Origin: a virus
Virus record (IMG/VR): IMGVR_UViG_3300005264_000003
Coordinates: 23,349 to 87,348 of that record
Direction: 5' to 3' (one strand)
Length of the DNA stretch: 64,000 bases
Of this stretch, positions 1-64,000 are shown piece after piece (position 1 is the first letter of the stretch; each line of letters opens with the position of its first letter). The notes beneath the pieces were generated by a model. It did no database searches and had not been told where the DNA came from. It was given only the letters and a program-made list of their open reading frames with translations. The position numbers and the translations under genes were made by a program.

Positions 1-7
1 TATTATT

Positions 8-724
8 ATGGAAGATACTAAAGCTTTAGCCAATAAAATATTTGTAGAAATGGTAGAGAAACTACCAGCATCTGATCCAGAAAATAACCCCTTTGCGAAC
101 GTTGGAGTTATAACATCTTTAAATCAATTCATGGATTTAGTTATTGCAGCAAACTCTATTTACAATGAAACATTTGAAATACCGAATACGGACCAGTTAG
201 TAATAGCAGAAGATGTGCCAAGCGAAATCGTCAACAAGATGAATAACTTGGGCTCAAATACAATAGATGCAGATACATTAAGAGACTTAAGAATAGTAAC
301 ATATACTGCTGATGAGAGACCGGCAGTTATTGCAGCAAGAAGAACAAACGAATACAATGGCACTCGTAGCATTAAGTACAGGTTAATTGATATAGTTCCT
401 GATCCTATGTACACAGGCTATTCGATAGCTAGGTATGGAAGAGAAATAGAAGCTGACCTATCCTTTCATGTGTGGGGAATAAATTTCGAGGACATCCGTA
501 AGAGAGGGGCGCTCCTTAAGGATATAATCGACACAAACGTTTGGTTTTTTAAAAATAAAGGTCTCAAGGATATTATCTGGCAAGACAGTCGAGAGACAAG
601 ATTGTGGGATGGTAAAAACTTAGTTAAAGAGAAAATAGAACGCTATCTAGTAAGGTATGTTGACCTTAAGGTAGTAAGAGAGAAGAACCTTGAGCAGGTA
701 ATTTTCCAGTTCGGGTTATCGTAA
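8..724 (+). CDS. Putative tail completion/terminator-like structural protein (may extend 5' beyond the window)
   Basis: 238-aa ORF immediately upstream of the sheath; no in-frame stop before the ATG inside the window. Function inferred from position only. Confidence 0.45.
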   Translation: MEDTKALANKIFVEMVEKLPASDPENNPFANVGVITSLNQFMDLVIAANSIYNETFEIPNTDQLVIAEDVPSEIVNKMNNLGSNTIDADTLRDLRIVTYTADERPAVIAARRTNEYNGTRSIKYRLIDIVPDPMYTGYSIARYGREIEADLSFHVWGINFEDIRKRGALLKDIIDTNVWFFKNKGLKDIIWQDSRETRLWDGKNLVKEKIERYLVRYVDLKVVREKNLEQVIFQFGLS

Positions 725-753
725 CCTCAATAAAACAATGGAGGAAAGAATAT

Positions 754-3462
754 ATGTTTAATGTTGCACCCAGATATCTATCCGGTATTTCTGTGTTTCT
801 TGGTGATGATATCACTGAGCGAGAAGTCACTGGAGAGTTAGTTGTCCTAATGGGTCCAGCTACAAAGGGTCCTTCTAGTGCCGTAACTTTAAGAAGTATT
901 GATAGCTTAGTACCTCTTTTTGGCTCTAATAACCCTCTTGCTAAAGCTGCTCACCAATTTTGGGATGGCTATGTTGATGCAGGCGCTACAAACTCACTAC
1001 AACTCGTAGCAATGCGTATTGGTGGAATTGCAGCAACGCTCGCAAACTCTTTCGGCGTAGTCATCGAAACAGAAGATGCATATAATGGTATTGAAGACGA
1101 ATACTATGTTTATATTTGTGACGTAGATGCAGAATCCTTTAACGTTAAGGTATGGGACAAAGACAGACTGCTTGTTTTTGACTACCTAAATGCAATTGAT
1201 ACAAGATATGTCAAGGTAACCGTGCCTGATATAACTGGCACTACTGGTAAGCTTTATGGTACTGATATTGATAATGATCCTTTGAATCCTGGCTTAACAC
1301 TCGCTGAGCTAACAAACAAAGATCAAGTTGCACCTGGTGGCTTATTTTATGGTACTACTGGTGCAGGCCCTGTTCCTGGTGCAAGTAGCATTGTCTTAAG
1401 TGATGAGCATGGCTCGCAAGATTCATTTGCATCCTTTGCTGACCTATTCCCATCTACGGGCAAGGTAAGAATTTCAGGTAAGATTGGTGCCGTTAAATAC
1501 GAAGAGTTTATTAGCTATTCAGAATATGACTCTGAAACTAATACCTTTACTTTATCTGCCGAGACTACTGTGGATTTCTCTGGTGTAGCTGCTACTGATA
1601 TGAGAGTAGAGTATATTGGCTCAACTTTAATAAAAGGTGATTCTGAGTTAGACCTAACTGATCGTCAGCTTTATGAGAAGATGCGCAATATGCTTCTAGA
1701 AGTTGAAACTTGGACTCCTGATTATATTGTTACTGGTGGCGGATATTTTGATGCTAAAGGAACTTACGTATCAGGTAAGACTGCTGTAACAGTACCTACA
1801 ACTGCACAGGTTGCTGGTCCAGAAACTGCAGACACAGCGCTTTCATTAGCATTCGTTGAGGCTGAGGCAGCTGCTACATGGGCAGACTCAGGTACCGCTA
1901 AGCTAGATAGTGGACTAGAGCTAGACCTTGGTGATGGCAATGGCCTTACTGGAGTTAGTCAGTATATTCGATACTCAGGCATTACAACCGTTGATGACGG
2001 ACAATCGGATACAGACTATAGACTCAATGTAACATTTGATCAATTTGAAGTTAGTGCAAATTACGTAGGGGATTCTCAAGTTCTTTATGTTAAGCAAAAA
2101 GCAAGTGGACCTGCAATCGATAAGTTGATGCCAGAGGGATGGTTCCGTATCTCTAAGGCAGGACAAACACTAGCTGGATACTATAAGCTAGCATCTGTTA
2201 CTGATGGAGTTGCTAAGCTTGCAATTCACGTACCTGCTAATCAAGCAGCAGAAATAAGTGTCCATGTGTCTGGTGCAGCTGAATTTGATGCCGATGGAGA
2301 TGGAGCACTGCCGATAGCTACTGACACATTTGAGCTTTGCTGGATGCCTTTTGGTACTAATGACACTTACCTACATGGCTACTGGACTGAGATTGAAAGC
2401 TATGAGACTGGCATTGGCTACGTTAAAGAGACCGATCAAGGTGACTGCTATACTTTTGAGTGGAGCGATGAGCCTCAGATTGGATATGGATTAGCTCATT
2501 TCGGCTATCTTATTGCGAACTTCTGTAATGAAGCGACTATTGGTTACAATACGCCACTTACAGGAATGAACATGACTCCGCCTACTGCATTTGACAGAGC
2601 GTCAGTTATTCAATGGATTGGATCTAAGGCCGCATACAAGATGGTTGCTGGAGAGCCTACCGCTATTGAAGCTGTATCTGCATCCGGTACAGGTCTTCTT
2701 GGCAATGCCATTATGGCAGGTTCGGAGAGATTTAATCGTACATACTTAAATGACACAGCAAATAACAAGTTTGTTGATCCAGCATATGGTCTTCTTATGA
2801 CTAATGATGGATTTGTTGATGGCTCAGAGACAAGAGATACTTACGGTAACGTAGTTGATCTTGGTAAGTTTATGTGTGTTGGTGCAGGACTGCTAACATT
2901 TGTAAATGCCGCTTCTGGTACTCCTTATACTGAAACATGTGGCTTGTATTCAATTGGTATGCTAGCTGGTAGCCCAAAAGAGCAAGGTATTTCATTTAAG
3001 CAAATTGGTAAAAATTCTGGCACTACAATTAGTGTCATTGTTAATAGAAAATTATATAATGACCTAGTTAACCTTGGCTATATTGTAATTACTAGAGAAA
3101 AAGGCCTTGGATGGGTTATCAATAACGATCACTCTGTTGCAAGAAAAGATAGCGGATATCGCTTAATTTCTACTACAAGAATTGTTAAAACTGTTATTGA
3201 GGCTAAGCGTCAAGAGCTTGTAAGTTTTATTGGCAAGCCTATTAATACATTCTACTACGAGGCAGCTAAGACTAAAATGGCTGACTCCTTCAAGAATGAC
3301 GTTTCACTAGGTCTGCTTAATGGCTATAACTTCAACCTCGAAGCTTCTAAGGCTGGTCAGGCTATTGGTAAGCTCTACTTAAGAGTAGTTCTTAATCCGC
3401 CACTTGAATTAACTCAAGTAGACATTGATACTGTTATTGACCGCAACGTAACAACTAGCTAA
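754..3462 (+). CDS. Contractile tail sheath protein with large internal insertions
   Basis: N-terminal 'VVLMGPATKGP' and C-terminal 'ISTTRIV...FIGKP...LYLRVVLNPPLELTQVDI' sheath-type motifs; GGAGG RBS; directly upstream of the tube gene. Confidence 0.88.
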   Translation: MFNVAPRYLSGISVFLGDDITEREVTGELVVLMGPATKGPSSAVTLRSIDSLVPLFGSNNPLAKAAHQFWDGYVDAGATNSLQLVAMRIGGIAATLANSFGVVIETEDAYNGIEDEYYVYICDVDAESFNVKVWDKDRLLVFDYLNAIDTRYVKVTVPDITGTTGKLYGTDIDNDPLNPGLTLAELTNKDQVAPGGLFYGTTGAGPVPGASSIVLSDEHGSQDSFASFADLFPSTGKVRISGKIGAVKYEEFISYSEYDSETNTFTLSAETTVDFSGVAATDMRVEYIGSTLIKGDSELDLTDRQLYEKMRNMLLEVETWTPDYIVTGGGYFDAKGTYVSGKTAVTVPTTAQVAGPETADTALSLAFVEAEAAATWADSGTAKLDSGLELDLGDGNGLTGVSQYIRYSGITTVDDGQSDTDYRLNVTFDQFEVSANYVGDSQVLYVKQKASGPAIDKLMPEGWFRISKAGQTLAGYYKLASVTDGVAKLAIHVPANQAAEISVHVSGAAEFDADGDGALPIATDTFELCWMPFGTNDTYLHGYWTEIESYETGIGYVKETDQGDCYTFEWSDEPQIGYGLAHFGYLIANFCNEATIGYNTPLTGMNMTPPTAFDRASVIQWIGSKAAYKMVAGEPTAIEAVSASGTGLLGNAIMAGSERFNRTYLNDTANNKFVDPAYGLLMTNDGFVDGSETRDTYGNVVDLGKFMCVGAGLLTFVNAASGTPYTETCGLYSIGMLAGSPKEQGISFKQIGKNSGTTISVIVNRKLYNDLVNLGYIVITREKGLGWVINNDHSVARKDSGYRLISTTRIVKTVIEAKRQELVSFIGKPINTFYYEAAKTKMADSFKNDVSLGLLNGYNFNLEASKAGQAIGKLYLRVVLNPPLELTQVDIDTVIDRNVTTS

Positions 3463-3463
3463 C

Positions 3464-3499
3464 AATAGGAAGGAAGAGCTTCGGCTCTTCCGGACTATT
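3464..3499 (+). promoter_or_regulatory. Stable intergenic RNA hairpin (cUUCGg tetraloop) between sheath and tube
   Basis: GGAAGAGC-TTCG-GCTCTTCC (3472-3491), extendable by AATAG/CTATT; no U-tract follows. Confidence 0.7.
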
Positions 3500-3521
3500 A
3501 ATCTATTCGGAGGAATAATTA

Positions 3522-4145
3522 ATGGATAACAATAATGCTCTACAGAATGTCTTCTCTGGATCTGATGTAGTTTGCATCTTCGGTGACAGCTACATGGGTG
3601 AGTGTATGTCTCTTACCGTTGGCATCAACAGAGAAGCAGGCCCACTATATGTTATGGGCCGTAAGGAGCCAATCGCAATCCCTAAAGGAAAACGTGGCAT
3701 TGGCGGATCATTTATCTTAGCTCAATTAGGATACGATGCGCTACTTGGCTTCTATGAACAGATCATGGGAACTAATAAGAAGCCTATTTGGGTACGTAAA
3801 GATGAAAGCGTTCCTTCTACTGAGAGAGGCATTGATACAACAGCCTATAAGGCAGACAATGTTTCAATTGCTGAAGATGGTACTATTACTGAAATTGGCA
3901 CATTTGACTTATGGGAAGAGCTATATACCCCTAACTATGTCGATCAAATGCCTCCTTTTAACATGACTATCGTTGGCGTCAATGAGCAGGGCGAGAAGAT
4001 GGGATTCCGTATTTACGGAGTTACCATTATTAATGAAGGCATGGCTATTTCTGTTGATGAGCTTAATATGGAGAAGCGCTATACATTCATTGCTCAATCT
4101 GTATCTCGTACACAAAAACTAGCTAGCAATACAAGTACTAATTAA
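3522..4145 (+). CDS. Tail tube protein
   Basis: 207 aa after the sheath; 'FSGSDV...PLYVMGRKEP..IPKGKRGIGGS...DQMPPFNMTI...IYGVTIINEG...YTFIA' tube-type pattern; GGAGG RBS. Confidence 0.82.
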   Translation: MDNNNALQNVFSGSDVVCIFGDSYMGECMSLTVGINREAGPLYVMGRKEPIAIPKGKRGIGGSFILAQLGYDALLGFYEQIMGTNKKPIWVRKDESVPSTERGIDTTAYKADNVSIAEDGTITEIGTFDLWEELYTPNYVDQMPPFNMTIVGVNEQGEKMGFRIYGVTIINEGMAISVDELNMEKRYTFIAQSVSRTQKLASNTSTN

Positions 4146-4176
4146 TATTGCTAACAAGCTGAATGCACTATCTCTT

Positions 4177-4224
4177 AAGCCCGAGGTTGCACTAGAAATA
4201 GTGTGCTTCGGGCTTTCTGTTTTT
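4177..4224 (+). terminator. Intrinsic terminator after the tube gene
   Basis: AAGCCCGAG...TTCGGGCTT outer stem with inner GCACTA-GAAA-TAGTGT hairpin, followed by TCTGTTTTT. Confidence 0.75.
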
Positions 4225-4250
4225 AAAACTTTATATAGGAGAAGCTAAGA

Positions 4251-5567
4251 ATGGCTACCTTAAAAAGAACAAACTCAAATATACATATAATTGTAAGATT
4301 ACAGCCAAGTAAAGATAAGCCATGGTACTTTCATAATTCATCAATTGAACTAACTGTCGCTGAGGGCAGATATATAGATCCCGTTTCAGGACTAACACTT
4401 GAAAGCGCCATTAAGAGCAAGCTTAATGAAATAGAATTGAGCTCGCCAGACTCGTCTCCTAAGGATGTTGAAAGTCAAATAACCAGAATAATAGAAAGAG
4501 CAAGAGAAAATGCCATTGAATTAAGCTTCAATGCCTCAAGTAGCACTGTTGGCAAGTTTGATCCTAAGGTGGGTAAGGTAACTGGAGTAGAGGCTCCTGG
4601 TAAGTTTCCTTCATCTATGTCCACAGAGAGCGACTCTGCATATAATATTGGTGATAAAAACGTAGAAGACGTAACAGAAGGGCTTGGTGCATTTTGGAAG
4701 GCTCAAAGAGAGGGTGGCAAGAATGTAAATGGATTTCAAGAGACTGTTGGTGGAGCCGACATGGCAGTATTTTTCTTAGCTGAAGTGCCAATTATTGACG
4801 ACCTAGTTAAAGGTATAGCCAAGGAAGAGGCAAGAAAAGAGTTAATTGTTCTTGAGATGGACAACGTGCTATCTTTACAGTACTCTATATTAAGAGAGGT
4901 CTACCCCGTAAGACAACTAGGCAATGCTAATCCTGTAGATTTCACAAGAGGCCCTAGGACAATAGCTGGACACATAGCGTTTGCTATATTCTCAGAAGAT
5001 ATACTTGGCAGGTTAAGGTCTCGAGTACTTAAGGAATTTGAAGGCCTATTTAAGAATATAAAAAACAATCAAGAGTCGCTCATGAAAACAGTGGCGTCAA
5101 CTCAAGCTAAAATGGATAACCTGCTAATTAACGAAGACTTATCTGTAGATCAAGGCGTAATGGATAATAAGACTGCACTAGATGAAGCAAATGCAGCTGC
5201 AGCTAAAATGTATCAATATTATGATGCAGCACTACACTTTGATGCTGTTGAATTACTAGACTCACTACCTCCGTTTCACTTACTTGTTATGGGGATTAAT
5301 GAGAATGGTGTATTATCTAAATTTCTAGTAAAGAATATACAAATAATAGATGAAAATCAATTGCAAGGCACTAGGCAGCCAAACATAATGAATAAAGCAT
5401 CATTCGTTGCGAGAGATATAGTACCAATGAGCGCTGCTGGACTAGATAAGACTGTAACATCATCAATGAATGATTGGGCTCCTGGATCCGGCAATAACTC
5501 TGTAACAAAGAAGTTTTCAGCCTCTCAGGCATTAAGTCAAAGTATACGTAGCGATTTGGAGATATAA
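4251..5567 (+). CDS. Tail tube paralog (tube initiator-like)
   Basis: Shares tube motifs: 'YSILREVYPVRQLG..NP..FTRGPRTIAG', 'LDSLPPFHL', 'FVARDI'. Confidence 0.7.
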   Translation: MATLKRTNSNIHIIVRLQPSKDKPWYFHNSSIELTVAEGRYIDPVSGLTLESAIKSKLNEIELSSPDSSPKDVESQITRIIERARENAIELSFNASSSTVGKFDPKVGKVTGVEAPGKFPSSMSTESDSAYNIGDKNVEDVTEGLGAFWKAQREGGKNVNGFQETVGGADMAVFFLAEVPIIDDLVKGIAKEEARKELIVLEMDNVLSLQYSILREVYPVRQLGNANPVDFTRGPRTIAGHIAFAIFSEDILGRLRSRVLKEFEGLFKNIKNNQESLMKTVASTQAKMDNLLINEDLSVDQGVMDNKTALDEANAAAAKMYQYYDAALHFDAVELLDSLPPFHLLVMGINENGVLSKFLVKNIQIIDENQLQGTRQPNIMNKASFVARDIVPMSAAGLDKTVTSSMNDWAPGSGNNSVTKKFSASQALSQSIRSDLEI

Positions 5568-5569
5568 GA

Positions 5570-7051
5570 ATGACTGACAATTCAGGATATGAATTTAGCG
5601 GTGGCATAAATAGTGTTGGAGAAGTTACTGAATATAAAAAGCAAACATCTTACGAGCCGACATATGTTACTGCACCACAGGGTAAGATTTTAATAAACGG
5701 TATGTTAATTGATGAATGCTATGATATACAATACTCTTATAGAGAATTTAAAGAGCCAGTATATGGGTACAACTCCAGGCATTTTGATAAAATATTACCT
5801 GGCACCGTAATAATTCACGGAGCCTTCACGATAAACTATAAGCACGATGGATATCTTCATTCAGCTCTGCATATCGCTAGCGGAGGAGACAGTGGTAACG
5901 ATCTGTCTTCTATAGATGCTGCCATCTTAAGAAAGGAAGATCTTAAACAAAAACAAATAGCATACAGGTCGAGCTTAGATAGCTTAAGGGCTAGCCAAGA
6001 AAGCCGCAAAGGACTATTGGATCAAAAAGCTCAAGCTGAGGTAGCCATGAAGACTGCAACTCAGCACTTATCTGATGCAAAGAGCAAGCAGCAAATGAAC
6101 TGCGGAAAAGGAGGAGCACTCGATGCTGAAGTTTCCTCGGCTAGAAAAAAATACCAAGAGTATGTAAATAGTCTCACCACTGAGCAACTAGAGCAAGTTA
6201 CGGCTGCTAAGAAAGAAGTCAAAGAAGCTCAAACTCTTAGTAGCGAGAGCAGTGCTGAGTATGCTAAATTATCTGAAGAGCTACTGAGTAAGAAGAATCA
6301 AATTAGATTAGAGATAAATAAGCTAATAGAGCAAAACATAAATAACAAGACTGTAATGCAAAAGTCAGAAACAAAAAAAACTTTACTTAAGGATACAAAT
6401 GCAACAGAAGAAGAGGTCTCTTCTGTCGAAGCATATATTACTAGGCTAAGAATTTCATATGAAGCAAGGGAAGATAAAATAACGTCACTTAAGGCTAAGG
6501 AAGAATTATTAGACGCAGACATAGCTGAGCAAGAGCAATCATATAGGAAAATTGCAATCAAGGAAGATGACTCAATAGAGAAGAGTGTTACTTCTACTCC
6601 AGAGACAGTAAGGTATATTGAGTTAAAACAAAGGCTTGATGTGGCGATTACAAATAAAACTGACGGATCATCACTAATTAAAGCAGAGGTAATGTCATTT
6701 CAAGATGTATTTGATAAGGCCTCAGCTAACCTGAAGTCTGCACAGAAAAAGCTAGGAGAACTAGAGCAGAGCACGGATGCACTTAGGGAATCAATGATTG
6801 ACAATAAGAAGAAGGTAAGAGAAATAAACGATTTAGTAATAAAGCACATAGAGCTAGGCGATGACTATGTGAGAATTAAGCATCAGAGAGCAGAAGACTA
6901 TAAGGACTTTAATATATTTATTGAATACAATGGAGACATACATAAAGTTCTTATGCATTGCCAGCTTACTGGGCATACACATGCATTGCCACATTCAGGC
7001 GATCCAGTTAGAGAGCAATATACATTTATAGCAAAGAAGATAAATGCATAA
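5570..7051 (+). CDS. Tail tube paralog with long coiled-coil insertion
   Basis: 'IQYSYREFKEPVYGY...PGTVIIHGAFTIN' at the N-terminus, 'PVREQYTFIAK' at the C-terminus; the middle is E/K/Q/A-rich and helical. Confidence 0.65.
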   Translation: MTDNSGYEFSGGINSVGEVTEYKKQTSYEPTYVTAPQGKILINGMLIDECYDIQYSYREFKEPVYGYNSRHFDKILPGTVIIHGAFTINYKHDGYLHSALHIASGGDSGNDLSSIDAAILRKEDLKQKQIAYRSSLDSLRASQESRKGLLDQKAQAEVAMKTATQHLSDAKSKQQMNCGKGGALDAEVSSARKKYQEYVNSLTTEQLEQVTAAKKEVKEAQTLSSESSAEYAKLSEELLSKKNQIRLEINKLIEQNINNKTVMQKSETKKTLLKDTNATEEEVSSVEAYITRLRISYEAREDKITSLKAKEELLDADIAEQEQSYRKIAIKEDDSIEKSVTSTPETVRYIELKQRLDVAITNKTDGSSLIKAEVMSFQDVFDKASANLKSAQKKLGELEQSTDALRESMIDNKKKVREINDLVIKHIELGDDYVRIKHQRAEDYKDFNIFIEYNGDIHKVLMHCQLTGHTHALPHSGDPVREQYTFIAKKINA

Positions 7052-7089
7052 TATGCTTATTAACACATACAACCTAAAAGGAGACAAAT

Positions 7090-7506
7090 ATGAAAGAAGA
7101 GATTAGCAAGGAAGCGCAACCAGTTTTAGAGAGTAGTTTTTGGGATGAAATTGATTGGGATAAAGTATCTCATAATAAGATTGACAGAGGAAGCTTCTTG
7201 AGAACTAAGTCACTTAATAGTAAGATATTTGCTACGTTTCTTGGACCGCAAGATCAGTTGCAATTCTACTTATTTAAGCCTCTTGGATGGGCTAAGTACA
7301 AAGACATTAGATCAAAAGACTTAGATAAAGACACTGTGCATGAATATATCATAAATGCATGTCTAATACATCCAGCCAGCAATCCAATTGCTGTAGGCAA
7401 TATTGATGCAGGTATAATGCTAACACTTGTAAATCAAATACTTACTATAAGCAACTTCTTAACGGATCCAAATCAGGCACTTGAATTACTATTAGAGATC
7501 AAATAA
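7090..7506 (+). CDS. Putative tail assembly chaperone
   Basis: 138 aa, AGGAG RBS, located between the tube genes and the giant ORFs; 'AGIMLTLVNQILTISNF' resembles the next gene's 'AGVIPTVLYCAFHISGF'. Confidence 0.55.
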   Translation: MKEEISKEAQPVLESSFWDEIDWDKVSHNKIDRGSFLRTKSLNSKIFATFLGPQDQLQFYLFKPLGWAKYKDIRSKDLDKDTVHEYIINACLIHPASNPIAVGNIDAGIMLTLVNQILTISNFLTDPNQALELLLEIK

Positions 7507-8081
7507 TGTCAAAATATAAAATCTCTACCAGTGATTACACGATAGTATTTAACTCTATAAGTGCAGAGGATGCAGACAGGTATCACAGAATAATAAAGCA
7601 GACAGATAGCGCAGAGGCTGAAGAGATGTTATTCTTGTCAATAGTGGAAGATAAGAGCATTGACATAGAGTCACTCAATGCTGGCGTTATACCAACAGTG
7701 CTGTATTGCGCATTTCATATATCTGGATTTATAACTATAGATGAGTCTGTTCCAGACAACATAGAGAAGGCTAGAACTAGAATAGCAAGTAGCCTTTATC
7801 ATTCCTTACTGTATCCAGCTATAATAAAGACTCAGCCAGGGTATACATTAGATATGCTGCGGAGCAAAAGCTTAAATGACTTAATGGAACTATTCGCTTT
7901 AAGCGAGATAATCCTAGGCAAAGACATTGTCAATATCGAAGAAATGAGAAAAACTATTGCTGAAAGTAAACAAAATAAAGTTTCTCCATCTGCTGGCGGA
8001 ATTGCCGGAGTAACATCAGAAGAGCTTGACTTAGTTAAGTCAATGATTGAAGCGGAAGAATTTAATAGCGAGATATTCTAA
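7506..8081 (+). CDS. Putative tail assembly chaperone (paralog of upstream gene)
   Basis: TAATG translational coupling on both sides; shared AG-x-I...ISxF motif. Confidence 0.5.
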   Translation: MSKYKISTSDYTIVFNSISAEDADRYHRIIKQTDSAEAEEMLFLSIVEDKSIDIESLNAGVIPTVLYCAFHISGFITIDESVPDNIEKARTRIASSLYHSLLYPAIIKTQPGYTLDMLRSKSLNDLMELFALSEIILGKDIVNIEEMRKTIAESKQNKVSPSAGGIAGVTSEELDLVKSMIEAEEFNSEIF

Positions 8082-11000
8082 TGAGCAGTAAGCCAATAAA
8101 TCCTATAACATTTTCGGTAGATATAGAGGCTAATAATCTCCCCACTGACTTTCATATAGTGAGAGGCCTTGGGGAGCCCTTTAGGCTTCCTGACCTAAGC
8201 AAGATGGTGGATGGATTTGCAAACGTAGATATATATCAAATTGGATACATGGCCAATGGTGAAAAGAAGCATGTTGACGTAACTGAAACTACGTTTAAGC
8301 ATCCCGAGGTCTCTACGCCATTAAAGTATTCAGAAGAATATATAGACGCTGCTGGCAAGACGCGTTCGTTTAAGAGAGCTACTACAGTTACAGCATCAAG
8401 AGAAAGCTATGAGTCTCTATTCAAGTCTAGTGTAAATAAGATGAATGCTGCATCTACCGAGCAATATAGGAAAAAAGTACTGCCCTACTACTTACTGCAG
8501 GCTAGGAAGAATACTCAGTTCATGCTAGATAACGGTGGATCAATTGGTGCAATGCCTTTTGATGTATTCATAAAGCCATATGAAGAAATAAGAAGAATAG
8601 CTGAATCTCCTGAGAATGGGTTTAAGTATAGTCAAGTTACGCAAGCTAACTTTAGAGGTAAAGGTACAGACTCTCTCTATGAAGCAATAGATAATCTTGT
8701 CAGCTCAGCTAGCTCTAAGGATGCACCAGCTGTATTTAGATCATGGAACCCAGCATATGATGCGCCAGTTATACTGGCAGCACTACAGAAGTCGGGGCAT
8801 ACTGCTCTGGCAGACAAGTTTATTGCACAGCATAAGTCTGGACTATTAAAAATACAAGGCATAGAAGATGAGTGGCATGAAGTTTTATGGAAGTTAACTA
8901 AAGAGAATCCTGATATAGCAGATGATATAAGAGTAGGAATGCACCCAATAGCAGCAATTGCTACGGGTCGGCCTGGTGGCAAAGTAACTACGTATGGAGA
9001 ATTTAAGTACTCTACATATAGCTGGAAGCAAGAGGACATAGCTAAGCTTTTCAGGGGACATAAGAATTTTAGAGACATAGGCCATATAGCATCAACAGAT
9101 ATATTACAATCAGAAGAGCTTGCTAGTTTTATGCAGGCAGTAAAAGAAAGAGCTAGGAAAACTCTTGGACTTAAAGAGGCTACAGAAGCATTAAATCTAG
9201 AAGATACAGGCAATGCATTTACAGATGCCTTTAATGCTGAGATAGCTAAGACCTTTGGTGATAATGGCGCTACGACAGCAAGGGGAATGCTAAGAGAAGC
9301 AACTATAGATTCAAAGAGGAAGAATAAATTCTTTAGACAAAACTTTGGATCATGGTTTGCTGCTGACACATCTAAAAGAGCAAGAGCAAGCTGGACAAAA
9401 TATCCTGGAGTTATAGGAGCAGCAATTGCAGTAGCAGGAGCAACATATTTAGCTAATAGTGAAACGAAGACAAGTCTAGGCAGCGGTTTTTCAAGTATCA
9501 ATGGAGTTCCTATAGGCAAAGGCATTGGGTCAGGAATAGACAAGGACAGTCCTAATCTTGGCGCTAATATGGTTGGCGCTATGGCATCAGGCATTGTTGT
9601 GCCTGGAATAACAATGGCAGCTATTGGATACGGAGCAGCGCAAAGACATCCTATGCTGGGATATTCTCCATCTAAGCCTGAGACCTTTACGCAGGCCTGG
9701 AATCAAATTAAGAGTACGATAAGATATGGCATCAAGACTACAGAGGGTCAAGTATCTTTAGCTCGCGTATTCGAACTAGGAAGCTTAACAGATTATTTTT
9801 CTAGCAGTAGAACTTACTTGGCTGGAAAAGGCAAGAGTGGTAATTTGCCTAACGGAAAGCCTGGCAGGTACTATAAGTTTAATGTTATACAGACAAAGAA
9901 TGGCATAACAAGAGTACTTGATCAGAAATCACCAGGCCACGGCATGGACATGACTAAATTTATGCATGTACTCAAGCGGGATAATATATCTCAATATAAA
10001 AAACTAGACAGTATTCTTAATCCAAACATTAAAGATATGGCGCCTGAAAAGAGGCCTTACACAAGGCAAATAAGAATAGCATCCACAGTTGGCGGTGGAA
10101 CAAGAGTGCAGTGGGACGACTATGCCACTGAAAGCTTCGGCAAGGAAAACAGAATAACGAATTATTTATTAATAGATAAACATATAGGCATAAATAAACT
10201 ACGGGACGTAATACCGCAAGCTGCCAATCTGCATACTAGGCAGACTGATAAAAATAATTTGCGCAGCACGAATACAGCAGCCAGGGAAGCTGTTCATAGG
10301 GATATGTATAGATATGGCGGGTTTGCAAAAGATGAATACGAAGATTACATGGGCAGGCTTGTTAAGCCTGGATTTGCCAGAAGAAGCGAGCTTGGTAACA
10401 CTGCGTGGCGCGGAGCCGAGAAGTTAAGATGGATGTTAGATCTGAACTCGAAGAGTGTTGGTGAGGCTAACAATTTACTTATACCTAATGTAGCTGAGAC
10501 GCTTAATAGCACGAAGGCTGTAGTGCTAGTAAAGGATGCTAGATACTATGCTGATGTAATACCAAACTGGCTCATTGGTAGCATGGATAGATTCCTTGAA
10601 ACTCCATTTGAGTTCTTAGGAGTTGAGCATGGTAAAATAGAAGGGCTTGCTAATAAATTGAAAGCATCCCCCAACTTTACAACTAATACATTCGGTAAGG
10701 CATTATCTGCTATAGAGAAGCCTCACTTCGGATTAGGACTTGCAGCAAATGGTGGGTCTGCTTCTAGGTATCTGATGTCATTTGGACTCAAGAGAGTACT
10801 GCCTGCATACCTAGCTATAAACATGTTCTCGCTTACTGATCACTTACTAGGTGCAGCTACTATGTCTCCTACTGGAAGAGGACCTCTTACATCTGTTCCC
10901 ATAAAAGCATATGAGACAGCATCCTTGCTATATACTAAGATGTCCGATATTGTAGGGCTAACTGATTATGCAAAATGGCAAGCAGATGTTGCTCCTGGAT

Positions 11001-13936
11001 CTACGGGTATCGGAATATTCGCTCCCGCTGCGACAATGACTGCAACTTATTTTATGGGTGAGGTAGCATATAAGCATGGGCCAGATTTTATTGGCGGAGC
11101 AATAGACAAGGCTGCAAAGAAAGCAATTGAGCATCCATTCTTACAGAAAGCACTTAGAAAGGAATCATTTACTGGTGCAGTTTCTAGGGGGCCAGTGGAA
11201 AGGTTCATGTCTTATGCTATTAAGAATCCTAAAAAGGCTTTGTTTGGATTAGCAATGTTGCCTGCAATACCTTTTGTTCCAGGATTCCTCGGATCAGATA
11301 AAAACTATATGGAAAAAAAGGCTGAATACGATGGCGAAAAAGATGTTGCCATTAGAAAGTATCGTGGATGGCTATTATCTTCATCTCCATTTGAGGGCGG
11401 TAGAGTTAGATCGTTTCGTAGGCATGCTTTAAATTTGGTTGAGAGCGACTTTGAGAACAGAGGGGTAGTCTATCCTTCTTTCGCAGAAAGATTTGCTCAC
11501 AGCGCAACCCTAGGCCTCTACAAGCCTAATATGCTAGAGGAGTACCACAAGGAATCGCAGCCAGTATATAAATCTGCTCCATTCGGAGCAAACATTCCAT
11601 TACTTGGTCCTTTGATAGCCGGTACGTTGGGTCAAATAATTGGACAAAAAACATATCACGTTCCAGGAGAAACAGCAGGAGAGGGCGATGGAGTTGGATA
11701 TGATATGGGCATCGGACTAGAGCAGTCATTAAGTGATGGCGAGTCAAGAGCTATGATTGCTGGTGATGGTAGTACTGGATATATAATGGGCCTAGAAGAT
11801 CCTGCATCTTTAAACTCTATGGCTTCAAGATTTGCTGACACACTTTCTGATTTATCCGGTTTCCGTGGCTTTACAACAAAGACACTTTACAGTCGAGGAT
11901 CAGGAAAGTCGCTGCCAGATGATTACACACCATATGCGCAAGATGCAAGTCAAATGTATAGTCCCGCAGAGCAAATGTGGCAATACAATCTTGGTGACAT
12001 AACAGTAGTTGGTGGTGAGTTTTTACGTCGTGTATTACAAAATTCTGAGAAGAAGTGGCAAGTTAATGATATACCGAACGAGTTAATGGGAGTAAGCTGG
12101 ATACCGCAGAGTGATAATTATGGTAAAGACTTAACTCATGGCACCACTTTCGACAAGGTAGACATGGGTTGGCTTTACGGAGCTAGAAAAGGCTGGGAAT
12201 TTTTATACCCAGGAGAAGCTAATGGAGAAATGGAAACATATGGGGCTCCAGTAAGAACAGAAATATTGTCTCATATAGCACCTTACTCTAGACAGTATAA
12301 ACAAGAAGCAAAAAAGACATTAGACATGGCTCTTGACGATAGAATAGATCCAAGAAGAGAGCAGAGATTCTATGAGACTCTAGAACAAGTTTCTCAAGTT
12401 AAAGAACAGTTATATGCTACGGCAGGAGAATATACACATACAATAGATACAGAAAGTAGATCTGGTGTAGTGCAGTCAATGGATGAGTCAACTGGGTCAT
12501 TTATGATTAATAATACGCAGTATAGGCTGGCTGGGGTATCTACAAATGAGGCTGATATAAGATCAAGGCTATTGCAAAAAAAAGAATTTGAGAATGCTAG
12601 ACAACTAAGCGCTGAAGTGCAGAGAGTTCAGCTTCAAACAGCAGAGATAATGAGAAGCAATCTAGCTCCAGGCACGCATATAGACATGGACGTTGCTACA
12701 GCAGCAATGCTACCTAGTGCTACTAACCTGGGATATGAAGCGAGAATCAGCGGACTTTCAGAAAAGATGCTTGAGGCTGGTGCTGCTTTTGCTGATACCG
12801 GTAACATAGCAACACATAACATGGCGCAAGATAGACATGGTATGTTTAGTAAGCTACTAGCTTCGCATTGGGAAGGAATGACGTCAGTTAACTCGTATTG
12901 GAATAAGAAGCTTATATCTCAAAGAGACTATCTTGATAACTATACCACTAATCAAGTATTTAACCGAGAAGTAAAGCTTTGGACTAGGCCTATCGATCAC
13001 ATACTAAAGCCGTTTATTGCATCAACTATGCATAATTGGTTCGGGCTAGATGCGATACCTTCATTTACTAAGCAGCGCAGAGCTACTCAGCAGTATTGGG
13101 ATATATTAAAGTATATAAAATACAAAACACTATCTACTAAATCTAGGGCTGACGGAGATCTTGATTCAGCTACTTACTATGAAACTCAATGGAGAAGCAC
13201 TATGGTAGGTGCTGATCCAACCAATGAAAGCAAGAGAGACGAACTAATGGCTCTTCCTGGAAATGAGAGACAGTATTTTAATTACTTCTCAGCTGAATCA
13301 GATCCAGATAAAAGATCTGAAATATTTAAGTATTTACCAGAGCCAGCTAAGAGAATATATTCAAGCATATGGCTAAAGAAGATGGCAGAGACGTCGAGTA
13401 ACCAAGAAGTTCAAGCAGCTTGGGCAGGACTAAAATCATCTGAAGGCTGGAGTCTTTCAGAGGAAGAGGAAGCTGACTATATAAATGAAACTAATGGCAA
13501 TGTATCTAAGGGCGACTGGGCTAGAGCAAGATTTGTACAGCAATATGCTAGAGAAAATGATCTTCCTGGACCTGAGTGGTCAGGCTGGAACTCAAATGTA
13601 GATATAGATAACACACAACTGCTTTCATTAATGGAAGATGGAGAGAATGCGCAAGACTATGGATTTTTTGATAGTAAGATACGTAAAGCTCTATATGACG
13701 ATGATGCATATAAGGCAGCAACCGATATAGATTCGGCTAGTACCACTGCCAGCGTATTAATGGGAAGCGCACTTCCCTATTTAATGGAAGATAGCATGTC
13801 TTTATCTTACGCCGTGCCTGTAAGTATGTCTAGTCCTACTATTGAAATGAATATAGAGACTAATGGATTCAATAAAATATTAATGAGAATGAATGACTTA
13901 GGGTCATCACTACTTCCTGATGAATTCCTAGATTAA
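8081..13936 (+). CDS. Giant tape-measure-like/ejection protein with N-terminal DEDDh exonuclease and degenerate SNase domain
   Basis: ExoI SVDIE (D14,E16), ExoII WNPAYD (D227), ExoIII HIASTD (H335,D340); several Gly/Ala hydrophobic segments; 'YRLAGVSTNE' near aa 1481; occupies the tape-measure position after the chaperones. Confidence 0.65.
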   Translation: MSSKPINPITFSVDIEANNLPTDFHIVRGLGEPFRLPDLSKMVDGFANVDIYQIGYMANGEKKHVDVTETTFKHPEVSTPLKYSEEYIDAAGKTRSFKRATTVTASRESYESLFKSSVNKMNAASTEQYRKKVLPYYLLQARKNTQFMLDNGGSIGAMPFDVFIKPYEEIRRIAESPENGFKYSQVTQANFRGKGTDSLYEAIDNLVSSASSKDAPAVFRSWNPAYDAPVILAALQKSGHTALADKFIAQHKSGLLKIQGIEDEWHEVLWKLTKENPDIADDIRVGMHPIAAIATGRPGGKVTTYGEFKYSTYSWKQEDIAKLFRGHKNFRDIGHIASTDILQSEELASFMQAVKERARKTLGLKEATEALNLEDTGNAFTDAFNAEIAKTFGDNGATTARGMLREATIDSKRKNKFFRQNFGSWFAADTSKRARASWTKYPGVIGAAIAVAGATYLANSETKTSLGSGFSSINGVPIGKGIGSGIDKDSPNLGANMVGAMASGIVVPGITMAAIGYGAAQRHPMLGYSPSKPETFTQAWNQIKSTIRYGIKTTEGQVSLARVFELGSLTDYFSSSRTYLAGKGKSGNLPNGKPGRYYKFNVIQTKNGITRVLDQKSPGHGMDMTKFMHVLKRDNISQYKKLDSILNPNIKDMAPEKRPYTRQIRIASTVGGGTRVQWDDYATESFGKENRITNYLLIDKHIGINKLRDVIPQAANLHTRQTDKNNLRSTNTAAREAVHRDMYRYGGFAKDEYEDYMGRLVKPGFARRSELGNTAWRGAEKLRWMLDLNSKSVGEANNLLIPNVAETLNSTKAVVLVKDARYYADVIPNWLIGSMDRFLETPFEFLGVEHGKIEGLANKLKASPNFTTNTFGKALSAIEKPHFGLGLAANGGSASRYLMSFGLKRVLPAYLAINMFSLTDHLLGAATMSPTGRGPLTSVPIKAYETASLLYTKMSDIVGLTDYAKWQADVAPGSTGIGIFAPAATMTATYFMGEVAYKHGPDFIGGAIDKAAKKAIEHPFLQKALRKESFTGAVSRGPVERFMSYAIKNPKKALFGLAMLPAIPFVPGFLGSDKNYMEKKAEYDGEKDVAIRKYRGWLLSSSPFEGGRVRSFRRHALNLVESDFENRGVVYPSFAERFAHSATLGLYKPNMLEEYHKESQPVYKSAPFGANIPLLGPLIAGTLGQIIGQKTYHVPGETAGEGDGVGYDMGIGLEQSLSDGESRAMIAGDGSTGYIMGLEDPASLNSMASRFADTLSDLSGFRGFTTKTLYSRGSGKSLPDDYTPYAQDASQMYSPAEQMWQYNLGDITVVGGEFLRRVLQNSEKKWQVNDIPNELMGVSWIPQSDNYGKDLTHGTTFDKVDMGWLYGARKGWEFLYPGEANGEMETYGAPVRTEILSHIAPYSRQYKQEAKKTLDMALDDRIDPRREQRFYETLEQVSQVKEQLYATAGEYTHTIDTESRSGVVQSMDESTGSFMINNTQYRLAGVSTNEADIRSRLLQKKEFENARQLSAEVQRVQLQTAEIMRSNLAPGTHIDMDVATAAMLPSATNLGYEARISGLSEKMLEAGAAFADTGNIATHNMAQDRHGMFSKLLASHWEGMTSVNSYWNKKLISQRDYLDNYTTNQVFNREVKLWTRPIDHILKPFIASTMHNWFGLDAIPSFTKQRRATQQYWDILKYIKYKTLSTKSRADGDLDSATYYETQWRSTMVGADPTNESKRDELMALPGNERQYFNYFSAESDPDKRSEIFKYLPEPAKRIYSSIWLKKMAETSSNQEVQAAWAGLKSSEGWSLSEEEEADYINETNGNVSKGDWARARFVQQYARENDLPGPEWSGWNSNVDIDNTQLLSLMEDGENAQDYGFFDSKIRKALYDDDAYKAATDIDSASTTASVLMGSALPYLMEDSMSLSYAVPVSMSSPTIEMNIETNGFNKILMRMNDLGSSLLPDEFLD

Positions 13937-13946
13937 CGGAGAGCAT

Positions 13947-16900
13947 ATGTCATACAACAATCCATACGATAAAGAAGACGGAATACTTGGTACTATTGTG
14001 AAAGGCACTGCTCTTACTGGTGCAGGCGTAGTGGCAGTTAATGCTTATAGAAATCCAGAAGCTACAAGACGTAAGTTTGGTCAAGCAATGGACATGATTG
14101 CTCCAATTAAGAGCCCTAAGCTTAATCCTTATCAGCAGAGACTAGCAAGAGCGAATGAGATTCTATTTAGCACAGTAGCAGAAAGAGATGCTAGAATTAA
14201 ATCAAAAGATAAAATTAGAGCAGCAGAAGCCATGCAGATGACTGGGTCTAAAAGCTCATGGTCTGCAATAACGCCTGTTGCACTACCAATTGGAGCTGAC
14301 AGTAAGCAGAAAGTATTGAATGAGATTTCAGCTCAAGTTAGCGAGTATTCATTTGAGAAGCTAGATGACATTCGCGATATAGACAATAGGCCCATTGGAA
14401 ACAAAATACATAAACAGCTTAAAAAGAAGTTTCCAGGACAGATAACAAATGCTCCTAAGTTTAAAGGTACGAGAGCTACATGGAGGATAGGAGGCGAGGA
14501 TCTAGAGATAGATTTCTCTAAACGCATAGGACAAACTGAAGGCTTCATGAAGCGCATAGGTGAGTCAATGTATGTAGCTCCATGGAGAGCAGACCTTCAA
14601 AGCGTCGATGGGAAACTAGGGTATCAGTTATCTGATCCCAACACTGATATATTAAGCTTCCTAAGCGATATGAATGATGAAAATGGAAATGGTAGATTAT
14701 TCTGGGGAGTAAATGAGAATAGCGAGGTAAGAAGTAAGTTTGAGAAATTAACAGGCAGTGGAATGGATAGTAAAAGGGCTATGGCTAAGCTTAGATCTGA
14801 AGCAGAGAAGTATTCATTGAGAGAGTTAGATGTAGTCAGGAACTTGCAGGAAGCAATTAAAAGAGAAACAAGAACTGATACGCAAATAGCCGATAATGAT
14901 ATTATAGGAAGAAATATGCACGCCTCGAAGGTGCAAGTAAATGAGCACAGCGCATATCTTGTTGGGCAAATGCCTGCTCATAGAGGAGTTGGGTCCAGAG
15001 CTCTTGGTACTGGTGCCATTAATAGTGATGTAATTGACGGCAAGAACGTGCAAGAGTTATACGATATACATACAAATTCAACAATGGATAACAATCTAAT
15101 AACAATATCTACTAGCGGCAATACTAGTAAAAGAATAAGAGAGATGGCTATAAAGCATGGAGGCTATGTAGATAGCCAAAGCACAGTTGCTGAACTTGGT
15201 TGGAGCATGAGAGTAGGATCTACAGCTGCATATGCTGAAAGAGAGAAAAGCTTTAAAGGAATAATGTTTGAAAGCCATAAGCTTGCCAAGACTCCGTTTA
15301 GTGGCGTAGGAGGCACGAAGATAGATAGTGATGCATTGGCTAGGATTAGACACAACTTCTTTATTAATGATGATGGTGCAGATAGTGATTTCAAGTATAG
15401 TTCTCATGTACAAAGCAAGGCTATTGTACAAAAAAATAAGGGCGTTTATAATATGGCTCTTGCTTTAAGTCCATTTGAATCTGAAGCAATAATGATAGGA
15501 GACGCAACTAGCGAGAACATGAAGACACTTGCTCCAAAGACAACTAGTGTAGCAGCAATGGCCATCAAGAAAGGCGATAAGGCATATGAAAAATCTTTCG
15601 TTGAAATGAAGTATTTCGATGTGGATTCTAATTCTCAGAAATCATTCACAAATCTTACGCTTCAAGACATAATGGAAGATTCACACAAAAGCAATATTAT
15701 GACTCAAGGATTTGGTGAGATACACATAAAGAGAGGTACGATATTAGGCAAAAAGCCAGTTGGTCAAGAATTACTCAATGATGGCACTGTAAATGATATA
15801 ATTGCTAGAGAAAGCGGAATTATAAAAACACAAGTCAACAGGCTGATTGGTAGAGATGATTATATATCTACATTAGCATCACATAACAGAATGATTGTTG
15901 ATGGTCATAAGCTAGCAGGAGGAGTTAAGATTGTATCACAAGTGCATGAGGATGCAGTTAAGATGGCACTTAGCAATGTAACTACACGTAACACGACTAA
16001 CTTTAGAGACAATGAATTAGTAAATGAATTGACTCAAAATGCAGGGCTTGGTAAAGCAGAAGGTACTATGTCACTGGACTTTCTTAAAAAAACACTTCCT
16101 AAAAAGGGTCCAAATAACAGAGTAGTGCTTGGTAAGGGTTCTTCTGAGTTAATGCAAGTTTTACAGTCTGCGATTGGGTGGCAGGCTCTGCAAGGTGATC
16201 ATGATGTAAAATTAAAAGGTAAGGCGGCACAGCAGTTCTCTAAGTATATTAATAATGGTAACACTCATTTAATTAATGGAGAGTTAAACTTATCAAAGAT
16301 CATGAAGAAAGGTAACTTATCTTTCAAGCAAATGATACATGATAAGAAGTTATTCGCAGACCAGTATGAGCACACAATTGAAACACTTGGCCTAATAAGA
16401 GAAGGGTTTGGCAATGGAGATGCTCAAACTATTATTCAGCCAATGAGAGGAAGTGTAGACATAGGCTTTTCATCAAAAGGAGCTAAGTCTGCAGCCACAA
16501 CAATAGACACTCACATAAGGCAACTTGAAATACTTGGAGAAAGAGCAAAGAGTGGCACAAATGCAAGGAAGCTTCTTGCAAAACAAATAACAATTGGTGA
16601 GATAGCGAAGACAGTTACAGCTAATGCCAGGGAATTAGCAATGGGTGTAATTGGTGGTGTAATGCCTCAAGAGCAAGCATGGAATTCTATAGGTAAAGAG
16701 TTTAGTGAAATGAAATTATCTTCTAAGGCAATTTTTAATTTTTTAGATAATCCAGAAATACTTAGAGACCTAGGCGTCAACAGTACTACTCCTGCTATTA
16801 AAATGAGCAACGAGTTAAGACTTATGGAAAGTGGAGCCAGGGGCCATAATATTAATGGAGCACTAAAAGCCTACGGTGACAGCTTTGGGCATATACCTCA

Positions 16901-19337
16901 CCTTAAGGATCCAGGTGATATACTTAAAATGCTAGGTGGTGTGAATGCATATGATGACATAACTTTAAAGAGGCCAGAGGTTGCTCTTAATACATTCTTA
17001 AATTCTGGGCACAGCTTTGAAGACTCCAAGGGTAATATTATAAATAACAGGCATGGGTTTACAATAGAGGCTGACGGAAAGAAATTATACATACCAAGTG
17101 GAGATGTATGGTCTGGGTATGTTACTGAAGATGGGTCTACTACGTTTGATAGTATGTTTCTTAAGACTCAGAAAATGCTAAGAGGCTTAACGGTACGAGA
17201 TGGGGAGCCTGGAGATATTGAGGGATGGACTAAGTCATTATTTGGAGAACTAGGCAACTCAAAAGAAGGACTAAGAGGACAGGCAACATTAAAGGTAGAT
17301 GGATCTTCATATGTTAAGGTTGCACAAGATTATAGATTATTACAGAACGATGTATTAGGTGGAGCAATTGATTCATGGGATACAGATGCTAGCTCAAAAG
17401 AAATTAGATATGCAGCATCAGAACTAAAGCACTTACTTGGCAACAGCTCTGCTATGTCAGCTGACGACTTCGATAGTCAAATTAAGCAAATGCTTAGTGA
17501 GACATTTGAGCAATCTCAAGATAACTCTACGTTAAAAAGATCAATGAATGAAATACTTGTCGCTCAGTATGGAGAAGGACATTTCTTGGCTAAGTATGAA
17601 AGTAAGATTAACTCCATAAAAGCTAAGGAAGATATAATACCGCTAGTAGAAAAAATTACCTCTGATCAAGTAAAACTTAGTGATAAAATAGCTGATATGT
17701 ATGAAGAGTTTGGCAAGACAGGCAATGCTAGTCTCTATAATGATATAATGAGCGAGTCTAGAAATATGCATCAGTCTTATAGCATCAGATACCCGCATAT
17801 ACTACAGGGCTCTCATTCACAAACACCTACATTTATAAGCAAAGCAATAAGACGTGGTACAGTAGCGCTTGGTAATATAGACTTAGTTAACAAGAATGGT
17901 GACCATGATGGTGATGCAAATTTTGTGAAAGGAATATACAGTAGGGCTACGAGAAATAAGACGTTTGAAATGATAGATGTGCAGCAAAGAGAAGCATTTA
18001 AGCACATGAGCCTTAGAATTCAAGGTGTAATGGCCGACATATTTCAAGGAGGCGTTGACGCTAAAGGTCCTGCGCTTGCAGCTTCAATAGATGGAGCAAG
18101 CTCAGTAGCGGAAACGATACTAAAGACAAACCCAATGGCTACATCAGTTGCCTCATTTATGACAAAAGCTGTTACTGGTGGCTTTAATGTTGGAGCTCTA
18201 CAGACAAAAGGTTACCTTGGCATGATACAAGAGAGCTTAGGCTTATCAGAGGATCATATAGCTTCAATGAATTCATATTTTAGCAATATGATTTCAATGA
18301 CAACAGAGCAGAAGATAATTGGATCAAAGCAAATGGAAACAGTTATAGGTGACTTTCAAGGCTTACCAGATGAAAATAAAATGAAAGGCATACTAGGCAT
18401 GCTTAATCAAGATGATTATATGGAAAAGTCCCTCCAGGATATAAGATCTACCGGTAAAGTTAATCCATTAATTGGCACATGGGCATCAGATGCAGCTAGG
18501 CATAACAATCCAAAGGAAATAAGAGAAGTTGCACAGGCAGTCCTTAATTTTGCTGATATGGAAAACGGATGGCAAGAGTTTGGAGAGGCAGATTTCAGGT
18601 CTACCATGAACATTATAGGACACAAAGAAGATGTTATAGATACAATGTGGGATCAGTATATAGAAACCATGGCAGTAGAGAGGCAGAATCTTGCCTCTAA
18701 CAGTGAAGCTATGAGGGCTGCAGGATTGCAAGATAAGCAGCTATTTGAAATATGGGGAGACGCATTGCGCAGCAAGGACCTATCTGCATCTGAGAATATC
18801 AGCTTTATCTTAAGTAAAAAGAACTCTCCAGGCGAAGCGCTTGCAGCACTTGATCTTAATCGTCAAATGTCAATAGCAGGTAACATGCTTAATCTTCCAG
18901 AAATGAGCAACACGCTACCTCAGAAAGGAAGAAGGATAATAGGGTATGATAAGTTACAGGATGGCATATCATGGATGATGGATCCAGTACACGGCGGAGG
19001 GCCTGTTAGGATGGCTGGAGTTGCTGGTATTGGACTGGTATCAATGACTGCGCTAAATGTCTTGTCTGGTGATGGCACACTGGAAGATCCAGGCGATTTA
19101 CCTAGCGTCAACAATCCATCCTTTACATCTAATAGAGGCAGTGGTAATATGTCCATGAGTACACTTTCATCTAATGTTGGGCTAAACTCTAATATAAACT
19201 TATTAACAGATAATACAATGAGTCCAACAAGTGCTATTGGTATGATGCAAGGTATGCTTGGGTACCAAGGCAACACAATATCTGTTAGACATGACGGTGA
19301 AGATCCTTATAAGCAAGACCTTATGTATTATAAATAG
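13947..19337 (+). CDS. Putative single-chain two-barrel (DPBB) RNA polymerase, likely virion-associated
   Basis: Collinear motifs: YNMALALSPFESEAIMI, IKRGTILGK, GHKLAGGVK (beta-like); KEGLRGQATLKVDGSSY, IRYPH (R1281), NGDHDGD (aa 1317-1323) (beta'-like). Confidence 0.75.
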   Translation: MSYNNPYDKEDGILGTIVKGTALTGAGVVAVNAYRNPEATRRKFGQAMDMIAPIKSPKLNPYQQRLARANEILFSTVAERDARIKSKDKIRAAEAMQMTGSKSSWSAITPVALPIGADSKQKVLNEISAQVSEYSFEKLDDIRDIDNRPIGNKIHKQLKKKFPGQITNAPKFKGTRATWRIGGEDLEIDFSKRIGQTEGFMKRIGESMYVAPWRADLQSVDGKLGYQLSDPNTDILSFLSDMNDENGNGRLFWGVNENSEVRSKFEKLTGSGMDSKRAMAKLRSEAEKYSLRELDVVRNLQEAIKRETRTDTQIADNDIIGRNMHASKVQVNEHSAYLVGQMPAHRGVGSRALGTGAINSDVIDGKNVQELYDIHTNSTMDNNLITISTSGNTSKRIREMAIKHGGYVDSQSTVAELGWSMRVGSTAAYAEREKSFKGIMFESHKLAKTPFSGVGGTKIDSDALARIRHNFFINDDGADSDFKYSSHVQSKAIVQKNKGVYNMALALSPFESEAIMIGDATSENMKTLAPKTTSVAAMAIKKGDKAYEKSFVEMKYFDVDSNSQKSFTNLTLQDIMEDSHKSNIMTQGFGEIHIKRGTILGKKPVGQELLNDGTVNDIIARESGIIKTQVNRLIGRDDYISTLASHNRMIVDGHKLAGGVKIVSQVHEDAVKMALSNVTTRNTTNFRDNELVNELTQNAGLGKAEGTMSLDFLKKTLPKKGPNNRVVLGKGSSELMQVLQSAIGWQALQGDHDVKLKGKAAQQFSKYINNGNTHLINGELNLSKIMKKGNLSFKQMIHDKKLFADQYEHTIETLGLIREGFGNGDAQTIIQPMRGSVDIGFSSKGAKSAATTIDTHIRQLEILGERAKSGTNARKLLAKQITIGEIAKTVTANARELAMGVIGGVMPQEQAWNSIGKEFSEMKLSSKAIFNFLDNPEILRDLGVNSTTPAIKMSNELRLMESGARGHNINGALKAYGDSFGHIPHLKDPGDILKMLGGVNAYDDITLKRPEVALNTFLNSGHSFEDSKGNIINNRHGFTIEADGKKLYIPSGDVWSGYVTEDGSTTFDSMFLKTQKMLRGLTVRDGEPGDIEGWTKSLFGELGNSKEGLRGQATLKVDGSSYVKVAQDYRLLQNDVLGGAIDSWDTDASSKEIRYAASELKHLLGNSSAMSADDFDSQIKQMLSETFEQSQDNSTLKRSMNEILVAQYGEGHFLAKYESKINSIKAKEDIIPLVEKITSDQVKLSDKIADMYEEFGKTGNASLYNDIMSESRNMHQSYSIRYPHILQGSHSQTPTFISKAIRRGTVALGNIDLVNKNGDHDGDANFVKGIYSRATRNKTFEMIDVQQREAFKHMSLRIQGVMADIFQGGVDAKGPALAASIDGASSVAETILKTNPMATSVASFMTKAVTGGFNVGALQTKGYLGMIQESLGLSEDHIASMNSYFSNMISMTTEQKIIGSKQMETVIGDFQGLPDENKMKGILGMLNQDDYMEKSLQDIRSTGKVNPLIGTWASDAARHNNPKEIREVAQAVLNFADMENGWQEFGEADFRSTMNIIGHKEDVIDTMWDQYIETMAVERQNLASNSEAMRAAGLQDKQLFEIWGDALRSKDLSASENISFILSKKNSPGEALAALDLNRQMSIAGNMLNLPEMSNTLPQKGRRIIGYDKLQDGISWMMDPVHGGGPVRMAGVAGIGLVSMTALNVLSGDGTLEDPGDLPSVNNPSFTSNRGSGNMSMSTLSSNVGLNSNINLLTDNTMSPTSAIGMMQGMLGYQGNTISVRHDGEDPYKQDLMYYK

Positions 19338-19347
19338 AGGTAAATAA

Positions 19348-22300
19348 ATGTCGATTACGAATGAAGAGTTAGTAGAAATCCTAAAAGAAGCTGACCTGTG
19401 GCCACCAGTTAAGAAAGCTCCGGCAACTAGCATTAAGAAAGTGCATTCAGTACCAGAAGGATTGGTTACATATCATAATAAAGTAATAACTAGCCTTGTT
19501 GTTGTCGATGGTGATACGATTGAAATCGTTGAGCCTGGCATTGAAGATAATGAGTCTATACGTTATTATGGAATTGATACAAATGAAACAGCCAAGGACT
19601 GGCTAGGCAAGCCAGAAGAAGATTATGCTAACTGGCAGACACAAGTACATGATGAGCTAATAAGATATGCTATAGACAAGAATCTTCATATAGAAATAAG
19701 TGATCACCTAGCAGGTTACTTCGGTCGTACTGTAGCTGATATACGAATAGACGGATCTAGTGTATCAGGAATATTCGTAGGAGCAGGCATTACTCCGCCC
19801 AGCATGGGGGCAGATACGAAAGTAGTTCCAGATACATCTATTACTAAAAATCAAATCATAGCAAACTATAACACTGCTATGCATAAGCGTTCTGGTATCT
19901 GGAAAAATGTTGGCGAGTATGTCTATCACCCCAATAACAATATTGACGAAAAACTTATAATTGACCTGTTTAATGATACATATTCTACTAAAAGAAAACT
20001 AGGTAAAGGCATAACTAAGATTGGTGACGTGTATCTAGATATACCTCCTACGCAAATAGCTATTACTCAACTCAGAACATCACGCTCTGTGCCTCAATTG
20101 GGCGGTGAATCAAAGCCTATTAGTGAAAACTCAGCTAGAACAATCATAAAACTTCACTTAGTGTTCTCAGGCGAGGAGACTATAAACACTGATCTGGTAA
20201 GAATTTTACAGCAATTTAGGTACTGTCCAATAAACCTGCTTTACTCTTTCGATATATTTGAGAAAGTTGTAGGCGATAATAAATATCTACTAGAAGGATA
20301 TGGTCAAGTAGATGATGAGTGGTTTATACCTGTAACAATGGATGAGTATACTATACATACAATTGAAGGTCATCCATCCTCGCTTGGATGTGTCTTACAG
20401 TTATCTTTATTTAACTATGCAGCATACTTTAATGGAGATATAGCAGAGAAAGTTCAGTATTACAAATATGAAATTGAAAGTGGAGAAGTCGACTCTAAGA
20501 GATCTTTAGCTGGTGTAAATAGAGACTTTGTATACACTTCACACCTAGAAGAAGCTGTGCATCCATATAATTTATATATAACTAGTCACTTAAAAGATAA
20601 GTTGCACATGTTTAATGGTTCAGATAGCTATACTGAGCTATTCAAGGTAGCAGGCACTAGAACTCCCCCTAACTATGAAGCAATTAGCGCTAAAGATGCA
20701 GGTAGGCTTTCTGATGAACTAGATGAGCTTTACTTGATACTTAGCTCTAGAGTTAAAGAATTAACAATGTCTACGAGTATCTTTTTTAGGAATAACTTTA
20801 CATGGCTGCCAGTTATTGGATACTCACAACCAGTTGCACAATACATAGGGCCTGGAGACTCTGTAGTTACACTCGAGTTGCAAACTGAGGACAACTCAGT
20901 TATATCTAGTTTATTAAATACATTCGGAGAAGAATCAACAACAAGTATTGTTGATACATTTTATGATGATAGATATATATTATCTAACTCACTTACCAGA
21001 TTGTGTGCTACTGAAGTCTGCAGTATGAAGAATTTTTCAATGTCTAATGTTAGTGGTCACCCAGATGCGTCAGTTATTAATATGGTATTTTGTAAGACAG
21101 CATATGCCACTACAGCAAATGAGGTTAATCCTGTTGCTGAGTTTGACGAGTACTGGGGTCTTCAGAGAATATTAAAATCACTAGACAAAGAAGACATGGA
21201 GGCAATTGAAACTGAACTCAAGAGCGATAGAGTTACAAGACTAGACATTGGCGACAGTGCTGACTCTTTCATTAGGCTGGCAGAGAGAAGCGGAAAGACT
21301 GATACGGAAAAGAAGGTAAATGAAAAAACAATAGCTGCTATGACAGTTGCTCTTAATAAGCTAAAGGGACATAAGAATTCCATGGAGTTTAATGCCCCTG
21401 AGTTTCATTTGCTTCAATTTAGAACTAACTTAAATTCAAGTATATTAAGTGCACGAATGAGCGGTTTGTCTGGAAAAATTATTCTTCTAGATGGATTGAG
21501 CATGTATTCAAGAATGACGGTGTCTCAATTCCCTGCTAATAAAACACTAGATCAGCTTAATCTTAATGCGAATAAGGCATATAAGACTTACTATGGTGGA
21601 ATGCTTAGTTCTTATCCTCGCAGCCGGGTTGCCAAAGAGATGACTAGAAACTTCAGAGATGCCTTAGGCGGACACGGAGAAGCATCTAGGATATTAAGAG
21701 CTTATGTTAGTAAGGTATACGCAGGCGGATGGCTTACTAGTGATATAACAGGACCGCCAGTAAGCTTACTAGATTTAAGCGAGAAGCTGCATGAAGAATA
21801 CCTTAATCCTAGCTATAGTAATGACTATGTAAATAGAATTAACACTCATGGCACCTATAATGGACATGGATGGGATCTTTCTGATTACGATAGATGGATG
21901 GGTAAGCTGGTTGACAAGTTATGTCATGCAATTGAAGCTAAGTCAACTGGATTGCTTTCTAAGTTTAAAGAGAGGTGGAATGAGCAGTCTCTCCTAGAAA
22001 GCAAGGGATACTCTGTTATAATGAAGTTCGTTGGCACTGCAATAGAGGCTAGAGTTATTAAGACTGCTTTTATTTTAGGTAGCAGAGACGCTAATAGGAA
22101 AGAAGAAGTGTCTGAGGCAAGAGAATATTTCCATACCCCAAGGAATATATCGTACCCTTCATTTTCAGTTATATATAATGCAGATGATGGTACAGAAGGA
22201 ACTGATTTAATACTAACAGATAGTGATGCTAATGGAGAGTCTAAAAATTGGACATTTCAGGTAACATTTTTTCCTTCTGAGCACAATGAGGGCATTAGTA

Positions 22301-25300
22301 GATATTGGCACGAGGAGCCAGACTCTGAAGCTGCATCTGAAGCTGAGCTCGAAGAAGCTAGAGCAAAAATGGATGTAGTGTCACATGGCAATATAGTTAT
22401 ACCTTATGCTGGACATAGGTATTTCCCTAACATAGACTTATACCTGAAGCATCAAGAGATATTCTCTACTACCGTAGGGGAATGGTTTGCTAATAAATAT
22501 ATAGAGGACCCATATAAGATTTTCGAGCAAGTATCTGAATCAGTAGAGCAGTCTATAGCTCCACTAATGGATAGGCCGGCATGGGAAGCTACATACATTG
22601 AAAGAAGTCATGGTGTTGCATTTGCTAACAAGATAGCAGAAGACCCACATGATCCATGTAAGTTAGTTGCAGCTATTAACTGGATGAGTTTTGGTAAAGA
22701 TTTCAGTGAAGACAATCGAGACACAGCCTTATTAAAAGGCAAGCCTAATAGCACAGTAGATCGCTGGATAAATAAATGCATACCAGATATGATTCTTAGT
22801 AGCGAAGATGGTAGCCCTAAAGATCTCGACGTTCCTTTTAGTACTGTTCATCAGTGTGCTGCCCTTAGTAGTGGCTACTATGACTCGGCTAAGTTTCAAG
22901 GAAAAGAGATAGTTGCATTTAGAATGAATGTAATGAGTAAGACAAGTATGTCTCTCAATACAGCAGGACAAACATCTAGGGGATATAATCTTCAAAACAA
23001 GATGTGTGCTATAGAGTCAGATGGTGCACTATACTTGCCTTCAGATGTGCCTGAAGCTTCACTTGCTGGCAGCATAGATGATTCAGCTAAGTTCATTCAT
23101 TCTCCAGCAGACACGCAAATACACTACGGAGGCAACTATGCAAATGGGTGTGACTTGACATTATTGCAAAAGCACCCAGAGGGATTCGCAAAGGAGCTAG
23201 GGCGAGAACAACCTGCATTACAAGCGCTGGGTCAGAAAGATGGATTAAATACAATTGAAGCTGACGCAATGCTTAGGGAAAAATTCTATAAGATATTACT
23301 AAAAAGCAACAGTAAAGGTGCCGAGTTCAGTAAGTCGCCAGCACAACTAAGGGGTATAGCTAAGAGTCACGTAAGTACACTTAAAGACTCTATTGCTCCA
23401 GCTACAAATATTTACTATATGACAGAGAAGCTAATAGTAGATTATCTAAGCAACGGAGTAACGTCTGAACTAAAGGCTGATTTAAAAATAATAGTATCAA
23501 AGTACATAGCAGACTTTGGCCCCTTAATAGATGATGCGACAAAAGAGTTGGTATCTAGAAATGCTCTTGAATCTATGATGCCTACTATTGGGATAGAAAA
23601 TGCATTTCCTACATATAAAATGTATATAATTGAAGAAGACATGTCTGATATAAGATACTTCTCAATGGATGATTGGTATGATCTTAGGACAGCTCAAGAC
23701 TTGATGATTGTAAAGTCTAAAGACAATCCAGCACATATGCTTAAAGGTAGAATTATAGTAGATCATAGATATATAATTACTAGCGACAAAGTGAACCAGA
23801 AAGTTTCTGATATTAGCAATCCTCAGGAATTTGAAGTTGAGGCACCAGCACCGGGGATTGTTGATACTAGGGCTGAAAACCATTTCAATAAAGGAATGAC
23901 TCCGTTACGAGAAGGTATGAGAATTTGCATTAAACTAGGCTACCACTCTGACCCAAGAGCTATGGACACAGTCTTTATTGGTACGATTACAGGACTTAGT
24001 GGCAACATGAGTACTGGCGTATATGACCTAGAGGCTAGAGGTGATGGTAGAGAGCTACTAACTCCTCCGTCACAAGATGTAAAGCCTAATATCTCAGGAG
24101 AGAATTTTGCTGAGATTATATCTATTATGATGAGAAATAGCCCTGCTGTTATGCACTTTGGAAGAACATATGGTTCATTTTTAGAGAAATTCTCAAGAAG
24201 GCACTGGGCGCTATTTGCACTTGCTAAGCACGGAAGACTATCTAAGTCTCATGTTTTTGGAGCCGTAGGTATGTCAATGGGACTAGCTGCAAGATCAGCA
24301 ATCAGGCAGGCAGCCATGAAAGGATCTCTTTCTGAGGAAACTGGCATGGGCATGTGGGCGTACATGATTCATTCATTTAGTCGAAAGACTATGTCTGTAT
24401 ATGAAGAAACAACAGCCTTGTATAACAATACGCTTTTGCCTTTATCTGACAAAGGATCCCATGAGAGATGGGCTGCATATAGTAATAATATATTTGACGG
24501 CGATGATGGTAAATGGGGTATCTTTAGCTCAGAGTTTGGTAACGCAAAGTTCTCTCAAGTAAAGGGCTGGTTAGCAGGAAATACATTTGATCCAAGAAAG
24601 GCTAGTGCTCAAACTGCCGGCATACTATATAATACATTCAAGCAAGGCAATAATCCTATTGATGATAACATATTCGCTATTGATATTTGGAATACTTTTG
24701 TTCCATGGCGCACATTTGACATGCCAATCAATAACACAAGAACTATTTGGGATGTGCTTGTTGATATTAAGAGAATGTATCCAAACTTTGCACTTGACGT
24801 AAGACCGTATGGGTCTAGATCTACGCTATTTATGGGGCCTAAGGAGTTTAATATATGGAGAACTGACGACCCACTACAAGCAGTTGCTCCTCAGTTAGCC
24901 GAGATAACTACCAATGAGGCATCATGGGATGATAGTTTTAGCTATAACTTATCAGCTAAAGATGCCCTTAGGTCACAGGTTATATTGGATAGATTTGGTG
25001 ACCGGAAGCCATCAGAAAACAATGTAGCAGGATGGGTGCCATTTCAAAGGCAGCATACGGTATCTTCTTTCAGTGACATAGTAATGAATGGCATCCGATC
25101 TACTCCTTATAGAGGATGGAATAACGTCGTAGTAACGTATTCAAAAGGCCCTGGCGATAACGAGAGTAGGGCTCCTATTATGCAGTCTGCCAATGCAAAC
25201 TTAGATCCAAAAGCTATTAGAACAAAATATGCTAATATAGACTGGACAGATGATCCGCAAATGGCCAAGCAGTATGCCATTGGACTACTCAAAGAGGGCG

Positions 25301-26706
25301 TTGAGAGAATGTACGGCGGTACGTTAATCATAAGAGGTAACTCTAAGATAGAGCCGCATGATAAAGTATTTATATGTGACGCAGTTAATAAGATGTATGG
25401 ATGGATAGAAGTAGAAACAGTGATACATAAATTTGATCTAAGTATGGGCTTTACAACTCATATAGTACCAAACATGGTATGCTCTGTAAATAACGACTCT
25501 TATAGTACTTTTAGTAATGTATTTAGAAGACAAATGGTTGAAAAGTGGGGGACATTAATCTTAGGCTATGCCGGTGGCGCTGCTGTTGGATATGGAGTAG
25601 CAGGATTAATTGGTCCAATAGGATGGGTAGCAAGCGCTGTGGTTTCAACGGCAGCATTAAGTATAAGTGTTGCTGGTGCATATCGAGAAATAAAAAGCAA
25701 AGCAGAGTCTATAATGGATGCAGCTGAAGCCGAAGGCAAGGCCAGGAAAGAAGAGAGACTCTTGTCTGACAGACTAAATTTCATGTTTCTATCAGACGCT
25801 GTAAAACACGGATATGACAGAGGAATAGCGGCTCATTACCTATTAAGATTGTTAGGTGAAGATGGCCTAGGTATAAAAGCAAGAGACATAAGAATGCCTA
25901 AGCTAGCAGGAAAGAGGGCGATTAAGAAGGGCGTTGATATTGCAGCGGAAAGATGGGCTTTTGCATCAAAGTTTATTGGTGGATTTAGAGATGAGTACAA
26001 GGTAGGCAAAGCCATTAAGAAGCAAGCTTTATTTGATAGTATTGCAAAGGATGTTGGCAGAACAATTGACTGGGATGCTATTGATGCTGCACCAACATTA
26101 ACAGATGCGAGAGTTAAGTTAGAGGCTGAATTAAATAGCTTAATAGAAAAAGCTTCAGAGGAGCTATCTGACGATGCAAAGAAGACGATAACAAGATCGC
26201 TAGGCAGGGACTTTGGCGATGCTCTCGTGCCCAGGGATACTATCTCAAGAGCAGAGAGTTCTTCAGCAGGTGCGTTAAAGAGCACTAAAGCTAAGCTGTT
26301 AAAAAAGGTTAAAAAAGTTCGAGTAACGAAAGGCCTTAAGGCGGCAGGAGGCTTTGGGTTATCTGTTTTTGCAATAGGAGCAGACATGGCTCCAGCGCTA
26401 GTGGAAACATTTGTAGTTAATGCTATGTTAAACTCAAATACAATAATATGTCATCCGCTATACAGTAAGCATGGTATGCTTATGAATGGATTAGATGGAT
26501 ACCAAAACAAGACATCATATAAGCATCTTAAGGGTATGATAGTTCAAGCTGAAGGCTATGTTAATAAGGCTAAAGAGGCGCTTAGTGAATGGGATCACAT
26601 GTTCAACTTGAGCAATGGAGCGACACCTATGAGTGAAGACGCAGCAGCGCAACTAAGAGCTTCTGCTATTAACTTGAATGAGGATACAGGAGTAGGAGAT
26701 GAGTGA
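19348..26706 (+). CDS. Giant baseplate hub (gp27/gpD-like) fused to N-terminal thermonuclease (SNase) domain
   Basis: SNase motifs DGDT, IRYYGIDTNE, YFGR, RSGIW; hub motifs 'GMRICIKLGY..VFIGTI' and 'GTLIIRGNSKIEPHDKV..EVETVIHKF..GFTTHI'. Confidence 0.75.
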   Translation: MSITNEELVEILKEADLWPPVKKAPATSIKKVHSVPEGLVTYHNKVITSLVVVDGDTIEIVEPGIEDNESIRYYGIDTNETAKDWLGKPEEDYANWQTQVHDELIRYAIDKNLHIEISDHLAGYFGRTVADIRIDGSSVSGIFVGAGITPPSMGADTKVVPDTSITKNQIIANYNTAMHKRSGIWKNVGEYVYHPNNNIDEKLIIDLFNDTYSTKRKLGKGITKIGDVYLDIPPTQIAITQLRTSRSVPQLGGESKPISENSARTIIKLHLVFSGEETINTDLVRILQQFRYCPINLLYSFDIFEKVVGDNKYLLEGYGQVDDEWFIPVTMDEYTIHTIEGHPSSLGCVLQLSLFNYAAYFNGDIAEKVQYYKYEIESGEVDSKRSLAGVNRDFVYTSHLEEAVHPYNLYITSHLKDKLHMFNGSDSYTELFKVAGTRTPPNYEAISAKDAGRLSDELDELYLILSSRVKELTMSTSIFFRNNFTWLPVIGYSQPVAQYIGPGDSVVTLELQTEDNSVISSLLNTFGEESTTSIVDTFYDDRYILSNSLTRLCATEVCSMKNFSMSNVSGHPDASVINMVFCKTAYATTANEVNPVAEFDEYWGLQRILKSLDKEDMEAIETELKSDRVTRLDIGDSADSFIRLAERSGKTDTEKKVNEKTIAAMTVALNKLKGHKNSMEFNAPEFHLLQFRTNLNSSILSARMSGLSGKIILLDGLSMYSRMTVSQFPANKTLDQLNLNANKAYKTYYGGMLSSYPRSRVAKEMTRNFRDALGGHGEASRILRAYVSKVYAGGWLTSDITGPPVSLLDLSEKLHEEYLNPSYSNDYVNRINTHGTYNGHGWDLSDYDRWMGKLVDKLCHAIEAKSTGLLSKFKERWNEQSLLESKGYSVIMKFVGTAIEARVIKTAFILGSRDANRKEEVSEAREYFHTPRNISYPSFSVIYNADDGTEGTDLILTDSDANGESKNWTFQVTFFPSEHNEGISRYWHEEPDSEAASEAELEEARAKMDVVSHGNIVIPYAGHRYFPNIDLYLKHQEIFSTTVGEWFANKYIEDPYKIFEQVSESVEQSIAPLMDRPAWEATYIERSHGVAFANKIAEDPHDPCKLVAAINWMSFGKDFSEDNRDTALLKGKPNSTVDRWINKCIPDMILSSEDGSPKDLDVPFSTVHQCAALSSGYYDSAKFQGKEIVAFRMNVMSKTSMSLNTAGQTSRGYNLQNKMCAIESDGALYLPSDVPEASLAGSIDDSAKFIHSPADTQIHYGGNYANGCDLTLLQKHPEGFAKELGREQPALQALGQKDGLNTIEADAMLREKFYKILLKSNSKGAEFSKSPAQLRGIAKSHVSTLKDSIAPATNIYYMTEKLIVDYLSNGVTSELKADLKIIVSKYIADFGPLIDDATKELVSRNALESMMPTIGIENAFPTYKMYIIEEDMSDIRYFSMDDWYDLRTAQDLMIVKSKDNPAHMLKGRIIVDHRYIITSDKVNQKVSDISNPQEFEVEAPAPGIVDTRAENHFNKGMTPLREGMRICIKLGYHSDPRAMDTVFIGTITGLSGNMSTGVYDLEARGDGRELLTPPSQDVKPNISGENFAEIISIMMRNSPAVMHFGRTYGSFLEKFSRRHWALFALAKHGRLSKSHVFGAVGMSMGLAARSAIRQAAMKGSLSEETGMGMWAYMIHSFSRKTMSVYEETTALYNNTLLPLSDKGSHERWAAYSNNIFDGDDGKWGIFSSEFGNAKFSQVKGWLAGNTFDPRKASAQTAGILYNTFKQGNNPIDDNIFAIDIWNTFVPWRTFDMPINNTRTIWDVLVDIKRMYPNFALDVRPYGSRSTLFMGPKEFNIWRTDDPLQAVAPQLAEITTNEASWDDSFSYNLSAKDALRSQVILDRFGDRKPSENNVAGWVPFQRQHTVSSFSDIVMNGIRSTPYRGWNNVVVTYSKGPGDNESRAPIMQSANANLDPKAIRTKYANIDWTDDPQMAKQYAIGLLKEGVERMYGGTLIIRGNSKIEPHDKVFICDAVNKMYGWIEVETVIHKFDLSMGFTTHIVPNMVCSVNNDSYSTFSNVFRRQMVEKWGTLILGYAGGAAVGYGVAGLIGPIGWVASAVVSTAALSISVAGAYREIKSKAESIMDAAEAEGKARKEERLLSDRLNFMFLSDAVKHGYDRGIAAHYLLRLLGEDGLGIKARDIRMPKLAGKRAIKKGVDIAAERWAFASKFIGGFRDEYKVGKAIKKQALFDSIAKDVGRTIDWDAIDAAPTLTDARVKLEAELNSLIEKASEELSDDAKKTITRSLGRDFGDALVPRDTISRAESSSAGALKSTKAKLLKKVKKVRVTKGLKAAGGFGLSVFAIGADMAPALVETFVVNAMLNSNTIICHPLYSKHGMLMNGLDGYQNKTSYKHLKGMIVQAEGYVNKAKEALSEWDHMFNLSNGATPMSEDAAAQLRASAINLNEDTGVGDE

Positions 26707-27076
26707 TTTAAGAGACATTACAAATCAGTCGAATGAGCTTAGAGACATAAGCAATAAAGGATTAAGCTCAGCATATAAGTCGCGGGAGGTTTCAATTGGC
26801 ACTGTTACCTCCTGTGCTACATTTAAAAATAAATTTATAGTTTACTTAATAGACGAGCACGTTTCGGTAGATGCAAAGCTTACAGGCATACTTAATGACT
26901 GGATAAGCTCTGCAAGGCCGAGCACTGGAGATCTCGTTTTGGTCTTACATAAAGCTACTAGTGATGCTATGATATTTGCGAAAATGGATGATAAGAGATC
27001 AGCAGAATATAAAGACAATGTAAAGTCTAATCCATTCCAGCAATGCAGGCACATGCAGGCACAGGGCCCAACATAA
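26699..27076 (+). CDS. Baseplate spike N-terminal OB-fold-like protein (gp5-N/gpV-like)
   Basis: 'IGTVTS...RPSTGDLVLVL' pattern; follows the hub gene. Confidence 0.5.
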   Translation: MSDLRDITNQSNELRDISNKGLSSAYKSREVSIGTVTSCATFKNKFIVYLIDEHVSVDAKLTGILNDWISSARPSTGDLVLVLHKATSDAMIFAKMDDKRSAEYKDNVKSNPFQQCRHMQAQGPT

Positions 27077-27087
27077 CAGGAGTTAAT

Positions 27088-27486
27088 ATGGCTGTAAAAA
27101 ATAACGAGCTAAGCGGATGGGCGGCACCAAAAGAGAAGCCTGATGCGGAAAATGTCGGCATGGTTAATGTTGAACTTGATCATAGAAAAATAGCAACCAG
27201 ACAAGGTACAGCACAGATATATATACAAGACAATCAAATCACAGTATCGCATGGTGCCAATGGTCTTATGGTAAACGAAAGAGGTACAGCACTAATTAAT
27301 CCTTTGCATATAGCTACTGATCCTAGCATGACAAGAATAAATACATTTTGGGTGCTTAATGATGAGATAATGACTACGTTACCATCTACGATATATACAC
27401 CAATACCAATGCTAAGATACAAGAGACCTGCATTTGCAGATCAAGTAACTGATCTTGCTAAAAGATTAGCGTCATTAGGAGCGTAA
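27088..27486 (+). CDS. Putative baseplate spike-associated protein
   Basis: ORF track starts at 27043, but the ATG at 27088 has an AGGAG RBS; short beta-strand-rich sequence between the gp5-N-like and gp25-like genes. Confidence 0.4.
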   Translation: MAVKNNELSGWAAPKEKPDAENVGMVNVELDHRKIATRQGTAQIYIQDNQITVSHGANGLMVNERGTALINPLHIATDPSMTRINTFWVLNDEIMTTLPSTIYTPIPMLRYKRPAFADQVTDLAKRLASLGA

Positions 27487-27515
27487 GTTATTAACAGATA
27501 TCTGGAGAATATAAA

Positions 27516-27917
27516 ATGTTAACAATAAAAGACTTAATGACAGACAGCGCGGATGACATAATAATTAATGGCGACATTACTATAGAGCCAGGCACAATTG
27601 TGTCTACTATTAAGATAGCTGAAAGAAGAATATCTGCTAGATACGATGACTTCTTGATTAATAATATTGGAGCAGGATTAGAAAGACATATTCTTAAGAG
27701 AATTGATGCGGCAACAAAATATAACATTGAAGATGATATAAGAAGATCGCTTACGTCTGATATGCTTATGTCGTTTAGTGAATATAAAGCATACCTTCTT
27801 AGTGAGACTGATGATGGAAGCCTGCCTATAGTGATAAAGTTTACTTCTCCATATTTTGGATCTGAATATACGTTTAGCACTTTAATTAATAATCAGAATC
27901 AAAGATCTTATAACTAG
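27516..27917 (+). CDS. Baseplate wedge gp25-like (sheath initiator)
   Basis: 133 aa, 'DIIINGDI...IGAGLERHI' pattern, directly upstream of the gpJ-like gene. Confidence 0.65.
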   Translation: MLTIKDLMTDSADDIIINGDITIEPGTIVSTIKIAERRISARYDDFLINNIGAGLERHILKRIDAATKYNIEDDIRRSLTSDMLMSFSEYKAYLLSETDDGSLPIVIKFTSPYFGSEYTFSTLINNQNQRSYN

Positions 27918-27946
27918 AATATAAATATATTAAACTTGGAGAAAAA

Positions 27947-29161
27947 ATGGCTACCTACAGAGATAAGTTAGAGAGAATACTGCAGTCCATGCAAGAAAGA
28001 ACAGGGATGACAAACTTACTTCCTGGGTCCAAGGCATATCAGTTAGCTGAATCTTACGCATATGAGCAAATGCTTCAAGAAGCCAAACAGGAAGATTGGA
28101 CTAGTAGCAACAGTATATCTGAAGCTAAAGGCGAGAAGCTTGATGCTATATCTAAAGGGTTTTTTAAGATTCCTAGGCTAGAAGCTGTGAGGTCATATGC
28201 GTCCAGCTCAATGAAGGCTCTTAAGTTCTATACTGATGATGGATATACGTTCGGGTCCATCAATACAGATGAATCATCTAACGTTACTATGCAGCAAGAC
28301 ATCATTATAAACGAAGGAACTACGATAAGCGGAATAAGGGATGGCTTAATTTACAAGTTTAGAGTTATAGAAGATACAGTACTTGAAAAGAGTAGTAAGG
28401 AAGCATACGTAAATGCTGAGTTAATTCAAGGTGCTTCAGATAATATTCCAGCTAATATCTTAAAAATTCATAACTTTACAAATTATTCACAATCAGTTAA
28501 TGGCTTACTTAAAGTTACCAATCCTGTTCCAGTAAACAGCGGTAGGCCCAGAGAGCTAGATGAAAACTACAGGTTTAGACTTGCTAACTCAATGAGAGCA
28601 TTTCCAAAGACAACATCAGTAGCTATACATCAGCAAGTTACAAGTATGCCTGGAGTGTCAGACGTATACATAGAGACAGCTGCGAATGGCGGAGGTACTT
28701 TTACTGTTTACGTACAAGGCACTACTCCAATAACAAGCAATGACTTAATAGAGGATGTTAACTTGTCATTATCTCAAGTCATTAATCCTTGGCAGGTCAC
28801 TTACACTGTTACAAAGCCGCGTTATCTTGGAATATCTGCATCTTTAAATTTAGTATTTAAGGATGGTTTTAACCTGGCAGCATCTGAAATAGCAGTTAAC
28901 TCAATCATAAATTACTTAAATAACTTTAATGGTCAAGTGTTTTATGTTAATTCAATTCTTAGCATAGCGCAGGGTGTACATTCAGACATACTTGATGTAT
29001 CATTTAATTATGTAAGATTACATGTTGGATCTGAAGATATTCGATCCTATGAAGAGTTTAATTTAACAGAAGACCCTAACCCTACAATAGTACTGGAAGT
29101 TAAAGAGAAGCTAATTTCAGAGCCTATAACAAGTGCTATCATAGCTGTACCGGTGGTGTAA
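27947..29161 (+). CDS. Baseplate J/gp6-like wedge protein
   Basis: 'AKGEKLD', 'VTNP..VNSGRPRELDENYRFRL', 'PGVSDVYI...GGTFTVYV' Baseplate_J motifs. Confidence 0.85.
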   Translation: MATYRDKLERILQSMQERTGMTNLLPGSKAYQLAESYAYEQMLQEAKQEDWTSSNSISEAKGEKLDAISKGFFKIPRLEAVRSYASSSMKALKFYTDDGYTFGSINTDESSNVTMQQDIIINEGTTISGIRDGLIYKFRVIEDTVLEKSSKEAYVNAELIQGASDNIPANILKIHNFTNYSQSVNGLLKVTNPVPVNSGRPRELDENYRFRLANSMRAFPKTTSVAIHQQVTSMPGVSDVYIETAANGGGTFTVYVQGTTPITSNDLIEDVNLSLSQVINPWQVTYTVTKPRYLGISASLNLVFKDGFNLAASEIAVNSIINYLNNFNGQVFYVNSILSIAQGVHSDILDVSFNYVRLHVGSEDIRSYEEFNLTEDPNPTIVLEVKEKLISEPITSAIIAVPVV

Positions 29162-29162
29162 T

Positions 29163-32027
29163 ATGCTATATTATCCTTATAACGCAATAACATCAAAAAC
29201 GATTAGCCAATTTCGGTATAATCTATATTCTGCTATAAGCATTAATATGCTTAAGTATAATCATGATTCATCTGCGACCCTGAGATTATTAAGTAGCTTA
29301 ATTGATTCTAGTTGTGAAATAAATGAAGACCTGCCTTATCAATTTAGGTTTAACTTTAAGGATTTTGAATTTGTTAACATAGATAGACTTAATGGATTTT
29401 CCTTATCCTCAGTTGATAATTTTTCAAAAGAAAACCAAGAAGGTAAGCAGCTATATGGATATTCAAGATATACGAATGAGTACTATCCGCTGGAGATAAT
29501 TAAAAGAAGGAATGATTTAATAAGACATTCTTTACCGACAGGAGCTTTCTTTAGCAGTATGACGATAGTGAAAGACCCTGAATTGTCATTAATCTACCCT
29601 AACACTAAATCTAATATCGGGCTAAAGGTTGAAGATAGTAGTATTACGATACAGCCTGTATCTGGATTTAATTTTCTAGGCCGAGAAAGCGATAGCCCTA
29701 TAAAGATTACTATATTTGGATTAGATACGTTTGGTGAAAGTATTGAAGAAGAAGTATTAATAGAAAGCAATATTGACTATATAACGATTAGTGAATTTAG
29801 TTTTATAGACAGTGCTATGGTAACAGGCGCAAATTACTCTGTTGAGATAATGATATACCCCTACATAAGAGGAAGTGTTGTTGTATGGAACAATGATTAT
29901 ATTGACAGAGATACAATGGATGAGTACAATACGGTGCTAACAGTAAATAGAGAGGCGCATCAATTAGTATTCAACATGCTAAGAGAGAATCCATCTGAGT
30001 ACCCGTATAACTACGAGCCCGTTAAAACCGTAGACTTCAACATGCCTGATAGTGAGATTATAATTGCTGAGTTTATAGATGTATCTAATAAGCTAATATA
30101 TATATCTTCGGAAAATGATGGAGCCTTTTACTTAAGATGCTATCCTTTAGTAGTGCCAAAAACAAACATTAACACACTTGACAGTATTAAGACCACAGAT
30201 CAGTCAGTAAGAATAGAGTGCCTGGAAGACTGTGTAGGTGAGAAGTTTGTGCTATGGATTTTCCCAACATCTAAGTCTAATGATGTGGATTTTATGCACA
30301 TTTTCATTGATGGAAAAGCATATAAGCAAGACATACTGCTAGACTTAATAAGAGAGGGAATAGAAACAAATAGGATAGAGATACCTTTTTCTGACATCAT
30401 ACCAGCTCCGCCAGATAATTCATTAGACATTCCACCGGTAGTGCTAGACAATCCTAATGCTTATGGGTCAGAGTCTGGTGATATGTTTGGTGGCTCTGTA
30501 GATATGTGTGATTCATATATAATAGCTGGAGCTAGCCGTGAAGATGACCCTAATGGTTCAAGCTCTGGCAAGGCATATATATATAATAAAGAAACTGGCG
30601 CACTTATTCACACCTTAAATAACCCTAGTGGCTATGGTGGCAGCAATGAAGATTACTTTGGTTATGCCGTCGGTATATGTGAGTCGTATAGTGTTGTAGG
30701 CGCTTATTATGAGGATGATCCTAATGGGACATATGCTGGTAAGGCATATATATTCGACAATGTCACAGGAGAGTTATTGCATGTGTTAAATAACCCTAAT
30801 GCCATTGGTGACAGTAGTTACTTTGACTTATTTGGCAGCGCTGTTTCTATATGTGAATCTTATTGTGTCATAGGGGCGCATGGCGAGAGTGAAGATTCAG
30901 CAGCAGGACTCTTGGAATATGGTACAGCCTATTTATTTAACAATAAAACCGGAAGCCTGTTGCATCAGTTAGTTAATCCGGCAACGAAAGGCAGGTTTGG
31001 TCAGGCTGTTTCAGTATGTGAATCTTATAGTTTAATAGGGGCGTCCATGGACTCCACTAATGGAACATGGCGAGGCTCGGCACATATATTTAGTAATACT
31101 ACAGGAGAGCTGTTGAATACAATTGGTGTCCCAGATAGCATATTTTTTGGTCAAGCTGTTTCTATATGTGAATCTTATAGTCTTATTGGCGCATCTGACA
31201 GGAAAGCTAATGGTGTACATATAGTCTCTGATGCGTATTTATTTAAAAATACAACTGGAGAACTAGTACATACAATAAAGAATCCAAGGACTTATAATGA
31301 AGATGGTAGTGATCGTTTTTCATATTCTGTTTCAGTATGCGAATCTTATAGCTTAATAGGGGCATCTGGTACAGATGGTGAGTCCGGGAAAGCATATCTC
31401 TATAATAATAAGACAGCCGAGCTAGTTAGGCTAATTAATAACCCTAATGCATCTGGGTCAGAAGCGGGAGATAAGTTCGGCGGCTCTATATCTATTTGTG
31501 AGTCGGGCTATGTAATAGCAGCAATTGGCGAAGGATCAGGCGGACAAGCCTATGCATATAAATTACTTCAACCAATGGAAGATGATAACTGTGCGCTAGT
31601 AGAAGTAAAGACATTTGGCGAAGTGCAGTCAGTTCAGCCCATCTTTCTTGACAGAACTAAGCTTACTGCTTTATGGCAAAAGTCTCTTGATAACTACGAC
31701 TTAGCTTTCAAAGACAGCCCAGCAATAGAAGCACTAGAGCCATCAATTAAGTCTTCTAGAATACAATATACTCCGATTGGTGCATATGGATATGGCGAAG
31801 AAGGATATGGCGGGTTAATAAGTGGATCAGATGAAAGCTTTGGCTATGGAGGCTTTAAAGAGCCAGATAGATCATTGCTGTTTAAGCTGTCGAATATAAG
31901 CCAAGTAACGCTTGATGGGTCCAGGATTGTGCATGTGTTTAATTCATTTTACTATAATGAAGAAGACGACATTGTCGTTACATCAGATACAATAACTCAC
32001 ATAACATCTAACATGGAGATGTCTTAA
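29163..32027 (+). CDS. Baseplate structural protein with inserted FG-GAP beta-propeller
   Basis: About seven repeats of 'NP...D.FG.(A/S)V.ICESY..IGA....GKAY.(Y/F)...TG.L' in aa ~430-800. Confidence 0.7.
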   Translation: MLYYPYNAITSKTISQFRYNLYSAISINMLKYNHDSSATLRLLSSLIDSSCEINEDLPYQFRFNFKDFEFVNIDRLNGFSLSSVDNFSKENQEGKQLYGYSRYTNEYYPLEIIKRRNDLIRHSLPTGAFFSSMTIVKDPELSLIYPNTKSNIGLKVEDSSITIQPVSGFNFLGRESDSPIKITIFGLDTFGESIEEEVLIESNIDYITISEFSFIDSAMVTGANYSVEIMIYPYIRGSVVVWNNDYIDRDTMDEYNTVLTVNREAHQLVFNMLRENPSEYPYNYEPVKTVDFNMPDSEIIIAEFIDVSNKLIYISSENDGAFYLRCYPLVVPKTNINTLDSIKTTDQSVRIECLEDCVGEKFVLWIFPTSKSNDVDFMHIFIDGKAYKQDILLDLIREGIETNRIEIPFSDIIPAPPDNSLDIPPVVLDNPNAYGSESGDMFGGSVDMCDSYIIAGASREDDPNGSSSGKAYIYNKETGALIHTLNNPSGYGGSNEDYFGYAVGICESYSVVGAYYEDDPNGTYAGKAYIFDNVTGELLHVLNNPNAIGDSSYFDLFGSAVSICESYCVIGAHGESEDSAAGLLEYGTAYLFNNKTGSLLHQLVNPATKGRFGQAVSVCESYSLIGASMDSTNGTWRGSAHIFSNTTGELLNTIGVPDSIFFGQAVSICESYSLIGASDRKANGVHIVSDAYLFKNTTGELVHTIKNPRTYNEDGSDRFSYSVSVCESYSLIGASGTDGESGKAYLYNNKTAELVRLINNPNASGSEAGDKFGGSISICESGYVIAAIGEGSGGQAYAYKLLQPMEDDNCALVEVKTFGEVQSVQPIFLDRTKLTALWQKSLDNYDLAFKDSPAIEALEPSIKSSRIQYTPIGAYGYGEEGYGGLISGSDESFGYGGFKEPDRSLLFKLSNISQVTLDGSRIVHVFNSFYYNEEDDIVVTSDTITHITSNMEMS
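30445..31565 (+). repeat. FG-GAP-like coding repeats (~7 units)
   Basis: Recurrent DNA TGTGAATCTTAT-like words encoding CESY; roughly 50-60 aa period. Confidence 0.8.
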
Positions 32028-32809
32028 TGTCATTTGGAATCTGGAATAACTTAGACGAAGCCGCGCTTTACCTTGGACTAGAAAGACTAGACGGAGAAGT
32101 TGATGAAGAGCTTTGTGCTCGAATTAAGAAGTTCGGTAAGTGGAGGTATAAGACTGATTATTATACTCAAGTTCACTCCATACCTTTACAGGTAGGACTA
32201 GGCACGAAGAATCTATTAGAGATAACATCTGTAAAAAGATTTGAATGCAAGATAGACTGGGAGCACTTTACAATAGAAAGCTTCAATGACGACGGTACTA
32301 GTTCAGAATATGTAAGAGTTTTTATAAATACTCCCTTTGTTACAATTAGTAAAGTTTCAGACTTACTAGATCAGTCACTAGACTTTAAATGCAATATATA
32401 TAACCCCCAATACAAGAGTTACTTATTCAAAAACATAATAAGACATACAAATGTATTCATTGAAACAGCATTCATTAATAGCAGTAATTATAATTTCCTA
32501 AATGGCAATATAATTAAGGGAACATTGAGATTTAATGATGATAATATATTTAACAGAGAAGTAGGTAGCCTTCAAGATCTAGGGAGTTCTGGTGATTACT
32601 TTGTGGATTATACTAGGGGCTATATTCAGTCTTACGATAATATTAAAGATGGAATATACGCTACATATAGAAGATTTAATGATAGGTTTATATTAGAGCA
32701 TACAGACATAAACTTGCAGCCATTGAATGTAATATCTAAATATGGAGTTACAGATGACCTCATAGACCTAATGCCATATCTCTTAAACGGCAAGACATGG
32801 GGAATATAA
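32027..32809 (+). CDS. Baseplate wedge protein (gpI-like N-terminus)
   Basis: 'LDEAALYLGLERLDGEVDEELCARI' matches the LD..G...G..R...E.D..(Y/L)R.RI wedge motif. Confidence 0.6.
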   Translation: MSFGIWNNLDEAALYLGLERLDGEVDEELCARIKKFGKWRYKTDYYTQVHSIPLQVGLGTKNLLEITSVKRFECKIDWEHFTIESFNDDGTSSEYVRVFINTPFVTISKVSDLLDQSLDFKCNIYNPQYKSYLFKNIIRHTNVFIETAFINSSNYNFLNGNIIKGTLRFNDDNIFNREVGSLQDLGSSGDYFVDYTRGYIQSYDNIKDGIYATYRRFNDRFILEHTDINLQPLNVISKYGVTDDLIDLMPYLLNGKTWGI

Positions 32810-32810
32810 T

Positions 32811-33440
32811 ATGTCAAAATTAACTAAATTCAATGTAAACGGATTAGAAATAGTAGACACAAACAGTGTGAGCATATATAATCTTGGTCCAGTATTACTT
32901 TATGCTGTAGATATATTCATTTACTCTAAAGTAGCAAGTGATATGGAATGGTTACTAACTAACAATATTAACAATTCGCCTAAGATACAACTATCCATAG
33001 ATAACAGTCAGGCGTTTGACATATCTAAAGGATTGGCTGGTGAGTCATTTTCGAATCCCATATCTTATAATAGACTAAACGATATTGGACCAAACATAAG
33101 AAAGATTCCAAGTCATAACGTTGAGTATCAAAAAGACGTTGCGCTAATAGGTGGCAGCATGGACAGCAGTGTTGGGTCAAATTGGTCATATAGATTTCCA
33201 GTGCCTAGCTCTGCAGCAGATAGGGCATTCCAGTCTCAGAACCCAGGAGTTAATAGTGATTCACTAACTATAGAAATTATCATAAATCCCAAGACTGATT
33301 TCTTGATGCTAAATAGGGTTATGGGCAATGCTATAATCACCGTAGCGCCATCATTATATAAAGGGCTTGAATACAATTATTTGAACTATAACTCACAGCC
33401 TAAATTTCCAGTAAGTATTGAAAAGGGCATAAGGTATTAA
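32811..33440 (+). CDS. Hypothetical virion protein
   Basis: 209-aa ORF tightly packed in the operon. Confidence 0.5.
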   Translation: MSKLTKFNVNGLEIVDTNSVSIYNLGPVLLYAVDIFIYSKVASDMEWLLTNNINNSPKIQLSIDNSQAFDISKGLAGESFSNPISYNRLNDIGPNIRKIPSHNVEYQKDVALIGGSMDSSVGSNWSYRFPVPSSAADRAFQSQNPGVNSDSLTIEIIINPKTDFLMLNRVMGNAIITVAPSLYKGLEYNYLNYNSQPKFPVSIEKGIRY

Positions 33441-33441
33441 A

Positions 33442-35625
33442 ATGGCAAATAGCATTAATGAATCTTTGGATATTCTGAGAAGAAGCGTACTTTCAGTAAT
33501 TATAAATAATACCGATATAAAGTTTACTAGCATTAAGCAATCACTAGAAGAGTACATAGCGAGTGGTGATAGTTTATTTTCCAGTCTATTGCATTTAATG
33601 GACTTTAATCCTCAAATGCTAGATTCATCGCAAATGAGTGCTGTGTATCTGCTTTCCTATATGGACTTCTTTGCAGTTTATGCACTTATGTACTCTAATT
33701 ACATGCCTGTATTTCAGAACTTAAAGCATATATCAGAAAGTAAATATGCTCACATATACAATCTATATAAAGACTTAAGCAGCGTAATGAAAGAAAAGCA
33801 AGCAGCACAAAAATACTTTTTCATTAGATATAATAGCTTCTTGTTTCCAAAAAATATAAACACCGAAGGGTCAGGGCTTATAAACAGGATAGAAAAAGCA
33901 TCGAAGCCTCTTGGATTTAATGGCGTTTGTACTTTGCCGCTAAGAAAGCAAACGGAAGTCAAGCCTTCATCAATAACATATTTCTCTGGAGACGGAGCAG
34001 TTAGTACTAATGCTAGCAGTGTTAAGCAGGATGGGTTTTCGTTCGAGATATTAAGAAGTCAAAGCAATAAAATTGGCACAGTGACAGGCAGTGGTGTAAA
34101 GCCAGCGAGTAGCACTACAATATCCATACCTGATGTAGCTGGAACTATTTTCGGATATTTTTCAGAGTCAATTCACTTAGAGTTAGTAGACATTGTTAGA
34201 GGTAATGCTAATGGTATAATTAGCGTGTCACTGATTGGCTCTACAAATGGATTTGATTGGTCTGATGTTTTTGTTGCAAATGTAGATTCACAGACAAGCT
34301 TACTCATAGAGGATAACATAGCCATAGGACTGAATGTTAATTTTTACAGCGGCATGAACTTAAGAGTAGGCAATAAGTGGCTTATATCTATTAGTAATAT
34401 AGATGTAAAATACCCATCTCTTATGCTTGATGTTAATTTTGATATATTGGAACCAGTTTCATTTATAAGATATATGGATATTAGCTCATATAAGCTTGGA
34501 GTCAATAGTTCAACTATAGACAGAAATAGATTTAGCTCAGAGAGAATAAGTCCTTATACTTATGATGGCAGGATAGGACACGTCACTGTATGTGAAGGAG
34601 GACTAAATCAACTTAAGACAGAGCTCAGTCAATACGACTATGATATACAGTCTGATAATGGTAGCTTGTATTATAAGTATGATTTTAAGCTAAGTGATAT
34701 AACAGCATATATAAACGAGTATGAAAGACACGGATCATTAGCATTTGATCCTCTAGTTGTAGATGGAATAAACACAGTAACAGTTGACTCTAAATGCAGG
34801 ATGCCAGAGTATAAGCCAAATAGAATAGACTATAGTGAAAGCAAAGAAGATCAAGCTACGAAAGTAAGCATACCTAAGTCAAGCTTAGAGTTTAATATAA
34901 TAGCAGAGACAGATACAAGCAGAGCTGTTATTCCAATGCTTCCAACTGACATACTTACAGATAGAACTACATATACAGAAAATAGCATGAGCCTACTTAA
35001 CTCACTTCACTTAGATGCTAACGATGGAGATTACGGCACAGTAAGAGGTATTGATGAGCTATATGTGCGAATTGGGTCGTCATGGATAAAATACACAGAA
35101 GATCAATCTGCTGACACTCCATTGATTTTTGAACACGTTATTCCAGATAGCGTAGACTACAATGAATCTTATGGTAACATTGAATATGCGCCCGCAATAT
35201 ACAAGCCTAGGTTTCCAGTTAATGAAGACTATAATATTAAAAACACCGACCCTGTATTAACATTTAATTCTGAAAAAATGGTAGAAGCTGGATCTAATTA
35301 TATTATAAATACTAAGAGTGTTACGATAAGCGAGTACTTCATGAAAGATACGCACTCTATATTCTATGGAGTAGACATTAGTAATATAGCGGACATGATT
35401 GGTAGTACAGTGGGCGAGAAGTGGATACAGGCAGCAAGCAACATTTACTACATTTACTATATGGATGAAAACAGAAAGGTACACCTGGCAATAAGGAATA
35501 TAGATGCTAGTACTGGTGGGCTAATTCCGTTTGTTGGATCTATAACTGGGCAAATAGAAATGAGTTCAATTGATGAGTCCTATAAGACTCCAATGGTATT
35601 TGACTACACTTTAGGGATAATTTAA
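33442..35625 (+). CDS. Putative baseplate/structural protein
   Basis: 727 aa; helical N-terminus then beta-rich region; similar layout to the next two ORFs. Confidence 0.5.
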   Translation: MANSINESLDILRRSVLSVIINNTDIKFTSIKQSLEEYIASGDSLFSSLLHLMDFNPQMLDSSQMSAVYLLSYMDFFAVYALMYSNYMPVFQNLKHISESKYAHIYNLYKDLSSVMKEKQAAQKYFFIRYNSFLFPKNINTEGSGLINRIEKASKPLGFNGVCTLPLRKQTEVKPSSITYFSGDGAVSTNASSVKQDGFSFEILRSQSNKIGTVTGSGVKPASSTTISIPDVAGTIFGYFSESIHLELVDIVRGNANGIISVSLIGSTNGFDWSDVFVANVDSQTSLLIEDNIAIGLNVNFYSGMNLRVGNKWLISISNIDVKYPSLMLDVNFDILEPVSFIRYMDISSYKLGVNSSTIDRNRFSSERISPYTYDGRIGHVTVCEGGLNQLKTELSQYDYDIQSDNGSLYYKYDFKLSDITAYINEYERHGSLAFDPLVVDGINTVTVDSKCRMPEYKPNRIDYSESKEDQATKVSIPKSSLEFNIIAETDTSRAVIPMLPTDILTDRTTYTENSMSLLNSLHLDANDGDYGTVRGIDELYVRIGSSWIKYTEDQSADTPLIFEHVIPDSVDYNESYGNIEYAPAIYKPRFPVNEDYNIKNTDPVLTFNSEKMVEAGSNYIINTKSVTISEYFMKDTHSIFYGVDISNIADMIGSTVGEKWIQAASNIYYIYYMDENRKVHLAIRNIDASTGGLIPFVGSITGQIEMSSIDESYKTPMVFDYTLGII

Positions 35626-35626
35626 T

Positions 35627-37951
35627 ATGGCAAAACTTGGAAGCTTAATCTTTATGGATGATATAGAGCAAAGCGTTAATTCAATTAAAAGCACAAGCGA
35701 TTTGCTTCACAGTAATATCTTAAATGCCTTTTCTGATAGCAATGTACTATATAATATGTCATCTGTAATGGAAGACATTGTTCTTGATAAATATCTGTCA
35801 ATGTATAACACAGCTAAAGCTATTAATATAGGCAATATACTTAAAAATAATGTAATCATAGAGTCATTTACATCTAATGACTTTAATGACTTAGAGTTTC
35901 CTGTTGATGAGTATTTAAATATTGATACTCAAAATGGTGACTTATCACTACCAATACAATCAACTAAGTCGCTGGATGTTTCAAGCGTAATACTTGGATC
36001 TGAGTCTAATGGTAATCTTGGTAATTCACTAGAAAACAACAAGAATAATGATGTCACTGCAATGCTAAATGGCAACAGTACTAGCATGTTAGAATATGAA
36101 ATTGTCTCAAATTCATGGAAAGTTCCTACTTTAAGACTGTCTGTGACACTAAGGCTTGCAAGTGAGAATGTAGCAAATGGAGTGTATATAAAGACATTTG
36201 CTGAAGACGGAATGTTATATCCTAAGATAGAAAGCATATTAGTATCGCTCGACGGAGAGCTGTGGATCAATGCTCCTCGTGTAGTAGATGTAAATAAAGC
36301 CGACTACTACATTAGATTTAAGTCTCAAAGGGCTAGATTTGTAAAGGTTTTATTTTCTCAAACTACCTATCATGTTGTTAAGTCAATTTTTGGCAATAAG
36401 AATAGGTATATGATAGGCGTAAGAGAAATATCAATTAAGCAGACAACATATAAATCTACAGGCGAGTATATATCGAGAGCATTCACTAGTAGCTCTACAA
36501 TAAACACTATTGCATTTAGAAGCCAAGAGGAATCCAATAGAGACATAAGCTATTTCATTAGCGCTGACAATGGATCTAGATGGGTGCGAATTAAAAGCGG
36601 ACAACTGTTACAGTTATCTAACGCAAACATGGGACTCAGAGGAGACATAGATGTTTCAGCAGTAAGAATAAAGATATTAATGAACAGAAACCTATTGCCT
36701 AACACAAAGACTAGTACAGAATGGATTAATACAAATAGTAGCAATAAGTATTCTCTTACACATCAGCCGGCTGACATAAGCACCGTAGAAGCATGGGTTG
36801 GAGGCCACATTACTTGTGGAGATGATCACCCTTACAATGTAAGCATAAATGATACAGCTAATATAGACAAAGAGGTATTAGAGACGTCTAGATGTATAAT
36901 AGATAAGAACGTAAATTTTGCATCTGTTCTCAAGTTCATTCCTTATCATGAGGATATAGAGAAGGACATTATCGTTAAGATGAATGGTCTTATTCTTAAA
37001 AATAGCAGAAATACATATAATATAATCAGGCATGCCAATCCTCTCAACTCAATAGTTATATTTAACAACAAGGCATTCTTGAGTAATTCAGTTCCAGCTA
37101 GCCAGTTAAGCTTAGAATATGCACCTTATTTACACGACAACAGAACTCAGCAAGTGCCAACTATAACTCTTCCAGCTACAAGGCCTGCCTTTATTCCTTC
37201 AGGTGATGGTGTTAGTGTTATAGCCTTGAAGTATTCTGATATAGAAGTAATTACTCCATCACACATGAATATATTTGACAGCCTAGGAGAGACATATTCT
37301 GTAATAGAAAATAAGTCAGATGTGGACGGCATGAGCTGTTGGCTAATTGAGTCTGGTAACATTGGCGAGCCTGTGTGTCCTAAGCAATACACATTTTCAC
37401 CTCACTTCAATGCAGCTAGTGGAGACTATTCATATAATCCATCAGCGTGGCTATTTGAAGGATCGAACGATGGTATTAAGTGGACTACAATACAAGAAGA
37501 ATCTTTAACTAATCCAGAGTGGAATGGTAGCTTGAAAGCATTCAAGACAGATAATGATTGTTATTTTTGTTATTTCAGATGGAGGTTTACTCAGAATTCA
37601 TCTGCTACCAATTTAACAACACTCAATTTAGCAGGCATAAACTTATATGAAGGCGAGCTAGAGAAATTAGAAAGCAGTAGCTTCAAAGTAATAGACAGAT
37701 ACACGATAAAGATAGATAATTCTAGCTACAGCATAGACTGGGACTATTTAGTTTATTATACGCCAGCTGTTAACATTGACAACTACGTACCAAATAATGT
37801 AGACTTAAATAGAATTGAGTTACAGGGACTTCCTACGCTACCAAACGGTATCAAGGTTTGCTTTGAGTATGAATATCAAGACAATGAATCTAATGAAGGT
37901 AAAGTGTTCTACACACCAATTTGCAATGAATACAAGGTAGAGTTACTATGA
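35627..37951 (+). CDS. Baseplate-associated protein with discoidin/F5-8-type-like domains
   Basis: 'VSLDGELW..RARFVKV' and 'PSAWLFEGSNDGIKWTTI..YFRWRF' galactose-binding-like motifs. Confidence 0.55.
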   Translation: MAKLGSLIFMDDIEQSVNSIKSTSDLLHSNILNAFSDSNVLYNMSSVMEDIVLDKYLSMYNTAKAINIGNILKNNVIIESFTSNDFNDLEFPVDEYLNIDTQNGDLSLPIQSTKSLDVSSVILGSESNGNLGNSLENNKNNDVTAMLNGNSTSMLEYEIVSNSWKVPTLRLSVTLRLASENVANGVYIKTFAEDGMLYPKIESILVSLDGELWINAPRVVDVNKADYYIRFKSQRARFVKVLFSQTTYHVVKSIFGNKNRYMIGVREISIKQTTYKSTGEYISRAFTSSSTINTIAFRSQEESNRDISYFISADNGSRWVRIKSGQLLQLSNANMGLRGDIDVSAVRIKILMNRNLLPNTKTSTEWINTNSSNKYSLTHQPADISTVEAWVGGHITCGDDHPYNVSINDTANIDKEVLETSRCIIDKNVNFASVLKFIPYHEDIEKDIIVKMNGLILKNSRNTYNIIRHANPLNSIVIFNNKAFLSNSVPASQLSLEYAPYLHDNRTQQVPTITLPATRPAFIPSGDGVSVIALKYSDIEVITPSHMNIFDSLGETYSVIENKSDVDGMSCWLIESGNIGEPVCPKQYTFSPHFNAASGDYSYNPSAWLFEGSNDGIKWTTIQEESLTNPEWNGSLKAFKTDNDCYFCYFRWRFTQNSSATNLTTLNLAGINLYEGELEKLESSSFKVIDRYTIKIDNSSYSIDWDYLVYYTPAVNIDNYVPNNVDLNRIELQGLPTLPNGIKVCFEYEYQDNESNEGKVFYTPICNEYKVELL

Positions 37952-40107
37952 AAACATTAATGCTCAGAAAGATCATGGAGGAAAAGTTTAAGTCTTCAGT
38001 GATAGCAAACAGTGATTGTCCTAGGTTTATTGATATATATAACTCATCAATAAACGCATTAGAAAAAGTGATAGATACAAGTAATGTTCCCAGTATAAAA
38101 TACAGGGCCAAGACGTCTACTTTAAGCCATAACAAGAATACTGAAGATATTATATCTTGGCTCCAAATAGCAGCTAAGACAATGTCAGTTATGATAAATG
38201 ACTATGAAGATGTATCAAAAGCTTATCTTAATTTATCTACAAGGATATTAAATGATTCTCAAGAATTAAACAATGAAGTTGCTAAGATAACTAGCATGTC
38301 ATGTATTTATATACCGCCTAGCTATTCTAATCAGACCAGTAAGTCTGTAGTTGGGAAAATTGGTAACTATATATGTTTACCATTTTTTATTAATGCAACT
38401 GAGATGTATGACGGAAGCGCATTTATTAGATCATATTCCAGCGGAAGTATAGACTTTACAAACTCTAGTAGGATCAACTCTGTACCACTTAAGGATCCGC
38501 TGGCACTAAAGGTGTCTAGTCAAGACAAACTCGTAAGCGTAATCACTAACATTAACATAGATCTTATTACAGCTAACATGATTTATATTAGATTTCTAAA
38601 TGAATCTACAAAAATAAAGCTCTCCTTATTTAATGGCACTATTAAGGTGTATGAAAAGGAGTTTTACGATTCAGAGATTTTGGTAAACTTTAGCCCAATT
38701 GAGTTTAATATAATATCAATTGAATTAAACTATATCAATACGAATACAGATAAGCCGTTTGCTATACAACTAGATTCAGTAGAGGTATTTAAGAGGATTC
38801 AATTTTCAAAGTGTGGTCAATTTGAGTCTAGTCCAATTAAAATAAACAACGCATCTAACATAGAGAATATAGGGCTTTCATATACTCAGCTTAGCGATGA
38901 CTCTATTACAAAGTCTACCAATCTCGTATCAATATCCAATAATCCAGACATACTAGCTTATAACAGAATAGATCAAGGGGAATCGTTAGACGTATCTGTT
39001 CATAAATTTAGGCACTCAGAGAGCTTTAGCGGGCTTAGTAGTCGCAATGTAGATTATCCAAGGGTAGATATAGCAGGAAAAAGCTTTTATCAAATTGACA
39101 TGGATCCAAGCAAGGATGATTTATGGAATATAAATTATGATCATGCATTAGTTTTACATGGACTAAATTCAGACTATGCTGAAACTAATGAAGTTGGATC
39201 AGGTTACTATGGTCAGCATTTTGAGAATTGGACTAAAATTGGTACGTACTGGAGGAGTATGATTAACATTACAGATGATGCTGTATTAATAGATATAGGC
39301 AGTAATGAATGCTTAATAAACGGCAGAGAGCGCACGGGTAAGATTGAGATGAAGAAAGGTATCTCAATGATAGATGTACACGAGAAAGACATAGATTTCA
39401 AGATGGGTAAAGAGATTGTATCAGACATGTCAAGAGAGTCGGATATAAAAGAAGATCCTTTGTATCCGTTTAATTTCGCATACATGTTCTCAGGTTTACC
39501 AGAATATGATACTAATGGAGACATAGAAGATAAACTTCTTCGAGTATTTCAAGTCAGCGGAGTTACAACGCTGTTCCTTAATGAATCATTCATACCTCTT
39601 TCTATCGAAGTTAGTGATACGTCTCAAGTTGAACCATATAAAATGCAGTTAACTTCTGGTGTATCTGTTCCTGGTACATTTTCCATTGAGCCAAATTCTG
39701 GAAGAATAAAAGTTTGCCCAAGCAGAACCAGCAAGGTAAAGCTACAGGTTAAGTATAGAAGATCCTCATTCTTTAGAAGGCCTATTGGCGTAATGTTTAA
39801 CAGGTTATTAACATTCATGCCAGTAAAAGCATTAATTGGACTAGAGAATGCCACTGATGAACAATTAAACTATAAGTATATATTCGATAACGAGTCCTTT
39901 TTTACACTAGATGGCGACACATCGAAGAGAAAGTTACTGTTGCAGGATACAACAAGTGACGACCTATTTAGGTATAATAAGATTCAGCATTCTCAGTTAA
40001 TATTTAATCGCAATAATGAAAATTTATACATATCCTCTAAAATAGAAATGGAGACGACAAATAGATATATAACACCGGCTATAAAAGATATCTACCTGTC
40101 AACATAA
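37948..40107 (+). CDS. Putative baseplate/structural protein
   Basis: 719 aa, ATGA overlap with upstream gene; C-terminal 'TPAIKDIYL' resembles 'TPMVFDY'/'TPICNEY' ends of the two upstream ORFs. Confidence 0.5.
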   Translation: MKTLMLRKIMEEKFKSSVIANSDCPRFIDIYNSSINALEKVIDTSNVPSIKYRAKTSTLSHNKNTEDIISWLQIAAKTMSVMINDYEDVSKAYLNLSTRILNDSQELNNEVAKITSMSCIYIPPSYSNQTSKSVVGKIGNYICLPFFINATEMYDGSAFIRSYSSGSIDFTNSSRINSVPLKDPLALKVSSQDKLVSVITNINIDLITANMIYIRFLNESTKIKLSLFNGTIKVYEKEFYDSEILVNFSPIEFNIISIELNYINTNTDKPFAIQLDSVEVFKRIQFSKCGQFESSPIKINNASNIENIGLSYTQLSDDSITKSTNLVSISNNPDILAYNRIDQGESLDVSVHKFRHSESFSGLSSRNVDYPRVDIAGKSFYQIDMDPSKDDLWNINYDHALVLHGLNSDYAETNEVGSGYYGQHFENWTKIGTYWRSMINITDDAVLIDIGSNECLINGRERTGKIEMKKGISMIDVHEKDIDFKMGKEIVSDMSRESDIKEDPLYPFNFAYMFSGLPEYDTNGDIEDKLLRVFQVSGVTTLFLNESFIPLSIEVSDTSQVEPYKMQLTSGVSVPGTFSIEPNSGRIKVCPSRTSKVKLQVKYRRSSFFRRPIGVMFNRLLTFMPVKALIGLENATDEQLNYKYIFDNESFFTLDGDTSKRKLLLQDTTSDDLFRYNKIQHSQLIFNRNNENLYISSKIEMETTNRYITPAIKDIYLST

Positions 40108-40110
40108 GAC

Positions 40111-40398
40111 ATGACTAATGATGATTACTATGTAAGTAAAGTATTTATGTCAGATAGCAGCCTTGTTATCAATAGCATTAAAACTCAAGTCCTAAACGGA
40201 TTTAAACAAAAGATTATAGATTTAGAGTTGGCAACAGAAGATGATGTAATTCTCGATGCGCTTGCTTCACATTTACTAGTACTAGAGGATGCGTATAATA
40301 TAAGTATGTATAAGTTTCAATTTAAAATATTCACTGGAATAGTTAACAGAGAACTTGCAGCCATTAGAGAGATGGTAGAATATGAAGAGACAGTATGA
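40111..40398 (+). CDS. Hypothetical protein
   Basis: 95-aa ORF coupled to the downstream gene. Confidence 0.5.
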   Translation: MTNDDYYVSKVFMSDSSLVINSIKTQVLNGFKQKIIDLELATEDDVILDALASHLLVLEDAYNISMYKFQFKIFTGIVNRELAAIREMVEYEETV

Positions 40399-41243
40399 TA
40401 AAGGAGCTATTAGAAAGACACTTTATTAAAGATGCAAAGGAACCAAGAAAGCATATCGATAGATTCTATCCAACTCAATCATCAGTTCCAGTTAGCAAGC
40501 GTTCATATATAAAGCTAGAGGGGAAATGTCTGAGGGCAGCCTATTATAGCTGTCTTGGGTTACCAGAAGAGGCCGAGTTTAGCTTAACTAAGCAGTTGAT
40601 CTTCGGTATGGGAGATTATACTGAAAGCCTTATTCTTGATACTTTAGAGAAAGAAGGTAGTTTATTTGACAGGAATGTTAAGTTTTTCTCTGAAAAATAC
40701 AAGATCAGCGGTAAGCTTGATGCTATAATCTTAGATGAGAATGGCAAGAAAGTTGGCCTAGAAGTTAAGAGTATTGGAAGCAATAAGTATGCATACGGTA
40801 GAATTTATGGAGACAGGTGGAATAAGCCATTTCCTAAATGGCAGAACTTACTACAAACAATAGTATACTGTTACGCATATAAGGACACTATAGATAAGTT
40901 TATCCTTATGTATATAAGAAGAGATACTTGTGAAATAAAAGAATTTGAAGTATCAATAGTGCCAAGAGATGGAAAAATGTATCCAGTTATCGACGGCATT
41001 GTAGATGAGAGCTTTTGTGTAGATGATATATTAAGTAGATACGTCACTTTATTATCATTTATATCGAAGAAAGAAATTCCTCCTAAGGAGTATCAGCTAG
41101 TATATCCATCTAACTACATTTCAACATATAATAAACTAGGCATATTATCAGACTGGCAAGTTGAGAAATATATGAAAGAGCCTTTTGGTGATATAGAATG
41201 TAAGTTCTGTGGGTATGCGAATCGATGCATTAAGGATAAGTAA
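40395..41243 (+). CDS. Cas4-like PD-(D/E)xK nuclease with Fe-S cysteine ligands
   Basis: C45; GKLD (D109); EVK (E123,K125); QxxxY (154-158); CKFC-x5-C (269-278). Confidence 0.82.
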   Translation: MIKELLERHFIKDAKEPRKHIDRFYPTQSSVPVSKRSYIKLEGKCLRAAYYSCLGLPEEAEFSLTKQLIFGMGDYTESLILDTLEKEGSLFDRNVKFFSEKYKISGKLDAIILDENGKKVGLEVKSIGSNKYAYGRIYGDRWNKPFPKWQNLLQTIVYCYAYKDTIDKFILMYIRRDTCEIKEFEVSIVPRDGKMYPVIDGIVDESFCVDDILSRYVTLLSFISKKEIPPKEYQLVYPSNYISTYNKLGILSDWQVEKYMKEPFGDIECKFCGYANRCIKDK

Positions 41244-42754
41244 TGAGTCAGATAATAATAAAAAAAGATCCATTAGATAAGAACAATTACTTCTATAGAG
41301 ATATATCAGGGCTTGGACTACCGGATCCTAACATTAGAGCAATGGCAGTGAGGGATAATTATATATATATGATATATGGTAATCAGGCACTGTTTCCATC
41401 TGCAGCCAAGATAAATATAGGCACATTGGAGATAGAAGAATACTTTACAGCTCTAGATATAGCAAGCTCAAGTGCTGGGTATTCAAGTACGCTAGGACTT
41501 AAGAACCTAGATACACCGCTTAATAATAAAGCGATTTTGTGGAATTTTAACACCTTAGTCGTTGTCACAAGAACAGCTAGTCCTGTTAACGGCATAACTA
41601 TAGCCAAGGTAAATCTAGACACTAACTCTGTAACGCTAAGATTATTATCAGACATAGATATAAATACATATATACTTGATTATTCCATAAGTGGAAATGA
41701 TTTATTTTTAGTTGCGAAAACAGGATTGTCTGCAGCCAATTACAACAAGATTTATAAGATAGACATATCAACACATAGCGCTAGCGGTCATCCAACCACG
41801 GAGTATCAAGTAGACTCTACATTAATTGATGGACAGTCAGTAAATATATACAATAACGTTATCTATTTTATCGGTGGGAGATGCTATAATAACAACACTG
41901 GCATAGTAGAGTATATGTCTACTAAGTATTTTTCTATAGATATATTAAACCTATCTAGCTCAGACTGCATGAATGAGCAGCAGCTATCTTCTGCTATTGC
42001 CATGCCTTCGTTGATAGGAGAAATACCGCTTTCATTTGAAGGTTCAATGGTTCATATGCCAGCCAATCCGTTTATATATACTGCTAACTTAAGAGATGGA
42101 TCTGTATTTAAAAACTCGGCTCCTGAGGTAATTTCAGGAAACTGTACATTAAATAATGGTGATGAGATCATCTTGCTTAATTTTGCAACAGGTACAATTT
42201 ATATCATAGGCGAGCCCTCATCAATACACTTAGTTGCTCATGGGGTAATACAGTTTTACGATAAGGAAACAACTACGCTTACTACTAACCCGTACTATAA
42301 AAAGACTATTAACAAAATAGATGGAGAAAAATTTGTAAGTATGATTAGTATTCCTACTCCTTTAATTAGCACTCAGGCAGTGCCAGAGGGCTATACTGAT
42401 ATAACAGACCAGGTACTATGGGGTGAAACTTCTCAGTGGATTAGCGATCATTATGAAGGAGAAAGAGTTGACGACGAAGATGATGATTCTAATAGAGTAT
42501 ACCTTAATAGGGAGCTAGCTGAGGATTTAATTTCTAGCTTAATAATTATGTTTAAAGATGAAGGAACGGTAGATGTGTTTGTAGATCTATGGGACAGAGA
42601 AGTATGTATCGATATACGAGAATGCTCCTCAGGAGAAATACTTAATGTCAACGGGTTTCTTCGTAACATAAGCATAGTTGGAGGTTCATTAATGAAAATT
42701 TATAAAGTATATGCAATGACAGAAGAATCCTTCCAGGGGCCAATGCCATCATGA
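41243..42754 (+). CDS. Putative beta-propeller-like virion protein
   Basis: 503 aa, short beta-strand repeats, kelch-like 'IYFIGG'. Confidence 0.4.
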   Translation: MSQIIIKKDPLDKNNYFYRDISGLGLPDPNIRAMAVRDNYIYMIYGNQALFPSAAKINIGTLEIEEYFTALDIASSSAGYSSTLGLKNLDTPLNNKAILWNFNTLVVVTRTASPVNGITIAKVNLDTNSVTLRLLSDIDINTYILDYSISGNDLFLVAKTGLSAANYNKIYKIDISTHSASGHPTTEYQVDSTLIDGQSVNIYNNVIYFIGGRCYNNNTGIVEYMSTKYFSIDILNLSSSDCMNEQQLSSAIAMPSLIGEIPLSFEGSMVHMPANPFIYTANLRDGSVFKNSAPEVISGNCTLNNGDEIILLNFATGTIYIIGEPSSIHLVAHGVIQFYDKETTTLTTNPYYKKTINKIDGEKFVSMISIPTPLISTQAVPEGYTDITDQVLWGETSQWISDHYEGERVDDEDDDSNRVYLNRELAEDLISSLIIMFKDEGTVDVFVDLWDREVCIDIRECSSGEILNVNGFLRNISIVGGSLMKIYKVYAMTEESFQGPMPS

Positions 42755-45237
42755 GATTTGACTTAGAGTTTAATATGGTTTCACAGCTTAGCAGTAATGG
42801 CCTAGCTGAACTATCGGAGATGTTTTATGGCAATGACAACAAATGGCTAACTCCATCAAGGTGGGACTCTCAGTCATTAATCAATAAAGATCAGGCAGCT
42901 AAGAGTAATATAGATGTATCAAAATATAATAACATGTCAAACATACCTAGCTGGCTGTATAGCAGTGGAGTGTCATCTAGTGATGATATATCCCTAAATA
43001 GGCTTATCGCAAGAAACAGTATGATATGTCCTTTGTTTAACGCAGGGTCTGTTTATTTTAATAGGTATAAGTTTAATTGGTCCAATAGTACTATTAGAAA
43101 AGAGGTATTGTTTAATCCTTGGTTGGGACATTATTATTGTGAGGTAGACAGCGATATAGATGTAAAAAGTATTCAGGCGTTTACTTTAAAATTTAAGTAT
43201 CCAGGATACATATCTTACGAAAAGACATGGGAATTCGTAGAATTTATAGAAAATGAAGACTTGTCTTTTAGATCAAATTTAGAGGCAACATTCTCAGCTT
43301 ACCCCACGAAAGATTACAAGATAACATTAGTAAGTTACGATGACGTATCTATCGTAATCTTAAGTGGAGACAAGATACAAGTACGAGATTTAAATATAGG
43401 CACAGCATACGCCAATAAAGGCAGCATTATGGCCATTGGAGAATACCCAGTAATAGAAGAGAGTGTTGAGCTGAATAATCTTAGTTGTGATGATTGTGAG
43501 TATAGATTCTTTTCTTCCACAATGGTATTTAATAATGTAACAGATAAAGATGTTAATGTATTTGTATGCTATGATGTTAGTCCTGTACTTGTTTATTCTC
43601 AACTTGAAAGATTCAACTCTAATGATGTCGTATATGCTCATGCTAATATACTTCCTAGCGCAATTGGGTTTAATAACGGGCTTATTGCTTTGCATAATGC
43701 CGGATCCGCAGGCGGCACAATACAAACAGATGATGGGGTAAATATAGTTATACCTACTGGCCTAACTATAGATGTAGATAGAACAGAAGCATCGGTATTG
43801 GATTCAGTTAGATGTACAGCCAAGATGAGTGGCATTGATAATATGCCAGTGAAGGATGCTAAGATTAAGTTTCAGCTGAGCTCCGTTAGTGAAGATGTTA
43901 AGTTTTTAGAAAGTGGAGCTATGAGTTATGAGGCATACACTGGCATCAACGGAGAGGTAACAGCTAATGCCTTTATAGATAGAGATAGATTTGGCTGGTA
44001 TCTTCAGAAAGAGTGGGTGAGTGGAAATAAAATTAGCATACCTTACGATATACATACTGAAATGACAGATGAAATCTATTTATATTTCATAACATCAGAT
44101 GATCCAATTCTTGGTAAGTTGTTTGCCCGTGACTTCGAAGCATCAATAGAGGAAAGTTATGCATCAGAAACTAGCCTTGAAACATATGATGTAGAAGGTA
44201 GAAAAGTAGCATATGTGAAACTAATGAATCGAAACAAAGGTGGTTCAAATATTGTATATAGCTCATTTGTGAAACCTGTGTCGATATCAAGAAATGAATC
44301 ATTTTTATTTGACTTCAAGAATCTATATATAAAAAACAGTCAGCAAGATATTGCTAGGTTTATTAGCAGTCTGCCAGATTACATGTCCATGCAAGTGTCT
44401 ACTCCAGTAAGAAGTTATTCAGCAGAAAGCTTAGGGTATACGAAAGGAACACTGCCTAACGATGTACTAGATATTTACAGAGCTAAGGTAACAGATGGCA
44501 CGATAATTGAATTTGAAGATAGTATTCCTGCATACGACAATATCATAGGTTATTGGTTAATAACAGGTAGTTCAGTAGACGTTGCAGTTAAAGCAATATT
44601 TGATGATGGCAATAGTTTTATGCATCTCGAATCCAATGAAGTATCTATAAGCACCACTAATTATATTAAGTCAGAATATGAGTTTATACTTACTGATTCT
44701 GAAACTGAAAGTCAGAATACAGCACTTAGCTCATTTGGATACTATACAGTTTCTGAATATTTAGATAATCCATATAAGCAAAATGCTTGTACATATACAT
44801 GTCGATACTCCGATCCAATAAGAAAGAAGTGTTTATTTAAGGAAGGTAAATACTCTAAGTATTATGATACTGACGGATCCTCTGGGATATGCACAAAGCC
44901 AGCTAATCATAATCTCTTAGATGAAAGTGATAGATGTCCTATTACTTCCAATAAGTATATAAAGGGGCCTGATGGGAATTTACTGCTAGAGCAAAAGCTT
45001 GTTTCTGAAGACACTATTGTTGATGTGTATTCATGGGCAGCCCAGGCGAGCTTTAATTCATATGAAGGTAAAGAGCCACATATAGCACTGATTGACGGCA
45101 ATATAAGTCAAGCTACATTTGATGCAATGATTACATCAGGAGATATACTTCCAGTACATGTAATTAATGAAGACTATGAAGAAAATGCGTGGGGCTTTAT
45201 AAATCCATTCATTATGCTAGCTGAGAAATTAGCTTAA
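42751..45237 (+). CDS. Virion structural protein with Ig-like segment and Cys-rich C-terminal region
   Basis: 'AKMSGIDNMPVKDAKIKF...TGINGEVTA' Big_1-like; C-terminal Cys cluster. Confidence 0.5.
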   Translation: MRFDLEFNMVSQLSSNGLAELSEMFYGNDNKWLTPSRWDSQSLINKDQAAKSNIDVSKYNNMSNIPSWLYSSGVSSSDDISLNRLIARNSMICPLFNAGSVYFNRYKFNWSNSTIRKEVLFNPWLGHYYCEVDSDIDVKSIQAFTLKFKYPGYISYEKTWEFVEFIENEDLSFRSNLEATFSAYPTKDYKITLVSYDDVSIVILSGDKIQVRDLNIGTAYANKGSIMAIGEYPVIEESVELNNLSCDDCEYRFFSSTMVFNNVTDKDVNVFVCYDVSPVLVYSQLERFNSNDVVYAHANILPSAIGFNNGLIALHNAGSAGGTIQTDDGVNIVIPTGLTIDVDRTEASVLDSVRCTAKMSGIDNMPVKDAKIKFQLSSVSEDVKFLESGAMSYEAYTGINGEVTANAFIDRDRFGWYLQKEWVSGNKISIPYDIHTEMTDEIYLYFITSDDPILGKLFARDFEASIEESYASETSLETYDVEGRKVAYVKLMNRNKGGSNIVYSSFVKPVSISRNESFLFDFKNLYIKNSQQDIARFISSLPDYMSMQVSTPVRSYSAESLGYTKGTLPNDVLDIYRAKVTDGTIIEFEDSIPAYDNIIGYWLITGSSVDVAVKAIFDDGNSFMHLESNEVSISTTNYIKSEYEFILTDSETESQNTALSSFGYYTVSEYLDNPYKQNACTYTCRYSDPIRKKCLFKEGKYSKYYDTDGSSGICTKPANHNLLDESDRCPITSNKYIKGPDGNLLLEQKLVSEDTIVDVYSWAAQASFNSYEGKEPHIALIDGNISQATFDAMITSGDILPVHVINEDYEENAWGFINPFIMLAEKLA

Positions 45238-45247
45238 GGAGAAAACA

Positions 45248-46555
45248 ATGTCAGACAGTCAGTCATTTCAAACACTACTACCAGTTGACATAACATTTTA
45301 CAGAGGCGAATCTCCGTCTCCAGCTAAACTGAATGGTATATTTAATTATATACAAGCATCCTATTACGTGCTTGAGTCTTATCTTGGTAATGGCACAGAC
45401 TATTTAGTCGATGAAAGTAACTTTAAAGATAGAAAAATGCTTCACAATCTTGCTGGAGCTATAGGCAAGATGGGAGATTTATATAGGCCGATAAATAAAC
45501 TAGGAACGTTAAAGCACATACATTCAGTATATGGCGCCAACAACCACGGAGATGTAGGCACGGGGCTTGAAGCTCCATGTACGTCTTACATTAAAGGTAC
45601 AGGTAAGACAAACGAGTATCTCTCTGTAGATAAAGACTTTAATATACCAGTACAGCTAATGACAGACACGAGTAGTGATTACTATCTAGTTGTCAATTTT
45701 AGAGGAAGAGGCAATTTAAGTGTAAATGATGGAATTTCAAATACCAACATACCACTAGATGAGTCTAGCTTCACCAAAGAAAAGACTTACGTAATAACTG
45801 GTGGAAGCTTTATAGATCACATTAAAATTAATACAATTTCTAGTCTAGAGATATATAGCATCTCCTTACTCAGTGGCAAGGAATGCTATCAGTATCAAAG
45901 TCTTGCATTTAATGTCGCAACCAGTATGCCGCTAGATCAAGATAAATTTTGGACAGTAAAAGCTCCATGTCTACATGCATATACAAATGACGGATTGTGT
46001 TCTGTATCTACATGTCAGTTTTGTATAGGGAATACATATGATTTATATATAGAAGACTCCAGCTTAGACGATGCTTCTAGGTTCGGACTGCCTGTCTGTG
46101 GTGGTGATTACTTTACAAGTGTTCCTGATGAGCTAAAGCCTGATGCTGCTGATAGTTCTATCACTTACACGCCCTACGATCCTGCTGGAAGTGTTAAAAC
46201 GTATGCAATGCAGTCTTCACTACTTATGACAAGTAAAGGCTTTATGGCTAAATATAGGCCGTTTGCAGCATTCGATCCAGTTAAATATTCTGCCGGTGAT
46301 CCTATCTCAAAAAATGAGAGCGTTATATACGATAAATTAGCTGCATATAGTCCTGTATTTTATGATATAATACTTTATGCTACATCAAGACCAGATATAA
46401 TATATTTGTCTGATATTAAGAATGAGGTAGTACCAAATACAAATGACAGATACTTTGCTGTAGGAGGTGCGTATAGTGTCACATCGCTACTTTCTGATAT
46501 ATTAAAATACTTATCAGACCAACAGAAGCCTACAACAGCGGTATATGCAGATTAA
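45248..46555 (+). CDS. Virion structural protein (Cys-containing)
   Basis: AAGGAG RBS; N-terminal 'FYRGESPSPAKLN'; central C-x9-C-x4-C-x2-C cluster. Confidence 0.45.
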   Translation: MSDSQSFQTLLPVDITFYRGESPSPAKLNGIFNYIQASYYVLESYLGNGTDYLVDESNFKDRKMLHNLAGAIGKMGDLYRPINKLGTLKHIHSVYGANNHGDVGTGLEAPCTSYIKGTGKTNEYLSVDKDFNIPVQLMTDTSSDYYLVVNFRGRGNLSVNDGISNTNIPLDESSFTKEKTYVITGGSFIDHIKINTISSLEIYSISLLSGKECYQYQSLAFNVATSMPLDQDKFWTVKAPCLHAYTNDGLCSVSTCQFCIGNTYDLYIEDSSLDDASRFGLPVCGGDYFTSVPDELKPDAADSSITYTPYDPAGSVKTYAMQSSLLMTSKGFMAKYRPFAAFDPVKYSAGDPISKNESVIYDKLAAYSPVFYDIILYATSRPDIIYLSDIKNEVVPNTNDRYFAVGGAYSVTSLLSDILKYLSDQQKPTTAVYAD

Positions 46556-46564
46556 GGTGTTAAT

Positions 46565-48223
46565 ATGAGATTTGACTTAGAGATTCCAAGTACATGCGTA
46601 GACCTAACATACATATCTGAAGGCAATAAAATACCAGCATCTGTTGTTCCTTTGTACTATGTTGACATTGACTATAGAGATAAATTACCTCAGGACTTCC
46701 TAACAATAAATGAGAATATAGTAGAGGATCCAACTAGTGAGCTCGTATTCGAGGAGCAAGATGGTCCATCGTTTGGGCTAAGAGGAAATAGATTTTTATT
46801 AACTAACGTATCTAAGTACTCAATGACACATAATGCAATGGTTCCTATCTTTCATAAGCTGGTGCTAGATGAGCAGGTAAGTGAATTTTCAATTAAAATC
46901 ACAGATAACCTTGGCGAAGCACTGGATAGAAGTGAATATATAGTAGAAGTAAATAACGGCAAGACAGTTATTTTCATGAATAAGCAAGGAAAAGTATTCT
47001 TTATTGAATTTATATCTGACAATAAAACCGTAAAGCGGTTAATTAGTCTTGCCCCTGTCTTTAGTGAGATATCATGGGATGATGTAATTCGTAGCCCTTA
47101 TGACATTCCTGATAGGAAATATAGGATATCAGAAGATGGCATACTAAATACATCTCATATTGGGAAACTTTATGTTAAGTATGATCATGATATAAAATTA
47201 CTTCAATCGCCAATAGCGAATATTGATGATAGTTGGTATTTGGGTATTCGTAATGTGAAATTTAGTAAAGTAGATTCAGAGGATTCAGGTATAACATATA
47301 GCTATGAGGTGCCAGAATTTTATATTCAAAACCCAATGACACAATATAGACTTGAGGAAATAAGAGAAAAAAAGTGCAAGGTTTTGTTTGACAACTTCAT
47401 ACAAACACAGTCAGTGCCAGACTTAGCTGCTATCGATAAGACTAATATATTTATACACGATTACTATACAGGAGAACTTAAGTATGCATTTACCACTAAC
47501 TCTAGCCTAGCTGGAACTATTTATAATAACGTATACTTTATACTAGCAGACGACTGGAATAACGAGGGCGTAATACAGCTACCGATTACAATAACAGATA
47601 GTGACGTTATAACATCAAGCTATTTAGTAAAAAATGAATACTATAAATTCAGGTTTTTAAATTTAAATTCAGTAGAGGTAGGAAAAGATCATTATTTTAG
47701 TATTTACATGAAGCCAAATCCTCAAGAAACTGAACTAGGTGTATTTTTTGCCATAATTGGCAAGACGGATGATCCGAACATAGAGCAGTCTGTATTTAGA
47801 CAAGGCAGAGCGTTTGGCTCTATAGAGGAATACGATGCTTTTATATTGAAATACAACTGTTATCATGTAGCTATTATTGGTATTTCTACCAGTACACAGT
47901 TAGGCATATCAAATTTCACTGATGTAAGAAGAAAAGGTAATGTAATAGATGATAAGGAGTTAGCAAGTAAAGCTTCAGCTGATATATTTTACAATGATAT
48001 CATGCAAGAAAATATATTACTTCCGACAAACGACGTACTAATTGCAACGGTCAGCGCCAAGTCTCTTTCTAGCAAAAGGGCTATGGAGATAGATGGCTCT
48101 ACATTAGAAGTAAGTAGTCTTACAAAGGACTATTTGGCAAAAATAGAGAAAGCTGTAAGCTCAAGCTTGGATGCTACAACTCAGTTTGTAATTGAGGTAA
48201 GTAAAAATACGGAAGAGTTTTAA
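46565..48223 (+). CDS. Virion structural protein
   Basis: 552 aa; starts MRFDLE like the 42751 ORF; 'FTDVRRKG' near the C-terminus. Confidence 0.45.
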   Translation: MRFDLEIPSTCVDLTYISEGNKIPASVVPLYYVDIDYRDKLPQDFLTINENIVEDPTSELVFEEQDGPSFGLRGNRFLLTNVSKYSMTHNAMVPIFHKLVLDEQVSEFSIKITDNLGEALDRSEYIVEVNNGKTVIFMNKQGKVFFIEFISDNKTVKRLISLAPVFSEISWDDVIRSPYDIPDRKYRISEDGILNTSHIGKLYVKYDHDIKLLQSPIANIDDSWYLGIRNVKFSKVDSEDSGITYSYEVPEFYIQNPMTQYRLEEIREKKCKVLFDNFIQTQSVPDLAAIDKTNIFIHDYYTGELKYAFTTNSSLAGTIYNNVYFILADDWNNEGVIQLPITITDSDVITSSYLVKNEYYKFRFLNLNSVEVGKDHYFSIYMKPNPQETELGVFFAIIGKTDDPNIEQSVFRQGRAFGSIEEYDAFILKYNCYHVAIIGISTSTQLGISNFTDVRRKGNVIDDKELASKASADIFYNDIMQENILLPTNDVLIATVSAKSLSSKRAMEIDGSTLEVSSLTKDYLAKIEKAVSSSLDATTQFVIEVSKNTEEF

Positions 48224-48278
48224 GTAAATAGCTTATTAACATAGTAGAATTACAGCTTAAGCTAATAAGGAGAACATA

Positions 48279-49745
48279 ATGTCTAGAGGCTCAAAAACAT
48301 ATTACGTCAGTGGATTAACTGATGTAACAACTCAGCTTACATTAGATACTGAAATTAATGCAGCTATCAACGAGACTCCTCAGTGGGGAGACGTAGCAAT
48401 AGAAAAGGATGTTAATGGACTGTTAGATCCAGCTACTCCAGGGGATCACAGGAGAGCCAATTTAACATTTCAGTTTAACGGTGTAAGTTGGATTAACATA
48501 CTACAGCGTAGTGCTGATGATCCATCTACTGACACCAAAACAGCTTTTAATCAAGAGCAGATGGTAGGTAACGTTACTCCAATCAGAGCTGCTCATGTAG
48601 AGGAAATAAGAAGCTTCCTGTCCTTTATACAAAAAACGTATGCTAAAAGGTACGGTGATGCTTGGTTTAATGAGCACGACTGGACTAGAGCTGTTATGAG
48701 CTGGAGTGCTGGGTCAGGAAACTCAACAGGCAAGATCTTTATGGGTAGCTATGGAGTGGCAAGTGATCAAAAGCATCTCACTTTAGAGTTTGGTCAAACA
48801 GATAACGCGATTATGAAGTTTATACATCGAGCTGCTAGCGGTAGCTACTCTACTGTACTAGAGCTTAAAAAAGACTTAGTGTCCTTATGCGCAGATGTTG
48901 AAATACAAGGCAAGCTTACAGTTCAAGGCGATACAAGGCTTAATGAAGATGCGTACGTAAATAAGAAGCTATCTGCAGCCTATCTTGTAAATAGAAATCA
49001 GTTCTTTTACTTAAACCCAACAAACAATTTAGATGAAACTACTGATGCGCCTACTGATGGTAGAGCGCTGGGCAGAGGAACAGGCGATGTACTAAGAGTA
49101 AATTATGAAGGTGACTTTGTTGGAGGAACTTTAATACAGGGCGGACTTAATCATACTCCAGATATCGCATCGTCACCAGCTTCGTCTTATAGAGTCTGGA
49201 CAGAGGAGTATGCTGGTCATAATGACACCAATCCAGATCAATTAGGAATAGATGCTGATAAGCTAGAAGGATTCCATGGATCTGAAAATGATATACCTAA
49301 CACAATACCTGTTAGAACTAATGGTCCTGGCAATATAATAAAAGGCCTGGTAGAGCGCGCACAGCAATGTAATATGCTTGGCGCTCCCATTTACTATGAT
49401 TATTACTATGTTTCATCTTTCTCTTTAGTATGGGACACTAAGGTTACAATAGACTGTACAGCTATGGCGCAGCAGTTTATGAGTGATTATGGTACAGCGA
49501 ATGGAGTTCCGATAGGAGACTTTAGGGTTATGGCAATACCTCATTTAAGTTATCAGTTCTTCCAGGAGTCTGGATGGGGAGTAAAGTCATTTAAGGCTCA
49601 ATTTTTAGACTGGACAGCTGGACCATATAAGCCTAGAATCATATATGGAGGAAAGAAAAGCTCTGGATATGGATCTGTTGGCGGAGCTATTGAAGTTGTG
49701 CTTATTGGTGCATGGCAAGAGCACTTAAAGTATTTTCCATTTTAA
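48279..49745 (+). CDS. Putative short tail fibre
   Basis: 'IDADKLEGFHG' fibre motif; AAGGAG RBS. Confidence 0.5.
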   Translation: MSRGSKTYYVSGLTDVTTQLTLDTEINAAINETPQWGDVAIEKDVNGLLDPATPGDHRRANLTFQFNGVSWINILQRSADDPSTDTKTAFNQEQMVGNVTPIRAAHVEEIRSFLSFIQKTYAKRYGDAWFNEHDWTRAVMSWSAGSGNSTGKIFMGSYGVASDQKHLTLEFGQTDNAIMKFIHRAASGSYSTVLELKKDLVSLCADVEIQGKLTVQGDTRLNEDAYVNKKLSAAYLVNRNQFFYLNPTNNLDETTDAPTDGRALGRGTGDVLRVNYEGDFVGGTLIQGGLNHTPDIASSPASSYRVWTEEYAGHNDTNPDQLGIDADKLEGFHGSENDIPNTIPVRTNGPGNIIKGLVERAQQCNMLGAPIYYDYYYVSSFSLVWDTKVTIDCTAMAQQFMSDYGTANGVPIGDFRVMAIPHLSYQFFQESGWGVKSFKAQFLDWTAGPYKPRIIYGGKKSSGYGSVGGAIEVVLIGAWQEHLKYFPF

Positions 49746-49757
49746 ATAGAGGTAGAA

Positions 49758-50381
49758 ATGATTTTTCTTAATGTAGATAAAACATATAGATATATAGAGC
49801 ACGCAGCTCATGTTTCAAAAAGTAAGTATGCAGTTACTGCGGATATTGGTATAGTTTCAGACGATAAAAATGCTCAAACAGATGACTACGAGCTAGATGA
49901 CTCTGTTTTGCTGGACTGGGGCTTTGACTTAGATGAGTTTGGTAAAGAAATAAGAAACTTAGTATATACGAAGGAAGGTGAAATAAAAACAAGGCCATCT
50001 GTGGTAGCTAACTTTTATGAAGTTAGTAGCGATAATGTAATTGGTAAAGAAATCGTAGCAGCAGAAGAAGACTTGCTTACATACAGAGTTCCTGTTAACA
50101 CAAGAGTGTTATGTCGTGTATCAATTAACGATCCAGACAACATAGGGTACTCTAAGAATATAACATCTATTAAGTTGAGAGATTTGCTTGGGCACGTTCA
50201 GTTGCCAGGCGATAGAATAGGCTGGAATCACAAACAGGGCTATGTCCAGTTTATCTTCTCTTCGGATAAGACTGGCGTTTCTAAAATAAGACTTAAGGAT
50301 AATTTATTTATAGGGAACTATGAGCTTAGTGGATATGAATTTAAGTTTACAGGAAATGTAATAGAAAGTTTAGTTTTATGA
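49758..50381 (+). CDS. Hypothetical protein (fibre-associated)
   Basis: 207 aa, GAGG RBS, ATGA-coupled to the next gene. Confidence 0.45.
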   Translation: MIFLNVDKTYRYIEHAAHVSKSKYAVTADIGIVSDDKNAQTDDYELDDSVLLDWGFDLDEFGKEIRNLVYTKEGEIKTRPSVVANFYEVSSDNVIGKEIVAAEEDLLTYRVPVNTRVLCRVSINDPDNIGYSKNITSIKLRDLLGHVQLPGDRIGWNHKQGYVQFIFSSDKTGVSKIRLKDNLFIGNYELSGYEFKFTGNVIESLVL

Positions 50382-51457
50382 AATACGACATAGCATTAAA
50401 ATTTGAAAAAGCCTATATTGATAAACTGAACTCAATTAGCGATAAGATGGAATCAGTTCATTTCTCGCTAGGATTAGAGTTCGGTCTGGACGCAAGGAAA
50501 GAATGTAAGTTTGACTTAGCTAAGATTGAAAAAAGCTTAAAGCGTCTAGATCCATCTATTAAGAGATACGTTACGCTTAATGGTAGGTTTATTTCTCCAG
50601 ATAAGTTTTCTGAGAGATATTTAATAGGGCTATCTAACTTGCTTGTTGGATGGGCTAAGCTTGGCCTGCTTGATGGAATATTATTTTTAGATTTTTATTT
50701 CATCAAAGCATTATGTAAAGCTAATTCTGAAATTACAGAACACTTAACACTTATTCCTTCAATTAACTGTGAGATTGACTCTATAGAAAAGCTTAACCAG
50801 TACATGTCACACTTAGATGCCATTAAAGCTGGCCTTGTTCCAGAAAAGATCATATTGGATAGATCTCTAAATAGGAAGCTAGGTAAGCTAGGTGACCTAT
50901 GTAGCTATGTTAGAGACAGATATCCTGAAATGAAAGTGGAGCTATTGGCTAATGAGGGATGTTTACTTCATTGTCCATTTAAGGTCAATCATGATATAAA
51001 CATATCTTGTAGCTCAAATACGAGCGAAGAGTGGCTAATGTATTCGTCCTTGATGTCGAGTAAGTATGGAGACATAGACTCTGATAACTTAAATGAGTCT
51101 TGCTTGCAGATATGGGCAGATCATCCAGAGGACATAATTAAGACTCCGTTTATTAGGCCAGAAGATCAAGACAGGTACAGCGGGATGGCTGATATAATTA
51201 AGATATCTGGCAAGATGATAGATACTCAAATATTACTAAAAATTCTACATCAATACATTAATAAAAAGTCTATTACAAATCTAATAGAGATTCTTGATGC
51301 TCCTAGTAGCTTAAAAGATACGTATTACCTAAAAGGCTTTGATTTTCCAGTAGACTTTATAGAAAAGGTTGGGAACTGTGATAAAGACTGTTTATCGTGC
51401 AGCTATTGTAACAAGATATCAGATGAATTTTGCATAAAATATTCCGATGAAGAATAA
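50378..51457 (+). CDS. U32 'peptidase' family protein (Fe-S TIM-barrel type)
   Basis: 'YVTLN', 'PSINCEI', 'IILDRSLNR', 'VELLANEGCLLHCP', 'FIRPED', 'IKISGK', C-terminal CxxxCxxCxxC. Confidence 0.75.
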   Translation: MKYDIALKFEKAYIDKLNSISDKMESVHFSLGLEFGLDARKECKFDLAKIEKSLKRLDPSIKRYVTLNGRFISPDKFSERYLIGLSNLLVGWAKLGLLDGILFLDFYFIKALCKANSEITEHLTLIPSINCEIDSIEKLNQYMSHLDAIKAGLVPEKIILDRSLNRKLGKLGDLCSYVRDRYPEMKVELLANEGCLLHCPFKVNHDINISCSSNTSEEWLMYSSLMSSKYGDIDSDNLNESCLQIWADHPEDIIKTPFIRPEDQDRYSGMADIIKISGKMIDTQILLKILHQYINKKSITNLIEILDAPSSLKDTYYLKGFDFPVDFIEKVGNCDKDCLSCSYCNKISDEFCIKYSDEE

Positions 51458-51469
51458 GGAGAGCGTTAA

Positions 51470-53482
51470 ATGTCTACACAAACAACATTCATACAACTAG
51501 ATCTATTAGAGTTAGGAGAAAATCCTGGTACATGGGGGCTTAACTTAAATGTTAACTTCAATTTAATTGACAACACGCTCAAGCGAGCCATTAATAACCA
51601 GGCTAGTGCGGCATCAATGGGAGCGCCAGCTGATGATGGCTTCCTCGACACTGGAGCTGGTGTAACATGGTTTGATACATCAATAGACCTTCTTAAAATA
51701 AAATCATCTGCCGGTGCATGGAAGCCAGTCTCATATCACAGACACGGCATAACAGAAGGCATACCAGGGCTAAATTTATCTAGTGAAATAGATGCAGAAA
51801 CAGTATTGTCATCTACTAACGTACAGTACTCAGGACTAGACTCTGAAAAACTTGGTCATTTTTTGTGGAGTGAATATTTCAGGCAAGCGGGATCTGAACT
51901 AGAAGCAGACGGACAGCACATTAACTTAAAGGCAATTCCTTCGCTAGAGACAGGCGAGTCAAACTTAGTTACAGTAGATGCATATGGTAGAATTACATCT
52001 GCTCAAAAAACTAACAGCTCTGCAGCTCTGGGCTTAACAGATGTTCTTACAATAAATAATGCAGCTACAAATTACTATGACAAGGTTAAGGTTGATAATA
52101 TTCTTGGTTTTTCGCATCTTGAAAATGGAGGAACAAGGAATGTTGTGGCATGGGCTGACGCTAGGTATGGATTAAAGTCAAAAGAGCATGACGAGAACCA
52201 CGTACATGTAGAGAATGCATTGCTTGCTGGATCTAGTACACAGAAGTTCTCAGTAGCCCTACTTGATGGTGATATCGGAACTGATCCCGGTAAGGCAATG
52301 AATAAGTCTCAGCTCGATGCTAGATATATGTTAAAAACAGCTGTAGGTGGACAAATACAAGAAACAGTAACTGGTGAAGTTAAGTACTTAGCATCAGCAT
52401 ACTATGATCCTACTAATCAAATTGCAGGATCAGGTGGTAATCCCGAAGACTATGAGTTAGTGCATAAGAAATTTGTAAACGACTGGATTACAACTCTTAA
52501 TGGGGACTTAACTGGGCTGTTAAGAAAAACAGATACAGATACATATTACCATCCATTAAAAGGCGGAGCTTCTCCTTATGCGGAACTGAATGTCCCGGAT
52601 CCTGGAGCAAATACTAGCGGACCCGTTCCATTGTCAAGACTTCAATCTTTCGTTGCAGATAAGATAGCTTTACATATGTCTGCAGGACACTCTCAGTATG
52701 ATTCTATTGTAGTACCAGAAGTAAGTGAGTCAACTAATAAAAGAAACTGCATATTAACAGCATCCATTGATGCTTCTGGTAACCATAACTGGTACACTAT
52801 ATCAGGACTTGAGCTTAGAGTTAATATACCGCTAACTGACAATACTAATAGCCGGTTCGACAACTCATTGCTTGTTAGTTGCGTGTCAGGCTTCAGTGGA
52901 GAGACAGGATCTAAAGATGTAATAATGACAGTTGATGATCAGTGGAACTGGACTGGCACTGATGACATTATTAATGAGAACTTTATTTTATTTCCAGCTA
53001 ATTCAAAGGGCTACTTTGGACTTGAAAGAGACAGGGTAACTAATGATACCTCATGGTTTATATCAGAAAGAGATTATGATACATTGCTAGCATGGGACTA
53101 TGAGCAGAGGTTTATGCCAATAGAGCCAGAGGTTAATGAGTATTGGCTAGATACAAATACTATGAAGTTATTTAAGTGGGAAGAATATGATCCAACTGGA
53201 GCTCCGGGTATCTATGCTTGGATGGATAACACATCCAGAGTACCTGTCGGTACTTGGTCTACAGATGAGACTGACGTAACAGTATCTATATATGATATTA
53301 GAGCTGAAATGGAGCCGCTAAATCCTACAGAATTCTCTAAATATACAGTAGCTAGCATACCAGATGCTACAAAGTATTTTGGATTCCAGATATTCATTAC
53401 AGATGAATCTGGTGGAGCATGCATGGCTGTTTCAGACGGAGTAGACTGGAAGAGAATTTACGATAACGTAACTGTATCATAA
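51470..53482 (+). CDS. Putative tail fibre protein
   Basis: N-terminal 'GENPGTWG.NLN.NF..ID'; C-terminal 'YTVASIP...FITDESGG..AVSDGVDWKR' fibre-type motifs. Confidence 0.6.
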   Translation: MSTQTTFIQLDLLELGENPGTWGLNLNVNFNLIDNTLKRAINNQASAASMGAPADDGFLDTGAGVTWFDTSIDLLKIKSSAGAWKPVSYHRHGITEGIPGLNLSSEIDAETVLSSTNVQYSGLDSEKLGHFLWSEYFRQAGSELEADGQHINLKAIPSLETGESNLVTVDAYGRITSAQKTNSSAALGLTDVLTINNAATNYYDKVKVDNILGFSHLENGGTRNVVAWADARYGLKSKEHDENHVHVENALLAGSSTQKFSVALLDGDIGTDPGKAMNKSQLDARYMLKTAVGGQIQETVTGEVKYLASAYYDPTNQIAGSGGNPEDYELVHKKFVNDWITTLNGDLTGLLRKTDTDTYYHPLKGGASPYAELNVPDPGANTSGPVPLSRLQSFVADKIALHMSAGHSQYDSIVVPEVSESTNKRNCILTASIDASGNHNWYTISGLELRVNIPLTDNTNSRFDNSLLVSCVSGFSGETGSKDVIMTVDDQWNWTGTDDIINENFILFPANSKGYFGLERDRVTNDTSWFISERDYDTLLAWDYEQRFMPIEPEVNEYWLDTNTMKLFKWEEYDPTGAPGIYAWMDNTSRVPVGTWSTDETDVTVSIYDIRAEMEPLNPTEFSKYTVASIPDATKYFGFQIFITDESGGACMAVSDGVDWKRIYDNVTVS

Positions 53483-53485
53483 CTT

Positions 53486-53510
53486 AAAGGGGCTTAGGTC
53501 CCTTTTTTAT
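53486..53510 (+). terminator. Intrinsic terminator ending the tail operon segment
   Basis: AAAGGGGC-TTAG-GTCCCTTT followed by TTTAT. Confidence 0.75.
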
Positions 53511-53616
53511 TGAGAGAGAACTAAGGGTCACGAATTGGTGAGTATTTAATTCAGATATGCAATAAATAATATGTCTTTAGTTTAGCAATTTAAGTTAATA
53601 ACAAGCAGGAGATATT

Positions 53617-53847
53617 ATGATTAATATAATGAAGTACAAAGCTCTATTTGCATCTAAGACAATCTGGGGATTAATCATTACATGCATAGCTAGAGCTACT
53701 GGCTCGTCAGTTGATATCGACGATGCCATGCTGCAACAAGTTATAGAGCTAGCCTCAATGTTACTTGAGGTCGGGGGCGGTTTACTAGCTGTATATGGTC
53801 GAATTGTTGCAAAAGAGCCAATAAACTTCAATGGAAAGGAAACTTAA
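53617..53847 (+). CDS. Small membrane protein, putative holin
   Basis: 'K..F.SKTIWG...LLAVYGRIVA', two hydrophobic segments; first gene of the lysis cluster. Confidence 0.55.
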   Translation: MINIMKYKALFASKTIWGLIITCIARATGSSVDIDDAMLQQVIELASMLLEVGGGLLAVYGRIVAKEPINFNGKET

Positions 53848-53860
53848 ATAAGGAGAATAT

Positions 53861-54478
53861 ATGTCCGATAAATTAGATCAATCAGAATATCAAAACCTCG
53901 ATGCGAGGCTTAGAGAAGTTGAATCAAGCACTAATGTGATTTCGGTAACCATTAGCAATGTTGGTCAGGATATTTCAGATCTAAAGAAAATGATGCAATC
54001 ATTTATGGCTCAAACAGTTAAGGTTGCCGAGCTCGGAGTAAAAGTTCGAGTCCTAGATAGACTAGGAGACAAAGTAGAGCTAATGGACAAGAGGCAAGAC
54101 GACTTAAACAGTAAGATAGTGGAAATGAAGAGCGATCAAAGAACATGCTTATCTACTAAGCGTAGATCAGATGATTTCATATCAAGCCTTGGTACCAAGG
54201 TAACTAGCTTAGAGTCTCAGACGCTAAAACAGCTAACAACCATACAGGCAGACTTATCCATCTTAAAAAATAAGCATAAAAAAGTAGATGGTGTGTTGTG
54301 GAGCTGGGGAAGTAATGCTGGCTGGCTCTTTATAGCAGGGCTATTTTATTTGCTGTTAAATCATGGACCTGAGGCTGCGTCATATTTAAGAGGCAGTACG
54401 CAAAATCCGATACCAAAAGCAATAGTACAGTACAATAGCCAACAGGGAGACATTAAGGATGAAAGAACTTATAAGTAA
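53861..54478 (+). CDS. Coiled-coil protein with C-terminal TM helix (lysis-associated)
   Basis: Heptad-rich N-terminus, 'AGWLFIAGLFYLLL' TM segment. Confidence 0.5.
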   Translation: MSDKLDQSEYQNLDARLREVESSTNVISVTISNVGQDISDLKKMMQSFMAQTVKVAELGVKVRVLDRLGDKVELMDKRQDDLNSKIVEMKSDQRTCLSTKRRSDDFISSLGTKVTSLESQTLKQLTTIQADLSILKNKHKKVDGVLWSWGSNAGWLFIAGLFYLLLNHGPEAASYLRGSTQNPIPKAIVQYNSQQGDIKDERTYK

Positions 54479-54755
54479 GCTAGGCGACAATACATTTAAC
54501 TTTATATATCTTGCTATATCTGCTATATTAGTATACATCTCATTTGTATATGGAATAAGCTATCTGCAAATCATATCAATAGCATTAGTTAAGGTTGGTA
54601 TATATACATTTACAAGCACATGGTTAGTTCGATTTCTTAATGGCTTAAATTGTAATATCTATGAAGAGATATTTGAAAAGCAAAACATAGCAGCAGCATT
54701 ATTAGTCTCAGGATTATTGCTTGGATTATCAATTGTTATAGCTATAGCAGTTTAG
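54459..54755 (+). CDS. DUF350-like multi-TM membrane protein (holin candidate)
   Basis: Three hydrophobic segments; 'EEIFEKQNIAAALLVSGLLLGLSIVIA' DUF350-like. Confidence 0.55.
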   Translation: MKELISKLGDNTFNFIYLAISAILVYISFVYGISYLQIISIALVKVGIYTFTSTWLVRFLNGLNCNIYEEIFEKQNIAAALLVSGLLLGLSIVIAIAV

Positions 54756-54763
54756 GATATGAT

Positions 54764-55387
54764 ATGAAATATATACTGATAGTATTAGCATTACTGCTTA
54801 CATCAACTGTCTATGCTGAGACAGACTGCACTATGTGTCATTCAGATAATGCATTGCAATACAATGCTGTAAGAATAGCTGATCAGTATGAAGGATTAAC
54901 AGAGTTAACAAATAAAAATGACGGACCCGAAATTACTGAATGGTTATCTAATACAGGACTAGGGTCCGGTTATCCTTACTGTGCAGCATTTACATATAGT
55001 ATGTATAAGGAGTCTCGTGACTTCTTGCATATTAAAAATACAACTCTTCCATATAGGTCAGCAAGAGTATCTTCTATCTATTATTATGCAAAGAAAAATC
55101 CATTCAAGTATACAGTTATAACTCCTGGTCAAGTTAAGCTAGGAATACACAGTTTATGTGAGGGAGATATTCCAATATGGACACGAAGCGCAGAGTCAGT
55201 TGAGAACTTTAACGGACACACTGGACTAGTAATAGAGCAGGTTAATCAAGTAGAATTTAAAACTATAGAAGCCAACACAATGTCAAGCAATAAAGGTGAT
55301 CAAGGTGAAGGCGGCGGAGTATTCTATAAGACTAGATATGTAGATGATCCAAGTTTTCGACTCAAAGGCTTTATAAGACTTAAATAA
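54764..55387 (+). CDS. CHAP-domain peptidoglycan hydrolase (endolysin) with signal peptide
   Basis: 'PYCAAF', 'GHTGLV', 'TIEAN' catalytic motifs; N-terminal MKY-hydrophobic-VYA/E signal peptide. Confidence 0.8.
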   Translation: MKYILIVLALLLTSTVYAETDCTMCHSDNALQYNAVRIADQYEGLTELTNKNDGPEITEWLSNTGLGSGYPYCAAFTYSMYKESRDFLHIKNTTLPYRSARVSSIYYYAKKNPFKYTVITPGQVKLGIHSLCEGDIPIWTRSAESVENFNGHTGLVIEQVNQVEFKTIEANTMSSNKGDQGEGGGVFYKTRYVDDPSFRLKGFIRLK

Positions 55388-55396
55388 GAGGCAAGA

Positions 55397-58300
55397 ATGT
55401 TTATTACTGTTGATGAAAATAAAATAAATGCAAACACCATAAAGACTTTAAGGGCTGATGGAGTAAAAACTGTCATAGAGCTCATTCATGGCTCTGACAG
55501 CAAGCAGTTTATAGTAATAGACGAAACTCTTGCAAATGTACTTAATATTATTGCTATAGATGCTGACTGGTTGTCATTCGCAGTATCTGTAAATGATGAT
55601 ACAGAGACACTTATTTGCGTGAATCAAGTTAAGAGATTTAACAGAGATGAAAATGATGTAAGTAATAGTATAGTAGAGTTTAAGGATGGTGAATATAAGA
55701 AAGTTAACATAAGTACAGAAGCACTTAGTTCTGTATCAGATAACTTATCTACACCAGGCCTAGGCCCAGCGGGGCGAGACGGCATCTCAATAGTTTGGCA
55801 AGGAGATTCTGAGGTACATCCATCAAACCCAGGAAATGGATGGGCATATAAAAATACATCAGACGGCAATTCTTATATTTACCAAGGTGGCGTCTGGTAC
55901 CAAATGACTGTTGATGGAGTTGATGGCCAGGACGGTGAAGATGGTAAGTCAATTATATGGATGGGCGATGTAGTCAATCCAGATACTCTTGGCAATCCAG
56001 AGCCTGGATGGACGTACAGGGATTCTGATGATGGAAGGATCTATATAAGAAATGACAACAACACTGCATGGGAGCTAATGGTTCTTGATGGTAGTGACGG
56101 CACGGATGGTGCTGTAGGTCAAGATGGTAATTCTGTATATATTACTTACCATAATAATCCTGTATTTACATCACCAGCAAGGCCAGTTGATGGCACTGAT
56201 GGCACTGAATTAGGATGGCATACAGATTCTGCATCAGAAGTAAACTGGATGTCTCAGAAGTTAGCTAAATTGCCAACTGAGGGCGTGTGGGGAGAACCAA
56301 TTCTACTTACTGGCCAAGACGGTCAAAGCGGCATATCAATATCATGGAAAGGCGAACTAGTTGCTGCTCCAGAAAATCCAGAAGACAATTGGTCTTATAG
56401 AAATACTACAAATGGTATTGTGTATATCTATAATATGAGCGTTCCTGGATGGGAAATTATGACTATTGATGGCGCTGACGGTATAGATGGCGTTGATGCT
56501 ATTATGCAATACACATGGATTAAGTATGCCGAGGATGATGCAGGGGCTAACATGTCTGACTCTCCTGATGGCAAGGCTTACATGGGAGTTGCATATAATC
56601 AGATAACTGAAGATGAGTCTGATGAAGCATCTGACTATGTATGGACACTAACTAAGGGTGATAAAGGCATACCAGGAGAAGCTGGTACAAATACATACAC
56701 ATGGATCAGATATGCAGATGACATTAACGGATCAGGATTAACAGATAATCCAGTTGACAAATTATATATTGGCTTAGCATATAACAAAGAAGATATTAAT
56801 GAGTCTAGTATTGCTACAGACTATACATGGTCCCTATTTAGAGGTGATGATGGAGTACCTGGTCTTGATGGCTTATCTATATTCATTACATATAATGACA
56901 ATGATGTTAATGATGAGCCTAATGTGCCTTCTGGAAATGGTACGCTTGGAGGATGGCATACCGATGCAACACCAACCGTTAAGTGGATCTCTCAGAAGAT
57001 ATCAGATACGGCCAGTAATGGTGTTTGGGGAACTCCGATTTGTATATCTGGCGCAGATGGTAAAGACGGTAAAGACGGAGAGAGTGGTTCAGATGCTCAT
57101 TACTTAGATCTTAATAGCTTTGGAGGAATATTCTTCTTAAAGAAGTCTGGGTCTAATGGAAGCCTAGCAAGTGACTGGACTGACCTTGGCCGTTTTACCA
57201 TAGCAGCACTTTCGGATGAAGAAGTTACCTGGGTTTCAATTGGCCTTAGTCAGAACTATACAGGTACAGGTGCAGCAAGAGATATTTATTCTGTGTCTAA
57301 TGCAGGGTCTCCATATATAACGAATGAGTCTGCAACAATAACAGCATCAACTCCTAGTGGAATAGTGAAGAATATCACTATCAGAAAACTAGATACTGTA
57401 GATGGTACGTACATAGATGAGAATGGTATCTATACAGGCTACTTAACAGCTGAGCAAATCAGAGTTGGTGCTGGGTGGACTGACATGCCTACCGATGGTG
57501 CTGATAAGACATCCAGCAACACAGCTAATGATACATCTAACATAGGCGGTACGCCAGTATCTGAAGTAAAGAGCAGCCTGGCATTTGCTGAAGATACTAT
57601 TAATGCAATGTCAGATGATACAATCCTCTCTATATCAGAAAAAGAATACTGGAGAGGGCTATGGCAAGCAATAACAGGTGAGTATAGCTCAATATTAACT
57701 AATGCACCACTCCAAAACATAGGCCCAGGTAATGACATATATGATAGCTATGTATCAGCAAAAGACAACTTAGAATTATACTTAACCAACGCTGGAGTAT
57801 GGACTAATCCGCAAGAAAGTTATGCAATTACAGGCTCTGAGCTATCTGCCGCATCTGAATTGTATTACAATAAAGTGCAAAACTTACTAACGTTAATCAG
57901 TACAATTTCCACAGAAGATGCTGCTGAGGTTAGCTTGGATATTATATCTAGAGCAGATAAGTTTCAGGTGGACTTTGACCTAACTAACAATAATAACGGT
58001 ACTCAGCCTGCAGATCCAGAGTCTGTACTGGTTAAGTATAATTTACTATCAGATGGTACGGTTAGTGTTAATATGTCTTGGGAATACAATGAAACAGACC
58101 TATTTCATGATATAGATGGGTTTATGGTATACTTATACATAAGCAATAATGGCAGTGAATACGTATACGGATTAGATAAGAGTAATGAAATTATAAGTTT
58201 TGCAGATAAGACAAAAAGAGTTATTAACATAACAAGAATACCTCAAGAAAAGTACATTACTATCGGAGTACAAGCATACAGAGCTGTGAGCAAAAGCATT

Positions 58301-58417
58301 ATTAAGGACGGAATGCTTTTCTCTAATATAATAAAATCCTCAGAATTAGAAAACAATCCATATAATGCAGAGTTGATTATAGAGCTACCTACTTCTGTTG
58401 AAATAGCGCTTTTATAG
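55397..58417 (+). CDS. Modular tail fibre/minor structural protein with collagen-like linkers
   Basis: G-x-D-G triplets separating repeated modules 'SIxWxG..WxY', 'YTWIxYA', 'GWHTD..WxSQK'. Confidence 0.7.
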   Translation: MFITVDENKINANTIKTLRADGVKTVIELIHGSDSKQFIVIDETLANVLNIIAIDADWLSFAVSVNDDTETLICVNQVKRFNRDENDVSNSIVEFKDGEYKKVNISTEALSSVSDNLSTPGLGPAGRDGISIVWQGDSEVHPSNPGNGWAYKNTSDGNSYIYQGGVWYQMTVDGVDGQDGEDGKSIIWMGDVVNPDTLGNPEPGWTYRDSDDGRIYIRNDNNTAWELMVLDGSDGTDGAVGQDGNSVYITYHNNPVFTSPARPVDGTDGTELGWHTDSASEVNWMSQKLAKLPTEGVWGEPILLTGQDGQSGISISWKGELVAAPENPEDNWSYRNTTNGIVYIYNMSVPGWEIMTIDGADGIDGVDAIMQYTWIKYAEDDAGANMSDSPDGKAYMGVAYNQITEDESDEASDYVWTLTKGDKGIPGEAGTNTYTWIRYADDINGSGLTDNPVDKLYIGLAYNKEDINESSIATDYTWSLFRGDDGVPGLDGLSIFITYNDNDVNDEPNVPSGNGTLGGWHTDATPTVKWISQKISDTASNGVWGTPICISGADGKDGKDGESGSDAHYLDLNSFGGIFFLKKSGSNGSLASDWTDLGRFTIAALSDEEVTWVSIGLSQNYTGTGAARDIYSVSNAGSPYITNESATITASTPSGIVKNITIRKLDTVDGTYIDENGIYTGYLTAEQIRVGAGWTDMPTDGADKTSSNTANDTSNIGGTPVSEVKSSLAFAEDTINAMSDDTILSISEKEYWRGLWQAITGEYSSILTNAPLQNIGPGNDIYDSYVSAKDNLELYLTNAGVWTNPQESYAITGSELSAASELYYNKVQNLLTLISTISTEDAAEVSLDIISRADKFQVDFDLTNNNNGTQPADPESVLVKYNLLSDGTVSVNMSWEYNETDLFHDIDGFMVYLYISNNGSEYVYGLDKSNEIISFADKTKRVINITRIPQEKYITIGVQAYRAVSKSIIKDGMLFSNIIKSSELENNPYNAELIIELPTSVEIALL

Positions 58418-58425
58418 GAGAAGAG

Positions 58426-61400
58426 ATGTGGTATAGAATAGGACTAGTAAGCGTAGAAAATAATAGCAATATAATTACAGGCAGTAGTACGTTTTGGTAT
58501 TCACAAATAAAACCTGGAGATATATTTAAAGGATCTGGTGATGTTTTATATGAGATTCGCTCAATACAATCAGACACACAAATAACTTTAGTTGACGCTT
58601 ATATAGGATCAACACAATCTAATGCTTCATATAGCATAATACGAAACTTTACATATACACTAAACGCTGATATTGCCAATAGCATATCTAACCTAGTAAG
58701 TAGGTGGAGAGTTAGAGATAGCGAGCTAACTGATTGGTCTAGCGGGACTGCCGATGGCGGCCCAAGTGGCAATGGTGAGTTTCCGTTAACTGGCCCTTAT
58801 GGTGCAGTTGAGATGGTTGCATCTCCATCCAAGATATCATATCTAGCTAGCGGATCAGAGGCTGCAAAAAATCATGCAGAAGAGTGGGCTAGTAAAGCTG
58901 AGGATTTCTTAGTATCTATAGGTGCTGGTGCTGATGGAGCAAATGACTACTCTGCATTACACTGGGCAAAAAAAGCTGAAGCATTTAGTCTTACTGTTGC
59001 TACATTAGAAGCTCGAGTAAGTCCTTATTATGCGAAGATTCAAATAGTATCTGATAATATTGATAATGTAAATACAGTAAGCGACAGCATTACTAATGTA
59101 AACGTAGTAGCTCCTAGTATTGCTAGTGTAAATACTGTAGCTGACTCAATAAGCAATGTAGATATAGTAGCTCCTAGCATTGCTAGTGTAAATACTGTAG
59201 CTGCTGGTATAGACCAGATCAATACGATTGCTGCAGATTTAACTGAAGTAGTATCTGAAATAAATACAGTTGCTGATGACTTAAATGAAGTTCAGTCTGA
59301 AATAAATACTGTAGCAGAATCTATAGATAATGTTGATATTGTAGGTGCAGATATTGATAACGTAAACACTACAGCTAACTCTATCGTTGATGTTAATGCA
59401 ACTGCTGCAAATATTACAGACATCAACACAGTGGCAATCAGTATTGCAAGCGTCAATAAGGTTACGACAGATATTGATAATGTAAATATTGTTGCTATGG
59501 ATATTGATAATGTAAATACAGTATCTAGCTCTATCGCTAATGTCAATATTGTTGCTATAGACTTAGCAGAGCCACTTTCTGAAATCAATACAGTAGCCAC
59601 AGATATTGATAACGTCAATACAGTAGGTGCAGATATTGATAACATTAATGCTGCTGCAGAGTCTATAGGAAACGTCAATACGGTTGCAAGTGTAATTGCG
59701 AATGTTAATACTACTGCAGCAAATATTACTAATGTAAATAAGGTAGCTGTCGTAGATAATAATGTTACAACTGTTGCTAATTCAATATCAAATGTCAATA
59801 CAACAGCAGCGAATATAGTTAATGTTAACAAAGTAGCAACTATAGATGACAGTGTAGTAACTGTAGCAGGGATAGATTCTGAGACCGTTGCAGTGTCTGG
59901 TATAGTTGGGAATGTAACTACAGTAGCTGGGAACATAGATAATGTCAATAAAGTATCTGTAGTTGATGCGAGCGTTACAGCTGTTGCCGCTATTGATGAA
60001 TCAGTAACGGTGGTTGCAAGTAATACAGCAAGCGTAAGTGCAGTAGCAGAATCAATATCTAGCGTCAATACGAATGCTGCGAATATTAGTGATATTCAAT
60101 CAGCATCAGCAAACGCTCTCTTAGCAAAAGACTATGCAGTGAAAAATGAGAACGTAGAAGTAGAGGCTGGTAAATATTCTGCATTACACTGGGCAACTAA
60201 GTCTGCCGAGAGCGCTAGTGTTTTTATTATTGAAGACACACTAACTAGCTCTTCAATAATAGCAGCTCTATCCGCCAATCAAGGAAAAGAGCTCAGCACT
60301 ACTAAAGTAGATAACTCAAGAGTTTTAACTGATGTTCCTGCTAATGCTGTCTTTACTGACACTGAAAAAATAACAAGCTTAAACATTAATGCTAACATCC
60401 TTACATATATAGACGAAGAAGGCACAGAAACTGATATTGACCTAAGCTTATATTTAGATGACACTAATCTCGCAAGACTTACTACTGGAACACTTAATGG
60501 CTCTACTGGAGTCGCAACATTTACTCGTGAAGATTCAACGACTTTTACGGTAGACTTTTCAGCTCTACTTGATGATACTGTATTAAGTGATGTCCAAGTA
60601 AAAGATGCATATGAGCGTAATTTAAATACAAATACATTTACAGATACAGAGAAGACAAAGCTTAATAGCATTGAAACTGGAGCTACGACAGATCAAACCA
60701 AAGCAGATATAGACGCTCTTAATATAAACGCTGGCAAGGTAAACAATAAGACTGTTGAAGCTAATGTGCCTACCGGAGCAGTGTTTACCGATACGCAAGT
60801 TGTTATCCAAGACAACCTAACATCAACATCGACAGATGAGGCTCTATCCGCCAATCAAGGTAAAGAGCTGAAGACTTTAGTAGATCAATCTTCTGGTAAA
60901 ACTGAATGGGAGGTTACTCAGGCAGCTCATGGATTCTCTGTGTTGGATGTTGTATATGTATCTACAGGAACTTGGGCTAAGGCTAAAGCTGATAATACTG
61001 AGACGCTTGGTTTAGGTGTGGTAACTGAGGTGATAGATACAAATACATTTAAAGCATCTCTGAGTGGATTCTACGAAGCCTCAGCACATGGTTTGACGGT
61101 GGATGAGTTCTATTATTTAAGTGATTCTATTGCTGGTGGACTGACAAGTACTGAGCCAGATAACTCACAACCAGTACTGTATGTTGTTGACGCTAACAAT
61201 GTGCTTATACTGCCATATCGTCCTAGCTCAACTCCTGTATCAGGTTATTCTGATATTACAACAGCAACAGGCGTGGCAGGTTCGACTACAGTTCCACTGA
61301 CTTATACACTAGATGCCTACGCAACGCAGACAGACCTCTCCCTGACAGTACAAGCATCAGTTTTCAGAAAATCAGTAATAGCACTTTGTGAGTTGACGAA

Positions 61401-62178
61401 TGACAATGCAAATTTCAACTCGTACTCTAGTGGTGAGTTGATATTTCATCGTGTCAACAGTATATCCCCAGAAATAACTTGTAAGTTACAAATTGCGAAA
61501 CAATACAATACGACCAAGCCAAATGCTTACTTAGAGATATTGTCAGATACACTGCAAAGTTACTCTGAAATAAAGATATGCACCTTTATGCACAATGGTG
61601 TGAAATATGGTGGTTTACATTTCTATCAGGGTGCGCCCAATTACCACACAGTAATAGCCAAACTGGCAGGCAATTTTGATGTGTTCGGGTTAGATTATTA
61701 CGACACACAAAACAGTGTTGCCCTAAACACTGAAGTAAATGATTCTCTAAGTTTCACTGATTATAAGCGTGTACAACAAGGGCACAGCTACAATCAAGGC
61801 AACATCCTAGGCACAGTGTCTCAGTCAGCAGGAATACCCACAGGGGCTGTTATAGAGCGTGGTAGTAATGATGATGGCGAGTATGTGAAGTTTGCTGATG
61901 GGACTTTGATATGTGCCTGCACGTCTTCTACAAGTTATATAACGGATACTGCATTAAGCGCAGTATTCTATAACAATGGTGCTATTTTTACATATCCATG
62001 CAGTTTTATTGACGTACCTGTGGGCACTAATGCAACAAAAAACGGTGTGACAGGTAGCGCGGCAAACGGGCATTACATGTACGATGTCACAGTGTCAGGT
62101 TGCAGGTGTGGTGCGACAGGTTATAAGGATACATGTACATTTAGACCGGGATACACAGCAATAGGAAGGTGGTTCTAA
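58426..62178 (+). CDS. Long tail fibre protein
   Basis: N-terminal 'WYRIG.VSV.NNS..ITG..T.W' attachment domain; decad coiled-coil repeats; 'ALSANQGKEL' x2; 'VPxxAVFTDT' x2; C-terminal 'RGSNDDGEYVKFADGTLIC...AIGRW'. Confidence 0.8.
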   Translation: MWYRIGLVSVENNSNIITGSSTFWYSQIKPGDIFKGSGDVLYEIRSIQSDTQITLVDAYIGSTQSNASYSIIRNFTYTLNADIANSISNLVSRWRVRDSELTDWSSGTADGGPSGNGEFPLTGPYGAVEMVASPSKISYLASGSEAAKNHAEEWASKAEDFLVSIGAGADGANDYSALHWAKKAEAFSLTVATLEARVSPYYAKIQIVSDNIDNVNTVSDSITNVNVVAPSIASVNTVADSISNVDIVAPSIASVNTVAAGIDQINTIAADLTEVVSEINTVADDLNEVQSEINTVAESIDNVDIVGADIDNVNTTANSIVDVNATAANITDINTVAISIASVNKVTTDIDNVNIVAMDIDNVNTVSSSIANVNIVAIDLAEPLSEINTVATDIDNVNTVGADIDNINAAAESIGNVNTVASVIANVNTTAANITNVNKVAVVDNNVTTVANSISNVNTTAANIVNVNKVATIDDSVVTVAGIDSETVAVSGIVGNVTTVAGNIDNVNKVSVVDASVTAVAAIDESVTVVASNTASVSAVAESISSVNTNAANISDIQSASANALLAKDYAVKNENVEVEAGKYSALHWATKSAESASVFIIEDTLTSSSIIAALSANQGKELSTTKVDNSRVLTDVPANAVFTDTEKITSLNINANILTYIDEEGTETDIDLSLYLDDTNLARLTTGTLNGSTGVATFTREDSTTFTVDFSALLDDTVLSDVQVKDAYERNLNTNTFTDTEKTKLNSIETGATTDQTKADIDALNINAGKVNNKTVEANVPTGAVFTDTQVVIQDNLTSTSTDEALSANQGKELKTLVDQSSGKTEWEVTQAAHGFSVLDVVYVSTGTWAKAKADNTETLGLGVVTEVIDTNTFKASLSGFYEASAHGLTVDEFYYLSDSIAGGLTSTEPDNSQPVLYVVDANNVLILPYRPSSTPVSGYSDITTATGVAGSTTVPLTYTLDAYATQTDLSLTVQASVFRKSVIALCELTNDNANFNSYSSGELIFHRVNSISPEITCKLQIAKQYNTTKPNAYLEILSDTLQSYSEIKICTFMHNGVKYGGLHFYQGAPNYHTVIAKLAGNFDVFGLDYYDTQNSVALNTEVNDSLSFTDYKRVQQGHSYNQGNILGTVSQSAGIPTGAVIERGSNDDGEYVKFADGTLICACTSSTSYITDTALSAVFYNNGAIFTYPCSFIDVPVGTNATKNGVTGSAANGHYMYDVTVSGCRCGATGYKDTCTFRPGYTAIGRWF
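59040..60100 (+). repeat. Coding tandem repeats of ~10 aa (NVNTVAxxIx)
   Basis: About 35 degenerate units; near-exact 60-nt period duplication at 59107-59143 and 59167-59203. Confidence 0.8.
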
Positions 62179-62179
62179 A

Positions 62180-62554
62180 ATGCAATTAAAATTCAAAGCG
62201 GTAAATAAAGCACCACAATACACAATCGACAACGAAACCATCAACGGTATTGACCTTTCAGTATTCCCTGAAAACGGTAAATTCACTGGTGATGAAACCA
62301 CAACCGAAGCAGGTATTTTCAGTGTAGAACGCACAGATGGTATTCTCTATGTAACTCTTGCTCAATCCTGCACAGCTTATCAAACACCTGTCCCATCACA
62401 CGATTGGCGAGGTTCTGAGGATTACATTGATTCAACAGAGTTCAGTAATGATACCTGCTATCTCAATCCAACAGCCGCACCTGATGGTTTTAGTTTTATA
62501 AATACTCCTGATGGTTGGAGCGTAACACTGGAGGCAGAAGATGAGTTGGTTTAA
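62180..62554 (+). CDS. Tail fibre-associated protein
   Basis: 'ETINGIDLS....VERTDGILYVTL' pattern typical of small genes following fibres. Confidence 0.55.
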   Translation: MQLKFKAVNKAPQYTIDNETINGIDLSVFPENGKFTGDETTTEAGIFSVERTDGILYVTLAQSCTAYQTPVPSHDWRGSEDYIDSTEFSNDTCYLNPTAAPDGFSFINTPDGWSVTLEAEDELV

Positions 62555-62738
62555 AACACCTGAAACAGTAGAGCAAGAGCGTATTGAAGCGTTAGCCACA
62601 AGTATCCGCACTCAACGAGACCAGTTATTAAAGGATACTGATTGGGCTATGCTTCCTGACTCACCTGAACCACCTGCGGGATTATTGGTGTATCGTCAAG
62701 CACTACGGGATGTAACGTCTCAAGGGTTATTACGATAA
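62541..62738 (+). CDS. Tail fibre assembly chaperone, probably C-terminally truncated
   Basis: 'IRTQRDQLLKDTDWAMLPDSP..YRQALRDV'; lacks the usual GFP..I.WP..P ending. Confidence 0.65.
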   Translation: MSWFKTPETVEQERIEALATSIRTQRDQLLKDTDWAMLPDSPEPPAGLLVYRQALRDVTSQGLLR

Positions 62739-62789
62739 GGCTGTAACGGACGGAAAACTTACTGAGTTTGTCGGTGACTTCACAAGTAA

Positions 62790-63074
62790 GAAACTGTAAT
62801 AAAGGACAATAAATACACAGGTACACAATACGAGCAGGATACACCTGCAATTAGAGAGCATCATGCCGCACAAAATGAAACTCTAATTTTCCTAGATAGA
62901 CGGGTTGAACCTGACGATATTCCAACTGAGGATGAGTTAGCCAGTATCGCTACACCTCCACGCATAATCGACGGGCAGAAAATATCAGGGGCAACTCGAT
63001 CTGAACTCGCGAACGCCACAACCACAGAGGAATTGCAAGCAGCGTTGGTTAAGATACTGCTAGGAAATCAATAA
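62790..63074 (+). pseudogene. Open frame without ATG start (5'-truncated small gene)
   Basis: Stop-free frame ETVIKDNKYTGTQYEQ...AALVKILLGNQ* of 94 codons with no Met; its stop overlaps the RBS of the next gene. Confidence 0.45.
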
Positions 63075-63087
63075 GGAGATAAGGTGA

Positions 63088-64000
63088 ATGAGCAATAAAA
63101 TAGATGGAAGATTCATAAAAGATATACATGTTGAGCGCAATCCGATAATGTATGATGATTTTGGCGACGCAAACGTAATGGTTCGTATCCCGAAATTTAA
63201 AGTCGAAGATATCGACGCAAGCCTCGGAACAGGCATCCACCCCGCATTTATCGTCAATGGTGTCGAAAAAGATGCGATCTATATCGGCAAATATTTAGCC
63301 TCAGCGCAGGGCACTAATTTTGTCTCAATGCCCGACAAAGACCCTGCTGTATCAATTAATTTCGACACCGCCCGTGCAAAATGCACAGTAAAAGGTACAG
63401 GATGGCACTTAACGACAAACGCCGAATACGCTGCAATCGCACTGTGGAGCTGGAAAAACGGTACACTACCGCATGGTAATAACAATTATGGCCGCGACAC
63501 AGATCATAAACTAGAAACTGGCCGATTAACGCAAGCTTCGGCAATACTAGGGGCCAGCGGTACAGCCCGAACGTCGACAGGTAGTGGCCCAGCGACGTGG
63601 AGTCACGACCATACCGTTGACGGCATTTACGATATCAATGGTAACGTGTACGAATGGGCAAGTGGCATGCGCCTTAATGATGGCGAGATTCAGATACTTG
63701 AAAATAACAACGCCGCCGATAACACGAAAGACCAAAGTGCGACAAGCACAGAGTGGAAAGCTATACTCCAAGACGGCTCACTCGTAGCTCCAAGCACTGC
63801 ATCGACGCTAAAATATGATGCAACAGGAGCGACTGGCGCAGGGGCTCCGTTAGTTAGTGATACAGTATTGAGCCAATCCGACGGCACGACATATTCTTAC
63901 ACTTATTTGGAGTCGCTAGCCGTTGAAGCAGGGATAACCGTACCCGCATTACTGATACAGTTATCCTTATACCCAGCAGGTACAGGGTTGGGTGGCGATA
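63088..64000 (+). CDS. Mtd-like (CLec/FGE-sulfatase fold) receptor-binding protein, 3' partial; absent from the ORF track
   Basis: My translation is open for 304 codons: 'MVRIPKF..HPAFIVNGVEKDAIYIGKY..GWHLTTNAEY..GSGPATWSHD..GIYDINGNVYEW'; AAGGAG RBS upstream. Confidence 0.82.
   Translation, partial: MSNKIDGRFIKDIHVERNPIMYDDFGDANVMVRIPKFKVEDIDASLGTGIHPAFIVNGVEKDAIYIGKYLASAQGTNFVSMPDKDPAVSINFDTARAKCTVKGTGWHLTTNAEYAAIALWSWKNGTLPHGNNNYGRDTDHKLETGRLTQASAILGASGTARTSTGSGPATWSHDHTVDGIYDINGNVYEWASGMRLNDGEIQILENNNAADNTKDQSATSTEWKAILQDGSLVAPSTASTLKYDATGATGAGAPLVSDTVLSQSDGTTYSYTYLESLAVEAGITVPALLIQLSLYPAGTGLGGD

What the first reader, a model, noticed from the sequence alone, without database searches (positions are those of the whole stretch)
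8081..26706. Three-gene enzymatic cargo cassette: exonuclease-TMP, RNAP and nuclease-hub
Seen: three consecutive, tightly spaced giant ORFs (1951, 1796, 2452 aa; 18.6 kb) replace the usual single helical tape measure plus small hub. Each has a nucleic-acid enzyme domain (DEDDh exonuclease plus degenerate SNase; two-barrel RNAP; SNase) and Gly/Ala-rich membrane-like helices. Inference: a co-ejected machine that forms the membrane channel, transcribes or pulls in early DNA, and processes or degrades nucleic acid on entry, combining features of podovirus/crAss ejection proteins with evolved-VgrG-style effector fusion.
Basis: inference. Interest (0 to 1): 0.85.

Follow-up and report, generated by a model that had tools for sequence, protein, structure and literature searches.

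The report
Tail-gene trio with hidden RNA polymerase
Three huge neighbouring tail genes of an uncultured giant contractile-tailed phage carry a likely RNA polymerase core and two nucleases, so the phage probably sends its own transcription enzyme through its tail, a strategy demonstrated so far only in one unrelated heat-loving phage.

Summary
The three ORFs exist exactly as described. They sit in a myovirus tail operon between sheath/tube/two small chaperone-position genes and Baseplate_J.

- **Lineage:** the trio is the conserved gp145-gp146-gp147 block of the Bacillus phage 0305phi8-36 lineage. It recurs in 5 of 5 related IMG/VR loci with enough downstream DNA.
- **ORF3:** a hub-family protein with a real N-terminal staphylococcal-nuclease domain.
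- **ORF2:** carries an invariant R-x-P...D-x-D-G-D signature. Its best PDB, Pfam and PHROG matches, all weak, are RNA polymerase catalytic barrels.
- **ORF1:** its DEDDh exonuclease rests on invariant canonical motifs only; HMMs do not see it. Its "degenerate SNase" is not supported. Nothing marks it as the tape measure.

The closest precedent is the tape-measure-fused virion RNAP of Thermus phage P23-45 (PMC10770324). Ejection and activity are inferred. This scan has noted the same layout before on other DNA. Verdict: real; a new variant of a known kind.

The parts
754..3462 (+). tail sheath (902 aa), start of the tail block
   Evidence: phrog_16991 'tail sheath', E 5.4e-17. The same position and size is seen in 5 related loci.
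3522..5567 (+). tail tube (207 aa) and tube paralog (438 aa)
   Evidence: Both match phrog_9206 (2.7e-27 and 2.6e-18). The PHROG label is 'major head protein', but the 0305phi8-36 record notes gp140/gp141 as tail tube and tube paralog.
7090..8081 (+). two small genes (138 and 191 aa) in the tail-chaperone position, the second overlapping the ORF1 start
   Evidence: Position only. There are no Pfam or PHROG matches. They are positional equivalents of 0305phi8-36 gp143/gp144 and WH1 gp098/gp097 'tail chaperonin'. They are present in 6 of the 7 related loci (L008-L013); the remote locus L014 differs.
8081..13936 (+). ORF1, 1951 aa: gp145-family giant virion protein
   Evidence: Coordinates. It has 30 homologs, mostly 1940-2016 aa. 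The family HMM matches 0305phi8-36 gp145 at 8.5e-42, WH1 gp096 at 7.6e-49 and Moorella CDS0026 at 5.7e-46.
8081..9115 (+). ORF1 N-terminal DEDDh (DnaQ-like) exonuclease candidate. ExoI is D14/E16 at 8120-8128, ExoII is WNPAYD at 8744-8761, ExoIII is H335..D340 at 9083-9100.
   Evidence: D14, E16, H335 and D340 are invariant in 29/29. W222 and N223 are conserved in at least 90% of members. The family consensus is LDxETT / WNPxFD / HxAGxD. The evidence is motif-level only: PF00929 does not match, and hhalign aligns only ExoI above shuffles.
11234..11296 (+). ORF1 conserved hydrophobic segment (residues 1052-1072). A second, weaker one lies at 9569-9628 (residues 497-516).
   Evidence: Hydropathy scan. 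Conserved in 31/31 and 22/29 homologs respectively.
13947..19337 (+). ORF2, 1796 aa: tape-measure-slot giant with an RNA-polymerase-like core
   Evidence: Coordinates. The family is rare: 20 representatives with E <= 0.001 among 1.84 billion proteins. It sits in the middle position in 5/5 syntenic loci.
17754..17951 (+). beta-prime-type (DPBB-A) catalytic barrel. R1281-x-P1283 lies at 17787-17795 and D1319-H-D-G-D1323 at 17901-17915.
   Evidence: Invariant in 15/15. Top PDB hits are AR9 beta' and phiKZ gp55 (E 0.064-0.07; 0.013-0.037), plus yeast Pol I RPA1 at 0.19. The ORF2 HMM matches the same barrel of WH1 gp095, which is the only PF00623 match in the WH1 genome (E 5.4e-4).
18162..18332 (+). 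conserved blocks T1406-K-x-x-T-G1411 and E-Q-x-x-I-[SG]-S-K (about 1452-1462): candidate bridge helix and start of the trigger loop
   Evidence: K, T, G and K are invariant in 7/7 diverse loci including WH1 and in 13-15 of 15 members. Their placement after DPBB-A is as in single-chain RNAPs. The assignment itself is inference.
19011..19067 (+). ORF2 C-terminal hydrophobic Gly/Ala-rich segment (residues 1689-1707). A weaker N-terminal one lies at 13983-14039.
   Evidence: Hydropathy scan. Conserved in 14/15 (C-terminal) and 5/13 (N-terminal).
19348..26706 (+). ORF3, 2452 aa: hyperplastic baseplate-hub-family protein
   Evidence: Coordinates. It has 22 homologs. The family HMM matches 0305phi8-36 gp147 at 1.8e-23, WH1 gp094 at 6.3e-37 and Moorella CDS0032 at 4.2e-20. 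tblastn hits the ME3 'baseplate hub protein'.
19558..19908 (+). staphylococcal-nuclease (SNase) domain, ORF3 residues 71-187
   Evidence: PF00565 at 24.9 bits (over the cut-off), E 1.4e-6, and the only match on the contig. The profile matches 1ii3_A at E 1.9e-7 with DGDT, R, D and E columns aligned. phrog_452 'endonuclease' at 1.9e-6.
23500..25518 (+). conserved hub core (residues about 1385-2057)
   Evidence: This region matches hub or baseplate-annotated proteins of ME3, KLEB27-3, WH1 and Edson and phrog_20474/phrog_8809. It is the densest block of near-invariant columns. The gp27 relationship comes from Hardies 2007 through gp147 and was not shown directly here.
25555..26418 (+). ORF3 C-terminal hydrophobic segments (residues 2070-2112 and 2338-2357)
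   Evidence: Hydropathy scan. Conserved in 20/20 and 17/21 homologs.
26699..29161 (+). three small genes (125, 147 and 133 aa), then Baseplate_J (404 aa): the downstream boundary of the cassette
   Evidence: PF04865 Baseplate_J at 2.7e-16 and phrog_6 at 2.1e-29. The small genes have no informative family match. They are positional equivalents of 0305phi8-36 gp148-gp150.

Best explanation
The block is the tail-core cassette of an uncultured jumbo myovirus of the 0305phi8-36-like lineage. It has three parts:
- ORF1, a gp145-family giant virion protein.
- ORF2, a fast-evolving giant in the tape-measure slot.
- ORF3, a gp147-type hyperplastic baseplate hub.

In this phage the middle protein carries the catalytic core of a single-chain two-barrel RNA polymerase. 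ORF1 carries an N-terminal DnaQ-type 3'-5' exonuclease, and the hub carries an N-terminal Ca-type staphylococcal nuclease.

Proposed mechanism (inferred, by analogy with P23-45 gp96):
1. ORF1 and ORF2 are loaded into the tail-tube lumen with the help of the two upstream chaperone-position proteins and are anchored to the hub.
2. On sheath contraction they are expelled.
3. Their conserved hydrophobic helices enter the envelope.
4. The ORF2 polymerase transcribes the first DNA to enter, independently of the host polymerase.
5. The hub-borne SNase acts outside the cytoplasm, at the cell surface or periplasm.
6. The role of the ORF1 exonuclease is open.

Shown: gene order, homology, conserved motifs and the SNase domain. 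Inferred: virion location in this phage, ejection, polymerase activity, and which protein sets tail length.
For: CONTEXT AND SYNTENY:
- The gene order is sheath, tube, tube paralog, two small genes, the three giants, then Baseplate_J.
- The same order occurs in 0305phi8-36, WH1 and Moorella MTATph1.
- It also occurs in 5/5 IMG/VR loci with enough downstream DNA. A sixth locus is cut at the start of ORF2.
- ORF1 and ORF3 are orthologs of gp145 and gp147.

RNAP CORE:
- DxDGD is present in 19 of 22 family sequences. The 3 without it are fragments outside the site.
- R-x-P and D-x-D-G-D are invariant in 15/15. These are 5 of the 8 residues that Ruprich-Robert & Thuriaux list as invariant in all two-barrel RNAPs.
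- The top 3 PDB hits of the 21-sequence profile are jumbo-phage beta' subunits.
- In an independent 7-locus profile, 4 of the top 5 PDB hits are RNAP catalytic barrels.
- PF00623 is matched by 2/21 members, best E 0.055. It also matches 1/5 relatives' contigs exactly at the motif.
- In WH1 the only PF00623 match in 230 kb is the homologous barrel of gp095, E 5.4e-4.
- The only PHROG matched by the family is 'RNA polymerase beta subunit' (2/21 members).
- The Atlas lead also points to Rpb1_2 clusters (score 0.77, weak).

CONTEXT OF OTHER POLYMERASES:
- No other RNAP family (PF00623 elsewhere, PF00562, PF05183, PF00940) is found in the CheckV-complete relative G005 or in WH1.
- 0305phi8-36, whose middle giant lacks DxDxD, has a YonO/RdRP-type RNAP.

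VIRION PRECEDENT:
- The 0305phi8-36 record marks gp145 and gp146 as detected by mass spectrometry.
- WH1 gp094-096 are deposited as 'virion structural protein'.
- P23-45 gp96 is a tape measure whose N-terminal part is an active virion RNAP. It was recognised from its conserved DFDGD alone.

NUCLEASES AND HELICES.
Against:
- Every RNAP match is below curated or conventional significance: best whole-PDB E 0.013, and Pfam scores of 12.7-17.4 bits against a cut-off of 25.3.
- PF00623 does not match the window's own contig at E <= 10.
- No beta-type barrel was detected: PF00562 gave 0/5 and none at E <= 1 in 21 members. The Asp plus two basic residues of the second barrel could not be assigned; K672/R681 and E513 are guesses.
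- P23-45 gp96, phi14:2 gp66 and QDE-1 chains did not appear among PDB hits at E <= 10.
- The ORF1 exonuclease is invisible to PF00929 in this contig and in 5/5 relatives.
- None of the three shows the helix-rich composition of a classical tape measure, by a crude measure.
- 0305phi8-36 gp146, in the same slot, has no polymerase signature and no detectable similarity to ORF2. So the slot does not imply the function.
- There are no virion data for this phage. The contig is only about 42% of a genome.
Confidence: 0.6

Rival explanations
1. Purely structural tail proteins. The three giants are only tape-measure, tube-lumen and hub components, and the polymerase-like and exonuclease-like motifs are relics or metal-binding structural sites without catalysis.
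For: - The same slots in 0305phi8-36 were read as an unnamed virion protein, the tape measure and the hub.
- 0305phi8-36 gp146 has no DxDxD.
- All RNAP matches are sub-threshold.
- PF00929 finds nothing in ORF1.
Against: - Strict invariance of R-x-P...D-x-D-G-D at about 24% overall identity, and of D14, E16, H335 and D340 in a poorly conserved N-terminus, argues for selection on catalysis.
- The sequence around the motif aligns with real RNAP barrels over 50-75 residues.
- The SNase reaches Pfam's cut-off with its catalytic columns present.
Confidence: 0.15
2. ORF2 is a two-barrel enzyme but not an early-gene transcriptase. It might act as an RNA-dependent or primer-making polymerase (QDE-1 or PolD style), or use nucleic-acid binding to help draw DNA in. 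The nucleases would serve anti-defence or host-takeover rather than transcription.
For: - Two-barrel enzymes include RNA-dependent RNAPs and archaeal PolD.
- An exonuclease travels with the polymerase-like protein. It is fused to it in WH1 at motif level. It sits in the middle giant of the Moorella phage (PF00929, 24.2-25.5 bits). It is on ORF1 here.
- One ORF1 homolog carries an inserted restriction-endonuclease-like domain (PF18741, 3e-22).
Against: - The best matches are DNA-dependent phage beta' subunits.
- The only experimentally studied tail-slot case is a transcriptase.
- No PF05183 (RdRP) match is found in the relatives.
Confidence: 0.15
3. The enzymes are made from the tail operon but are not delivered into the cell. 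The SNase and exonuclease would act at the virion tip, on extracellular DNA or during assembly, and the polymerase-like protein would be removed or processed before maturation.
For: - SNase-type enzymes are typically extracellular and Ca-dependent (general knowledge).
- The hub family carries other envelope-acting domains such as SLT, glucosaminidase, NlpC/P60 and M23.
- No virion data exist for this phage.
Against: - Homologs gp145 and gp146 are recorded as mass-spectrometry-detected virion proteins.
- Conserved membrane-like helices occur in all three.
- Tube-lumen proteins of long-tailed phages leave through the tail (as stated in PMC10770324).
Confidence: 0.1

Closest known systems
Thermus phage P23-45 gp96 (also P74-26, G20c, TSP4): tape-measure-fused virion two-barrel RNAP (Chaban et al. 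2024, PMC10770324; abstract and sections 6, 11, 12, 13 read)
   Same: - A giant protein in the tape-measure position.
- It was recognisable as an RNAP only through a conserved R-x-P...DFDGD-type barrel.
- It has membrane segments in the same polypeptide.
- It is proposed to pass through the tail and transcribe the first genes.
   Different: - P23-45 is a siphovirus with an 800-nm non-contractile tail, and gp96 is 5002 aa and helix-rich.
- Here the tail is contractile, the protein is 1796 aa, and the polymerase core is central or C-terminal rather than N-terminal.
- Here it is flanked by two further giants.
- No sequence similarity to gp96 beyond the motif was detectable.
Bacillus phage 0305phi8-36 gp145-gp146-gp147 (Hardies et al. 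2007, PMC2147016, passages read; record NC_009760)
   Same: - Identical gene order: sheath, tube, tube paralog, two-gene chaperonin, three giants, gpV-like, gpJ-like.
- ORF1 and ORF3 are clear homologs of gp145 and gp147.
- The hub has exchangeable enzyme domains.
   Different: - gp146 was called the tape measure and has no DxDxD and no similarity to ORF2.
- That phage has a separate YonO/RdRP-type RNAP, orf99.
- The passages I read do not mention an exonuclease or a nuclease in the trio. gp147 carries cell-wall hydrolases rather than SNase.
Bacillus phage vB_BceM_WH1 gp096-gp095-gp094 (record LC597490; no paper found)
   Same: - Same trio and order.
- gp095 carries the homologous barrel (RYP...ADHDGD) and the only PF00623 match in its genome.
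- All three are deposited as virion structural proteins.
   Different: - gp095 is 2515 aa.
- The DEDDh-like motifs sit at the N-terminus of the polymerase-like protein itself, not on the ORF1 homolog.
- The host is a Firmicute.
crAss-like phage phi14:2 gp66 with neighbouring cargo proteins, and N4-type virion RNAP with its ejection proteins
   Same: A giant virion-packaged RNAP encoded next to other large virion proteins and delivered with the DNA.
   Different: - These are podoviruses whose polymerases are carried in the head.
- N4 vRNAP is T7-like rather than two-barrel.
- No sequence match to gp66 was obtained here.
phiKZ / AR9 jumbo-phage multisubunit RNAPs (beta' N-terminal subunits, PDB 7ogp_A, 7s00_d, 7s01_d)
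   Same: These are the best PDB matches of the ORF2 barrel, in register at R-x-P and DxDGD.
   Different: - These are split multisubunit enzymes encoded outside the tail module.
- The similarity is limited to about 50-75 residues, at E 0.013-0.07.
T4 gp27-gp5 hub and 'evolved' VgrG spikes with fused effectors
   Same: A central baseplate or spike protein that carries an enzyme domain to the cell envelope.
   Different: - No direct match to gp27 or VgrG chains came up in the PDB profile search.
- The link to gp27 comes through Hardies 2007's gp147 analysis.
- The fused domain here is a nuclease, not a lysozyme or toxin.

Membership tests
Two-barrel (multisubunit-type) RNA polymerases | DPBB-A (beta-prime-type) barrel with invariant Arg, Pro and the D-x-D-x-D metal triad | tested here: met
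   R1281, P1283, D1319, D1321 and D1323 are invariant in 15/15. DxDGD is in 19 of 22 sequences; the 3 misses are fragments outside the site. The region aligns in register with AR9, phiKZ and Pol I barrels. The residue list is from PMC2919709.
Two-barrel (multisubunit-type) RNA polymerases | Second barrel (DPBB-B, beta-type) supplying an Asp and two basic residues | tested here: inconclusive
   PF00562 matched 0 of 5 records at E <= 5 and no member at E <= 1. The invariant E513, K672, R681, K730 and E909 exist upstream but could not be assigned. Chaban et al. state that such families share no detectable similarity beyond the DxDxD region.
Two-barrel (multisubunit-type) RNA polymerases | Bridge helix and trigger loop after DPBB-A | tested here: inconclusive
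   The conserved blocks TKAxTG (+87) and EQxxISSKH (+135) are invariant at K, T, G and K in 7/7 loci. The order fits, but no alignment to a known bridge helix was obtained.
Two-barrel (multisubunit-type) RNA polymerases | Profile match above a curated threshold | tested here: not met
   PF00623 found no match on the own contig at E <= 10. Best results: member E 0.055; WH1 gp095 at 17.4 bits and G001 at 12.7 bits against a cut-off of 25.3.
Two-barrel (multisubunit-type) RNA polymerases | Double-psi beta-barrel fold and polymerase activity | not testable with these tools
Activity needs an experiment.
DEDDh (DnaQ-like) 3'-5' exonucleases | ExoI D-x-E, ExoII N-x-x-F/Y-D and ExoIII H-x-A-x-x-D in order | tested here: met
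   D14, E16, H335 and D340 are invariant in 29/29. W222 and N223 are conserved in at least 90%. The consensus is LDxETT / WNPxFD / HxAGxD. The motif definitions are recalled, not from a call. ExoI and ExoII are about 210 residues apart, which is unusually far.
DEDDh (DnaQ-like) 3'-5' exonucleases | Profile-level match to the family (PF00929 or solved structures) | tested here: not met
   PF00929 found no match on the contig or in 5/5 relatives. No Pfam or PHROG exonuclease family came up in 24 members. There was no PDB hit. hhalign to the Pfam-positive Moorella domain aligns only the ExoI motif (25.1 against a shuffled maximum of 15.6).
Staphylococcal nuclease (SNase, PF00565) | Profile match over Pfam's cut-off covering the domain | tested here: met
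   24.9 bits against a cut-off of 21, profile positions 2-107 of 107. By plain hmmscan it scored 18.9 bits, E 0.0022. The family profile matches 1ii3_A at E 1.9e-7 over chain residues 11-145.
Staphylococcal nuclease (SNase, PF00565) | Ca-binding and catalytic residues (DGDT, Arg, D-T-x-E, second Arg) | tested here: met
   ORF3 has DGDT...R-Y-Y-G-I-D-T-N-E...F-G-R. These fall in the conserved columns DGDT / RxxGxDxxE of A4, which align with the corresponding SNase residues. 6 of 21 family members keep DGDT.
Tail tape measure protein | Gene directly downstream of the tail-chaperone pair; long, helix-rich; length proportional to tail length | tested here: inconclusive
   ORF1 follows the chaperone-position genes and ORF2 comes second. 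In 0305phi8-36 the second gene was assigned as the tape measure by tail length. None of ORF1-3 shows gp96-like helix bias, by a crude propensity measure. The tail length of this phage is unknown.
Baseplate hub (T4 gp27 / P2 gpD type) | Homology to hub proteins and position upstream of the spike, gp25-like and gpJ genes | tested here: met
   HMM matches to 0305phi8-36 gp147 (1.8e-23), WH1 gp094 and Moorella CDS0032. tblastn matches the ME3 'baseplate hub protein' and the KLEB27-3 'putative baseplate protein'. Baseplate_J lies 1.2 kb downstream.
Baseplate hub (T4 gp27 / P2 gpD type) | Direct profile match to gp27, gpD or VgrG | tested here: not met
   There are no such chains among the 28 PDB hits of the family profile at E <= 10, and no Pfam hub family at E <= 0.1. 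The gp27 link rests on Hardies 2007's HHsearch of gp147.

The most novel reading that the evidence does not exclude
A whole lineage of contractile-tailed jumbo phages, spanning uncultured relatives (two homologs bear Tenuifilaceae MAG names) and Bacillus phages, stores a single-chain RNA polymerase together with a proofreading-type exonuclease inside the tail lumen. It fires them through the tube ahead of the DNA. The tape-measure slot is therefore an enzyme-delivery slot. This tail-borne polymerase is functionally interchangeable with a separately encoded YonO-type polymerase: 0305phi8-36 has YonO and no barrel, while WH1 and G005 have the barrel and no YonO. The recurring polymerase-exonuclease pairing, fused in WH1 and split here, would be a new functional unit, for example 3'-end trimming or cleavage coupled to transcription start on incoming DNA.
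Probability: 0.3. Interest if true: 0.8.

Novelty: new variant of a known kind. Interest (0 to 1): 0.62.

Why it matters
**What it would change if true.** Delivery of a cell-type RNA polymerase through the tail would not be a curiosity of one Thermus siphovirus. It would be a recurrent strategy of large contractile-tailed phages. These phages would start infection independently of host RNA polymerase without phiKZ-style head-packaged enzymes.

**Effect on annotation.** It would reassign the 'hypothetical tape measure' slot of a described phage lineage. It would define a very diverged RNAP family: 20 representatives among 1.84 billion proteins, with no Pfam or PHROG family of its own.

**New questions it opens.** It puts two nucleases on the same delivery apparatus. 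That makes concrete questions testable in a cultured relative, Bacillus phage WH1:
- How does a protein of about 1800 residues pass a roughly 4-nm tube and refold?
- What sets tail length?
- What is a DnaQ-type exonuclease doing next to a polymerase?

**What I could not check.** The supplements of Chaban et al. (23 RNAP families; survey of viral genomes) may already list this family.

Tried and rejected
**Searches that gave nothing**
- Pfam and PHROG scans of the three proteins themselves found nothing for ORF1 and ORF2.
- phmmer against PDB found nothing meaningful for any of the three.
- tblastn of ORF2 against 50,697 phage records found no match.
- A viral-contig scan with ORF2 alone found no match.
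- The ORF1 family profile against PDB gave only a myosin coiled coil at E 2.2.
- The Atlas search of ORF1 residues 850-1900 gave no usable hit.
- Per-member PHROG scans of ORF1 found only one unknown family in 1/24 members.

**Ideas I dropped**
- 'The hub's N-terminal slot swaps between SNase and wall hydrolases', which I inferred from precomputed Pfam labels. A family SNase sub-HMM finds the N-terminal domain in 14 of 22 homologs at E < 1e-4, and the SLT domain is a separate, optional C-terminal module that ORF3 lacks.
- 'ORF1 is the tape measure'. Nothing supports it (see the observation check).
- Positional orthology of ORF2 with 0305phi8-36 gp146 could not be shown. C-terminal hhalign scored 17.0 against a shuffled maximum of 16.1. 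WH1 gp095 is weakly above shuffles, 23.9 against 15.9.

**Caveats on negative or crude tests**
- The Chou-Fasman-type composition profile is crude and decides nothing.
- PF00940 found nothing, but no control genome rang either, so that negative result is weak.

- Complex prediction, the look-up of sequencing runs, read laying, fold search and the RNA tools were not used.
- Literature searches on whether a tail-slot two-barrel RNAP in myoviruses is in print. Only the P23-45 paper holds both 'two-barrel' and 'tape measure'.
- Iyer et al. 2021 (passages) list DPBB RNAPs only for group 1 jumbo phages and YonO-like enzymes.

Full report
**Observation.** The window holds three consecutive + strand ORFs at 8081-13936 (1951 aa), 13947-19337 (1796 aa) and 19348-26706 (2452 aa) (translations). 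The spacers between them are 10 nt, each with a GGAG or GAGG site in front of the ATG. The gene upstream overlaps the ORF1 start. No other frame over the block is open for more than 305 aa. Promoter-like and terminator-like sites inside the block are no more frequent than in shuffled sequence (60 vs 59.6; 9 vs 10.6). The three are therefore real genes of one operon.

**Context.** The window is the last 64 kb of an 87,348-bp virus contig that CheckV rates as 42% complete. By inference the genome is roughly 200 kb.
- Upstream lie a large terminase, the portal and the major capsid protein.
- Next come a 902-aa tail sheath, a tube protein and a tube paralog, a 493-aa protein, and two small genes with no family match.
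- Downstream of the trio are three small genes and Baseplate_J (PF04865, 2.7e-16).

This is the tail-core region of a contractile-tailed phage. Two homologous proteins bear names of a Tenuifilaceae MAG, which is only a hint about the host.

**The trio is an old, conserved block.** tblastn linked ORF1 and ORF3 to jumbo myoviruses: Bacillus WH1 and Edson, Moorella MTATph1, Acinetobacter ME3 and Bacillus KLEB27-3.
- In WH1 the order is sheath, two tube-like proteins, one further gene, two 'tail chaperonins', gp096 (2025 aa), gp095 (2515 aa), gp094 (2320 aa), and then baseplate J.
- Bacillus phage 0305phi8-36 has the same order with gp145, gp146 and gp147.
- Family HMMs built here match gp145, WH1 gp096 and Moorella CDS0026 at 8.5e-42 to 7.6e-49. 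They match gp147, gp094 and CDS0032 at 4.2e-20 to 6.3e-37.
- Hardies et al. [quoted passage not shown] They also described a 'hyperplastic' gp27-type hub, orf147, with exchangeable wall-degrading domains.
- The 0305phi8-36 record notes gp145 and gp146 as detected in virions by mass spectrometry.
- A scan of IMG/VR with the ORF1 family gave 7 loci. All 5 with enough downstream DNA have ORF1-like, then ORF2-like, then ORF3-like genes behind the same sheath, tube, tube-paralog and two-small-gene block. A sixth breaks off at the start of the ORF2-like gene. The seventh, a remote GC-rich contig, has only an ORF1-like gene.

The layout does not 'replace' a usual one: it is the norm of this lineage.

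**ORF2, the polymerase claim.** The protein has no Pfam, PHROG or PDB match by itself and no relative among 50,697 phage records by tblastn. An exhaustive HMMER search of 1.84 billion representatives with residues 500-1699 found 20 proteins at E <= 0.001.

Motif conservation:
- Of 22 family sequences examined (including P0004 and WH1 gp095), 19 have D-x-D-G-D. The 3 without it are fragments that do not span the site.
- In an alignment of 15 full-length members at about 24% identity, R1281, P1283, D1319, D1321, G1322 and D1323 are invariant.
- Arg, Pro and the three Asp are five of the eight residues that Ruprich-Robert & Thuriaux list as invariant in all two-barrel RNAPs (PMC2919709, passages).

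Profile evidence is weak but consistent:
- The 21-sequence profile's top three PDB hits are phiKZ gp55 and AR9 beta' (E 0.064-0.07). They align in register over R-x-P...DxDGD.
- An independent 7-locus profile of the barrel region gives AR9 beta' at 0.013 and 0.014, phiKZ gp55 at 0.037 and yeast Pol I RPA1 at 0.19 among its top five.
- PF00623 is touched by 2/21 members, best E 0.055.
- The only PHROG touched by any member is 'RNA polymerase beta subunit' (2/21 members, best E 0.0019).
- The Atlas lead (score 0.77, weak) points to viral Rpb1_2 clusters.
- The ORF2 HMM matches WH1 gp095 at its RYP...ADHDGD region. That region is the only PF00623 match in the 230-kb WH1 genome (E 5.4e-4, 17.4 bits, below the cut-off).
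- One of five metagenomic relatives also gives a PF00623 match exactly at the motif (E 0.0028).
- After the barrel come two conserved blocks, TKAxTG and EQxxISSKH. They sit where single-chain RNAPs have the bridge helix and the start of the trigger loop (PMC10770324 section 11). This assignment is inference.

Evidence against, or missing:
- PF00623 does not match the own contig.
- No beta-type barrel is detectable.
- The Asp and basic residues of the second barrel cannot be assigned among the invariant charged residues.

Chaban et al. note that P23-45 gp96 too was recognisable only by its conserved DFDGD. They add that RNAP families share little beyond that region. The evidence here is therefore of the kind that preceded their experimental proof.

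**The slot does not always hold a polymerase.** 0305phi8-36 gp146 has no DxDxD and no similarity to ORF2. That phage has a YonO/RdRP-type RNAP elsewhere (PF05183, 1.1e-20). WH1 and the CheckV-complete relative G005 (206,638 bp) have the barrel in the middle giant. Neither shows PF05183, PF00562 or PF00940, nor PF00623 elsewhere. The PF00940 negative is weak, because no control rang. With n = 3 this complementary pattern is only a lead. In the Moorella phage the middle giant is split by an IS21 element (transposase plus IstB, 1.9e-82) and shows no DxDxD.

**ORF1.** It has thirty homologs, most of them 1940-2016 aa.
- The N-terminal 345 residues are poorly conserved except for D14, E16, H335 and D340 (29/29) and W222-N223 (at least 90%). 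The family consensus is LDxETT, WNPxFD, HxAGxD. These are the three DnaQ-type motifs in order, by motif definitions I recall, with an unusually long ExoI-ExoII spacer.
- No profile sees the domain: PF00929 on the contig and in 5/5 relatives; Pfam and PHROGs on 24 members; PDB.
- hhalign to the Moorella phage's Pfam-positive RNase_T domain (24.2-25.5 bits) aligns only ExoI above shuffles.
- Among 12 reference giants, an ordered ExoI-II-III trio occurs only in WH1 gp095 (N-terminus) and in the Moorella middle giant. So the exonuclease module recurs in the cassette but sits on different proteins.
- The C-terminal 1100 residues are densely conserved, with many invariant Trp, Gly, Pro and Arg. They have no known relative.
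- One homolog has a restriction-endonuclease-like insert (PF18741, 3e-22, residues 1277-1369).
- Nothing identifies ORF1 as the tape measure.

**ORF3.**
- The SNase domain is real. PF00565 scores 24.9 bits (cut-off 21) at residues 71-187 and is the sole match on the contig. The family profile matches staphylococcal nuclease at E 1.9e-7 over nearly the whole chain. The DGDT, R, D-T-x-E and G-R positions are present.
- A sub-HMM shows the N-terminal domain in 14 of 22 homologs at E < 1e-4 and in the loci L008, L011 and L012. DGDT is kept in 6 of 21 aligned members.
- Ten homologs add a C-terminal SLT-type module that ORF3 lacks.
- The hub core (about residues 1385-2057) matches hub or baseplate-annotated proteins. 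It does not match gp27 or VgrG chains directly.

**Membrane-like helices.** Hydrophobic Gly/Ala-rich segments are conserved in all three families, and absent from control segments.

**Mechanism and comparison.** The best-supported reading is a tail-core cassette whose middle, tape-measure-slot protein carries a single-chain RNAP core delivered through the tail. This follows the example of P23-45 gp96, where the virion location, activity and pre-early transcription were demonstrated (PMC10770324). Alongside it are a hub-borne SNase acting at the envelope and an ORF1 exonuclease of open function. It differs from P23-45 in tail type, in size, in the position of the core within the protein, in the two flanking giants and in the nucleases.

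**Prior art.** I found no paper describing a two-barrel RNAP in the tail module of contractile-tailed phages (searches; Iyer et al. 2021 passages). The supplements of Chaban et al. could not be seen. This scan has noted the same layout on other DNA: 164 notes in at least 121 genomes hold the polymerase/tape-measure search words, and 18 notes in at least 16 genomes hold the trio search words. One of them is a relative that shares 15 of 180 sequence words with ORF1. Those are AI notes and I count them as agreement, not evidence.

**Verdict.** This is a new variant of a known kind. Confidence is 0.6 in the delivered-RNAP reading, and interest is 0.62.

Noticed in passing
window 40395-41243 (+): A 282-aa Cas4/RecB-like exonuclease gene (phrog_1706 'CRISPR/Cas system associated', 9.9e-19; phrog_1990 'Cas4-domain exonuclease', 3.5e-8) sits among large baseplate and fibre genes. 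This is another nuclease in the virion module.
   Followed up: no
window 3522-5567; L007 1318-3660: phrog_9206 is labelled 'major head protein', but its members here are the tail tube and its paralog. This looks like a propagated mislabel.
   Followed up: partly
L004 15513-22869 (Moorella phage MTATph1): The middle giant of the trio is interrupted by an IS21-type element (transposase plus IstB, PF01695, 1.9e-82), leaving a 1309-aa piece with an RNase_T domain and a 313-aa remnant. The phage is described as a complete genome, so the slot may tolerate disruption there.
   Followed up: partly
L010 9977-16432 (P0045): One ORF1 homolog (2151 aa) has a Vsr/restriction-endonuclease-like domain (PF18741, 3e-22; DUF559) inserted at residues 1277-1369, in the family's variable linker. 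It keeps the N-terminal ExoI motif.
   Followed up: partly
0305phi8-36 (W03 209484-211547) vs WH1 and G005: There is a complementary pattern. The phage with a YonO/RdRP-type RNAP lacks DxDxD in its middle giant. The two genomes with the barrel lack PF05183. With n = 3 this is a lead only.
   Followed up: partly
L001 6153-9071 (contig 6153-9071): The large terminase is 972 aa. Besides the terminase match (phrog_2, 1.7e-19, residues 545-874), it has an N-terminal part that hits helicase-like and unknown PHROGs. This is an unusually long terminase.
   Followed up: no
window 29163-32027 (+): A 954-aa protein right after Baseplate_J has five FG-GAP repeats (PF14312, 2.5e-37).
   Followed up: no
L014 4370-10618: A GC-rich 211-kb viral contig has a remote ORF1-like giant (2082 aa, HMM E 1.7e-27) that starts with a hydrophobic segment, but no ORF2-like or ORF3-like neighbours by HMM. 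The gp145 family therefore reaches beyond the trio.
   Followed up: no
window 13937-13946 and 19338-19347: Clear Shine-Dalgarno-like GGAG and GAGG sites precede ORF2 and ORF3. This is worth weighing against a Bacteroidota host, a phylum that I recall uses such sites little.
   Followed up: no
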